The position numbers were made by a program, and so were the translations under genes. From Octopus vulgaris (taxonomy: Eukaryota), in assembly GCA_951406725.2 (NCBI GenBank), contig OX597827.1:21638001-21702000 (forward strand): a DNA stretch of 64,000 bases, given 5' to 3'. Of the stretch, positions 1 to 64,000 are shown piece after piece; the first letter of the stretch is position 1; each line of letters starts with the position of its first letter. The notes under the pieces are model-generated. The model ran no database searches and was not told the origin of the DNA. It was given only the letters and a program-made list of their open reading frames with translations.

Positions 1-406
1 CCTGTAGCTTTGCTCTCTTTTACAAACCCAGTGAACATACATATATTTCCTATTTCAAAGAAATTCAAACAAGATATAAGACCCAAGTTAAAAAGATTCT
101 CAACAATTCAACTTCTCTGGCTGACATTAAGACACCCACCCCCAATACAGGCCTTAACTCCCACATTTTAGAGCTCCATGACCTCCATTTTTCAGGAGCA
201 AAATCCTTTTAACAGGTGCTATAAGACTGGAATTTTGGAATCTGCGCATAAAAATCAGTAGTATGGGGTACATGTGTCATGATTAGAATTTTTTAGGATG
301 TGTAAAGAAGGAAAGAATCCTCATCTGCAATTGTGATGAAATTCGAATTATAGGTATTCCAGTTCATTACAGAAAATATAGCAGAAAATTCTAATTCTTC
401 AATTGC

Positions 407-440
407 ATGTAACACGGGCAACGCCAGGTATCTCTGCTAG
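407..440 (+). mobile_element. Helitron-type 3' terminus (element extends upstream)
   Basis: Imperfect hairpin CACGGGCAACGCCAGGT about 10 nt before CTAG|T. Confidence 0.5.
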
Positions 441-1300
441 TGCATATATATATATATTCTCTTACTTGTTTCAGTCATTTGGCTGTGACCATGCTGGAGC
501 ACTGCCTTTAGTCAAGCAAATTAAACCCAGGACTTATTCTTTGTAAGCCTAGTACTTATTCTATCAGTCTCTTTTGCTGAACTGCTAAGTTACAAAGACA
601 TAGACACACCAACATCGGTTGTCAAGCGATGGTGGGGGGACAAATACTGACTCACAAATATAAACATACATACACACATATATATATATATATATACTAG
701 CATTAAAGACCCGTCGTTGCCAGGTCATAGTGCTAGTGCATGTATATATGTGTATATATATGTGTACATATTACATGTACATCTATATATATACATCTAC
801 ACATAAAATACAAAGTTATATCTTGATATCGCTAGTGATAACAATACTCAAAATATATAACAGACTGGAATTGTTAGCCCGTCTCTTGTAATTTCGATCA
901 ATTGTATCTTGTCCTCCCTCTTGTGTGGCTACAATCCGACGGCTGCAGCAAAATTCACTTTTGGACTTTCTTCTATCAAAGATATTTTAACAAAAATACT
1001 TCCGTGTAAACGGTGAAAATATTGTCAATTTCCCCAAACAGGGACACAATTCAATTTTTAAACAATAACCAAAGCTCCTTCTCCCAAAGGGGGAGGGTTA
1101 CGGTTTACAATTATTTAACAAATGCAACACAACAACGCTTCCCTTACGAGGAACCAACAAACGTGATAACAATAGTTAAACAGAAATAATAATAACAACA
1201 AACCTTACGGTAAACCAAAAAGCAGTACTCTATTGAAGCAATAGGCCTTTATGGATCAGAAATAAACTAACAGCAGTACTCAGTAGAATGCTCAATGCTA

Positions 1301-2589
1301 CGAGGGGCGTTCAATAAGTAATGCCCCTGACCCACTTCCCATAGCAGTAGAGCAACAAAACTTGGCACAGTTATTAATCTTTTTCTACATAGCAACCACC
1401 CAGAGTTACGCATTTCTCCCATTGTTTGATGCAGCTCTGGAGACCGTTTTTGTAGAAGACCCCAGCTTGGTCCTCCAACCTGAATGTGACTTCAGAAATC
1501 AAGGCTGCATCATCTGGGAAACACTTTCCTTTCAAAAACAACTTCATGACTGGGAAGAGGTGAAAATCAGAGGGTGCAAGGTCAGGAAAGTAGGGGGATG
1601 GGGGAGGAGTTCATAGCCATATGCTTGTGCTTCTGATCTGGCGACAAGCGAGTTGTGGACCGGAGCGTTGTCCTGCAGGAGGAGGATGCCTTTGCTGATC
1701 TTGCCCCGCCTCTTGATTTTGATGACTTCTCTTAATTTCCTCAAAAGTGAAGCATAATAGGCTCCTGCAATTGTGGTACCCTTTGCCAGGAAATCTGTCA
1801 TCACTACTCCGTCCTGGTCCCAGAAGACTGTGAGCATGACCTTGCCAGCGGAGGGCTGCACCCTTGCCTTCTTTGGAGGGGGTGAGTCACGGTGCTTCCA
1901 CTGCATTGACTGGGCTTTGGTCTCTGGATCATCGTGATGGACCCAGGTTTCATCCTGTGTAATCAGTCTTTTGAAAAATTTTGACTCATCTTCTTGGCAC
2001 ATCTCCAAATTCACCCTCGAGCACTCAACGCGTTCTTGCTTCTGGAAAGGCGTGAGCAACCTGGGAATCCATCTGGCAGACACCTTTTGCATATGCAAAT
2101 GGTCATGAATGATAGTTCCACAGACCCGGTACTAATCTTGACCTCATGGGCTATTTGGCAAATAATTATGCGTCGATCTTCCAAAATGGCAGCCTCAACT
2201 TGACGGACAGATGCCTCATCAATGGCAGAAGGGGCGACCAGATCTGGGAGCTGTTTCCACAGAGTTCCGACCATGTTTGAATTCACGATGTCAGCGTTTT
2301 ACAAGGTCATATGATGGGGCATCATCACCATAAGTTACTTTCATTTCATCAAAAGTCTCCCGTGGTGTGCGTCCTTTCAAATACAAAAACCGGATCACTG
2401 CTCGACACTCAACAGGCTCCATTTCACACTTGACTCGGTTCAAACACCTGTAAATCAGAAACCACAATTAATTCAGAGCTGTAATTTGCCACTTACTCTA
2501 TAGAGATATAAATGATTGCACGTGCAAAATTTCAGCTAGATCAAACAACTCCAAGTGGGTCAGAGGCATTACTTATTGAACATCCCTCG
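1301..2589 (-). mobile_element. Full-length mariner (Tc1/mariner, DD34D) transposon
   Basis: TIRs CGAGGGGCGTTCAATAAGTAATGCCCCTGACCCACTT and AAGTGGGTCAGAGGCATTACTTATTGAACATCCCTCG. TA duplication at 1299-1300 and 2590-2591. Length 1289 bp. Confidence 0.96.
1374..2422 (-). pseudogene. Frameshifted mariner transposase
   Basis: Starts MEPVECRAVIRFLYLKG. Contains WIPRLL, LITQDETWVHH, LLLQDNAPVH and a frameshifted YxPDLAPSDFHLF motif. Broken over ORFs 2011..2286 and 1544..2098. Confidence 0.93.
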
Positions 2590-3212
2590 TAGCTAATTAG
2601 CAAATAATCTAATGTAAAAGCCGTGCACACCTCCATCTGGACTATTCCATTTCTGCACGCTAATTTTATTTTTTCTTTATTCCCATTCATATGAAACCAC
2701 TGATTCAAGTTCAAGTCATTGATGCAATTGCTATATTTTTACTTTTGTTATGTTACGATAATATTATACTTTAGTTTGATTTTAATTATTACTTACTACA
2801 TATAATTCAATTGTTATTATTATTTTTATTGTTAAAGTGAAAGTATCTGACATAAAATAGAGAAATGTTTTTGTTTCACTTTTAACACGTAATACTGAAA
2901 TAGTGGAGAAGATATGATATTGCTATGGGCTCGCTCTAGGCAAGAAGTTGAACTTTTTTTGCCCATGAAACTACATGGACCCTAAGTAAAGCATGTGTAA
3001 AATTTGAATGAAATTGGTTGTGTAGTTCTCAAGTTTTAGGGAAACACACAGACAGACAGACACACACACACACATTCTCAGTTTTATATATATAAAGATA
3101 TGATTGGCTTCTTTCAGTTTTTGTCTACCAAACCCACTCACAAGGCTTTGGTCAGCCCGAGGCTATAGTAGAAGACACTTGCTCAAGGTGCCACGCAGTG
3201 GGACTGAAACTG

Positions 3213-3274
<62 letters not shown>

Positions 3275-3597
3275 CGATGGGTGAATGAATTATCCTATGT
3301 TTACCGTTAACATGGAAAATTCAATGAACTGTTACCAGGGTAGTAAATTCACGTCAGAAACTCAGTTGAAGCGACCTATCCAAAGGTAGAAACTCAGGGT
3401 TAATGTGCAGTAATTTGTGTGTTACAGATGAATAAATAAATAAATGGAGTTGAACGAAGATGTTAATGAAATTCCTTTACTTTCGACATATGTTTCGAAG
3501 ACTAACAGTTTTTTTAAATACTTAATAATGTTCTGTTTATCATGTAGGCAGCCATCGTAAATGTTATAATGTCTTGTTGTTGACAGAGGCTCTCTTT

Positions 3598-3679
3598 CTT
3601 TCCTGATGAGAAGATTGCATCTTACACTGTTTATCCCTTTGGAATAAAACCATGTTGTCTTCGAAACATATGTCGAAAG
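3598..3679 (+). ncRNA. Type I minimal hammerhead ribozyme in a Penelope-like fold-back insert (3426-3733)
   Basis: Stem I CTTTC/GAAAG, core CTGATGA (3603-3609), stem II GAAGA/TCTTC, GAAA (3663-3666), stem III with palindrome ACATATGT. Cleavage triplet GUC, after 3674. Confidence 0.8.
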
Positions 3680-3857
3680 TAAAGGAATTTTATTAACATC
3701 TTCATTCAACTCCATTTATTTATTTATTCATCTATATATATATATATATATATATTAATAATAATATGACAACAAAAGGAATGAATGAGACCTCAATATT
3801 GTGTAAAATAGAGGAATTTATCAATAAATATAACATGTGACAATTAGTTGGTTGTCG

Positions 3858-3920
3858 TAATAAAACTCACAGTTTCAGATGTTGGGGCTGAAGTCTGCTC
3901 TGGCACCTCATCAGTTATTA
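3858..3920 (-). ncRNA. Slightly degenerate type I hammerhead in fold-back element 3760-4005
   Basis: Minus strand reads TAATAA-CTGATGA-GGTG...CATCT-GAAA-CTGTGAG-TT-TTATTA. Stem I is a perfect 6 bp and stem II is imperfect. A related copy lies at 32930-33110. Confidence 0.55.
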
Positions 3921-4018
3921 AGACATGCCGGAGCAGACTTCAGCCCCAACATCTGAAACTGAGTTTTATTAAGACAACCAACTAATTATCACATATTATA
4001 CTTTTATATATATATATA

Positions 4019-4353
4019 GGCGCAGGAGTGGCTGTGTGGTAAGTAGCTTGCTTACCAACCACGTGGTTCCGGGTTCAGTCCCACTGTGTGGCATCTTGGG
4101 CAAGTGTCTTCTGCTATAGCCCCGGGCCGACCAATGCCTTGTGAGTGGATTTGGTAGACGGAAACTGAAAGAAGCCTGTCGTATATATGTATATATATAC
4201 GTGTGTGTTTACGTCCCTGTCACTTAGCGGTTCGGCAAAAGAGACCGATAGAATAAGTACTGGGCTTACAAAGACTAAGTCCCGGGGTCGATTTGTTCGA
4301 CTAAAGGCGGTGCTCCAGCATGGCCGCAGTCAAATGACTGAAACAAGTAAAAG
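4019..4353 (+). mobile_element. Major tRNA-derived SINE (octopus OR/OK-like family)
   Basis: Head GGCGCAGGAGTGGCTGTGTGG with B-box-like GGTTCAGTCCC. Ends ...GACTGAAACAAGTAAAAGA. Near-identical copies elsewhere in the window. Confidence 0.85.
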
Positions 4354-4424
<71 letters not shown>

Positions 4425-5743
4425 ATGTATGTAGGTGCCAATGATGAGAAACAAGTTATTATGACAGAGAAGAAAAATATTTTGCTAGAAAATCAATAAG
4501 AGAGCCTCTATGTGGTTTCTTGACCTGCTAATAATAGTAGACACATCTCCCTCAAAACACATCTGTCATACAAAAAGAATACAACAGGGGGACATATTAG
4601 ATAATGCCATCATAGATACAATATGTGTGAATACCAGTTATGAGAGTCGTGGTTGAATTGTCTTTGATCATAAATGAATCCTCAGTCTGAGCTGAGTTTG
4701 GGTTTAATAGCAGCAACAACAGTACAGTGGAAGATTAATAGAAAGAAGACGAAAACTAGAGCATTAGTAGCCAAGACTGTTGATAGTAATGACTGTGAAA
4801 TCCCTCAGGCTTTCTCACTATTAGGGTAGGGGCCAGAACAAGAGGAGAGGGGATATAAATATAGTCAACCTTTTGCTCAGTTGCACACCTGGGTTTCAAT
4901 TATTTTTTGTGTGTTTTACTACATAAAGGTCATCAACTGCCTACCCTGAGTAATTACTGATGGCATATACCTGATATATATATATATAATGTATATATAT
5001 ATATATATGTATATGTTGTTGTTATTATTATTATTATTATCATTATTATTATTCAGGTCACTGCCTGGAATCGAACTCAGAATTTTGGGGTTAGTAGCCT
5101 GTGCTCTTAACCACTACGTCGTATGTTTGTCAAATGTAAATAACGTACATAATTCCTCATCTCTTAAATATAGAACAATATTTATGTTTTCTTCAGAATA
5201 AATAGGGTCAGTGGTCCCCAATTTCCTGCCAGGATTGACTTCCTTACTCTACACTTCTCCTCAAGCATTCACTGGCAGTTAGGGTTTATGCTTGGAGTTA
5301 TGCTTTTATACTTCTCCTCATCTTGCTGCTCTCTGCGATTGCCAAGCCTAAACTGCCCCTCCCCTCAATTATATCACAAATGTAGATGCAGTGGTGGTTT
5401 CTTCTGGAGATATACTTTCATGAAAGCTAAAGAGGGCAGCTCATCACTCACTCACTTGATATTTCTAAGTCCTCGTGCTTTTGCCTGGTGGTTGTGGAAC
5501 TTATATTCAGCTCAGCTTTTCCTTTTGATAAATATAGTATTTGTCCTGCTGGACATCTTGCAACCCATCCACCACCACCATCAAGTCTAGTGGAGCGGGG
5601 TGGGGCTGGTTTAGTCACTGATGACCTGACTATGGAAACAGGTCATACTGGATTACACTGTGAGTAACCTGGTGTGCGTGTGAGAGAGGGACCTGACACA
5701 TTATATCTATCTATCTATCTATCTATATATATATATATATATA

Positions 5744-5845
5744 CTTTATTTAAAGCAGCAGAAAATTCTACAAAACCTGTTACTCTGAGTTTCGAGTTGC
5801 TCAGAGTAACAGGTTTTGTAGAATTTTCTGCTGCTTTAAATAAAG
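5744..5845. repeat. Perfect 46-bp inverted repeat (Penelope-like fold-back) between (TA)n tracts
   Basis: Arms 5744-5789 and 5800-5845 with a 10-nt loop. The minus strand carries a hammerhead-like 3' half, GAAACTCAGAGTA. Confidence 0.85.
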
Positions 5846-5915
5846 CATATTACTCTACCACTGGTATTTGAGTACCCTTTTTTCCACCTTGTTTCACATT
5901 TATGTGTTTACTTCG

Positions 5916-5966
<51 letters not shown>

Positions 5967-6089
5967 GATGAATATGGTACTTAAGTTAAGGCACCAGAAT
6001 TTAGTACAGTATTATCCACACAATTTCAAAATAAGGTGATTAAAATCAAAATAAGCAACAAGGATATCCAGGGGAGTGTGTATATATAC

Positions 6090-6340
6090 ATCACCATCAT
6101 CATCATTATTTAATGTCCGTTTTCCATGCTGGCATGGGTTGGATGGTTTGACTGGGGACTGGTAAGCCAAGGGGCCACACCAGGCTCCAGTCTGATCTGG
6201 CAATGTTTCTACAGCTGGATACCCTTCCTAATGCCAACCACTCTGAGAGTGTAGTGGGTGCTTTTTACGTGCCACCGGTACAGGAGCCTGTCAAGCTGCA
6301 CTGGCATCGCCCATGTTCAGATGGTGCTTTTTACATACGT
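6090..6340 (-). mobile_element. RTE-related SINE or LINE 3' end with (GAT)n tail. Other copies near 9000, 12830, 20460, 21245, 27560, 38000, 40500, 48985, 49720, 53545, 58396, 58578, 59220 and 60532
   Basis: Shared core GCTGGATGCCCTTCCTAA(C/T)GCCAACCAC and terminal ...GGACGTTAAACGATGATGATG. The same core follows RTE coding sequence at 49260-50095. Confidence 0.8.
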
Positions 6341-6391
6341 ATATGTGCATGTGAACGCATCAGGACCAGACATATGCATATACAAGTACAC

Positions 6392-6435
<44 letters not shown>

Positions 6436-7082
6436 ATGCGTGTGTGTGTGTGTGCATGCATGTGTATGCGTGTGAAAAAGTATGTTAGATTTACAAACAG
6501 AAGGAAAATACTTTCAATACATTATGTGGAATATATAAATTCTATTTTTGAAGATGGAATTATATTGGCAGTTTCTCTGGCATTCAAGTTTCATATACAA
6601 CATTTGTTGAAACATATTTGACCCTGCAAGTGTTGCACCCAACACTCAAGCACCAAAGTTACTACTGGAATATTTCCAACTTAAAAAATAAATTAGATGC
6701 ATGTCTGTAGGTGTTGTAGCCAGGATTAGAAACTCGTCTACTTGGGTCAATAGTTCTTCATTAATAACTGATGAAATTCTAAAAATGCTATTTCTTCAAA
6801 GAGACTTTTACTTCTCACCATTCCTCGGATATCAATTGTACCACATTCTTCATTTTCTGCAGATTCTTAATGATAATTCCAATGCCCTCACTGAAGATAA
6901 CCCTGGTTTTATCTAATGTCAGATAGAATTAAGTTGGGTGCCCTTTACTTTGACTGTCTTTCACTAGAATTTGATTCTTGAGGAAATCTTAAAACCAAAC
7001 GATATAAAAAGAGAAACAAATATTTATTCCATCAATTATTGAAAAGTTTCTTTTCTTGATATAATCCTAAATTAGCTCTCTT

Positions 7083-7500
7083 GGATCTTTTCGGTTTGGA
7101 CGGCAGTTTTTTCTAGCGGTGTCATATGAAATTGTCACCCATAATTATGACCCTAGTATCGATCTATTGCATTTCAATCAGTTTTAGGGTTAGGGTTAGG
7201 GTTAGGGGTGGAGAGAAGGGTATCTTTTTTTCTTCACAAATGTAAATAAACCCAATCTGTATCTTAAACGAGGGACATATTCATACGGCACAGAATGTTT
7301 TTTACCTCAATAGACGTCAGTGATTGGTTGAAATTGCAGAAATTGAAGAAAAAACAAATATCTTACAAACTATAGAATTTTCTCAATAAAGCCAAGAAAA
7401 AAAGATGTTTTATAAACACATTCTACCAGTATACGAAGTTTAAAATGTTTTAGTTACCTAGAAATTATGTTAAAAACTGCCATTCAAACCGAAAAGATCC
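7083..7500. mobile_element. MITE with GG-terminal TIRs and 8-bp TSD (Merlin-like), containing (TTAGGG)n
   Basis: TIR GGATCTTTTCGGTTTGGACGGCAGTTTTT and AAAAACTGCCATTCAAACCGAAAAGATCC. TSD GCTCTCTT at 7075-7082 and 7501-7508. TTAGGG x4 at about 7184-7207. Confidence 0.85.
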
Positions 7501-8411
7501 GCTCTCTTAACTGCAACTACAATATACTGGTGCCATGTCTGTTTCCATGCCAACAATCCTCTCAATGTACCCCTCTTATAGAATCACTTCAGACGTGATT
7601 CCACTGTAAAATCCACTGTTCTGAATATCATAGAGGCACCTGGAAAAGGAATCAATATATTTTTCTGAAATTATTGCAAAATATTTTTGAATTTAACAAA
7701 AAAAAAAAAATTTGAGACAATCAAAGTATGAATGTGAAATACCATTCTTTGATATTGGCAAAGGTCAAACTTGGAGAATTCCTGATTCCTGAAATTATCT
7801 CCCTTCCTCAAGTGGAACTGGCCTTAATTGTCATTTGGTTATTATGATACATCCCCAAGAGACAGAGAGAATTATCACAAATCAAGCATTTATGTTGTAT
7901 GGTATTTGATGTACCTGTATTTGTCTATGGTGTTCAAATACATGCCACTGGCCATTCTAGAGTTATTTCTCTTATTATGCAAATTTCCTCGGACACAAAT
8001 ATATATATATATTTTTTTTTTAAATATTTTTGTATAAGTCTCAGTCTCTTGGCTCCTGGAGATGAGGCAGGACAATTGTGCTGCTGGTGATGATGACTCT
8101 GATGAGTCTGGAACATGGGACCACGATTGTCCTCTTACCACCTGATCTTTTTGTTAATATCGTATCAACTTTAGAGAATTCTTGAACCTTTTAATTATCT
8201 CCCATTCTCAAGTGGAACTGGTTATAATTGTCATTTATTAATTATGAAACATCATTAGAGGCAGAAATAATTTTAATAAATCGAGAATTTATGCTATATT
8301 GTATTTGATATATCTATATTTGTCTATTATGCATGTGCATATGTGTGTGTGTGTATATATAAATATATATACATAAACACACACACACACATATACATGT
8401 ATGTATGTATG

Positions 8412-8455
<44 letters not shown>

Positions 8456-9426
8456 CATGTATTTATGTATGTATGTATGTATGTATGTATGTATGTGTGT
8501 ATGTATGCATGTATGTATGCATGCATGTATATGCTAATTATACAAGCAATTTGATTTCTGCTTGTTAGTAAATTCTCCACAAATGTAGGAATATTCCTTT
8601 ATAACTTCTAAGGAGCAAACCATCAATTGTACCTATCTAAATTCTTTGGTACAACATTGTAATATTCCTGGAAAGTCTTAATGTATTAATTATTAATTAT
8701 TTGAAAGTAAAATTCTGGAATGAGAAAACCTGATGCCGTAATATCTAAGAGAATAATTTTTTAGAATAATTTCAATGACCTTAAATTGCTCAAAATTTTA
8801 GAAAAATTAAGACACAGCAAAAATTAAGTTTGATTAGATTTGTTTTTTATATAGCATGTCTCCATTTCCTTTTACTGATTTAAAGAACAACATAGAATAA
8901 ATTGTTCAATATCGAAGTGAAAATAAAGAGGAAATTAAGTATTTTATAAATTTAATGGAAAAAATATGAACAAATTGAAAATGGATCTGAACAATCATCA
9001 TCATCATCATCGTCATCATTATTATTATTTAATGTCTGTTTCCCATACTGGTATTGGTTGGAGAGTTTGAAAGGAGTCAGCAAATCAGAAGGCTGCACCA
9101 AACTCCACTGTCTGCTCTGGCATGGTTTCTATGGCTGGATGCCCTTCCAAATGCCAACCACTTTACAGGATGGTCTGGGTGCTCTTTTCCTTGGCACCAG
9201 CACTGTGTGAGGTCACCAAGTACCTTGAAAGACAAAGACCTACAACTGAGAGGAGGGATTCTACTGGGATGAGTCTTTGTGGCTGGGAATGAGAGGTGAA
9301 ATCATGATAGGACGGAAGCAGGTGTCTTTCTGTAGAGGAAATACATAGTTTATCCCAGTTGGAAAAAAGAGAGACAAAGAAAGAGAGAGAAAGAGAGAGA
9401 GGAAGAAGGGTGGTGGTGAAGATGTG

Positions 9427-12400
9427 TGTTGTGATGAGAGTTATGACACCCCCCTCTCAAGAAATAGATTGGTCCAAGCAATTATAAACAGTAGTGGTTG
9501 GAATGAAGTTTGCATGTTAGTTCAACCTGAACTTGCACCGAAACTGTAAGTTGTTCTAATGGTAGTCATTCGAATTACTGTGTGTTGGTCCCGTCACTAG
9601 AATGTGGTAAGGATTCGATTCCCCTGCTCACAATATATCAGCTACAGCTGTGCAGTGTTAACCAGTTAGAGGAGATGTCTTCTTGGGGTCAAAAATCACA
9701 GTTAAGTCTGTTTGAACAAAAAACAAGAGTGCTGTGTGCAACGAAAAATAGTACCTAAGAGTCAGGCAACAATTACGTTACAACATCTGGCAACAAGGGT
9801 TTCAAAGCTCATCTAGGTTATTTAACCAATTTGTTCATGATACAACTTGTTAAATGATGGAAGACCTATTAGTTCCTATAATACAGTTGCAAGAGTAAGA
9901 ACAAGAACAACAACAGGATTTGCAGAAGCAACTAGTACAGCAACAACAATTATTGGAGCTATATGCCAAGAAGTCAGAAAATTTGGTAAGTTCATTTTCA
10001 CCAGGGGCGCATGAAACTCCATAACAGAATTCAGTTATAACCCAGAGTAAATATAACTTTTGCAGCATACTACAAAAGGTACAAGGAGATTTTTAAGGAA
10101 GATTGCAAAACATGGTCGGACAAAGAAAAAGTAAGGTCTGAGCATGAACAATACTGTAATTTCATATTGCCTAAAAAGTCTAGTGAAATTGTTTTCAGGG
10201 AACAATCAAATTATTGTCTAACATTTTCGGTGATAAAACTTCTCTATTTAACAATTGAATGGAGTGTTGGAATTTAACTAAAAAAAAAAGGATGATGACT
10301 TTATTATGCATGAAGGAACAGTCAACAGAATGTGTGAAAGTTTTAAACTTGAAGAACTTACTCCTGAGACGTTTAAGTGCCTCATTTTTGTATAAGGCTT
10401 TACAGCAAATGAAGATACAGAAATATGGGCAAGAATTCTTCCAAAACTTGAACAAGTGAACTCAGATTTAACCCAGCAGATTGTTGCAGAGAGTGTCAAA
10501 GGATGGTAAACCTGAATCATGACATAAGAAAAATTCAAGAAAAAGATTTCACAAAAACACAGATATGTCGACCGAGAAAGTATAGCCAAAGAAGATTGCT
10601 AGGTCTTAATCCATGTTTCAGATGTGGAGGGCTACATTTCAAAAAAGATTGTCTTTTTTAAAACTAAAAAAAGTAAAAAAATTTGGACACAAGAGTTCAC
10701 ACTGCAGAACAAAAGTCTCAAGATCAAATGTAGGAAGTAAAATCGATTCCCAAATAAGGAAATTTGTACAAGTAAAAGTAAACGGACAAAATCTTAAATT
10801 ACAACTGGATTCTGGTAGTGACATTTCAATCATTAACACCAACAAGTGGAAGAAAATAGGGAAAGGTATGTTAAGAAAAACAGCAAAGACTGCACATGAC
10901 GGGTGACAAACTACACTTTGTAGGTGAGATGTGGAATGATGTCACACTTCAAGGAAAAACTTGCAAAAGTTTCCATTGTAAAGAATGCAACCAATCTATT
11001 TGGTACTGACTGGTTGGAATTATTTGACTTATGGGATTTCCTAATAAACCAGTAATGTAAAAAATTAAATGGCTGCCTCACCAATGAAGCGTTATGTGTA
11101 ATGTTATTCACAAACTGCCAGAGACAGCGTAGGAAATAAAAATGAAATCCACAGAGGTTAATTACAAGAATGAAAGAAATGTTGAAAAATGAGCAAAATA
11201 AAAATACAAATTTGAATAATTTTTCACTATGCAACAATGTTTTAATGTACACGCAAAGCGTGGTTGTATCATTTGCAGAAACAAGTATTGCAAAGGTTCC
11301 ACAGTGGACACCCGAAAATGTCGAGAATGAAAGCCTTAATGGGAAGCTTTGTATATTGGCCAACAATGGACCAGAACATTGAAAATTGTGTAAAATCATA
11401 AAGAGATTGTACGCTAGCAACCAATGGTGAAATACCAATCATGGCCTGAAACAGATAATCTGTGGTCCACGGTATTGCTATTGATTACGCTGGACTGGTG
11501 AATGGTGCATACTATCTAATCATTGTTGATAGTGGTACAAAGTGGCCAGAGGTATGCAGGTGCAATAAACCAAATACAAAGACAACAATAAAGTTCCTGT
11601 ATGAATTATTTGCCTGATACGGTGTTCCAGGCATGTTGGTGTCAGATAATGCAACACATTTTACAGGTTATGAATTCAAAAATTTCTGCAAAATACATGC
11701 AAAAAAACCATATTTTTATCCCACCCTACCACCCAAGGTCAAACAGGCAGGTAGAAAGATTCGTTGATATATTCAAGCAAGCATTAAAAAAAAGCCAGGT
11801 ATGTCATAGTTAATGACCAGGTGCTAACAAAATTCTTGAAGATATATATAGTAATGCCCAATCCAAATACCAGTTCAGGAAAATCTCTGGCAGAGTTAAT
11901 GTTTGCACAAAAAATAAAATCGATCTTCAATGAATTATTGTTAGGAAAAAATATATTAAAGGAAATATAGAAAATACAACAAAGCATTTTAAAGTAAGAA
12001 ATAAAGTTCATTTTAAAATTTACAAAAATGGTAAAGAAGACTGGGAGGGTGGTTTTGTAACTAAAAGATTAGGAAACATGATATATGTAATCAAAGGACA
12101 ACATTGGGAACGTAAGACACCTAAACCAATTAAAGACGAGACATACTGAAGAACAAAAGGAAATACCAATGGAAGTCTACTATGACATGTCTGAGGTGCC
12201 AGCACGAAAAGAGATTGAGCCTCATAGAAGCAGCAGTAGAAAAAGGAAACAGACTATACTCTTAGAAGTAATGCCAAAACAAAAAAGATATTAGATTTCT
12301 AAAGAAAAAAAGAAGAAAGGGAAGTGCTGGAAAAAGAAAAGGAAAAATAAAATGAATTTCACTTCTTATGGAAGTTGAAATCTCAAAAAGGGGAGATGTT

Positions 12401-12631
12401 GTGATGAGAGTCATGACACCTCCTTGTGGGAAATAGATTGATCCAAGCAATTATAAATAGCAGTGGTGTGAGTGAGTAGACAGTTTGTCGGAGTGAAGTT
12501 TGTGTGTTAATTTGAGTTGAGTTCACAGTGAATTTGGAAGGTGTTGGTTGGTTAATTTGTTTGGAACATCGATTGTTGGATTGTTACATTGTTATTATGG
12601 CTGCATTGTTATCTTGTTTACTGTTACAACA
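9427..12631 (+). mobile_element. Degenerate Gypsy/Ty3 LTR retrotransposon lacking RT/RNase H
   Basis: 5' LTR 9427-9785 (TG...CA), PBS-like TGGCAACAAGG at 9788, PPT AAAAAGGGGAGA at 12385-12396, and 3' LTR 12397-12631 sharing both ends. Internal gag CCHC remnant, protease LQLDSGSDISII, and integrase remnants (IDYAG, IVDSGTKWPEV, PPYHPRSNRQVERFVDIFK). Confidence 0.88.
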
Positions 12632-15049
12632 CTGGCACAATGTATCTAAACCATCTGTCATAATATCATGGCAGTACCATGATGTGGGAAACAGAAGCTA
12701 CGTGTCGGGGTGTATCCAATTTAAACTGAAATGGCTACAGGTAACCACTATAGTAATCAAGCTGTCCTGAGAAAAGCACCAGTTGTCCACTGTTAGGGGT
12801 CATTGTAAGAGTCAATCTATTACAAAGACAGTTTGTAGAGACAGCCCACTCTATGGAGTGGTTGATGTTAGAAAGGGCATCCAGCCATAAAATCCATGCC
12901 AAAATGCACTCAAAAGTATGGCGCAGGCTCCTGTCAAACCGTCCAACCCATGACAGCATGGAAAATGGACATTAAATGATGATGATGATGATGATGAGTT
13001 TGTTCCTTAACTTATTGATGGTATCTTATGGTGTGTTGTCTGTTGGCTTTGCAAAGTAAATTATTCTTGGTTGCTATGGAAATAAGGACATATATCACAC
13101 AGTAAAAAAGCTGTGTAGTCTTTGTGGCAAAAAACAACAACCGCATTGTTGTTGTTGCTGTCAATATTGGTTGAACTAATCTATAATCAAAGGAGTATGG
13201 TTATCCCTTTTTTGTTTAAGGTGTAATATGACCAGGTCTACATAAACCGCTAACTTGCTCTTTTGAAACACCAGCATTTGAATTTAGGAAGAATTGGTTC
13301 ATTCTTTATATAAGAACCATTTGTTACGTTCCACCAACAGATCTAATAATGGCTTCTAATTTAAGCACTTTATGTCACTGCCCTCAAAAGGATGAAAAAG
13401 CAAAGCTGACATTGACAGAATTTGAACTCAGAATCTGTAGAGGTGGTATAAATACTGTCCAGTCCACCTCTTTTGTATTTGTTTCCCTGAAGGCAGAAAA
13501 TGTTTTTTGCTCTTTGGTTAAGTTTGTGTTGTTCTTGCAACAGGCCATTCTCTGATGTTCTAACCATTCTTCCGATTTGTGACTCTAATTTGAAATAAAA
13601 CGTATCATCACAAAGTCATTTATTTGACTAAATTCTATTAAATTCTTGATTCTGTTCGGAGTCAATTGAAAATGATGAACAATGTATTTCGCAAGAAATA
13701 TTGTTGTGAAATGGTTAAAGTCTGAAGGTTTTTGTCAGTAAACACCATAGTTTAGTAATATGAACATCAAACTAAATACTGTCCAACAAAAATTTGTGGG
13801 TTAAGTCTAAAGTTGTGGTCCTTAACAATAAATGGATGACTGATGGTAAGGATACTGTCATATCTTCTACAAAGGATTGTCCTCCAAAAATATACTGATT
13901 TCCCATTTAGACACAAGGCCAGTAATTTCAGAGGCAGGGGAGGGGGGGATGAAGTCAATTACATCAACCCCAGTGTTTGACTGGGACTTACTTTATCAAC
14001 CCCCAAAAGGATGAAAGGCAAGGTTGACCTCGGGGGAATTTGAACTCAGGACATAATGATGGATGAAATTCCACTAAGCATTTTCCCCAGCAACACTGCC
14101 GGCTCACAGCCCTTCCAAAATATATTGGTGGATGACGTCTTAGATCCTCTCCTGTGAAAATGGCACTGATGAAATGATTAATAGCATATATTTTATCCCC
14201 TTCTTTGTATCTTTGAGTCCATCAGACTTGTGAAAATGTTACATTCTTATTTTAGGAGGAAGATACATCGTCTAAAGGGAGGAGGTGTTCTCTGGTGGCA
14301 AAAGACAACAGGAATCAGTATCCACATTGGAATCTACCAAAACATTGAAAATGAATTGATATATTTTGATTTGGGTTGTTGCTGTTTTGTAGGCATCTTT
14401 TGAATGGCTAAATTCTAAAAACTTTTGAAAAAGGTTTAGATTCTTGTGTGTAGGAGCTGCACCGTCCTAGATGTGTGAAGAATATATTCTTACTTTTGTG
14501 ATTTCTAAGAGTTGGTTATTGTTCAAAGCTGAAATGTTTTATGGTCTTCGAGGGAATTTTGGTAATGCTTGTTGAATACACAGTTTTAATGTTGATTCCT
14601 GCATATTAGATATTTGAAACATTCTTCATAGACGCTTCTTTACCAATTCCTCATCACAATCAATCTTAGAAATACTGGCTCTAACAGTCCATGGAGTCAA
14701 TTTGGTGGGGGTTTTTTAAGGGTTTTCTCAATGACGGGGCTGCGCTAAGGACATTTTCAGGTCTCCAAGACTTGGTGAAATCAATAAAGTTTGATATTCA
14801 TCTTCAACAATTTCAAATTGATTGCAGCAAGAAAAATATGAGCAGGGAGAGAATTCTAGAAAAGTGACTTTCTTGTTAATGAAGAACTGAGAAAAATGGC
14901 TGCAGATGTAAACAAACCAACACCAGTTGTCAAACGTCAGGGGTACAAACAGAGACCTACACACTCATACAAAAAGACACACACAGACATATATATATAT
15001 AAATGCTTACTGGAAACAAAATAACAGTTTGTGGCATTTCATTACGTAA

Positions 15050-15262
15050 TCAGTTAAAAAAAACATAATAAATGCACAAATAAATGGCAGTAGGTCACCA
15101 AATTCTCATCAGTTATCGGTCAGCGGGTCAAACACCATTATTTGTCTTCAAATCATTGAAGGCGTGAAACTGAGTTTGACCCTCTGACCGATAACTGATG
15201 AGAATTCGGTGACCTTCAATGTCTGTCTTCCATTTGTTTGTGCATTTATTATGTTTTTTAAC
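15050..15262. repeat. Fold-back (inverted) Penelope-like repeat with a related single arm at 16365-16507
   Basis: TTCTCATCAGTTATCGGTCAG..GGTCAAAC is inverted as GTTTGACC..CTGACCGATAACTGATGAGAA. The outer arm AGTTAAAAAAACATAATAAATGCACAAA is also mirrored. Confidence 0.65.
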
Positions 15263-16203
15263 TTACATACACACACACATACTTATTCACACATATATAT
15301 ATATATTAATTTGTGCATCCAACCTAACTTGGGTGTGTTGTTAAGAACACAACACTGTAGACTTTGGTAATCATCCAGAGAAATCATCTCATATGGATTT
15401 TAAGGGCTAAAAAATTGCACAGATTATATTGGTTGATGTAATTTCGTCAGCACCAGTGGATGGGACAGGTGTATTCTCCCATTTAGTGTAGCTCTCTCCA
15501 CCTGCTTTTTGCCAAATCCCTGACTGTTTAGTCAGAGATAAACTACATCAGCTTTGACGGATTTTTGATTTGGTATTTGATGCTTGGGTGCCTGTTGTTG
15601 ATGCAGAATTTATGGCAAAAGATACTGTCAGCCTGTTGTGTGGAATGGAAAATCCAATATTTCAAACAAAGTCCTTCTTCAGGGAAAAGTTAACAAGAGA
15701 AAAATTAATAAAGCTTCCGCAATCCTGCATTCCTTATCAGCTGCAGCCTGTTTTTTTTTCTCTTTAACTTCTGGGATGTAAAACTCTGCTGTCTCTCATT
15801 TACTTCTCACCTTTCAACTTTTCCATGGAAAAAGATTGTGTCTGAAATGTTGGACTTTTTTCACTCCTCACAACACGTTCACTCTATTCTTAATTGATTC
15901 TACTAAATGATAGTCTGGCAAATGCCAGTCTACACAGGCAGGAGCAAGTCCTATTATAGTAATAAGCAGCTTGAGAATGATTAAAAAAAAAGATGCTGAC
16001 CAAACCATAAGCAAAGCTCTATGATGTAGGAATAGATGTTCAACCTATGGAGCAAAGCATCCTTAAGCACTACCAATATATTATTTAGAAGACTACTTAC
16101 AATACCATGTAGAACACTGCAAACCCAAAGTTCACATAGATGTGATTGGTTACATACGGAAAGCAAACAATAAAAACACCACCATTAGAAAATATTATTA
16201 TCA

Positions 16204-16255
<52 letters not shown>

Positions 16256-16507
16256 ATAGTCTTAGTTTTATCACATGCTTTCACTGCACTACTGAGCATA
16301 GCTCTGAGGGCCTTGGATATGTGCTGCAGTTTGTTGTGATGCTCTTATTGTTAGTGTATTGAAAATTTATAAATGCTTACTGTAGACAAAATAAGAGTTT
16401 GTGGCATTTCATTACATAATAAGTTAAAAAAACATGATAAATGGAAAACAGACACAGAAGGTCACTAAATTCTCATCCGTTATCAGCCAGAGGGTCCTCA
16501 AACACCA

Positions 16508-16886
16508 TTATTACCTCTGCCTTAGCGAAGGCAGAGGTATTGTTTTCAGTCGTGTTTGTTTGTTGTTTGTCCATGGACAAGATATCTCAAGAACCGCTGG
16601 ATGGATTCAGAAGGAACTTTCAGGGATGTTTGGCCTCGTGACTGGCATGAGCTGATTAGATTTTGGGATCAATCAGGTATCGGAGAAGGATTATGGATTA
16701 TTTTTCCGTTTTTCTTTTTTTTAACTTAATTATTAAGAGTAGTCGGGTTCATTTTTAGTATTGTCGTTTGTGAGAGCAGTCGAGTTTATTTCAGATATTC
16801 TCATTTTAAAAATCATCTCTGGCTAATCATTGAGAGGACGTTGGTGTTGTCTTGGCAGAGGTTTGTGCTCTCTGAGTGCTCTTGTT
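16508..16886 (+). mobile_element. Helentron-associated (HINE/DINE-1-like) non-autonomous element
   Basis: TTATTACCTCTGCC..GGCAGAGGT hairpin, GTTT microsatellite, a distal subterminal repeat GGCAGAGGT and a 3' stem GTGCTCTCTGAGTGC. Second copy at 56904-57271. Confidence 0.7.
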
Positions 16887-16902
16887 ATCATCATCATCAT
16901 CA

Positions 16903-16960
<58 letters not shown>

Positions 16961-18690
16961 GAGTGAGAGAGCCATGCATGCCATAAAATTGACACTGGAG
17001 TAAAATATATGAAGCCCAGTATACCCATCTGATAAGGGTACACCAGGCACATGCATCACAACCATATGTGCATGACATGGTGATCTCATATCAAGATAAA
17101 CAGTGCATGGAATTTGAACTCAGAACATTAAACAGATAATGTGTGCAGTGAGAACAGAAAATGAATGTCAGCAGTGAAGACATTGAGCAAAGTGAAAATT
17201 TAAATGCATTCTCAGCAAATGAAGCAGAAGTCATAGGAAGAACTATATCACAAGAATATGATGATGAACAACAAGACACAGTGAGGGTGCTGTGCCAATA
17301 TATTAGAGAAAACCAGGATCAAACATCCCCCAACCTGAGGTACACTGATCGATGCTAACTCAAGGTTGAAACTGAAAAGATAGATTTGATCCTTGGGTTA
17401 TTATAGACGAGAAATATAACTGAAGCTTACAAGATTATTTGGGCTGCAGCTATGGTAGCTGCAGATAGAATTCGATACAAAAGAAAAGAACAAACGGAAC
17501 GTAAAGAACCATACTGGCGTTGATGAATTTGTGGGAATCAAAGTTAAAATGACATTTAAGACAAGTTGATAGATTGAGAAGACGGGAATTGCAGAACCAA
17601 AGTATAAGAATAATGCTGAGAAGAACATTTAGAATAAGAGATAAGGGTTATGATGTGATATTGGAAGAATTGAAAGAAAGAGTAGGAGCAATCAAAGCAA
17701 AACTAGAAAGATATGACAATAGAAAAAGACAGTTCAGGTAAAACAGTTTGTTTGAAGCAAATCAAATGAAACTGTTTCAGGAACTTGATGGGCAAATACA
17801 CGTAACAATGATACCAGATGCAAAGGAAAGCAAGGCATTCTGGAGAGGGATCTGGGACCAACCTGTAGAGCATAATGATGAAGCAGAGTGGCTGCATGAA
17901 ATCCAAGATAGGTTAAGAAATATAGAAGTCCAAGAAGACATAATGATAACAGCAGAAATGATAAAATAAGAGTTTAAAAAATTCCCAAATCAGAAGAGCC
18001 TGGAACTGGATGGGGTCCAAGGTTATTGGCTGAAGAAGCTGGGAGGGTTCCACGAAAGGATAGCAGAAGAGTTAAATGAGTGCTTGCAGGAAGGGTGCAG
18101 TACCCAGGTGGATGACAAAGGGAAAGACATTGTTATGTGCCAAGGGTCCTGAAAAGGGAAATGTTGCATCCAACTTTACACCAATAACATGCCTTCCGCT
18201 CATATGGAAACTAACATCAGGTGCTTTGGCCAGTGAACTGTACAGATACTTGGGAAACAAGTGGGCTGCTCCCCATTGAACAGAATGGATGCCGGAAAAG
18301 GAGCCGGGGAACGAAGGATCAACTCTTAATTGATAAAGAACTAGAAAAGATTGAAAAATACAGACTACTAAAAGATGAAATCACAAGAATGTGGACAATG
18401 AGAAGAGTGTCTGTCATTCCAATAGTTGTAGCATCAAGTTGGAGAAATATGTCAGAGAAATCAGAATTGACATGAGAACAGAGCAAGCCCCTAAAACTAC
18501 TCTGATGGGGACAGCTAGGATTTTGAGATTGGTACTTGGATGTGGAATGTCTCCCAAAATAATTAACAACCAAGTATCAAAGCTTATAATGTGTGGAAAG
18601 AGACACTGTGAGGCCTCTGACAGAAGGCTGCTCTCTGCTCTCACCAGAATCAACCAGAGTAAACAAGATCAAGCACTCTAAGAAGTAAAA
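16961..18690 (+). mobile_element. Internally deleted R4/Dong-like (RLE-type) non-LTR retrotransposon
   Basis: Motifs DGVQGYWLKK, SNFTPITCLPLIWKL and EQNGCRKRSRGTKDQLLIDK are fused directly to the C-terminal EKIEKYRLLKDEITRMWTMRRVSVIPIVV. Many stops. Flanked by (TTA)n and (CAA/TAA)n. Confidence 0.8.
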
Positions 18691-18934
18691 CAACAACAAC
18701 AACAACAATAATGATAGTAATAATGATGATGGTGATGATGATGGTGATGATGATGATGGTGGTGGTGATAATGATGATGATGATAAAAATGTCTGATATG
18801 AGCATAAGGCTTTTGTCTGTTTAGACTGCTCCCACAACTTGACAGGGATTTTTATCAATTCTAGAATGAAAGGAAAAAGAAAATAATGGTTTTACAACCG
18901 GGGTCTTTTGCCCAACACTCTATCACCTTTTAAT

Positions 18935-18989
<55 letters not shown>

Positions 18990-18992
<3 letters not shown>

Positions 18993-19505
18993 ATTTTCTT
19001 ATTGGCCACAAGGGCCAAACACAAAACAAACGGGGTACAATACAAGGGACAAGTGGGATGTTGGACAATGCTGCGTATACAATAAGTAACAAAAAACAAA
19101 TAACAAAACAATTAAACAATAAAACTTTGCCAAAAGGAGTTCCTCACAGGGACAACTGCAGAACCCCACAGAACCTGGTTATCCTGACCACTAGGTGCAC
19201 CTCAGCAGGCACCTCTCTCCTCAACTCCTCCCGTCTACAAATGAAAGATCAGAGTAGGCCCATTCACACGGGCCATCCTCACCACATACACCCACCTTTC
19301 AAAAAATTTACTGGGGTGGGGGAAGAAGTTCCCTCTCTAATCTCACTTTCCTTTTCAACTTGAAAAATCAATGAAGACTTGACTGAAGAGGAAAGTATCT
19401 GTCTTTAGTCCTTTCAATCTCGTCCACCACACCACCTCCTTCGCCACCAGACAGAGGAAAACTGCCCTTCCTTCCCAGTCAAAGAAAGGCAGCGGGGCAA
19501 CAATA
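18990..19505 (-). mobile_element. 3' fragment of an L1/Tx1-like LINE
   Basis: Degenerate ORF end (FLCLVAKEVVWWTRLK...KRKVRLERE...RWV) plus a 3' UTR running into (TTA)n. Confidence 0.45.
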
Positions 19506-19509
19506 ATAA

Positions 19510-20046
19510 ATGGCCTGATGCAGTACCAGGCAGTGGCTCTCATGGCTTCTGATCTTAACTGATTGGAAGTGTTATCATGTACATTGTTTTGTCTTGGTAT
19601 AAAAGATGGGCTACAGCAAATATTCTGCTCAACACCACAGATTTGCTTGTCAGTTGTTTGACCATAATCAGTTGAACATGTCCCTTAGTGGCTGACAATA
19701 TGTGCATCTCTGATCCCACGCAGAAGTAGTGGGGGAGCATCATAGCCATGGTTTGAATAATACACCTCTGGAAACATAGATGTTTTGTTCATCATCCTTA
19801 AACAAACCTTATGCAGGGACCTTTTGAGAGGGATGGGTTACTCGACCAGAAGAAAATTCTAAGTGGGCCCTACCTGCAAGGTTATGTGCTGTTTATCTTG
19901 ATATGAGATCACTATGTCATGCACATATCGTTGTGATGCATGTGCCTGGTGTACCCTTATCAGACGGGTAGTCATGATGGGCATACTGGGCTTCGTATAA
20001 TTGTACCCCAGTGTTACTTTGATGGCATGCACTGCTCTCTCACTCA
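19510..20046 (-). mobile_element. Non-coding element sharing its 5' end with the R4-like element at 16961
   Basis: Minus strand begins GAGTGAGAGAGCAGTGCATGCCATCAAAG and is colinear for about 150 bp with 16961-17105. Inserted at (TAA)n. Confidence 0.65.
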
Positions 20047-20048
20047 AA

Positions 20049-20088
<40 letters not shown>

Positions 20089-20295
20089 GGTATGATAAAA
20101 AACATTCAGACAAATACATAACAAAAACACCAGGACATACAGGAAATAGAACCACTAGGCACCACACACATCTTACGTTAAACACTTTCAGTACAGTAAA
20201 ATTGAGAGCATCAGAGCAAACCACAGCACATACCCAAGACACACAGAGCTGTGCTCAGTAGTGCAGTGAAGGCACATGATAAAAATAAGACTACC

Positions 20296-20345
<50 letters not shown>
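20089..20345 (+). mobile_element. 3' end of an R4/Dong-like element with (AAT)n tail; opposite-strand copy at 16255-16365
   Basis: GMIKKHSDKYITKTPG...LGTTHILR remnant followed by a 3' UTR and (AAT)n. Confidence 0.65.
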
Positions 20346-20348
<3 letters not shown>

Positions 20349-21670
20349 TGAGTAACCATATAGCTCCTCTACCCCACAAAAACCTATTCTGTTTTGGCGC
20401 CTTCTCTCATCTCCTAGCTTAAAGCCGTCCCCTTCTCAACAGTAGGGGATTTTAGTCATGCAAGCTACATGGGGACCCTATTAATGTTGGTGCCATGAAA
20501 AAACAGCATTCTATAAAATGGTTAGCATTAGGAAAGGCATCCAGCCATAGGTACCATGCCAAAGCAGACACTGGAATATGATGCAATCCTTCGAACCTTT
20601 TGGATCCTTTCAAACTATCCCTGAATGAAACGGGGACATTAAAGAGTTCCCTGCAGACTGAGTAAACGTAAATTAAAAACAAGGGACTGGTTGGGTTCAT
20701 TTTGATAGAAAAGAGTGAAATCAACATCAATTAAGAACAATCAATATTAACAATAAAGTAAAACAACAACAATACAACCAACAAGTTAAGCTCCTTAAAA
20801 TAGGAGGCAATCACAGAGGATGCTTTAGGGTACCCCACAAATAACCCCCATATAACCCTGTCACACCAAAGATATGTAACTTCTCCCAGCTACATACCTG
20901 CCAATCTACAACCACAAACCATATCTTTGATGGAATAAAAGTTACACCAGTTTATCAGACTCACAGCCCAGTTTAGGTTTTGCATACGCAGGGAACAAAA
21001 AAAGGCCTTTATCAATTAAAGAATGTAGTATAAGCTGAACTTGCATATAGAACCCAGGGGGATTTTCTTGGACATTTGGGTGGGGAAGGACAAAAATGAG
21101 CCTCCAAAGGCATCAAATACAGTTTTTGATTTATGTCCTCACCACTTCCCCAACATTTGCCTTCCAAATGATTCCTTGAAAAGACAGCACCTGCCTCTCA
21201 ACATTCACTATTCTCCTTTAAGTTGAAAAAGACATGACCTTCTCCTCATCATCATCATCACTATCTTTATCATCATTTGAAGTTTGTTTTCCATGCTGGC
21301 ATGGGTTGGATGTTCTGATAGGATTCAGTAAGGTGTTGGACCACATCAGGTTCCAGCATCAGCTACGGCATGGCTTCTATGGCTGAACGCCCACCATCAC
21401 CACCAGGCAAAAGAAGACCACGGGCTCTTCTTTGTTAAATACAAGTGATGAGTTAATCTTCAGGATTAACTTAATCCCAGTACATAACTGGTACATTATT
21501 TTATTGATTTCGCAATCAACTTCAACAGAATTTAAAATCCGAAAGTGAAAGACAAAACTTATAAATACACAATAATAAGTGGTTTGCTACCCTGTCAATT
21601 CTACTTAATGAAAAGGACGACCGAAACCTTATGAGTGGATTTGTTAAATGGAAACTGAAAGAAGCCCATC

Positions 21671-21738
<68 letters not shown>

Positions 21739-21938
21739 GTATGTGAATGTGTCTTCGTGTCTGTCTTTGACTCCTACCATCATCTGACAATTGATGGTGG
21801 TGTGTTTATATCCCCAGAACTTAGCAGTTCAGTAAAAGAGACAGAATAAGTATCATTACTTATTCTGTCAATTCATTCAAGTAAAATTCAAGGCAGTGCC
21901 CCAGCATGGCCACCTTGTAATGATGTAGATAGATAAAC

Positions 21939-21969
<31 letters not shown>

Positions 21970-22311
21970 CAGACTGATGGACGGATGGATGGACAGACAG
22001 ACAGATAGACAGATAGACACCTAACAGCACATCTAATGTTGAAGAGCTGTCCCCGTGATAACAAAAACAAACAAAGCTATTGAATTGTAAATTAATAAAC
22101 ACTAATTAGGTGGAGAGATGATTTAATGAAAACAATTTGAATAAATGAATGATGGCGAAAGGAAAACAGCAGATAATTGAATCTAAAATAATTGAAGCGT
22201 CAAAAGGTCAAAACACAACAATACAACAGAGATACCACAGTCTAAAGGTAGACAACAATATATCTGCATATGTATGTGTACGGCATACTTATATGTATGT
22301 ATGTATGTATG

Positions 22312-22397
<86 letters not shown>

Positions 22398-22466
22398 ATA
22401 TGTATGGCCGCAGTCAAATGACTGAAACAAGTAAAAGAATAAAAGAAAAGAATAAAAGAATATATA

Positions 22467-22504
<38 letters not shown>

Positions 22505-23128
22505 CATACACATATATTTATAACCATTGTTTTTCATGTGTCATCTCTTTTTCTTATATATACATATATATACATATCTGTATGAGTGTGTGTATATATG
22601 TGTGTGTATGTGAGTGTGTGTGTATATATATATATATATTTATAATAAAATAAAACATATGCATATATACATACATATATGTACGTACCTACCTCATATA
22701 TATATATACATACACACACACATGAAACATACATACATATAAGCACATATATATGTAAAATATATATACATATTTGTTTATATGAAACTGACACATTTTA
22801 AATTTGAAGGTAACTAAGAAACAATGGGGAGAGAGAGGGGGAGAGAGAAGCCCCTCTCCCTGCCACTTACAAAAGAGAAAAGAAAGGAAAGCACTCTACC
22901 CCCTCCCACTCACATTTATAAAGCAACAAGCTGTTGTTGTTTTTTTAAAAAAACAACTGTAAAACTGTCAGTGACAATGCCAAGGCCATTGGGCCTGTAT
23001 CAAGGTGAAGGACATATTGTGATGCTTCATAACAGAGGAGACTTACTAACAAGGAAAGCAAAAAATGGATGCACCAGCTTGTCTGTGTGTCTTTCACTGA
23101 TTCAAATTACTTTTCTATGATGTAATCA

Positions 23129-23493
23129 TCTCTATATATATAAACAGCAAAATGTCTGTGTGTGTGTCCTTTATACAAATGCACAATTTTTCAGTTAGAG
23201 GGCTCACACTTTCTATGGTCATTCAAAACCATCCAAGAGTGGTCGTGCACAACTTTACATTTCCCCAGTCACCCCAACAAAGCCATTAAAAAATCAATAG
23301 AAGTGACTTTTTTGTGAATTTTCTATCCAAAACCCAATCAAAATGCCCGAAACTTGATACGCCAATTGAATGCCAGCTAGCTATATGTGATTGGTCGGAG
23401 ATTTGGACAGTATTCGCGTGTATGTGCGCACGTACGCAGCTGTATATGCCTGCACTAGTACTATGACCCGGCGTTGCTGGGTCATAGTGCTAG
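23129..23493 (+). mobile_element. Short non-autonomous Helitron
   Basis: 5' end A|TCTCTATATATATAAA. 3' palindrome CTAGTACTATGACCCGGCGTTGCTGGGTCATAGTGCTAG|T. Confidence 0.75.
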
Positions 23494-23544
23494 TATATAT
23501 ATAAATGAGCATGTGTTTCTCTTTAAATATATATAGAGAGAGAT

Positions 23545-24110
23545 ATCATCATTTAACGTCTGTGTTCCATGCTAGCATGAGTGGGATGGTTTCACAGGAA
23601 CCAGCCAGGCCGAAGCCTGCACCAGACGTCTCTGACTGTTTTGGCAGGAATTTTACAGCTGGATGCCCTTCCTAACAGCAACCACTCAGCAGAGTGGACT
23701 TAGTGCTTTTCACGTGGCACAAGCACAGGAGAGGTCAGTTTTGGCAAGGTTTTCACAGCTGGATGCCCTTCTGAACACCTATGACTTTACAGTGTGGACT
23801 GGGTGCTTTTAAGTGGCACCTGCACTGACAGGGTCACCAAGTACTAGCAAGACAAAAACTTTTAAGAGGGGAGGAGGCATTGGAGGAAGTGATGATGAAA
23901 AGGTTATAGTGAGATAGATACAGGTGTCTTGCTGTAGAGGAAGTACAAGATTACCTGGCCGGAGAGAGAGAAAGATCAGGAATGAAGACAGAAACAGGTG
24001 TGCTACCACAAAGAAAATACACGGTTGGCCAACTTGAGGGAAGTGCAGGAGAAGGAGAGAGAGAGAGACAGACAGCAGGATGGAGATGGTGGCAAAGTGC
24101 TGAACATACT
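23545..24110 (-). mobile_element. About 570-bp RTE-related repeat; second copy at 61370-61950
   Basis: The two copies are colinear, for example TTTTAAGTGGCACCTGCACTGACAGGGTCACCAAGTACT. Confidence 0.75.
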
Positions 24111-25356
24111 CACAAGGGACAGGGATCAGAGTATAAATGAGATGGTTGAGTAAAGAAAGAGAGAGATATAGAGAGTGGCAAGTGCCAGGGGATAGCCTTG
24201 AGGTTCAAGTGCCATATGAGTGACAGGATATTGCGAAGGGAGTGCGATTAAAGAGTGCGAGTAAGAGGTGAAAGACCTCAGTATATATAGAGTTGGAGGG
24301 GCTGCTGGATAGCAATGATACAGAGGAACAGGGGTGTGAGGACAGGATTAGGGAGTGAGAGCTAGGCATAGTGAATGAAGGAGGAAATATAAGAAAGAGA
24401 TGTAGATTGGTTTGTTGGGGTAGGGTGAGTGAAAAGTTTTCTTGTTCTGTGTGGGTGGAACACCCAAATCAGGGGCTAGCAGATAGCAATAATAGAGTGA
24501 GACAAGGCATGTGGGTAGAACGCACAGGTTGGGGGCAGGCAGAGAACAATGATACAGTGGCACAGGGCCAAGAGGGCAGGATTGGGGAGTGGGAGGTAAG
24601 CATAGTTCATGAAGTGGAAATGTGAGGAAGAGAAGGGATGTAGAGACATAGTTTGGTTTGCTGTGGTAGAGTGTGTGAGAAGTTTTCTACACAGCACTTC
24701 TAGAACTGTTTTTGCTGACGTGGGCAGGTCTTCTCAAGAACTTCATATCACCAAACATCTTGGTCCATGGTCATTTCCTCTGTGAGGTCCAACCTCTTGA
24801 GATCAGTCCTTACCACTTCATCTCGTGTCTTCCTGGGTCTCCCTCTTCCATGGGTACCATCCACTTTCAGTGATCAGCACTTCTTTATGCAGCTGTTCTC
24901 ATTCATACACATCACATGTCCAAACCAATGTCATCTTCTCTCTTGCTTGCTACGTACATATGTGTATATATATATATATATATATGGGGTGTATATATGT
25001 ATGTGCGCATGTGTGTGTGTATATATATATATATATATCACACATACACATAGGTATGTACATATGTGTGTGTGTATATGTATGTATACATATACATATA
25101 TATATATGAGAGATACATGAATGATGCCAAACCAGATATTGGGACATGATACAATCCTGTGAAAGTACCCAACCTATGCCGACATGGAAGAGGATATTAA
25201 ACGATGCTGTGTTCGTCGTCATTGTCTCATCCTCTTGTCCTCATCATCCAGCTGATGGTGGTGATCATTATTATTATGATTATGATGATGGTGGCAATGA
25301 TGGTAGTGACAACTGGACTCACAGAACACAAGTCATCATTCCTCGATATTATTATC

Positions 25357-25400
<44 letters not shown>

Positions 25401-26430
25401 AACAGCTAGATTGTCAACACAATATCAACTGCCAATGACACAATAATAGTATTAATTTTTTAAGTAAGCAAGGGAGACAATTCATAACATGTTTCATCCT
25501 TATTACACATCCTCAGTAAAACACTGACTACCTCTAACTTGGCAAAATACTGATGAGAGAATCAATCATAAGGTTGAGTGCACAATATTTAAGATTAGAA
25601 GGCAATAATTCATATATTTAGAAGAAAAAAACCCATAAATCTCTGAGGAAAATGCATCTTAGATAATGTTGTTCTCTTGTCCCGTCTGTTGATTACAACA
25701 CTTGAGCTGCTCTTTTCCTTCGGTCATGTTACACAATGTATCCCCCCCCCACTTCTCTTTCTGATGTTTTTCTCATGATATAAATGAAATTAGGTCAGTA
25801 TGTGCTGGATAGGGGTGGGAGAGGTCCTGCTATTGTTGTTGACATATCTGTCTTTGCTCTTCAATGTGAACTCAGATTCATAAACAAAACATCACTCTCC
25901 CCTTCTCTCTCTCTTTCCATCTTTCTCTCTACTTTTCTCTATCTCCTTCTCTCTCTCCATCTTTCTCTTTCTCTCTCTCACTTCTCTCTCACTCTATTTT
26001 AACAAACAAACACACACACACAGGTATGCTTTAGAAAACCTTCAAACTGTCGAAACAAGACAATTTTGTTTGTGGTTGTTGTTGTTTTGGAGTTATTAAT
26101 TACCACAGCACTGGCAGAAGAGTTGTTGAGTGTATATTCGTCTGTGTGCGTGTGTGTGTTTAGTCAGTTTGAAGGTTTTCTAAACCATACACGTGTGTGT
26201 GTGTTCAATCTTACATTAATCTCATGGGTTCTCTCTATTTTTGAAGAGTAAAAACCTAATCACCACCCGACTCAAACCCAAAAATGATTTGAATTCAGCA
26301 GAGACTATACAAAGGGAAGACTTACTCTAATGCATCGTTGTCCGATGATGGTATAGCTGGACAAAACTTTGAAGTCACTGTCAACAACAGTCATATATAA
26401 CAATGATAAATATATAATATAGACACACCT

Positions 26431-26475
<45 letters not shown>

Positions 26476-26478
26476 CAT

Positions 26479-26644
26479 AGGCGCAGGAGTGGCTGTGTGG
26501 TAAGTAGCTTGTTTACCAACCACATGGTTCTGGGTTCAGTCCCACTGTGTGGCACCTTGGGCAAGTGTTTTCTACTATTGCCTCGGGCCGACCAAAGCCT
26601 TGTGAGTGGATTTGGTAGACAGAAACTGAAAGAAGCCCGTCGTA

Positions 26645-26684
<40 letters not shown>

Positions 26685-26895
26685 TGTGTGTGTGTGTTTG
26701 TCCCCCTAGCATTGCTTGACAACCGATGCTGGTGTGTTTATGTCCCCCGTTACTTAGCGGTTCGGCAAAAAGAGACCGATAGAATGAGTACTGAGCTTAC
26801 AAAAAGAGTAAGTCCCGGGGTCGAGTTGCTCGACTAAAGGCGGTGCTCCAGCATGGCCGCAGTCAAATGACTGAAACAAGTAAAAGAGTAAAAGA
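26479..26895 (+). mobile_element. Major tRNA-derived SINE; further copy at 28110-28515
   Basis: Full-length match to 4019 and 29030. Confidence 0.85.
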
Positions 26896-29029
26896 GATAC
26901 ATATATACACAAAATATATATATAGGGATGTAGCCAGCCCACTTATGCATATCTTTCTTTCTTTGGACACAAAACTCTGCTTGTGAAGACTTGTTGAAGC
27001 AAGTGGAATCGAAATTGAATTTGAAATCGAACCCGATGACTGGCACCCATGCCAACCTCCCTTCATTGGACACTAAACTCTGCTTGCGAAAACCTGTTGG
27101 AGCAAGTGAAATTGAAATTGAACCAAATTTGATGACTGGCACCCATTCCAGTGGAGCGCTAACAGCTCCATCTGAGCAGGATCACTGCCAGAGCGGCTGT
27201 CTGGCTTCCATGCCAGTGGCACATAAAAAGCACCATTAGAACATGATAGTTACCAGCGTCGCCTTACTGGTACGTGAAAAAAACATTCGAGCGAGGTCGT
27301 TGCCAGTGCCACTGGACTGACTCCTGTGTGGGTGGCACATAAAAAACCCCATTTGAACGTGGCCGTTGCCAGTACCGCCAGACTGGCCCTCATGCCAGTG
27401 ACACATAAAAGCACCCACTTCTATTTGGAATTCATCACTACATATATATATATATAAAGATATACACACACATACACATATACATACAGATATTGTATAT
27501 TGAGAAAAAGGAGGCAGTCAGAATTTTGGATAATTCTTTATTCTATATATATATATATATATCATCATCATCGTTTAACGTCTGCTTTCTATGCAAGCAT
27601 GGGTTGGACGATTTGTCTGAGGACTGGCGAGCCAGAAGGCTGCACCAGGCTCCAATCTAATCTGGCAAAGTTTCTACAGCTGGATGCCCTTCCTAGTGCC
27701 AACCACTCTGAGAGTGTAGTGGGTTCTTTTACGTGCCCCCAGCATGAGGGCCAGTCAGGCGGTTCTGGCAATGACCATACTCAGAAGGTGTTTTTACGTG
27801 CTACCTGCACGGGAGCCAGTCCGGCGACACTAGCAACGACCATGCTCAAATGTTGTTTTTCAAGTGCCACTGGTACATGTGCCATTAAGGCGATGCTGGC
27901 AATGATCACACTTGAATGGTGCTTTTTACGTGTCACCGAGATGGGAGCTAGTCAGTGGCCCTGGCAACAATCACTCTTGGATGTGCTTTTAATGTTCCAC
28001 TGGCACAAGTGCCAATCAGGCAGTACTGTTATAGGCCACGTCAGAAATTTTGATTTATATATATGTGTGTGTGTGTATATGTATGTATGTATGCATGTGT
28101 GTATAATATAGGCACAGGAGTGGTTGTGTGGTAAGTAGCTTACTTACCAACAACATGGTTCCGGGTTCAGTCCCACTGTGTGGCACGTTAGGCAAACGTC
28201 TTCTATTATAGCCTCGGGCTGACCAAAGCCTTGTAAGTGGAATTGGTAGATGGAAACTGAAAGAAGCTCATTGTATATATATGTGTGTGTGTGTGTATGT
28301 ATGTTTGTGTGTCTGTGTTTGTCCCCCCAACATCACTTCACAGTTGATGCAGGTGTGTTTACGTACCCCGTAACTTAGTGGTTTGGCAAAGAAACTGATA
28401 GAATAAGTACTAGGCTTACAAAGAATAAGTCCTGGGGTCGATTTGCTCAACTAAAGGCGGTGCACCAGCATGGCTGCAGTCAAATGACTGAAACAAGTAA
28501 AAGAATAAAAGAATATACATATATATATATATATATATATATGCATATATATATATATATATACACACACACATATTTACTTAGTAGATAGATATACATA
28601 TATAGATACATGCAAGCATAAATATATATGTATATATACACACACACATATATAAACACACATACACATACACACACACATATATTCTTTTATTCTCTTA
28701 CTATATATATTTTCTTTTTCTTTCTTTTTTTTTCTGTTTTAGTTTCAGCTCAGAGCTGTGGACATGCGGATGCACCGCCGTTAAAAATATTTTGTAATCT
28801 CTATAAAATTCAATTATCAAGAACTCAACTGCCACTTAAATACATTTTGAAATCTGATATATATACGATGGGCTTGGTCGGCCCGATGCTATAGAAGACA
28901 CTTGCCCAAGGTGCCACGCAATGGTACTGTACCCAGAACTAAGCAAGCTACTTACCACACAGCCACTCCTGCATGTTCAAATTATATATATATATATACA
29001 TAAATTAATTTTGAAAGGAATTCTTCCAC

Positions 29030-29432
29030 AGGCGCAAGAGTGGCTGTGTGGTAAGTAGCTTGCTAACCAACCACATGGTTCCGGGTTCAGTCCCACTGCG
29101 TGGCATCTTGGGCAAGTGTCTTCTGCTATAGCCCCGGGCCGACCAATGCCTTGTGAGTGGATTTGGTAGAGGGAAACTGAAAGAAGCCTGTCGTATATAT
29201 GTATATATATATAAGTGTGTGTGCATATGTTTGCGTGTCTGTGTTTGTCCCCCTAGCATTGCTTGACAACCGATGCTGGTGTGTTTACGTCCCCGTCACT
29301 TAGCGGTTCGGCAAAAGTGACTGATAGAATAAGTACTGGGCTTACAAAGAATAAGTCCCGGGGTCGATTTGCTCGACTAAAGGCGGTGCTCCAGCATGGC
29401 CGTAGTCAAATGACTGAAACAAGTAAAAGAGT
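29030..29432 (+). mobile_element. Major tRNA-derived SINE, young copy
   Basis: Near-identical to the inverted copy at 32340-32752. Confidence 0.88.
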
Positions 29433-29579
29433 AGATCCAACAAATTTTGAACTTAGCACATTACCCCTACCTATAGCACTGTCTTTGTGAACCCCAGAGT
29501 AAGCGGGTGACAACTTTAGAAATATGTTAACACAAGAAGGATTGAGTGCATGGTTAATATAAAGCGTTACGCCTATCAG

Positions 29580-30015
29580 AAAATCAAAAAAAAAATGTGT
29601 GTAATAGGTGTAAAACAACTTCCTATGAACGAATATGAAAAAAAAATGCCCGCACGCGAAAGGGGGGTGGGGGAGAGGCCTCGGAAAATTCACATCGGGA
29701 AGTTCCGAAAGCGTCTGAGGGGCTGACCCGGGCATGAATATGACCAAAAAAATGCGCTCTCGCGAAAGAGGGGTGGGGGAGAGGCTTCGGAAAATTTATA
29801 TCGGGAATTTCCGAAAGCGTCTGAACCGGGCACAAAAACAAAAACAGCGTAATAGGTGTAAAACAACTTGCTCTAAACGAATATGATAAAAAAAAATGCG
29901 CGCTCGCGAAAGGGGGGTGGGGGAGAGGCTTCGGAAATTTCCCATCTTCAGTCCACGGCCTTTAAACTAAGAAAAAATAGTGTAATTGGTGTAAAACTAC
30001 TTGTTCTAAACGATT
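29580..30015. repeat. Interleaved G-rich internal tandem repeats of a probable DNA-transposon derivative (about 29450-30220)
   Basis: AAAAAATGCGC..CGCGAAAGGGGGGTGGGGGAGAGGC(C/T)TCGGAAA occurs 3 times and GTAATAGGTGTAAAACAACTT occurs 3 times. Confidence 0.7.
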
Positions 30016-30239
30016 ATCAAGAACACACACTCACACATGAATCATAAACTCCGTATTTTTGTACATATTTCGCAAAAAAAAAATTAATAAAGAGAAGAAA
30101 TTCTGGAAAAAGTGACGCAATTTGAAACCTTAATTGCACTCGATTCAAAAACTATTGTAGATTTTGACATTATGATGCTTGACCTTTCCTAGTTTTATGA
30201 TACATTAAAAATTATAGGTTGTTTGCACCAACTGTTAAA

Positions 30240-31542
30240 AAAAATATAGTAGTAGGAACAATTCGTCAGAACAGAAGGGAATTACCAGAAACAGTAAAAC
30301 AGGTGAAACCAGTCCATGGAACTGTGGTTTTGAAATGCAGAGAAGCCTACTGTCACATTTACATCGTACCAGTGCAAAAAACCAAAGTCTGTTGTTGTTT
30401 TGAGAACCAACATGTAGAAGTTCCTTCTGAAAATAATCCCAAGAAGCCTGACACCATACGTTTTTATAACGAAAATAGGATAGGCGTAGACGTGCTTGAG
30501 CAAATGGCAAGACTTTATTCCACGCTAATATACTCGTATGTACAAAATATAGTAAATTTTTCAATCAAAATTTATTCAATATTCGCATACCTATTTGCGA
30601 CATAGGTCGCGTTTCCACAACGAATTAAAATGATCAGAAATCGTCCGGTGACTGGCATTTGAATGGAAATTTTGTTATCACTATAAAACACATATTGCTA
30701 GGTTTATATCGCCCCTTTGAGACCCAACTACACTTTAGCTTAAAAATATAGAATACCTCATAAGTAATATTGTTTGTTCCTTCTCGAGCCATGCCTGGCT
30801 CATAAGAGCCGGTTTCCCGGTTTCCTTGGCGTATAGGTTCCCCACCTGGACGAGACACCGGTCCGTCGCAGGTGAGCTGCAAGATGCAGGAGGAAAGAGT
30901 GAGAGAAAGCTGTGGCGAAAGTGTCAGCAGGAGTCTCGTCATTACCTTCTGCCGGAGCCGCATGGAGCTTAGGTGTTTTCGCTTATAAACACACATCACC
31001 TGGTCCGAGATTTGAACCCGCGACCGCGAGTCCGCTGCTCTAACCACTAGGCCATGTGCCCCCACCATAAGTAATATAAACGTTCTAAATTCAGTGGCGG
31101 CATTAATGAAGATGTTACGCGTTAATTTAATGAGTTAAACTTATCTTTATTAATGTATATCGGATATATATATACAAGATTTACACAGATATAAGAGTTA
31201 GAACCTGTGATCCGCCCGCGGCTATCCATCGCTCTATTCAGGAAACATCTACCTCTTGGAATAAAGTCAGACGTAAATGTGTGAAAGCAAAATAATGAAA
31301 CAGAACCCCAGAAATGTATAACCTCTGTGTGGCAAACGGGCGCCAAAACGTTGATATGAATGTTTAGAATTTCAATAAATTTCTTTTTATTTTGTAAGGA
31401 TAAATTTCTTTCAAAAAACATCAACTAATATCAAAATTCAATAGGTTATACATTTAATAAAGGTTTTCTACCTCTCCTTTTCTTTTCCTTTGAAACCGAA
31501 AAACCTCTTAGCGTCAATTGACGCATTTTGGTACTTCAAGGT
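30240..31542 (+). mobile_element. piggyBac transposon remnant (C-terminal transposase fragment plus probable 3' end)
   Basis: VVGTIRQNRRELP and KKPDTIRFYNENRIGVDVLEQMARLYST at 30240-30525. Subterminal palindrome GCGTCAATTGACGC and GGTACTTCAAGG near 31511-31541. Confidence 0.75.
30771..31066 (-). mobile_element. tRNA-derived SINE with TSD, inserted into the piggyBac remnant
   Basis: A box TGGCCTAGTGG, B box GGTTCAAATC. TSD ATAAGTAATAT at 30760-30770 and 31067-31077. Confidence 0.88.
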
Positions 31543-31964
31543 CGGCGAAAGAGTCCGGTCCTTCTTACGTCGACGCTCTGAGAAATATCATCGACAATGA
31601 TCAGTCATGTAGAGTTGTGTCCCCCTCGATCGGTAAAAAGTGGTTGTTATGGAGATAAGTGTAAACAATATGTATAATTCTCAGCTGTTTGGTTTATTGA
31701 TATCCCTTAAACAATGGCGATGCTTCGGTATAGGTACACGCGTGACTTTGTTTACATTTCTGAAGATAACAGAAACCCTTTTCTCTCACCCCTAACCCTA
31801 ACCCCCCATATATAAAAAATACACTTTCTTGAAATGTATCCGGTATTACACCGAAATTACGCCTAACAATTTAATTACGTTCTATTTAATTGATATGGGC
31901 GCAGGAGTGGCTGTAAAAGAGTAAAAAAGGAGTGAAGAATATATATATATATATATATATATAT

Positions 31965-32211
31965 AATCCGCTATGGTCTTACCACTAAGAAACGAATGTT
32001 CTCATGAAAATTTTAGCAAACGCCAAAATAATCATAAACTAGTTTCGTTGTTACCACTTACGTAAGTATTTACGTAAGTCGTAATAGCGAAAATAGTTTA
32101 TGATTAATCCATATTTTCTTTCTTTTCATTTGCCTTCTTCGTTTACGTTCTGGCGTTTGCTAAAATTTTCTTGAGAACATTCCTTTCTTAGTGGTAAGAC
32201 CATAACGGATT
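31965..32211. repeat. About 250-bp fold-back insert next to (TA)n
   Basis: AATCCGCTATGGTCTTACCACTAAGAAA... is mirrored by ...TTTCTTAGTGGTAAGACCATAACGGATT. The inner arms carry GAAA(C/A)TAGTT hammerhead-like 3' halves. Confidence 0.8.
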
Positions 32212-32339
32212 TATTTCTAGCATATGGATGTCCACGTAGTGGTAATCCCTCTTATATGTATGTAATATTACTTTTCTGTATCTTCAGATTTTAATATGCT
32301 AGACCACTGGTTTTAAATTGATATTAATCAAATTAATTT

Positions 32340-32752
32340 TTTTTTTTTTACTCTTTTACTTGTTTCAGTCATTTGACTGCGGCCATGCTGGAGCACCGCC
32401 TTTAGTCGAGCAAATCGACCCCGGGACTTATTCTTTGTAAGCCCAGTACTTATTCTATCGGTCTCTTTTGCCGAACCAATAAGTGACGGGGACGTAAACA
32501 CACCAGCATCGGTTGTCAAGCAATGCTAGGGGGACGAACACAGACACACAAACACACACACAAATATATATATATATATACATATATACGACAGGCTTCT
32601 TTCAGTTTCCGTCTACCAAATCCACTCACAAGGCATTGGTCGGCCCGGGGCTATAGCAGAAGACACTTGCCCAAGATGCCACGCAGTGGGACTGAACCCG
32701 GAACCATGTGGTTGGTTAGCAAGCTACTTACCACACAGCCACTCCTGCGCCT
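32340..32752 (-). mobile_element. Major tRNA-derived SINE, young copy
   Basis: Inverted, near-identical partner of 29030-29432. Confidence 0.88.
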
Positions 32753-32872
32753 AATATTCAATTTTTCACCCTTATTATTTTAAATATATATATATATATA
32801 TATAAAACGTGTAAAAAAGTAAAAGTATATATAAATTATATACATATAGACTTGCATACATACATTCATGTA

Positions 32873-32923
<51 letters not shown>

Positions 32924-33222
32924 ATAGAAATGGTAAGACAACAAAAGAATGAAAGAGACCTTGATATTATGGAAATAAAGGAATTTATCTGTAAATATAA
33001 TATTTGACAATTATTCGGTAGCCATGATTAAACTCCAAGCCCTGACATCCGAAACTCGGAGTTTTTATCATGGCTACCGAATAATTGTCACATATTATAT
33101 TTACAGATATATATATATATATATAAGTACATACATATATATATATGTCTGGTACACAAGACCTCAGTCAAATCATCCAACCCATGCTAGCATGGAAAGC
33201 GGACGTTAAACGATGATGATGA

Positions 33223-33270
<48 letters not shown>

Positions 33271-33361
33271 AGTTAATCCAAACAGGAAAACACAAAAAAA
33301 CACAACAACGTGAGGACGTGGAACAAATATAGTATTATTGGACGCTCAGGAAAGAAGGAGG

Positions 33362-33396
33362 GTTTAACGTTTCGAGCGGAGCTCTTCGTCGGAAAC
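33362..33396 (-). ncRNA. Ultra-minimal hammerhead-like motif (CCGACGA core) in Penelope-like insert 33270-33470
   Basis: Minus strand reads GTTT-CCGACGA-A-GAGC-TCC-GCTC-GAAA-CG-TT-AAAC. Palindrome AACGTT sits at stem III. Confidence 0.55.
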
Positions 33397-33467
33397 ATAG
33401 GAGAAAGAAAGATCCAGAGAAGGGAAGACAGAGGAAAAAAAATCGCCAACGGTACACACGAGGTCAC

Positions 33468-33530
<63 letters not shown>

Positions 33531-33571
33531 TATGTATATATATTTATATATATAAGATACAGCATGGAATA

Positions 33572-33620
33572 TTGTCAGTGAACAGGTTGCAGTCTCAAAG
33601 CAACGAAAATATTTTGGCAA
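33572..33620 (+). ncRNA. Hammerhead-like motif with G3-C8 swapped core (copy 1)
   Basis: TTGTCA-GTGAACA-G-GTTGC-AGTCTCAAA-GCAAC-GAAA-ATAT-TT-TGGCAA. Confidence 0.6.
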
Positions 33621-33735
33621 CTTAAATTTAAATTTTGAAAGTGAATCTAACAGTTTTTGTGTGTTTCTTAAATGGCTTATAAACACGTTCCACGCTGAAA
33701 TTGTTAGTGTGCGTGTGTGTGTCTGTATATCTATA

Positions 33736-33775
<40 letters not shown>

Positions 33776-33821
33776 GTTAATCCAAACAAGAAAACAAAAA
33801 GATAACAACGCGAGGATGTGG

Positions 33822-33961
<140 letters not shown>

Positions 33962-34638
33962 ATAGATGGATGGATAGATATAAGTGTAATTATTTTAAGA
34001 TTTAAGATTCTAGAATCTAGATCATAAATTCTGGAAGTCGTTGGCTTTTGCAATGATGTAATTTCAGCTTTAGTCCCATGAGTTTCTTCTATTCACAACC
34101 ATGGTTCTTCTAATTCGAGCCTTTCTTTATTTCCTTCAACTCTGTGGAGATCACATTTTACTGACATCACAACACAACTGAATCGTCTCCTTTGCTATTC
34201 AAAAGACTGAAATAAGTTTTTACTTCACCAAATATACATAAGTAATTTTGTATTCATATTCGTGTGATATCGTCTGTTTTTCTGTCCTTGTTTTGTATAC
34301 ATTCGAACCTTTCTTCCAAGGAATCTAATGCACTTAGCTTAGTTTTTCCTTGGGGCTGGCCAGATTAGAGCAATCTCAAGATTAATCAGCCGAAATTGCG
34401 AGGATGATCCGGTTCTTGACTGAAGATTGAAGGCTTCAAATGTCCCGTCCATGTTTTTTGTATCGTCTTCTAAATGTTTTGCGTTCTTGTCCCATTTTGT
34501 ATTTTTATACATATATACATATATAGCGGCATACCCTCTCTCTTATATGTAAGTATACATACATACATACATACATACATACATACATACATACATACAT
34601 ACATACATACATTTATACATACATATATAAATACATAC

Positions 34639-34684
<46 letters not shown>

Positions 34685-34759
34685 CTTGTTAAATTTTTAA
34701 TGCTGTAACAAAACAGTCGCAAGCTTATCCAAAATAATGCATTAAATATGTTAATGCAA

Positions 34760-34813
<54 letters not shown>

Positions 34814-34894
34814 GTATGTATGTATATGTTTGTCTGCCTGTCTCATTACCATTGTAAATTGTATTGTGGACTGGTTTAAAATTATGCTTTAAAA

Positions 34895-35142
34895 AAAAAT
34901 AATAATGAAATTATTGTATACAGTGCTCAGGTGCACCACAACTTGTCAAAAGTGCATATAAAGCATATGCAGTAATGTACAAATGTCTGGGAAGCGAACA
35001 GTGTATGAGTCAGATACATGCTTGCATGTGTATGGAGGGGAGAGAATCAGGTGTAGTGTTGGCGAATCTCAGGAAGCATGGAAGTTTTGAAGGATGCAGT
35101 GCTCTGACAACTAACAACTGATGCCGGCAATTTGTTCCATAC
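34895..35142 (-). mobile_element. 3' end of a CR1/L2-like LINE
   Basis: WNKLPASVVSCQSTASFKTSM (WNxLP motif), then a 3' UTR and a (TTA)/T-rich tail. Confidence 0.65.
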
Positions 35143-35436
35143 TTTGGAATATATCAAGAAATCTAAACTACAACTTTAAGAAATGGCCATCTATTTCATA
35201 ACCAGTTCAATGGTAGACAGTACCAACTGAAGACTCGTTTTTATATATTTACTACAAATCTGTGTTGTATTGTTCATGCCTTTCCAATTTGAACTCACAA
35301 AAAGATTTGAACTTATCACTACCAGCCACTAAAACACACTTCAATTATATAATGATCCCACTAGTGTCAATAGTAAACTGCACTCTTCACGCTTTTCCCA
35401 TTAAGATACAATAGGTTATACTGGGTTAAGTGCCTC
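35143..35436. repeat. About 300-bp dispersed duplicate of 39541-39836
   Basis: Colinear, for example CAACTTTAAGAAATGGCCATCTATTTCA and TTTGAACTTATCACTACCAGCCACTAAAACAC. The leader TGGTTTAAAATTATGCTTT occurs at about 34872 and 39517. Confidence 0.85.
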
Positions 35437-35475
35437 ACTTATCTATCTGTCTGCTTATCTCTCCGTCTGTCTGCC

Positions 35476-35523
<48 letters not shown>

Positions 35524-35838
35524 GCACACAGACATACCTACCGAATCTACCTACCTACATACACACATACATATTGTCTAACTTAGCTACTTGTCTCTTT
35601 CTCTCTCTCTCCCTCCTTCTCTCTTTCTTTCTCTCACTCTGTCTATCTATATATACATATAAATATAAAATTACCTACCTATCTATATGTATGCATTCAT
35701 ACATTCATACGTACATACATACATAGATAAATAGGTACATACATACACACATACATACATACATGCATGCACACAGATACACACACACACATATATATAC
35801 ATACATACATATACTCATACATACACCCACACACCCAC

Positions 35839-35869
<31 letters not shown>

Positions 35870-35919
35870 CATACATACATACATACACACATACATACAC
35901 CCACACACCCACTTACATA

Positions 35920-36865
35920 CATACATACTAACAAAACCTAGTGCTCCAATTATTACTGGTATGAATATGAATTCGTAATCTGGATAGAGAAGCTGGTGGT
36001 TTCAAAGCAGTTGTCCATAGATGTCCTCTATTCTTTTGATTTTCAAAGATATATTTATATCTGCAGGGCAGCTGACCTCTATAATGGTACATACCTTTTC
36101 CCCTCTGTCCCAAACAACAATATCTGGCCTGTTATGCTTACATTTGACAGAAATTTTGATGGTAATATTCCACCAGCATTCCTTGAGGTGGTGTTTATGA
36201 ATGTATTCCATAACAGAGGGATTTTCCAAGTTTATTTCAGGACAGTCTTTTTTGCGGATGGCATTGTAAATTGTTTTAGCAACAACATCGTGCCGTATAG
36301 AGAGGAAGTACTGTGGCGACATTTTAGGAGAGCTGCCAATCATATGCACGATGTCTTCCACAGAAACATGATATAGCCTACACACGCGGTCGCACATGGG
36401 GATTACAGGAGCGTCACTGTCTCTCTTGTTGACCAGGTACTTTGTGGCAATCTCCTGCTCCTGGATTGCAAACACATAGCCCTCAAAGTGTGACGTGATG
36501 TAGTTAGTGGTCTTGTGTCCAAGAGAGGGTGCACTTCGTGTCAATCCTATTGTCTTCTTCAAGCTTCCAGGTAACATACCCATGCATGGTCTTTTTTTTT
36601 TTGTATGCTGAATGCTTTCCATCCAGGTCTTTGCTGAGGTAAGAGAGCCCAGCTGTTTTGGGGCTGTATAGGAGATCATCAGGAAGAGAGTGCTTCTTGA
36701 GGAGCTCGCTGCCATCTTGTACAATGTTGCTCACTTCACTTTTCAGTATTGCATTTATATAATTATTTTTGCAGGTGTTGCTTGAGTGATACCATATGGC
36801 ATTCGGAGGCTGTGTGCACTGATCTCAGGCCTCTACCACCTTCATTTCTTCTTAGGTAGAGCCTA
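35920..36865 (-). mobile_element. R4/Dong-like retrotransposon C-terminal fragment (zinc knuckle plus RLE endonuclease)
   Basis: EGYVFAIQEQEIATKYL, a degenerate CRLx..H..C..RHD knuckle, and KHNRPDIVVWD..IIEVSCPAD (PD-(D/E)xK nuclease) in ORF 36002..36724. Confidence 0.85.
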
Positions 36866-37334
36866 AGGAGAATCTGGATAAACTGGGATTTTCAGAAAGA
36901 GAAATCAACCGGTCAATTCATACAAGTGCAATCTGTGAGTAGAGCAGTAAAAATATGCAAGACTTTTTTCAAGTTCCAAATGTGAATTTGTCTGTGTTAA
37001 CTACATCCCAAAGATGGAGCCTTGTATCTTTGTTGGAAATTGGCTCCCTCCTCAGTGGAAGATTTATAATAATAAAAACAAAGAAGTCACATACATACAC
37101 ACATGAACTCTACTGCAGATTCCATGATTTCTTGCTGAAGAACCTGCTCAGATGATTCGTTTATAAATGATGAAATGTTTGTTAGCTGTTCTTTGCTGAC
37201 TCCTTGCATCATGTTACCTGCTTTAAATATGTTTACACTAATTAAATTTTGATTACACTAACTCATCTGAAAGTATCATTGCTAGAGTAAGAACTGGTTG
37301 GAGAAAGTTCTGTGAGCTACTACCATTGCTGACA

Positions 37335-37670
37335 TCAAAGGTCTTTTCCCTAAGATTGAAGGGTTGATTGTAAGATGCTTGTGTTAGAACAGCAATGCTG
37401 CCTGGTCAAAAGACATGGAACTTGAATATGGAGGACTTGAGAAAACTGGAAAGAAATGTGGCCAGCATGACCCGTTGGATGCACAATGTGTGTGAAAGAA
37501 TTTGTACAAAGGTGCTGAGTGAAAAACTGGGCATAAGAGGAATCAGATGTATCCAAGAAAGAAGATTGAGATCGTATGGGCCATGTGATGAATGGGCCAT
37601 GTGATGAATGGGACCAGCAAAAGAGGAAGACCCAGGAAGATATGGGATGACGGATGAGATGACCAGGATC
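37335..37670 (+). mobile_element. RTE LINE 3' coding fragment
   Basis: ACVRTAML..TWNLNMEDLRKLERNVASMTRWMHNV...LGIRGIRCIQERRLR. Similar fragments at 24740-24945 (-), 49260-49710 (+) and 63140-64000 (+). Confidence 0.8.
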
Positions 37671-40249
37671 TCTGGCAATATAAGGTTCTCCCCCTCTACA
37701 GCAACACTGAGCTCTGGGAGTGCTATACTTTGGGTCCCCCACCTGTTAGTGACTTCTTCCCCTCATGCACTATGCCCTCTTGTTCTCTCTCGCCATTTTC
37801 TGTCTTGCAGCTCCTTCTGATCATTTTCTCTCCCTTTTAACTATTATTTTTGAGTAACCATGCAGATCCCTCTGTAGGAACCTGCTCTACCCTAACGCTC
37901 TTCTAGTGATTCCTTCATCTCCTAGCATGATGCTGACCCATCCCAGGGATTGTCATCCTGTGAACTGTATAGTAACCTCAATAGTGCAGGTGGCACGTAA
38001 AAAAAAGCCCCCAGTCCACATTCTGTAAAATGGCTGGCATTAGGGAGGGCATCCAGCCATAAAAACCATGCCAAACAGACAAGAGAGCTCGATGCAGTCC
38101 TTGGATACATCGGATCCTGTCAAACCATCCAGCACACACCAGCATGAAATGATGATGATGATGGGGATGATGATGACGACGACGACAATTATTACACTAA
38201 CTTTACTGTTATCTCATTAACGTAACTTCTATTTGAGGCTAACCTAGTTTCATATTCACCCCATGTCCTAATGGATAATTTCTATCCCAATCCCGATACA
38301 GTGGAAGCCACTTATTGTAATCACTTTGAGATGAATCCTTTCTCAATAATAATAATCTGATGATAACATTAAACAAGTCATAGCTTCAGGTCCACTAATT
38401 TTGATAACAATAGGTTGTTGGTAATGTTAACCGATATTATAATTAGCAGCTACTCCTGCACAGACTGAGAACTGTAAGCTGTTAGCCGCTGGTTGTTTAT
38501 CTACAGTGCAACAGTGTTGATTGGTGTCAATGACATTAAGTTTAATCTCTGAGAAAAGTCCCGAACTTTGCACATTGTTGGTGGCGCATTGCAAAAGCAC
38601 AAACATTGACACTTTATATTCAGCTACAGCAGCTTCTCATAAATCATTGTCTGACTGATAAATAAAATATTGGTCTCCAATTTTGACACAAGGCCAACAA
38701 TTTCAGGAAGTTGGGGGCGGGATATATTGATTAGATTACCCCAGTGTTTAACTGATATTTATTTTGTCAACCCTGAAAGGCAAAATTGTCCTTGGAGGAA
38801 TTTGAACTCAGAACTTAAAGACAGGCGAAATGGCACTAAGAATTTAGCTCAGTCTGCTAACAATTCTGTCAGCTCACCACCTTTAATAAATGATAAAATA
38901 TTAATGTCAAGATAGAGTTTTACAATATCTACCAATGTTGTAGATGTTTCTAAAGAGTCTACAAGCAAACAATTGGAAAAGGAAAACTTTGTAAATATTC
39001 CTCTAATGCCAGACAAAGAAGATGGAACCAGGAGGAAATTTGCCAAAGATTTCAGAGTTTACATGGAGTGAATGATAATGTTTTAAACACCTTCATCCTG
39101 AATTTAACTTAATCAGTGAAATGGGCAAAATGATGTGGAATCCTCTTTCAATCACTGTGGAACAATCCAACTATGACTCCCCAGCTGGTTTACCTATTGC
39201 TGATTCTGTTTGTTGTTTGGATAAATTTGAAAAATAACACAAAAATACACAACATAGGGTAAAAAAAATATGTAAAAGATTTTGTATAATTACAAAGGAA
39301 AAGGTTCATTGATTAATTAACCCTATTAAGGAGTTGATACTTTATTTTGTTGACCCCAGATGGATGAAGGGGAAGTTAACCTCAGCAAGATTTGAGCTCA
39401 TAATTGTAAGAGCTGGAAGAAAGGCCACAAAGAATCTTGTCTAACTCTCAAAAAATTCTGCCAATTTCCTGCCCTCTTATTGTCTCTAACATAGGAACAA
39501 AGACAGCATTTTGGAGTGGTTTAAAATTATGCTTTCTTAGTTGGAATTTATCAAGAAAGCTAGAATACAACTTTAAGAAATGGCCATCTATTTCAAAACC
39601 AGTTCAATTGTAGACAGTACCAACGAAAGACTAGTTTTTATATATTTACAACAAATCTGTGTTGTATTGTCCATGCCTTTCCAAATCAAACTCACAAACA
39701 GGTTTGAACTTATCACTACCAGCCACTAAAACACTCAGCAATTATATAATGATCCCATTAGTGTCAGTAGTAAACTGTACTCTTCGCGCTATCTTTTTCC
39801 ATCAAGATTAAATAGGTTATACTGAGTTAAGTGCCTTGGCCTTCATTTAGTAAAGTTTTGGTGAAGGGAAATGTACTATTGACACTTCTACTGATAAAAT
39901 GACTTTTTATTCATCTAACCCTTTGTGTCACTCCTACACTATTTTTAGATGTACTTTTATGAATTATGTACTCTAATAAGCAGTATGCTTTTGTACTCTA
40001 AATAGAGTGTACTTGTTTATACAATGTACAGATACAATGGCCTCAACAGTTCTAGTCTTGGATGGTAACCAGTTATCAATAAGACCGCCAAGGTACCATT
40101 TAAAGATGAGAGAAAGAAATGTTCACCTCTGGTCAGGTACTGACCCCAGTAAAATGCAATTAGGATTCACAACAGAGTCCGAAAGCCATATATCTGTGAC
40201 ATTATTACTGACACTACTGCCATACATCTTTACATTCGAAAATTGTCTT

Positions 40250-40472
40250 CATCCTTTCATTACCAACCTGGCTGAAACCGGCCCTGGTTCTGAGTACAAA
40301 TGTCTTCTTTTCATAAGTTTTGAATCAAAATCTTCCACCAAATTTTAGTCACAATTTACGTTCCTAACACTAGCTGAACGATAAAGTTATTTTACTGTAT
40401 TCTTTGTTATATTTAAAGTAATTGAAAGAAATACAGAGCATCTCAAGATAAATACAGTAGCGAAAGGTTTAA
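40250..40472. mobile_element. Degenerate piggyBac-type (TTAA) MITE; a similar-class family occurs at 54011-54235 and 56635-56855
   Basis: Ends CCTTTCATTAC and GTAGCGAAAGGTTTAA. The 54011 copy begins TTAACCCTTT. Confidence 0.5.
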
Positions 40473-41098
40473 GGAAGCAGGGACATATAGGATAACATCA
40501 TTACCACCATCATCATCACTTTCCCTGCTGGCATCGGTTGGATAGTTTGCCATGGAACTGACCCGACTCCAGTTGTCTGTTACGGCATGCTTTCTATGGC
40601 TGGATGCCCTTCCTAATGCCAACCACGTGCTGGGTGCTTTTCAACATGCCACCAGCACAGGTGCATTTATACAACACTGGTACAGGTGTGTTTATGTAGC
40701 AATGGCACAGGTGCTTTCTATGTGGCACTGGTTACCTGAAACAACAAGCCTGTATGTGTAGAAGACTGCGATTTTACATAGCTTGATGCATCTTATCAAG
40801 TACAGCAAATTGCCATGTCTCCTGGTCCCTGGTCATTTTCTCGGTCATGACTGGAAAGTTTTTGACCCTCGGTCAGCTGGATCTGAGCTGCAGCTAAAGC
40901 TGTTCATAGTAAATCTCTTTCTCTTAAACATTTCTAATACAGACACAAGGCCATATGTTTGGGGGAATGGTAGAGGAACAAAAGTCTCAAACAGCCTCAG
41001 AAAAATACCTTAGACTGCCTGGAATTTGATCACCATTATCAAAATATCATACAGGAATTCATAAAATAATAGAGTAAAACACAAGATTATATATGATA

Positions 41099-41592
41099 CT
41101 AGACTACCCGTGACCCGTTGGGTCACCTGGAAAGTCTGAGTTTCTCAGCAACAGAGTTTTGTTTCATGGGTTTTTTTTCCTTTTCCAGGTTATTTCACAT
41201 GCTTTCAACGAATGTGACATCAAAATCACACATAAACAGCTTCTTTCTCAAGAAAAGGAAAGATTTAGCTGCTATTTCTTGCATGCCCTGCAACCATGTA
41301 ACAGGTATTTCAGCTCCTTTATCACAAATACCTGTTACATGATAGCAGGGCGTGCTAGAAATAGCAGCCAAATCTTTAAAGCTGAGATACGTTGAATGCA
41401 CTCGAAAAAATCTTTAAGCAATTGTATTCCCTTGGGGTGATCTTTCGCTTTGACTCTCAGAACTGTCATCTGAATCAGCTGGTTTTGTTCGTTAATTTCC
41501 ATAAAAATCTTTTATTTATTTACTTTTATTTTAAAGTGAAAGAGAGTACCACTTACACATACATGAGAACACACACATTCACTCACTCACTC

Positions 41593-41638
<46 letters not shown>

Positions 41639-42252
41639 CCATTTCATATACACGTACATACATCTTTCACTTTAAAACAAACGTAAATAAATGAAAAATT
41701 TTAACAGAAATTAATGAACTCCAGATGACAAGCAAAAGATTGCCTTTCACTTCAAAATAATTTAGAAGACAACATTAAAATATTGTCTGTTTAAAGAAAG
41801 CTAAAATATAAATACTTACTGTACAAACAACTTATATTTTTGAAATTACATTCAGTTAAAAATATTTCTAAATGATTAAGATATTGTGTACATCAAGAAG
41901 TTTTTTTTTTTCTTAGAGAGCATGAAGACTATGTGTGTGTATATGTCACAGATAGCAGACGTGTGTTTGTGTTGATTGACTAGCTATGACATTCATTATA
42001 TGTGTGCGTATTCTGTATGTCTGTATGTGTGTTGACGTCACGGAAGCCATGTTTTTTTCTTTCATCAAGAAATAACAAGCAAAAATTGTATTTAATCATT
42101 TTTATTAATAAATAGAGGTCCAGTTACCACAAAAATTTGTACTGCACTGCTGGAAGTTAGTATGAAAATAAATTTGAAAAAATAATTAAGATAAAATATA
42201 CTATTTCTGAGATTATTCAGGTACACACAAACATATCTTAGTATTATTAAGA
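41099..42252 (-). mobile_element. Probable non-autonomous Helitron with internal inverted repeats
   Basis: Minus-strand 3' end is the hairpin GTGACCCAACGGGTCAC followed by CTAG|T. Candidate 5' end TCTTAATAATAC. Internal fold-backs at 41260-41378 and 41440-41750. Confidence 0.5.
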
Positions 42253-43419
42253 CGAATTTCTCATGATTTATTTATGGGAAAAGGTAATTTTCTTTTATCT
42301 ATACAACTCCTTGTATGGAAACATATAATATCAAAATCTTTTAATTCTATGTATGGAAACATATAATATCTTAAAGTACTGAATCATAACTGAGGAAATA
42401 TTAGCTAATACAATTACTTTGGTCCAACTGACCCTTTGCACTACTTCACTGTATTAGCATGGCTTAAATAATTATATTGTTTGAGGTTTTGTTTTACATG
42501 AGGATGCTCTTCCTGTCACTACACCTTAATTGTTTTTCAAGTAAAGGATCCCTTATTGCATGTATTTCAAGACACAAAGCCAGCAGATACTTGATTGACA
42601 GGGAAAGTGCTAACAACACTGCTCATGACGAACAGCTTTATGGATTATAATTGTAAACAAGCACACAACCAAACACATGTACACACACACACACATGTGC
42701 TTACACACACACACAAATACATATACATACACACAAACATACAGTCATACATACACACAAACATACAGTCATACATACACACAAACATACAGTCACACAT
42801 ACATGTGAGTGTGTATGTGTGTTAAAGTGTACAATATTATATATCCATTGCAGTCAATCTTACCAATCAGTTTCACACTGGTTATTAAAACCAGATGTTA
42901 GATAACTGCACAGTTAAGTAGTACCATGTATTCTTCAGAGATAACAGATATGGAAAAGCATACTGTTCTCTGTTATTGGAGATGAAAAATCTTGCATCTG
43001 GTGTATATGGGTGCTGTGAAAATTAATGAAAGAAAATAATGGAGGTGAACTGAGCAAGGGTTTTTATCAATAGTTGTGTCCTCTGAGATGCTGTAAGGCA
43101 GCAAGAGTTTTCCGAAAATATGTGCAGGGGTTAGGAGTTGGTATTTCTATATGGTTGGAATGTGTGTTGGGCTTTTTTGTGGAGGTGCTGTACTGGTATC
43201 AGAATCTTTAAGCCTATGTTTGGATGCATATGTGTATGTGTTGGTTAAACTTTGCTGGGTTCTCAGGCTATGATGGTGGGAAGGCCAAGGGTGGAGAATC
43301 TACAGATTACAGTCATGATAGGGCTCATAGATATGATAGTATATATCTTCTTTCATATGGGCAAGGGCTAAAAATTTCATTTCTGCAGCTTAGGTAGATG
43401 TCAAGGGGCTGCGGATTTT

Positions 43420-43655
43420 TTAATATGATTCTTTTCTCAGATAAACATAATCTGCATTTTCTTCTGCTTATTAAAATAAGCCTTGCACTTATCTAAGACT
43501 TTTCAGTTTATGTTGTACTCTGTGGTACTTTCCTTTATTGACCATACAAATCTAGCCAGATCTGTAACATTTCATCTCCCATGGATATTGAAGGAGGACT
43601 TATAGTTATTGAAGCTAGTTCTGAAAGGACTGACCATTGCTCCCACATATTTGGC
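43420..43655 (-). pseudogene. Penelope-like element GIY-YIG endonuclease remnant
   Basis: YVGAMVSPFRTSFNNYKSSFN...TDLARFVWSIKE...YNIN*KVLDKCKAY...CRLCLSEKRII, matching the PLE endonuclease C-terminal pattern. Confidence 0.75.
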
Positions 43656-44027
43656 TGCCTCTTTGGGCAATGTAACAAGGGAACAGTCGATTATGAGATG
43701 GGAGAGTCAAAGGTAAAGAACATGCTGATTATAGTCTAATGAAAAAAAATGAACCCTGTTTATATTCAAGATAGTTACAGAACTGTTAAATATTTCATTG
43801 AAGAATCAACTACTACAAAGAAGAATTGGAAATATAAAATCGTTTAATGAAGAATTCCATCTTGATAATGATACCAAAAACAAATCTAAATATGAAGTGA
43901 ATTGTAGAAACCTTATGGAAGATATAAACCATTGTCTAATTTTAGAAGTTTGAAGACAAAGTTAGACAAACATAGAAAAGGATGCTGTTATATTTTTCTA
44001 TATTTAAAAGATACCATTGTCATCCTT

Positions 44028-44071
<44 letters not shown>

Positions 44072-44905
44072 TATTATCATCATCATCATCATTCAACTCC
44101 AATTTTCCATGCTTGCATGCTTCACACAGAATTTATTGAGGCAGATTTTCTGTGGCTGAATGCGATTCCTGCCACCAAGCCATAACTGTTTCTAAGCAAG
44201 GTACTATATCTCATGGCCAAACATGTTTACATGGAAGAGTACAAAGGAAGGACATTGCTTGTATAATGGAGACACTAAAAGACAAGATATACACACTCAC
44301 AGACACACCATCATCATCATCATCATCATCATCATCATTGCTCTCATCATCCCTTTTGTTTTAACAACTGTCCATACTGGAATTGGTTACATTCCTTTAA
44401 AACCTGTGAAACCTAACAGTCCAGCATATAAGATCCCAGCTTCTAACCATTTCTTCTTCTGCCACAGACATCTTCTCCTCTACAGTTCTTTTATTTATTT
44501 TCCTCCACTTATAAGTCATTAATATCCACTGTCCACTCACACTACCTCCACCACCCCCTCCTCGACACATTCACACAGCTCTATGTCCCCCTCAAGCCAC
44601 TTTCTAATCCTCCTTGCACTCACCCTTTCAGTCAAACGTCCACTGTACCACCACCACCAAATCACATCGATCTGATTGATTGTTTAACCAACACATTAAA
44701 CAAATGACCAATCAGTCAATTGGTCAGATATTTACCCAATTAACTAAAAATAAAGAAAGGATATTGAACCGGTGTGTGTGTTATTGCTATTATTGGCGTA
44801 ATGACACTCCCAAGAAATGGCAAGGTTTGTTTCAACATGAGAATTCACAAGAATCTTACAAACTAAATACAGAAACAAAGTAAAATATAATATGCATCAC
44901 GAAGT

Positions 44906-44956
44906 TTTGTCAGTGAACAGGTCACAGTCTCAAAGCGACGAAAATATTTTGACAAA
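44906..44956 (+). ncRNA. Hammerhead-like motif with G3-C8 swapped core (copy 2)
   Basis: TTTGTCA-GTGAACA-G-GTCAC-AGTCTCAAA-GCGAC-GAAA-ATAT-TT-TGACAAA. Stem I is a perfect 7 bp. Confidence 0.6.
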
Positions 44957-45534
44957 TTAAATTTAAATGTTGAAGTGAATCTAACGGTTTTTGTGTGTTT
45001 CTTAAATGGCTTATAAACACCTTCCACACTGCAATTGTTTTCGTTCCAGCACACGATCACAGATCAGGTCACTCGCTATGCAAGTACATCACTGTAAAAA
45101 ATATAATATCTTAGTCAGAAAACAAATTCTTCTGAGAGCCGTCTTCTGTCTTCAAGCAATGAAATAATATTTTGAGTCTCCTCTGGCGGCAAAATGTCAT
45201 GTTAAAGTCTACGAGGCTTCAACAGATAAGTTATAATGAACGAATAAAGAAATCATTTAATTTTGTCTTCTACCCCTATGGTAATTCACTCACAATTGAT
45301 ATTAATATGGTCTTTTATTTTTCTGCCTGCTTCTGTCACTGGACTGTGGCCATGCTGGGGCACCACTTTGAGTAGATTAGTTGAACAAACAAAAAAAGAA
45401 CATTACATTTTCTTATTTTAATCTGGTGCTTGTTCTATTGGATTTTTTTTGCCCAACCACTTAGTCATGGAAACATGAACAAACCAGCACTGGTTATCAT
45501 GCAGTGGGGGAGGGGACAAACAGAAACACACATG

Positions 45535-45580
<46 letters not shown>

Positions 45581-45588
45581 CATACATG

Positions 45589-45634
<46 letters not shown>

Positions 45635-46383
45635 TACATGCATACATACATATATATACACATACATACATACATACATACATACATGCATGCATGCATA
45701 CACACATGCATACACGAAGCATGGAATAAACTACCTGTATAGTTGTCAGTTGTTGGGACACTACGTCCTTCAAAATTTCCATATTTTCTGAAATTCACAA
45801 CCGTACACTCGATATACCCCCACCACCACCACGACCACCTTTTTCCCTAAACGATTCTTTCACTGTTCCCTTTCTGTGTATCATTTTATGTACAGTTCAT
45901 GCAATTTTGGCTACTTTTTCTGAGGAGTTGCCATGCACGTGAGCACTAAATAAGCTCATTATTACTATTACTATTACTATTATTAGTATAATGTAATAAA
46001 TGACAGGCGTCTACACAATTACCATCTATGAAATCCATTCAGAAGGCATTGGTTAGCTGAAAGCTAAAAAGAGAAGACACTTGCCCAAAGTGCTGTGCTG
46101 TAGGACTGAACTGGAAAGCATCTTGTTACAAAATGAACTCTTTAACCACACGGCCACTTCTTTTCCAACAAAGTCTTCAACTTCTAATCCACTTTTTGGG
46201 GAAGTCAGAATGGAAATGTTTAATTTTAAAGATTAAAGACAAAAAAATAATCAATTTGTTGTAATTATTCTTGAAGATATAGAAAATAATTAATGACATT
46301 GTAATCAACGAAAATAATAATTAATGAGTTGGAAACGTGTGGCCTTGGCAATAAAATCTGACCTCTAAATGAATTTCACTTAC

Positions 46384-46600
46384 CTGACATCGGAGGAAAA
46401 AAAGCTTTTCAAGGAGAAGCGGCCGAGGAGAGAATTTTCCCTGTCTCTTTTCAGTCATTGTAACGTTAACATGACAAATGAGACAATTAAAGAGCAGGGG
46501 GTGGGGGAAGGGCCGGCGGCGACTGAAACCAAATGTCAATGCCTGATAGCAGATCTTGTTATCTCTCAGCTTAGAGTACAACACCGAAACAAAAACCAGA
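46384..46600 (-). other. Candidate first or 5' exon of a minus-strand transcript
   Basis: Locally GC- and CpG-rich, apparently unique sequence (GGCCGGCGGCG, GCGGCCG) ending in a perfect donor CAG|GTAAGT at 46384/46383. Confidence 0.35.
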
Positions 46601-46698
46601 AAAAAAAAAAAAACTGTATTATTAGCTGTCCTTAAAATATATTCATTGAAATTCACTGACATCTATTTGTTCATTACTGGCTGAAACAACTTCAATAT

Positions 46699-46821
<123 letters not shown>

Positions 46822-47000
46822 TGCTTTGTTTTGTTTATATGAAAGCATAACATAAAAATTTCAGCTTGCAACCTCCTGATTCAGGGTGCAACTACACTGT
46901 ACTGCAACCGGGGTTGTGCAACCTACTGCAGCATGGGCAAGTGTCTTCTGTTGTAGCCTCAGATTGATCAGGAGCTTGTGAATAGAATGGTTAGAGTACA

Positions 47001-47035
<35 letters not shown>

Positions 47036-47195
47036 TCTGCCCAGGTTGACTTTGCCTTTCATCATTTCGGGGTCGATAAATTAAGTACCAGTTGCTTACT
47101 GGGGTCGATCTAATTGACTGGTCCCCTCCCAAAAAATTTCGGGCTTTGTGCGTAGAGCAGAAAAGAATATACATGTGTGTATATGTTTATATGTG

Positions 47196-47234
<39 letters not shown>

Positions 47235-47704
47235 GGAGATAGACAGACAGACAGACAGAGAGGCAAACAGATAGAGAGACAGAGACGTTACCCACTTTCC
47301 TCTTACACCACACCTGCCTCTCTCCCTACATACTTTTGCAACCTACCCAACCACTTGCTCTCTCTCTCTCTCTCTCTCCCACCTCTTTCTCTCTTATCCC
47401 TCTGTCTACTCTATCATCATTACTGGTCACCCCCCACTCCTTATCTACCTCTCAACACTATCCAATCTCTACAGTTGTCACCTACTCTCCCCCACTTCCA
47501 CTACTCTTGTAATCTCCACCCATCTACACTCGAGGTTCTTCTCCCTTCATTCACATCTACTCACCTCATACCTTAAGACTGCACACAGCTACCCCATCAA
47601 GACTATTTTTATCTCTTCCGCCTTACTATTATCACCACCCCTTCTCTCTCTTTTAAGATATGAGTAGCCATGTCAACGTGGACCTGTCGATTCCTTTCAG
47701 CAGA

Positions 47705-47796
47705 CTCTGATGAAATTATATTCATGTCACATAAATGTAAATTTAATATGCAAATGTGTAATTCAATTATTGAGCATTAATTGAAACGGCTGTAAG
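47705..47796 (+). ncRNA. Degenerate type I hammerhead at the end of a CT-rich Penelope-like pLTR (47290-47830)
   Basis: CT-CTGATGA-AATTA...TAATT-GAAA-CGGCTG-TA-AG. Stem I has only 2 bp. Confidence 0.45.
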
Positions 47797-48428
47797 AAGC
47801 GAAGATGACCAATTTGTTAATAATAAACAATTGTTAACTTCCTTATCTCCATTTCCTTTTCTTCTTTTAACTGGATATAAACTTTATATGGTGGTGGAAG
47901 AAGGGGTAAGTGTTGGCGAATCAAGTGGTAAATCGAAAGAGGGAGAGAGACAGTAAGGCAGAGAGGGACGGGGCCAGAGTTAGGGTGGTCAGGCATAGAA
48001 CATAAGAGAGAAAAATACTCTTTGGGATTTTGGGTCTCATAACTTAATGAAACAGCAAATGCCGATAATAGTGAAATAGAATTGAAAAGTCTTAGAGTTT
48101 TCGGTCAGCCAATCTGTGACAAAATTAGAGAAAAAGTGACAATGTGAAAAACTTGAATAGATGAATATGTGACGATTAACAGATACGCATGAACTTCAGA
48201 CAACAACAAAGGAGATGAAACTATTAAAACTATGTTTACATGGTATAATGATAAATAATCAACTTCGTTATCTTCATTTCTTTTCTTCTTTTAATTGGAT
48301 ATAAACTATATGCTTAATATTTATTTATTGTTTTAAGGGAATTTCATTCCGCAACAAGACTAGGTATTGAACCAGTATTTCCTTGCATGCAGCCATCCCT
48401 TCACGAGGTTAACATACCCTTGAATTAA

Positions 48429-48465
<37 letters not shown>

Positions 48466-49259
48466 TTTGTTGATGTATACTGGAAAAGGAATTAAACATT
48501 GGCACGAAAACTGAAAACCTTAAATCTTGGAATGAAATCCTTTGTAATGTTTGTTCTACACTGAGTTATAGATACTGCCTTCCCACACTCACATAATGAA
48601 AGACAGTGAACCAGTGATTGGCTCATTGCAAATCTGTAACCAACAATATGGTTCTTTCCAAATGACTACATGAATTAAAATCGTAAAAAAGAAAATGATT
48701 AAAATAGAAGCATAAGTCCAAAAATGGTTTTGATTTATTAGAATATCAAATATAAGACATTCTTCCTTCCACCATAATTGTGAGAATTGATCAGTTAGTG
48801 TTGGTCTCTGACCACAGTAAAAATAGATGCTGAATCACTATGAAATGCACACAACCACCAGTCAGGTTAGGGAATGCTGCAACCTGACTCACTGTATTTA
48901 ATACCTATTTGTCTATAACAAGAAAAAACAGTGAATGGTGCTCTTACAGGTTTGAATATGCGCCAAGCATAACAGACTGATGGAACATAAAAAGCACCAT
49001 TTGAGCATGGCCGGTGCCAGTGTCGCCTGACTGGTTCCCATGCCAGTGGCATGTATGTAAAAAGCACCCACTTCATTTAGAGTGGTTGGCATTAGGAAGG
49101 GCATCCAGTTGTAGAAACACTGCCAGATCAGATTGGGGCCTGGTGCAGCTTCCTGGCTTGCTAGTCCTCAGTCAAACCGTCCAACCCATGCAAGCATAGA
49201 CAACAGATGTTAAACGATGATGATGATGAACAAATTTGTATTTATGCACATCACTACTT

Positions 49260-50092
49260 AGTGGGTCTCTCTCTCAGAGTGGAAGGCAGATTGTTTGATG
49301 CCTGTGTGCAAACAGCTATGCTGCATGGCAGTAAGACATTGGCTGTGACAGCTGAGGACATGCATAGGCTTGGGAGAAATGAAGCCAGTATGCTTTGCTG
49401 GATGCACAATGTTGGTGTGCATATTTGACAGAGTGTAAGTATCTTGAGAGAAAAGTTAGGCATAAGAGGAATCAGATGTGGTATGCAAGAGAGGCGACTG
49501 TGCTGGTATGGTCATATGATGCATATGGATGAGGGCAGTTGTGTAAAGAGCTAGTCTCTTACTGTGGAGGGAACCTGTGGTAGTGGTAGACACAGGAAGA
49601 CATGGGATGAGGCAGTGAAGCATGACCTTTGAACTTTGAACCTCACTGAGGCAATGACTTGTGACCGAGACCTTTGGCGATGTTCTGTGCTTGAGAAAAC
49701 CTGTCAAGCCAAGTGCACCTGTGCTGGTGGCATGTAAAGGAAAAAATCAACCTTTGAATGTTGGGTCTCGTGGAGGCAGAGTGACCGAGTTCCTTTCGAG
49801 AGTTGGGTCTCACAGAAGTAATGGCTGAGACCTTTGGTATTATGTCATGCTTGAGAAGAAGACCCACCAAGCCAAGTAAAATTGCAGTCGCGATGGATAC
49901 TGGTGTCACACAAATGACACCCATGCTGGTGGCACGTAAAAACACCCATTACACTCTCGTAGTGGTGGGTGTTAGGAAGGGCATCCAGCCTTAGAAAACC
50001 ATGCCAAATCAGACTGGAGCCTAGAGCAGCCTTCCAGCGTACCAGCCCATGCCAGCATGGACAACAGACGTTAAATGATGATGATGATGATG

Positions 50093-50095
<3 letters not shown>
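49260..50095 (+). mobile_element. RTE LINE 3' portion with UTR and (GAT)n tail
   Basis: GLSLRVEGRLFDACVQTAMLHGSKT..., RLCWYGHMMHMDE and GRHRKTWDEAVKHDL, then the shared SINE tail. Confidence 0.85.
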
Positions 50096-50123
<28 letters not shown>

Positions 50124-50507
50124 TATTATAATTTCATATGCACACATACACACACATAGTATTGGGGATAGGAAGGACATCCAATTGTTGAAAATTTGTC
50201 TCGACAAATTCTGCTTGACCCATGGAAACATAAAAAAATAGATGTTAAAGCAGAATGATGAGGATGATGATTATGATGTGTGTGTGTAAATATAGATAGA
50301 TAGGTATACACATACACATGCATATCATACATATATATATATATATTTAAATTTATATATATACATATTTATATATATGTATCATCATTTAATGACCATT
50401 GTCATATATATATATATATATATATATTCACACACACACACACACACATACACACACACACACACACATATATATATTTACACACATATACATATATACA
50501 TATAGAT

Positions 50508-50538
<31 letters not shown>

Positions 50539-50539
<1 letters not shown>

Positions 50540-50605
50540 GTGTGTGTGTGTATGGACAATGGGTATTAAATGATGATGCATATATACAGATATGTATATA
50601 TGTGA

Positions 50606-50637
<32 letters not shown>

Positions 50638-50715
50638 GTATACACACACACTCACATATATACATATCTATATATATGCATCATCATTTAATACCCATTG
50701 TCCATACACACACAC
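50539..50715. repeat. Near-perfect palindrome centred on (TA)n
   Basis: TATGGACAATGGGTATTAAATGATGATGCATATATA is mirrored by TATATATGCATCATCATTTAATACCCATTGTCCATA. Confidence 0.85.
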
Positions 50716-51100
50716 ACACACACATCACACAGACATCACACATCCAGTCCTCTTTGGACAACTCAAGCAGCAATCAAAGCATTTTGTTCTTTTTATATTA
50801 AATCAGAATTTATGTCTTAGGTTTTTATCTTTAAGATTTTATCTGTTACCATAGGTTAAGGGGCCATGCCTCTTATCAAACTCTTATCAAATCTCGTCTT
50901 CTCAGTCACAGCCATATAGCAAGCAGCACTGGTTGGCTTGCTAAATATCTGCTCCAGCTGACCTGCAGACAGTGACCAATAGACCACTCTAGAGGGATCT
51001 CTCCCAGCTGTCCAGTAGAGTGATAGAAAAGTGCCTGAGATAATCAGACTTGGTCTGCCAGACAATTATACTTTATCTCACGTGCGTGTCCATAAATATG

Positions 51101-51131
<31 letters not shown>

Positions 51132-51188
51132 ATAGATAGATAGAGAGAGAGAGGGAGATGTAAACTTATGTTCCATATACATTTAGTC

Positions 51189-51244
<56 letters not shown>

Positions 51245-51729
51245 CAAGTGAAAAGCAGCCAGATAGATAGACAGACAGGACTTATGGCAAAGATTTAGCT
51301 GTTTGGTTCTGAAATTCAATTTCCAGTCTTGTGTTTCTGGATTCAGTCCCAGTGCAATGGTGCTCAACTACCTTAACTTAGCACCAATACTATATATATA
51401 TATATATATATATATTATATTATATTATATTGTATTGACCTGAAATCAATATACATATATGTATCCATATATGTATGTATGCATGGATGGCTGGATGGAT
51501 GTAGATATGTATGGATAAATGTGTGTGTGTGTATGTATATATGTATATATGTATGCACGTAAGTATGTATGTGCATGTGTGCATGTGCGTGTGTGTCTGT
51601 GGGTGTGTACTTAGAAACAGGTGAAGGTTAGCAACAGGAAGAGCATCAGGCTTTAGATCCATGGAAGCATGGAAATGACTTTAAAAACAAAACAATGATG
51701 ATCACACACACACACAAACATGCACCCTT

Positions 51730-51774
<45 letters not shown>

Positions 51775-51854
51775 TCTACATATATATAAATGTATGTATA
51801 TATAAATGTGTATGTATATATAAATGTGTGTGTATATATATATATATATATATA

Positions 51855-52945
51855 CTAGCAGTATAACCTGGCCTTGCCCGGGATTAAGTTACGATTATTA
51901 AGCTAATCAAGTTCTTTATTTCAAACCAAACTAAGTAATATCGACGTCAAATTTGGGTGAAATCCATTGAAATTGGTTATATTATATATATTATATATAT
52001 ATTATATAATATAATATAATATAAATATATATGGGCAACAGACACGAACACACATACACACACGTACGTACGTATGCCTATTGCATATTTTGTGCATGCA
52101 TACATGTTCATAAACATAAATGAATGGAAAAAATGTTAAATTTGTAGATTAACACTCGCATGATTTTCACTAAGAAAAAAATCGTTTTTTTTTTGTGTGG
52201 AATCAACTACTCTGGCTTCCTAATATGCTACAAAACCCTTTTTGTGGTCCGTGAAATTGTACCCATTTATATTGTGTAATTCACTGACAAATTGTTACTC
52301 ACCTCTTTGTTTCTTTGTTGCTAAATACATGGATTCTCAACAAAACACTTTTTTACTCAGCGTAAAATAAAACCAAAACTCTTTCGCACCCAAAGTAATG
52401 TGTGCGAGAGAGAGAGGTGAGGAGAAAGATGAACGATTTAAAATAAATAAATGATTTAAAATAAGTATATTGTAATTGTTGTGTGAGTAAGTATATATAC
52501 TATGATTATAAAATATAGTGTCTTTCAAAAACATCCTGAATTTGAACACTATATCTCGTGTTTAAGAAAAAACAAAACATTTTACATTTTATTTTTTATG
52601 AACGTCGTCACTTACTCTCTCTCTCTCTCCCTCTCTCACTTTGTCTTTCCCGTGAAACTCTCTGCATCATTCTTCCACTTTTCTTTATCTTATTTTTTTT
52701 TGTTAGACGCCGTCAAAAAGCTATGGCTGATATTTTTTATGGCTAAAAACTATGGCTGAAAATAGAATTTTACCGCTATCTGCGGGTGCCCCGGGAAAAA
52801 AATAAGTTGACAAAACCCAGGTAGGATGTTGACGAATGTCCTCCTAAAATTGGAGCGACATGTGTGCTAATTTGTGGACGTGCATAAATTACAATCACAT
52901 ACATATACACACACACGCACACACATCATGCCTTTTATAGATATA

Positions 52946-52946
<1 letters not shown>
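51855..52946 (-). mobile_element. Non-autonomous Helitron immediately upstream of the P450 exon
   Basis: Minus-strand 3' end is CCCGGGCAAGGCCAGG followed by CTAG|T. 5' end resembles TATATCTATAAAAGG followed by a GT microsatellite. Confidence 0.6.
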
Positions 52947-52982
<36 letters not shown>

Positions 52983-53010
52983 TATATACATATATACTTC
53001 TATGTTTCAG

Positions 53011-53107
53011 GATTCGCAAAGAAAGTATGAAGATTTTCAAACTAATCAATGTACCTGGTCCACCACCAAATTTCCTTTTTGGGAATTTGATATCTTTTGC
53101 TAAGAAG
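53011..53107 (+). CDS. Cytochrome P450 (clan 3, CYP3A/CYP5-like), internal exon equivalent to exon 2
   Basis: Splice sites tttcag|G...AAG|gta, 97 nt, phase 2 to 0. Translates IRKESMKIFKLINVPGPPPNFLFGNLISFAKK, containing the proline-rich PGPxP..LFGN hinge of microsomal P450s. Confidence 0.92.
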
Positions 53108-54416
53108 GTATTTTTCATTTCTCTCATTATCATACGTTATTGTTATTATTATGCGTTGTTGTTGTTGTTGTTGTTGTCATATTCTTCGACAGAAAGAATG
53201 AACTGATATGATTCGGTCAAAGATATTTTGTCCGCAAGCAATTTCAGGGAGAGTGGGGTTTGGAGGGAATGTAAGTAGACTGCATTGATCCCCAGAATTC
53301 AACTGGTACTTATTTTATCGACCCTGAAAGAATGGAAGGCAAAGTCAACCACAACAGAATTTATAAAGACAGATGAAATGCCAAGAAGCATTCTGTCCGA
53401 TATGCAGACAATTCAGCCAGCTTCAAGGGAGAATATATATTGGTAAAGAGTATTTCTAGTCTCAATACTTAACAACTGATAGGGTCTTTTATACACCAAC
53501 AAGTTAACTCCCTATGGAAGCGTTCTGTGCTCCCACTCGTTAATTAAAGGTGATCGTGGCCATTGCCAGCCTCGTCTGGCCTCCATGCCGGTGGCATGTA
53601 AAAAGCACCATCCGATCGTGGCCGTTTGCCAGCCTCGTCTGGCACGTAAAAAGCACCCACTACACTCACGTAGTGGTTGGCGTTAGGAAAGGCACCCAGC
53701 TGTAGAAATATTGCCAGATCAGACTGGAGCCTGGTGCAGCCTCCTGGCTTCCCAGACCCCAGTTGAACCGTCCAACCCATGCTAGCATGGAAAGCGGACG
53801 CTAAACGATGATGATGTGTCCAAAAGGAAACTAACAGTTACAATTTAATCACTTTTGTCTCTTTCAAAAACCTTTTCCTCTGTTGATGTAACAAACCTTC
53901 ATCATTGAATAATGATGATTAAAATTCTAGCCTTCACTGCATATGACCCCCAAACATAGAGGAACCCACATTTCAGCAGAAGATATTCAGGTAGAAATGG
54001 TTTTAGTGCATTAACCCTTTGGCATTTAAACTGACCAAACCTGGCTCAAATATTCTCCTTGTTTTGTGTTTAAACTGACCATGTCCAGCTTCTCACACCT
54101 ACCATACAATGTTATTCTAAAAATAGTCACATCATCAAAATCTTGAAGCTACAAGATAATCCTTGATTAATTCAAAACAAGGAGAATAAATAAGGATTAT
54201 GTTTGACAGAGTAATCTGAATGCTGAAGAGATAAAGCCTAAAATTAGATTATGGGGACAGGGCGTGGGAGTTGCAACTTTACATAAAGGACCCAGGATGA
54301 CATTTTTTTTTAGATATTTTTTCAAATACAATAATTCATTATTTGCTGGCATTATTTTCTTTTTTGGTTTCCATGCTGTACACATCCCAGGATATATTCC
54401 TTATTTTCTCTTACAG

Positions 54417-54472
54417 CAAGCTTTCTACAGCACTTACCTTGACTGGTACAAAATTTATGGTAAAACATTTGG
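54417..54472 (+). CDS. Cytochrome P450 exon (exon-3 equivalent)
   Basis: Splice sites ttacag|CAA...TTTGG|gtgagt, 56 nt, phase 0 to 2. Translates QAFYSTYLDWYKIYGKTFG (KxYG motif). Confidence 0.92.
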
Positions 54473-54715
54473 GTGAGTTTCCTTACCATTTTCAAAAACT
54501 ATTTTTTTCATTTGTACTTGTTTGTATTTTTATCTTTTGTTATTTTTAACTTCTCATTATGAAAAATACTCTTGATGTAATTAATCAAATTGAAATCCTA
54601 TGTAATTAGCTGTACGTTTTATGATTAAGTTTGTAATAAAGATTATTGAAACAAAAATATCAGGAGTTTACTTTGAAATCTAAAATAGAAATTTTAGTTC
54701 GGAAAATAAATGTTT

Positions 54716-55575
54716 TGACACTCCACCGCTTTTTCCCCTTCATCTGCCAGATATCAGTACCAGATATTAGTACCAGATATTAGTACCAGATATTAGTACC
54801 AGATATCAGTACCAGATATCGGTACCAGATATCGGTACCATTGACACTCCACAGCTTCTTCCCCTTCATCTGCCAGATAGCAGTACCAGATATTAGTACC
54901 AGATATTAGTACCAGATATCCAGATATCGGTACCAGATATCGGTACCATTGACACTCCACCGCTTCTTCCCCTTCATCAGCCAGATATCAGTACCAGATA
55001 TTAGTACCAGATATCGGTACCATTGACACTCCACAGCTTCTTCCCCTTCATCTGCCAGATATCAGTACCAGATATTAGTACCAGATATTAGTACCAGATA
55101 TCGGTACCAGATATCGGTACCATTGACACTCCACAGCTTCTTCCTCTTCATCAGCCAGATATCAGTACCAGATATTAGTACCAGATATTAGTACCAGATA
55201 TCGGTACAAGATATCGGTACCATTGACACTCCACAGCTTCTTCCCCTTCATCTGCCAGATATCAGTACCAGATAATAGTTCCAGATATTAGTACCAGATA
55301 TTAGTACCAGATATCGGTACCAGATATCGGTACCATTGACACTCCACAGCTTCTTCCCCTTCATCTGCCAGATATCAGTACCAGATATTAGTACCAGATA
55401 TCGGTACAAGATATCGGTACCATTGCCACTCCACAGCTTCTTCCCCTTCATCTGCCAGATATCAGTACCAGATAATAGTTCCAGATATTAGTACCAGATA
55501 TTAGTACCAGATATCGGTACCAGATATCGGTACCAGATATCGGTACCATTGACGCTCCACAGCTTCTTCCCCTTC
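54716..55575. repeat. Higher-order intronic satellite (9 units)
   Basis: Each unit is TTGACACTCCACAGCTTCTTCCCCTTCATCTG followed by a variable number of 13-bp CCAGATATYRGTA monomers. Confidence 0.95.
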
Positions 55576-55924
55576 CTCTGCAACAACTTTGCTCCCCACT
55601 CTCAACTGACTCAGTTCCTGTTTGGTTTAGAGCAGGGGTCTCAACCAGGGTCCATTTGGCCCTTGCAGGCCCATATAAGATTTTGTTGTCAAAATTTATC
55701 TGCAATAAAATGCTGATAACTTTTTATAATACACAAAATATTAAATTTTTTTTTTAACATAATTCCTAAAAATATTTAATTATAAAAATACAGCAGGGTC
55801 TTTTTTTTAAATATTCACTGAATGGCTCTGGTGGTGCAGAAGAAGGAAATGGGAATCAAAAGGTTCCATAGGCAGAAAATGGTTGAAAAATACTGGTTTA
55901 CAGTCTCTCTTGGATCAGTCTTGC

Positions 55925-56410
55925 AAATTAACTCAGTCTCCCTTGTTAACCCAAATTTCCTTATTAACCCAAATCCCCTCGTTAACTCAGACTCCTTCAT
56001 TAACTCAGACTTCCTTGTTAATTCAGATTCCCTCGTTAACCCAGACTCCCTCGTTAATCCAGACTCCCTCGTTAACCCAGACTCCCTCGTTAACTCAGAC
56101 TCCCTCGTTAACTCAGACTCCCTCATTAACCCAGACTCCCTTGTTAACCCAGACTCCTTCATTAACCCAGACTCCCTCATTAACTCAGACTCCCTCATTA
56201 ACTCAGACTCCCTTGTTAACCCAGACTCCCTTGTTACCTCAGACTCCCTCATTAACCCAGACTCCCTCGTTAACCCAGACTCCATCATTAACCCAGACTC
56301 CCTTGTTAACTCAGACTCCTTCATTAACTCAATCTCCCTTGTTAACCCAGACTTCCTCATTCACTCAGACTCCCTCGTTAAGTCCACACTCTTATTCACT
56401 CAGACTCCCT
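55925..56410. repeat. 18-bp minisatellite (about 27 copies)
   Basis: Unit TTAACYCAGACTCCCTCG/A. It generates the repetitive ORFs 55815..56360, 55822..56499 and 55883..56425. Confidence 0.95.
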
Positions 56411-56903
56411 CTTATGCTAATTTGACTCAGGTACAATCCATCCCGCAGGTTTCAGTACAGTATCCATCTCCCCAACTTCAATCACAACATATGAGTTAAT
56501 CTGAAGCAATAGAAAACAACACCATGCAGGGAGATTGAACCTAAGACCTCATGGTTATCAACTGAATTTCTAAACCATTCAGCCATGCCTGTACCTACAT
56601 CAGCCACCACAAAACTCTCCAACACTGATTAACTTAAGCCTTTAGAATTTCAATTGGTCTCATTTGACCAAAATATTCAACATGTTTCTAAGTTCAAACT
56701 GACCAGATCCAACCTCTCATACTTACCCTACAATGTCATTCTAAAAATAAAGAATTACATCATCAAAATGTCGAAGCTACCAGATGATGCCTGATTCACT
56801 CAAAACAATGTGAAGAAATAAGAATTTGACGGAGAAATCTGAATACTAAATTGTTTATATCTTGTCAATAACAGTTCTTAGTTTGCCATCATTTACTGCA
56901 ACT

Positions 56904-57271
56904 TTATTATTCCTTCCATCTTCGTGAAGGCAGAGGTATTGATTTTAGTTGTGTTTGTTTGTCTGTGGACAAGATATCTCAAGAACTGCTGGATGGATTT
57001 GGATGAAACTTTCAGGGATGTTTGGCTTCGTGACTGGCAAGAACTGATTAGATTTGGGGATCAATCCAGTACCAGACAAGGATTCTGGATTATTTTTCCT
57101 GTTCTTTTACTTAATTTTTGAGAACAGTCAGTTTAATGTTTAGTATTCTCATTTGTGAGAGCAGTCAAGTTTATTTCAGATATTCTCATTTTAAAAACCA
57201 TCCCTGACTAATCGTTGAGAGGACGTTGGTATTGCTTTGGTGGAGGTTTGCACTCTCTGAGTGCTCTTGTT
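56904..57271 (+). mobile_element. Helentron-associated (HINE/DINE-1-like) element, second copy, in a P450 intron
   Basis: Colinear with 16508-16886. Confidence 0.7.
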
Positions 57272-57442
57272 ATTATTATTATTATCATTATTATTATTAT
57301 CATCATTTCTCTTTATCACAGATTTTGTTGGAGCTTCTGGTGTCTTGCATGCATAGTGGGCTTGCTATCTGCAGCTTATGGTACCATGCTATCCGTTCTT
57401 TTCAACTATCTAATATTTTCCTTATAATTGTTGTTGTTGTTG

Positions 57443-57498
<56 letters not shown>

Positions 57499-57529
57499 GT
57501 TATTGTTATTATTATTATTTTTCCAACAG

Positions 57530-57626
57530 CTACTTTGAAGGTCTTCGACCAGTTTTGGTAACAGCGGATATGGATATTCTAAATCAAGTGATGGTGAAAA
57601 AGTTTGATGTTTTTCATGCTCGAAAG
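57530..57626 (+). CDS. Cytochrome P450 exon (exon-4 equivalent)
   Basis: Splice sites caacag|C...AAG|gtaaaa, 97 nt, phase 2 to 0. Translates YFEGLRPVLVTADMDILNQVMVKKFDVFHARK, in frame with the previous exon. Confidence 0.93.
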
Positions 57627-57881
57627 GTAAAAAATATGTTGAAACCCTAGGTTTATTCTTTTATTTGTTTCTGATATTGGAGTGTGGCCATAATGGGGCA
57701 CCACCCTGAAGGGTTTCATTGAACAAATTGCCCCCAGGACTTATACTCCCTTTTTTTATTGTTTGTGAAGTATGATACTTATTGAATCAGTCCCTTTAGA
57801 TGAATCCCTATATCACAGGGATGTAAACAAATTAAGAGCAGTTGTCAAGTGGTGTGGGAACAAACACACATGTACACACAT

Positions 57882-57949
<68 letters not shown>

Positions 57950-58543
57950 GACAGCTTCTATACAGTTTCCATTACATTTATAAATCTACTCACCAAGCTC
58001 TGGTTTGCCTTGAGCTATTGTGGAAGACGCTTTCCTAAGATGCCATGCAGTGGGACTGAACTTGCAACCGAGGGGTTGGCAAGCAGACTTCTTAACCATA
58101 CAACTGTACCTTCCCCTGTTTAGCATAGACTACCATTTTGGGTTTTTGTTTTTCTACTAACAAACTTCTCCCTGAAACTTTCCTGTTGTGATTAATCTAT
58201 TTTCAAACTTTTATAAACAAAAATATTCCGCTTTGTACAGATAGAAGGAAGGATCTTTGTACCAACCGGTGGGAAAAATGGAGACAAAAATGTGTATCCC
58301 ACCGGGTGGGGATCTAGATATTAACCTATATAACTATGAACATATTCTATTTATGTTGATGCATGTGTATGTCTATTATATATATATATATATATGGTTG
58401 GCGTTAGGAAGGGCATCCAGCCGTAGAAACACTGCCAGATCTGACTGGGCCTGACGAAGCCTTCCAGCTTCACAGACCCCAGTTGACCCGTCCAACCCAT
58501 GCTAGCATGGAAAGCGGACGCTAAATGATGATGATGATGATGA

Positions 58544-58581
<38 letters not shown>

Positions 58582-59108
58582 TCATCATCATCATTTAGCA
58601 TCCGCTTTCCATGCTAGCATGGGTTGGACGGTTCAACTGGGGTCTGGGAAGCCAGAAGGCTGCACCAGGCCCAGTCTGATCTGGCAATGTTTCTACGGCT
58701 GGATGCCCTTCCTAACGCCAACCACTCTGTGAGTGTAGTGGGTGCTTTTTACATGCCACCGGCACAGGGGCCAGGCGAGGCTGGCAAACGGCCACGGACG
58801 GATGGTGGTTTTTACGTTCCACCAGCATGGGGGCCAGGCGAGGCTGGCAATGGCCACGATCGGATGGTGCTTTTTACGTGCCACCGGCGCTGGCAACGGC
58901 CACGATCGGATGGTTCACTTATGTGCCACTGGCACTGGTATCACAGCTGCAATTTCCATTGATGTTGATCGACTTTGATTTTGGTTCTGATTTCTGTTTA
59001 CATTTTGAATTACATAATCTTTTATGGTGGCCTCGATATCTTTTAAGTGTTTAGGGCGTTGGTGGATCTTAATCTGGATAAATGAAGGAATTAAAAGAAC
59101 ATTCTTAC

Positions 59109-59173
59109 CTGGGATTGTGTTGTTTAAAACAAACCCAATAAAACCTCCGACAAACATATTGGAACTCAGAAGA

Positions 59174-59177
<4 letters not shown>
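59109..59177 (-). pseudogene. Orphan exon fragment resembling an SLC23 (nucleobase/ascorbate transporter) C-terminal TM segment
   Basis: Translates ILLSSNMFVGGFIGFVLNNTIPG, followed by the donor CCAG|gtaaga. Resembles the SLC23 motif LL.T.MFVGG..(A/G)FILDNTIPG. The 5' side abuts a (TA)n tract. Confidence 0.65.
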
Positions 59178-59222
<45 letters not shown>

Positions 59223-59466
59223 TCATCATCATCGTTTAACGTCCGTTTTCCATGCCAGCATGGGTTGGACGGTTCGACCGGGGTCTCGGAAGCCAGGAGG
59301 CTGCACCAGACTCCAGTCTGATCTGGCAGTGCTTCTGCAGCTAGATGCCCTTCCTAACGCCAACCACTCCATGAGTGTAGTGGGTGCTTTTTACGTGCCA
59401 CCGGCACAGGTGCCAGGGGAGGCTGGCAATAGCTACGATTGATTGATGCTTTTTACGTGCCACTGG

Positions 59467-59509
<43 letters not shown>

Positions 59510-61014
59510 AATCAAAATAAGGAACAAGGATATCCAGAGGTAATGCAGTATGATTGTTTTATGCAACTCCATTTAATTGAACAATGCAATCATTACATCA
59601 ATTTAAAATGCAGAGCAATGTTCAGCTGCACAAAGACAGAATTTAATTAAATTAGAACAGATGGACACATTTGTATAATTATACCTAAAATCTCCCAGAA
59701 GTTAAGGAGATTGATCGATAGATAGATAGATAGATAGATAGCAGTGGCATGCAGTGACTTCCGGGGTTGGGCATGCAATGAATTTCATTGCCCCCACAAC
59801 CCGGCAATTTTTCAGTAAAAAAATTTTCGTATTCCTACGATTTACATATAGGAGATTCTGAATATGCAATCACCCCCATATGAGCTAGAATAAACAGGGA
59901 ATAAAGAATGGCTGTGTAGAGATGAGTCTGAAATAAGTGTATTGTTTGTATTATTCTTTGCTCTTCGAAATGTCAGTACTTTCCCATCCTCACTCTCCCT
60001 TAAAAAAGTTTAAAAATCATAAGTGAAATGTAATAAAGATGAAATTGGATTCTGTCAATATTTTTGCATATTCAGAATCTCTGTTAAAGGTAGGAGTCCG
60101 AAAAAATTTTTCACAAAAATTCGTTTTTCAAAGAGGTGCAATTCTGCATTAGCCCCTATACCTATTGGTTGAGCCGAATCAATTTGAAATGATTTAATTA
60201 AAAGAACACATTTAGTTACATTATATGGCTATGGTTTTAGATCATTACACTCTCAAATCATGAAAGTCAGATAAAATGTCACAAAGTATTTCCTTTGTTG
60301 TTGATTCTACCATTTTGATGCCTTAGTAGAATTAAATATCATAAACTTAATTTGGACAAAATTAAGTCAGTCAAAATCGATTTCAAGTGATTGTCATGAT
60401 TACAACAAAATTGGAGCAGATATCTATTATAAGTAATGGTTTTTATCCAGATTTTTGGTGAATGCAGATTTAAGTCCTTCGTCCCAGGCTGGTTTTCTAT
60501 CGACTCCATGTCATAAAAGAATGAGCACTACATCATCATCATCATCATCATCGTTTAACGTCCGCTTTCCATGCTAGCATGGGTTAGACGATTCAACTGG
60601 GGTCTGGGAAGCCAGAAGGCTGCACCAGGCCCAGTCTGATCTGGCAGTATTTCTACAGCTGGATGCCCTTCCTAATGCCAACCACTCCGTGAGTCTAGTG
60701 GGTGCTTTTTACGTGCCACCGGCACAGGTACCAGATGAGGCTGGCAACAGCCACGATCGGATGGTGCTTTTTATGTGCCACCGGCATGGAGGCCAGTCGG
60801 GGCGGTGCTGGCAATGGCCACGTTCGGATGGTTCTCTTACATGCCACTGGCACTGGTATCACAACTACGATATCCATTGATTTTGATCAATTTCGATTTC
60901 GATTTACATAATGCTAAAATATTAAAAGTTAATTTCTTTAGACAATATTGCACGATGACCCTGTCACTGTGCAATACCAACACACTGCCTCTCAACATCC
61001 TTTCTCTATTCTAG

Positions 61015-61140
61015 GTTTTCCCAGTTCAAGTCGATCCAGATAAAGATGATGAAGTCCATATGTTTTTCGCTCGTGGTGACAGATGGAAACGTCTTCGAGC
61101 CATCAGTAACCCAGCTTTCACCTCAGCTAAAATACGAAAG
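61015..61140 (+). CDS. Cytochrome P450 exon (exon-5 equivalent, helix C)
   Basis: Splice sites ttctag|GTT...AAG|gttatt, 126 nt, phase 0 to 0. Translates VFPVQVDPDKDDEVHMFFARGDRWKRLRAISNPAFTSAKIRK, with the WxxxR motif and the clan-3 PxFTSxK motif. Confidence 0.93.
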
Positions 61141-62250
61141 GTTATTTTACCATTATACCTTATTTATATATTTATATATTTTTGTATTTATTTATAAATT
61201 GGGTTATAAAAACACCAGAATTTGAAATTTAGGAGCATTTTTCAAGACGTGTACAGATTAGAAGAAGCTACTTTTGTCTTTCACATTCTCATGAATTCTA
61301 CAGTTGAAGAAACAAGATTCTAATCTGAAAGTTACTAATTAAATAGTAGAAAGATTGTTACATTTCACATCATTTAACGTCTGTCTTCCATGCTAGCATA
61401 GGTAGGACAGTTTCACAAGAGCTGGCCAGGCAGAAGCTTGCACCAGACTTCTGTGACTGTTTTGGCAGGATTTTTACAGCTGGATGCCCTCCCTAACAGC
61501 AACCACTCAGCAGAGTGGACTTAGTGCTTTTTATGTGGCAGAAGCACAGACAGGGTCAGTTTTGGCAAGGTTTTCACAGCTGGACACCCTTCCAAACACC
61601 AGCTACTTTACAGTGTGGACTGGGTGCTTTTAAGTGGCACCTGCACTGACAGGGTCACCAAGTACTTGCAAGACAAAAAAAGAAACTTTCAAGAGGGAAG
61701 GGGGCATTGGAGGAGGTGATCTTGTGTCAGATGATGAAAGGTTATAGTGAGACAGAGAGACAGAAACAGGTGTCTTGCTGTAGGGGAGGTACATGGTTAC
61801 CCGGCTGAAGAGAGAGAGAGGGAGAAGGAATGAAGACAGAAACAGGTGCACTACTGCAAAGGAAATACATGGTTACCCAACCTGAGGGAAGTACAGGAGA
61901 AGGAGAGAGAGAGAGAGTGGGAGACAGCAGGATAGAGATGGTGGCAAAATTTGTGTAATTAATTAATACCAAACTTTCAACAGATGACATTGTCTTCTAA
62001 CAGCTGAAGCTTTTTTTTTTATTTTTATGTTTAACTCTCCAAATTGTCTTTCGTAAATATTAAAAATCTTCAAGAACTACAGAATTTTAAAAAATGGTAA
62101 ATTATTTGTCTTGAGTGAATAAGAAAATGTTTCTGTTATTAATAGTGGAACTATTATAATCACCATCGGTACACACGCGGTCACATTTTGAATGACCGGA
62201 AGGGAATGGGGGAAGAAAAAGTTCTTTCAAAGACAGGAGAGTGCAAGAGG

Positions 62251-62298
<48 letters not shown>

Positions 62299-62736
62299 GA
62301 CGGGCTTCTTTTCAGTTTCCGTCTGCCAAATCCACTCACAAGGCTTTGTTCAGCCTGAGGCTGTAGTAGAAGACACTTGCCCAAGGTACCACACAGTGGG
62401 ACTGAACCTAGAACCATGTGGTTGGGAAGCAAGTTTCTTACCACACAGCAAGGCCTGTGTCGTATACATCTTTCTGTTGATCTTTTCTGCATCGCATGCT
62501 TCTACTAAATCTAAAAATATAGTTTACAGTTACTGAAACTATAACTGTGGAATTCACTGTACAATTACAAAACCACAGTTTTTGGTATTTGGTAAAATCA
62601 TAATTCTAGAATTTAGAATCTGGAAGTTGACATTGAAAAGTTTCCTGATGAAACTACTTTACTGAAGGTGAATGCTGTTGGTTATTGAAGAATTTACTGC
62701 TTTAAATGTGTTATTTCTCCATTTATTCTATTCCAG

Positions 62737-62825
62737 ATGTCATCTTTGGTCCATAACTGCATAGACAATGTCATTGCAGAACTGAAAAGGCGGGCACACA
62801 ACAACGACAGTATTGAAATGTATGA
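62737..62825 (+). CDS. Cytochrome P450 exon (exon-6 equivalent); gene continues beyond the window
   Basis: Splice sites ttccag|ATG...TATGA|gtaggt, 89 nt, phase 0 to 2. Translates MSSLVHNCIDNVIAELKRRAHNNDSIEMY(E/D). Size and phase match exon 6 of vertebrate CYP3A as recalled. Confidence 0.88.
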
Positions 62826-63610
62826 GTAGGTAACATATTTGTAATTAACAATAGAAACTTACTTTTTATTACTATGTCACCCCCACCCACCCCAGCCCAA
62901 ACATCATCATCATTATTCCCATCATCGTCGTCATCATCATCATCATCATCATCGTAAGCATTTTTACATCCACTTTCTCGGCTGGCATAGGTTGATAAGT
63001 TATATGGAAATATCTACTTGGAAACAGATAAGGGGTGCTGACAGAAAAGACACTTGGCTAAAAATAATCTGCCTCAACAAATCCCATCTGATCCATGCAA
63101 GCATGAGAAAGTGGATGTTAAAACAGAGTTTATAACGATGATGATATGTAAAGGTGAAAGGGATACTCTGGAAATTAGCAACAACAGAGGCATCAGTCTG
63201 GTGGACTGAATTATGAAGCAGAAAGGGCCTCAGCAAAATTGATTTGAGAAGGAATCTACTTTGGTGATTCACAGAACATGTTTATCCCAGGTCAAAATTC
63301 CATTGAGGTTTACTTCATAGTAAGGCAACTGCAAGAAAAGTTTCTAACCAACTGTAAGTTTCTCTGTCCAGCAGTAATTCCACACAGTGTTCCCTGTGTG
63401 ATGTATGAGTGTACAAGTGATGTAGGGGAATCAAAGGCAGATTGACAGTGAAGCGAGACTGCCTGTGATGGATGTACAGGGATTGTTAGCAGAGCACCAA
63501 TAAACTTCTTGCATTGTTCAAAAAGCTCTTCAAAAGTAGTTGATAGTTTCTGTTCCCTAGGTGACCTAATCAGCAGTGGGGAAGAATGTTCTGTGGTCAG
63601 AATAAGAATA

Positions 63611-63841
63611 TATTTCTTTATTGCCCACAGGGGGCTAAACATAGAGGGGACAAACAAGGACAGACAAAGGGATTAAGTCGATTGCATTGACCCTAGTGTG
63701 TAACTGGTACTTATTTAATCGACCCCGAAAGGATGAAAGGCAAAGTCAACCTTGGCAGAATTTGAACTCAGAACATAGCGGCAGACGAAATACTGCTAAG
63801 CATTTAGCCTGGCATGCTAATGTTTCTGCCAGCTCGCCGCC
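63611..63841 (-). mobile_element. Second tRNA-derived SINE family (MetaSINE-like core) inserted in an RTE fragment; degenerate copies at 13900-14110, 38690-38880, 47035-47165 and 53280-53420
   Basis: Head GGCGGCGAGCTGGCAGAAAC, B box GAGTTCAAATTC, core GACTTTGCCTTTCATCCTTTCGGGGTCGAT. Flanking direct repeat AATAAGAATA. Confidence 0.8.
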
Positions 63842-64000
63842 TGAATAAGAATAAGAATTGGGTAGGAAAAGTTCAGGGAGCTCTGCTGGTAACAAAGGAA
63901 TTCTCTTTCCAAGCAAAAGGTAGATTGTATGATGCATATGTAATACTTCATTGTAGTAAAACATGAGCTGTGAATGAAGAAGATGTGTGGTGCATGAAAA

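What the first reader, a model, noticed from the sequence alone, without database searches (positions are those of the whole stretch)
3426..33110. Recurring class: (TA)n-associated fold-back inserts whose inversion point falls in a hammerhead
Seen: inserts of at least five unrelated sequences (3426-3733, 3760-4005 with 32930-33110, 5744-5845, 15050-15262, 31965-32211) share one architecture. They are short, sit in or beside (TA)n, and have inverted arms that break at or just beyond a GAAA-short palindrome-TH motif. Inference: these are non-autonomous or truncated Penelope products in which template switching occurs preferentially at the ribozyme stem II. A GIY-YIG remnant at 43420-43655 shows that PLEs were active here. 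This would couple ribozymes, microsatellite targeting and hairpin (dsRNA) generation.
Basis: inference. Interest (0 to 1): 0.72.

Follow-up and report, generated by a model that had tools for sequence, protein, structure and literature searches.

The report
Penelope stubs end at RNA start
The hairpin-like inserts are pairs of short, head-to-head copies of Penelope-type jumping genes whose ends pile up just in front of the element's predicted ribozyme rather than in its stem II, likely because both cut DNA strands copy the RNA and run off its capped start, a testable clue to how these elements replicate.

Summary
A, B and C trace to Penelope-like parents with RT and GIY-YIG; C has an intact 710-aa ORF with Hydra-type motifs. 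This architecture is published. The stem II claim fails genome-wide. In 185 loci of four families the break rate in stem-loop II equals background (30/4356 nt vs 60/8793 nt). Only 32 of 173 fold-backs have an end there, although all five scorable window copies do. Ends pile up at the ribozyme's 5' edge instead (rate ratio 6.5), replicated in family F (3.2) and in 89 further family C loci (7.3), but absent in family E. The boundary is sharp, at a pyrimidine-A step; 11 of 11 joined arms ending exactly there have G instead of the templated C (5 informative). Upstream repeats of ORF-bearing copies never end there (0 of 17). Best reading: twin-primed cDNAs running off a capped RNA start. No RNA data were available. 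This scan reported the same pile-up in other genomes; I found no paper on it.

The parts
3271..3502 (-). Family A long arm: 157-nt tail plus repeat, 5' end in the 3' strand of stem II (ref -232/-230)
3501..3733 (+). Family A short arm, 5' end 96 nt upstream of helix I (ref -387), 3' end at the short site, then (TA)n
3598..3679 (+). Predicted type I hammerhead of family A (helix I 5 bp, II 6 bp with long loop, III palindromic)
3762..3925 (-). Family B long arm with 55-nt tail, 5' end in the helix I 5' strand (ref -158/-161)
3855..3924 (-). Predicted type I hammerhead of family B
3922..4005 (+). Family B short arm, starts in the 5' strand of stem II
5744..5800 (-). Family C short arm, 5' end in loop II (ref -129)
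5802..5917 (+). Family C long arm with 68-nt tail, 5' end in stem III (ref -117); parent is an intact PLE (L215)
15003..15262 (.). Family D head-to-head insert with one-sided tail (about 15003-15057); old family, hammerhead and parent ORF not established
31966..32075 (-). Family E short arm with an internal deletion (ref -262..-222), 5' end in loop II (ref -309)
32060..32785 (+). Family E long arm from loop II to the long end, interrupted by a SINE at about 32335-32752; family looks like a non-coding tandem unit of about 550 nt
32925..33039 (-). Family F (relative of B) long arm with tail, 5' end at GAAA/stem III (ref -115)
33040..33112 (+). Family F short arm, 5' end in loop II (ref -130)
43420..43655 (-). 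Decayed GIY-YIG endonuclease remnant of another PLE family
42857..42942 (-). Degenerate hammerhead-like motif about 480 nt downstream of the remnant on the same strand, likely its 3' repeat

Best explanation
Each insert is two 5'-truncated copies of the terminal repeat of a Penelope-like element, joined head to head inside (TA)n, and most copies of families B, C and F stop at a boundary just upstream of the hammerhead, likely because both cut target strands prime reverse transcription at two fixed internal sites of the RNA and run off its capped 5' end. Shown: the two fixed 3' ends, the head-to-head joint with 0-5 nt microhomology or a short filler, shared variants between arms, the position of the pile-up, and the coding parents. 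Inferred: (1) the endonuclease opens (TA)n, which offers the same primer on both strands; (2) one cDNA starts at the short site and one at the long site, which makes the tail; (3) the template is usually a linear RNA that begins 17-27 nt before CUGANGA, so copies are 80-190 nt stubs; (4) the two cDNA ends anneal and are repaired, giving a fold-back where they overlap and a plain inversion where the long cDNA stops inside the tail; (5) long and partial-tandem copies come from a second template without that end (read-through, end-to-end jump or RNA circle). The ribozyme is copied because it lies between the start sites and the RNA end; it is not the switch point.
For: Fixed 3' ends: short arm at -153..-162 in A, -69 in C, -54 in B, -59 in F. 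201 of 312 scored loci have an inverted partner and 173 are true fold-backs. Rates per 100 nt in A, B, C, E (185 loci, window copies dropped): downstream 0.68, stem-loop II 0.69, helix I 5' strand 4.4, next 10 nt 5.0, 31-100 nt upstream 0.55; edge vs rest of ribozyme RR 6.5, p 3e-29 (window chosen after seeing the data). Replications with the window fixed beforehand: F RR 3.2, p 0.002; 89 family C loci taken in order along one contig RR 7.3, p 3e-25, long arms alone RR 6.9. Sharp upstream limit: C 11 ends at -157, then 1, 1, 0; B 4 ends at -170, then none for about 40 nt. In F the peak moves to 19-36 nt before the core and stays at the motif shared with B, beyond the helix. G instead of the templated C before the boundary A in 11 of 11 joined arms, against 80 of 336 elsewhere. 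Both arms end within 6 nt of each other more often than in permutations (C 19/48 and 22/58, B 8/19, E 5/18; p 0.0005-0.04; A 0/7). Arms share non-majority variants in all five families (p 0.0005-0.015). 0 of 17 ORF-linked upstream repeats that reach -141 end in -141..-159, against 65 of 89 stub arms, so the site is not an intrinsic stop. The two repeats of full-length copies differ by 0.6% upstream of -157 against 3.6% between copies (18 elements). In vitro, the Anolis PLE cuts and extends both strands, starts internally at two sites that define the tail, and does not need ribozyme cleavage (PMC11167929). The Drosophila Penelope promoter is internal to the repeat (PMC2377424).
Against: No RNA 5' end was measured. 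Family E shows no edge excess (1/201 nt, RR 0.5) and breaks mostly 70-150 nt past its short end; A is weak (RR 3.7, p 0.011) and has no sharp boundary. Six of the 11 G cases follow automatically from palindromic overlap, leaving 5 informative (3 untemplated G, 2 joints with no other microhomology); 0 of 6 unjoined arms at the boundary carry G; a looser test gave only 20/68 vs 23/137, p 0.045; position -154 in C also shows G in 19 of 20 because of the CTAG palindrome. The boundary lies within 1-3 nt of the end of an extended helix I in C (predicted) and 3-7 nt before a splice-acceptor-like AG in B, C and F. All five scorable window copies have an end in stem-loop II, probability about 0.001 from family rates. 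Samples other than A and the two C pattern sets are the best-scoring 40 hits, and arms of one locus are not independent.
Confidence: 0.62

Rival explanations
1. The ribozyme fold itself ends the cDNA: once helix I has been copied the nascent DNA pairs with itself or with the other cDNA, leaves the RNA and is joined.
For: The pile-up covers the helix I 5' strand in B and C. Predicted extended helix I in C ends at about -154. Some junctions use helix I, II or III complementarity or the CTAG palindrome (6 perfect CTAG palindromes among 62 joints).
Against: No stop on the second pass through the same sequence (0 of 17); peak lies beyond the helix in F; absent in E; does not explain the G.
Confidence: 0.15
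2. The RNA end is real but processed, not a start site: nuclease trimming up to the protein-bound ribozyme, or a splicing-related end at the acceptor-like AG just before helix I.
For: Pyrimidine tract plus AG directly at the boundary in B, C and F; in D. virilis the intron ends at the 5' end of helix I (PMC4209133); ends are ragged on the downstream side.
Against: No arm near the boundary continues into an upstream exon (0 of 114 in C, 0 of 16 in F; 2 of 6 in B matched only TA-rich repeat); ends include the AG and 2-5 nt more; the extra G fits a cap.
Confidence: 0.13
3. One reading: template switching preferentially at stem II.
For: All five scorable window copies have one end in stem-loop II; F shows RR 2.8 (p 0.10); a few joints use stem II complementarity (L118, L249).
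Against: Pooled RR 1.01, 1.35 in the replication; 32 of 173 fold-backs.
Confidence: 0.03
4. Self-priming: one cDNA (or an antisense template) folds back and copies itself, as proposed for rotifer Penelope palindromes.
For: Symmetric ends and shared variants between arms; short snap-back fillers in L070, L237, L357; proposed in PMC3846280.
Against: In 21 of 28 inverted A loci the arms do not overlap at all; in 26 of 58 C fold-backs the short arm reaches more than 6 nt further 5' than the long arm, so it cannot be copied from it. It may still make some symmetric joints.
Confidence: 0.07

Closest known systems
Insertion unit of endonuclease-positive PLEs: pLTR, adjacent inverted 5'-truncated copy, one-sided tail (PMC8557442 Fig. 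2; PMC3846280)
   Same: Head-to-head inverted copy, tail on one arm, microsatellite target, hammerhead in the repeat.
   Different: Tails are 55-157 nt rather than 30-40; most insertions are 100-350 nt stubs; a 5'-end pile-up with an extra G is not described in the passages read.
Hydra-clade PLEs (PMC8557442)
   Same: Family C ORF has RWK, DKT, a CxCX5C-type linker (second Cys is Phe in the copy read), C-terminal GIY-YIG, (TA)n targets, hammerhead.
   Different: Unit about 3.4 kb (clade generally under 3 kb); no tree was built; it retains a C..C..E and RH arrangement whose match to the clade's motifs I did not align.
PAc (Poseidon of Anolis), in vitro mechanism (PMC11167929)
   Same: Two internal RT start sites downstream of the ribozyme near the ORF start; both strands extended; AT-rich target.
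   Different: Sites here are 55-157 nt apart and in C lie 5' of the ATG, with a third 3' end at about +75..+108; fate of the cDNA 5' ends was not addressed there.
Non-LTR retrozymes (PMC7229834; 10.64898/2026.07.22.740005)
   Same: Family E: type I hammerhead in a non-coding unit that occurs head to tail (L139, L142, L265).
   Different: Unit about 550 nt (reported 150-400 nt range is recalled); mostly dispersed head-to-head stubs; no RNA tested.
L1 twin priming (recalled, no call)
   Same: Two target-primed cDNAs joined head to head by microhomology.
   Different: Second priming site is fixed, and the two cDNAs often overlap, giving a duplication.

Membership tests
Endonuclease-positive Penelope-like element | Single ORF with RT and C-terminal GIY-YIG | tested here: met
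   C: intact 710-aa ORF with RT and endonuclease motifs read by eye (no Pfam hit). A and B: broken RT and endonuclease frames upstream of the repeat, 28-50% identity to the C ORF. Not found for D, E; F only through its relation to B.
Endonuclease-positive Penelope-like element | Pseudo-LTR (partial tandem) flanking the ORF | tested here: met
   L215 and 17 of 20 further fetched C elements carry two or more direct repeats around the ORF.
Endonuclease-positive Penelope-like element | Inverted 5'-truncated copy and one-sided tail | tested here: met
   201 of 312 loci; all six window inserts.
Hydra clade | RWK, DKT and CxCX5C linker; (TA)n targets | tested here: met
   RWK and DKT present, linker present with one Cys changed in the copy read; DKT also in an A parent; motifs from PMC8557442.
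Hydra clade | Monophyly with described Hydra RTs | not tested
   No reference proteins were fetched.
Type I hammerhead ribozyme | CUGANGA, GAAA, NUH with helices I, II, III in type I order | tested here: met
   A, B in the window; C, E, F in genomic copies; some C subfamilies have CCGAYGA.
Type I hammerhead ribozyme (family D) | Same core in type I order | tested here: not met
   CUGAUGA lies 3' of the GAAA motif and no GAAA follows in 20 copies.
Type I hammerhead ribozyme | Self-cleavage | not testable with these tools
   No excess of ends at the predicted cut in C (1 in 633 nt; 3 in 481 nt).
Non-LTR retrozyme (family E) | Head-to-tail non-coding units each with a hammerhead | tested here: inconclusive
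   Tail joined to unit start in 3 of 40 loci; no full dimer examined; no ORF search beyond 1.5 kb flanks.
Non-LTR retrozyme (family E) | Circular RNA | not testable with these tools
   No raw RNA reads listed for the one stretch searched, which was family C.
MITE or self-replicating fold-back element | Copies share one junction and both ends | tested here: not met
   Junctions differ among most loci; the commonest identical joint is 6 of 62 and occurs in two subfamilies.

The most novel reading that the evidence does not exclude
Penelope-like elements use two templates: a capped linear RNA starting just before the hammerhead, whose twin run-off cDNAs integrate as thousands of head-to-head stubs (a fossil equivalent of retroviral strong-stop DNA, cap G included), and a ribozyme-cut, religated circle that alone yields full-length and partial-tandem copies. 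The genome would then map the start site of every family and give the hammerhead its role.
Probability: 0.3. Interest if true: 0.7.

Novelty: new member of a known kind. Interest (0 to 1): 0.45.

Why it matters
How PLEs build their tandem and inverted structures and what the hammerhead does are stated as open in PMC8557442 and PMC11167929. The stubs give exact predictions: RNA start positions for three families, two primed cDNAs per insertion, no role for stem II, and a different template for long copies. An intact young element (at least 4,913 exact tail-plus-TA matches for its subfamily) is at hand for an in vitro test. The fold-backs would form stable hairpins if transcribed (-70 to -137 kcal/mol), but that is a by-product and expression was not shown.

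Tried and rejected
Stem II enrichment: rejected. Excess at the predicted cleavage site: not seen in C; a few ends near it in A and E, too few to call. Rfam: only microRNA-like hairpin hits below gathering scores, no hammerhead family among the rows shown (114 low rows not displayed). Pfam: nothing for the C ORF. Spliced copies: none. Hammerhead in D: not assembled. RNA evidence: no RNA holder listed and no raw reads for the C junction; no reads were laid. Target-site duplications cannot be read in (TA)n. First all-against-all script timed out. Rows dropped before counts: the window's own copies (L048, L061, L091, L125, L275), a duplicate (L043), a tandem junction (L139 partner, whole locus), 12 repeated C loci, L368 in the replication, and the length-biased sets L001-L030, L267-L274, L155-L184. 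Of the 100 listed rows, 90 were examined (the first 91 less one already held). Literature searches listed no paper on a pile-up of PLE 5' ends upstream of the hammerhead; subscription papers and supplements were not seen, and supplements of PMC8557442 may hold these families.
Full report
Setting. The window is G000:C14:21638001-21702000 of a 2.8-Gb genome. Its SINEs look octopus-like (recalled, no call). Positions given as negative numbers count back from the long 3' end of each family's reference copy.

Observation. Self-BLAST finds all six fold-backs. Each is longer than stated because one arm carries a tail: A 3271-3733, B 3762-4005, C 5744-5917, D about 15003-15262, E 31966-32785 with a SINE inside, F 32925-33112. 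Complete type I hammerhead folds are present in A and B; 3 sites in the window against 0.017 in shuffles. C, E and F hold the 3' half, and their genomic relatives hold the whole motif. D does not give a hammerhead in type I order. The GIY-YIG remnant is real but belongs to another family.

Parents. Family C leads to an intact element: repeat, 710-aa ORF, 3' UTR, repeat, (TA)n. RWK, DKT and the linker fit the Hydra clade as described in PMC8557442 (passages). Its tail plus TA has 4,913 exact matches. A (2163 candidates) and B (1084) lead to broken RT and GIY-YIG frames related to C. E appears as a unit of about 550 nt whose tail can join its own start, like a retrozyme; no ORF was seen in 1.5-kb flanks.

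Architecture. Anchoring on the 3' end, 201 of 312 loci have an inverted partner joined 5' end to 5' end, and 173 overlap to form a fold-back. One arm ends at a long site and the other at a fixed short site. In A the long arm usually stops inside the tail, so 21 of 28 inversions have no overlap. Arms share non-majority variants more than shuffled pairs in all five families, so they come from one source element. This is the published PLE unit (PMC8557442 passages; PMC3846280 passages; opposite-strand hammerhead pairs are mentioned in PMC4209133, parts 1-2 of 4). It matches the in vitro result that a PLE protein extends both strands from two internal sites (PMC11167929, parts 1-2 of 4).

Breakpoints. 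I counted ends per nucleotide traversed. In 185 loci of A, B, C, E: downstream of the ribozyme 60/8793 nt, stem-loop II 30/4356, core 14/1064, helix I 5' strand 47/1061, next 10 nt 40/797, 31-100 nt upstream 14/2548. Stem II equals background. The 5' edge is 6.5-fold higher (A 3.7, B 5.8, C 11, E 0.5). That window was chosen after seeing the data, so I repeated it unchanged. In F (39 loci) RR was 3.2, p 0.002, but the true peak lay 19-36 nt before the core, and stem II gave 2.8, p 0.10. In 89 further C loci RR was 7.3, stem II 1.35, cleavage site 1 end in 633 nt. Overall 32 of 173 fold-backs have an end in stem-loop II, 115 somewhere in the ribozyme and 102 within 36 nt before the core. The window's five of five in stem-loop II is unlikely from these rates (about 0.001) and I take it as chance plus selection; it does not recur in the same families.

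What sets the edge. The upstream limit is sharp: C -157, B -170. It is a pyrimidine-A step; in C it matches the initiator pattern YYANWYY (recalled), one of 6 matches in 330 nt. Eleven of 11 joined arms ending exactly there have G where the element has C, against 80 of 336 elsewhere. Six of these follow from palindromic overlap; five are informative; none of 6 unjoined arms has G; a looser test was marginal. An extra G opposite a cap is known from LINE and Alu copies (recalled). Copies without a partner also stop at the edge (12 of 23). Upstream repeats of ORF-bearing copies pass the same sequence without stopping (0 of 17; two end at -161 and -170), which argues for a template end and against a structural block. 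Within full-length elements the two repeats are nearly identical upstream of the boundary, as expected from an end-to-end jump or a circle; circles were proposed in PMC4209133 and shown for retrozymes in PMC7229834 (passages). The D. virilis promoter is internal to the repeat, with an intron 46 nt after the start (PMC2377424 passages) that ends at helix I. B, C and F have an acceptor-like AG at the boundary, yet no spliced copy was found.

Mechanism. Most likely (0.62): twin target-primed cDNAs from two fixed sites run off a capped RNA that starts just before the ribozyme and are joined head to head. Rivals: a helix-driven stop (0.15), a processed RNA end (0.13), self-priming as the main route (0.07), stem II switching (0.03). 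No RNA data could be obtained.

Novelty. The elements and their architecture are known in kind. The pile-up and the contrast between stubs and long copies were not found in eight literature searches. Also seen: 10.64898/2026.07.22.740005, part 1 of 5; PMC13282606, passages only, no bearing on breakpoints. No supplements were read. Earlier notes of this scan describe the same pile-up in other genomes and related families in this one; I had recorded the edge result before reading them, and they are not evidence.

Noticed in passing
window 33272-33470: A further (TA)n-flanked insert with a hammerhead-like fold on the minus strand (core CCGACGA at 33392), not in the finding.
   Followed up: partly
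window 58395-58724 and 50539-50718; L007 1-354, L013 1865-2234, L027 2744-2963: Near-perfect palindromes (86-98%) centred on or made of simple repeats, one made of two SINE copies around (TA)n; no hammerhead looked for in the loci; may be a separate fold-back process.
   Followed up: no
window 41259-41377: A 119-nt fold-back without adjacent (TA)n and without a hammerhead match.
   Followed up: no
L052, L317, L318: Family A parents carry a long (AAT)n/(GAT)n/(GGT)n insert between RT and endonuclease, like the asparagine-rich inserts reported for rotifer Penelope (PMC3846280).
   Followed up: partly
L322, L326, L332, L333, L334, L335, L339: Family C has a third 3' end at about +75 to +108, around the ORF start; one such stub (L333) also starts at -157.
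   Followed up: partly
L215 200-1726: The intact family C element sits directly after the 3' part of a different PLE ORF (weak RVT_1 and GIY-YIG hits, Neptune-like linker by recall).
   Followed up: partly
Family C stem-loop II (L061-L090): Loop II varies between GCAA and GGAA, both GNRA, and the core between CUGAUGA, CCGAUGA and CCGACGA across subfamilies.
   Followed up: no
window 16365-16510: A second, single-armed family D copy 1.3 kb from the first.
   Followed up: partly
Family D copies L462-L480: Conserved CUGAUGA preceded by a 6-bp helix (type II/III-like order) but no GAAA in a usable place; possibly a rearranged or different RNA motif.
   Followed up: partly
L315, minus strand: A 557-aa C2H2 zinc-finger reading frame lies just upstream of a family B parent.
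   Followed up: no
window 54747-55581 and 55928-56381: Complex minisatellites (13-nt unit with higher-order 87-200 nt periods; 18-nt unit, 25 copies).
   Followed up: no
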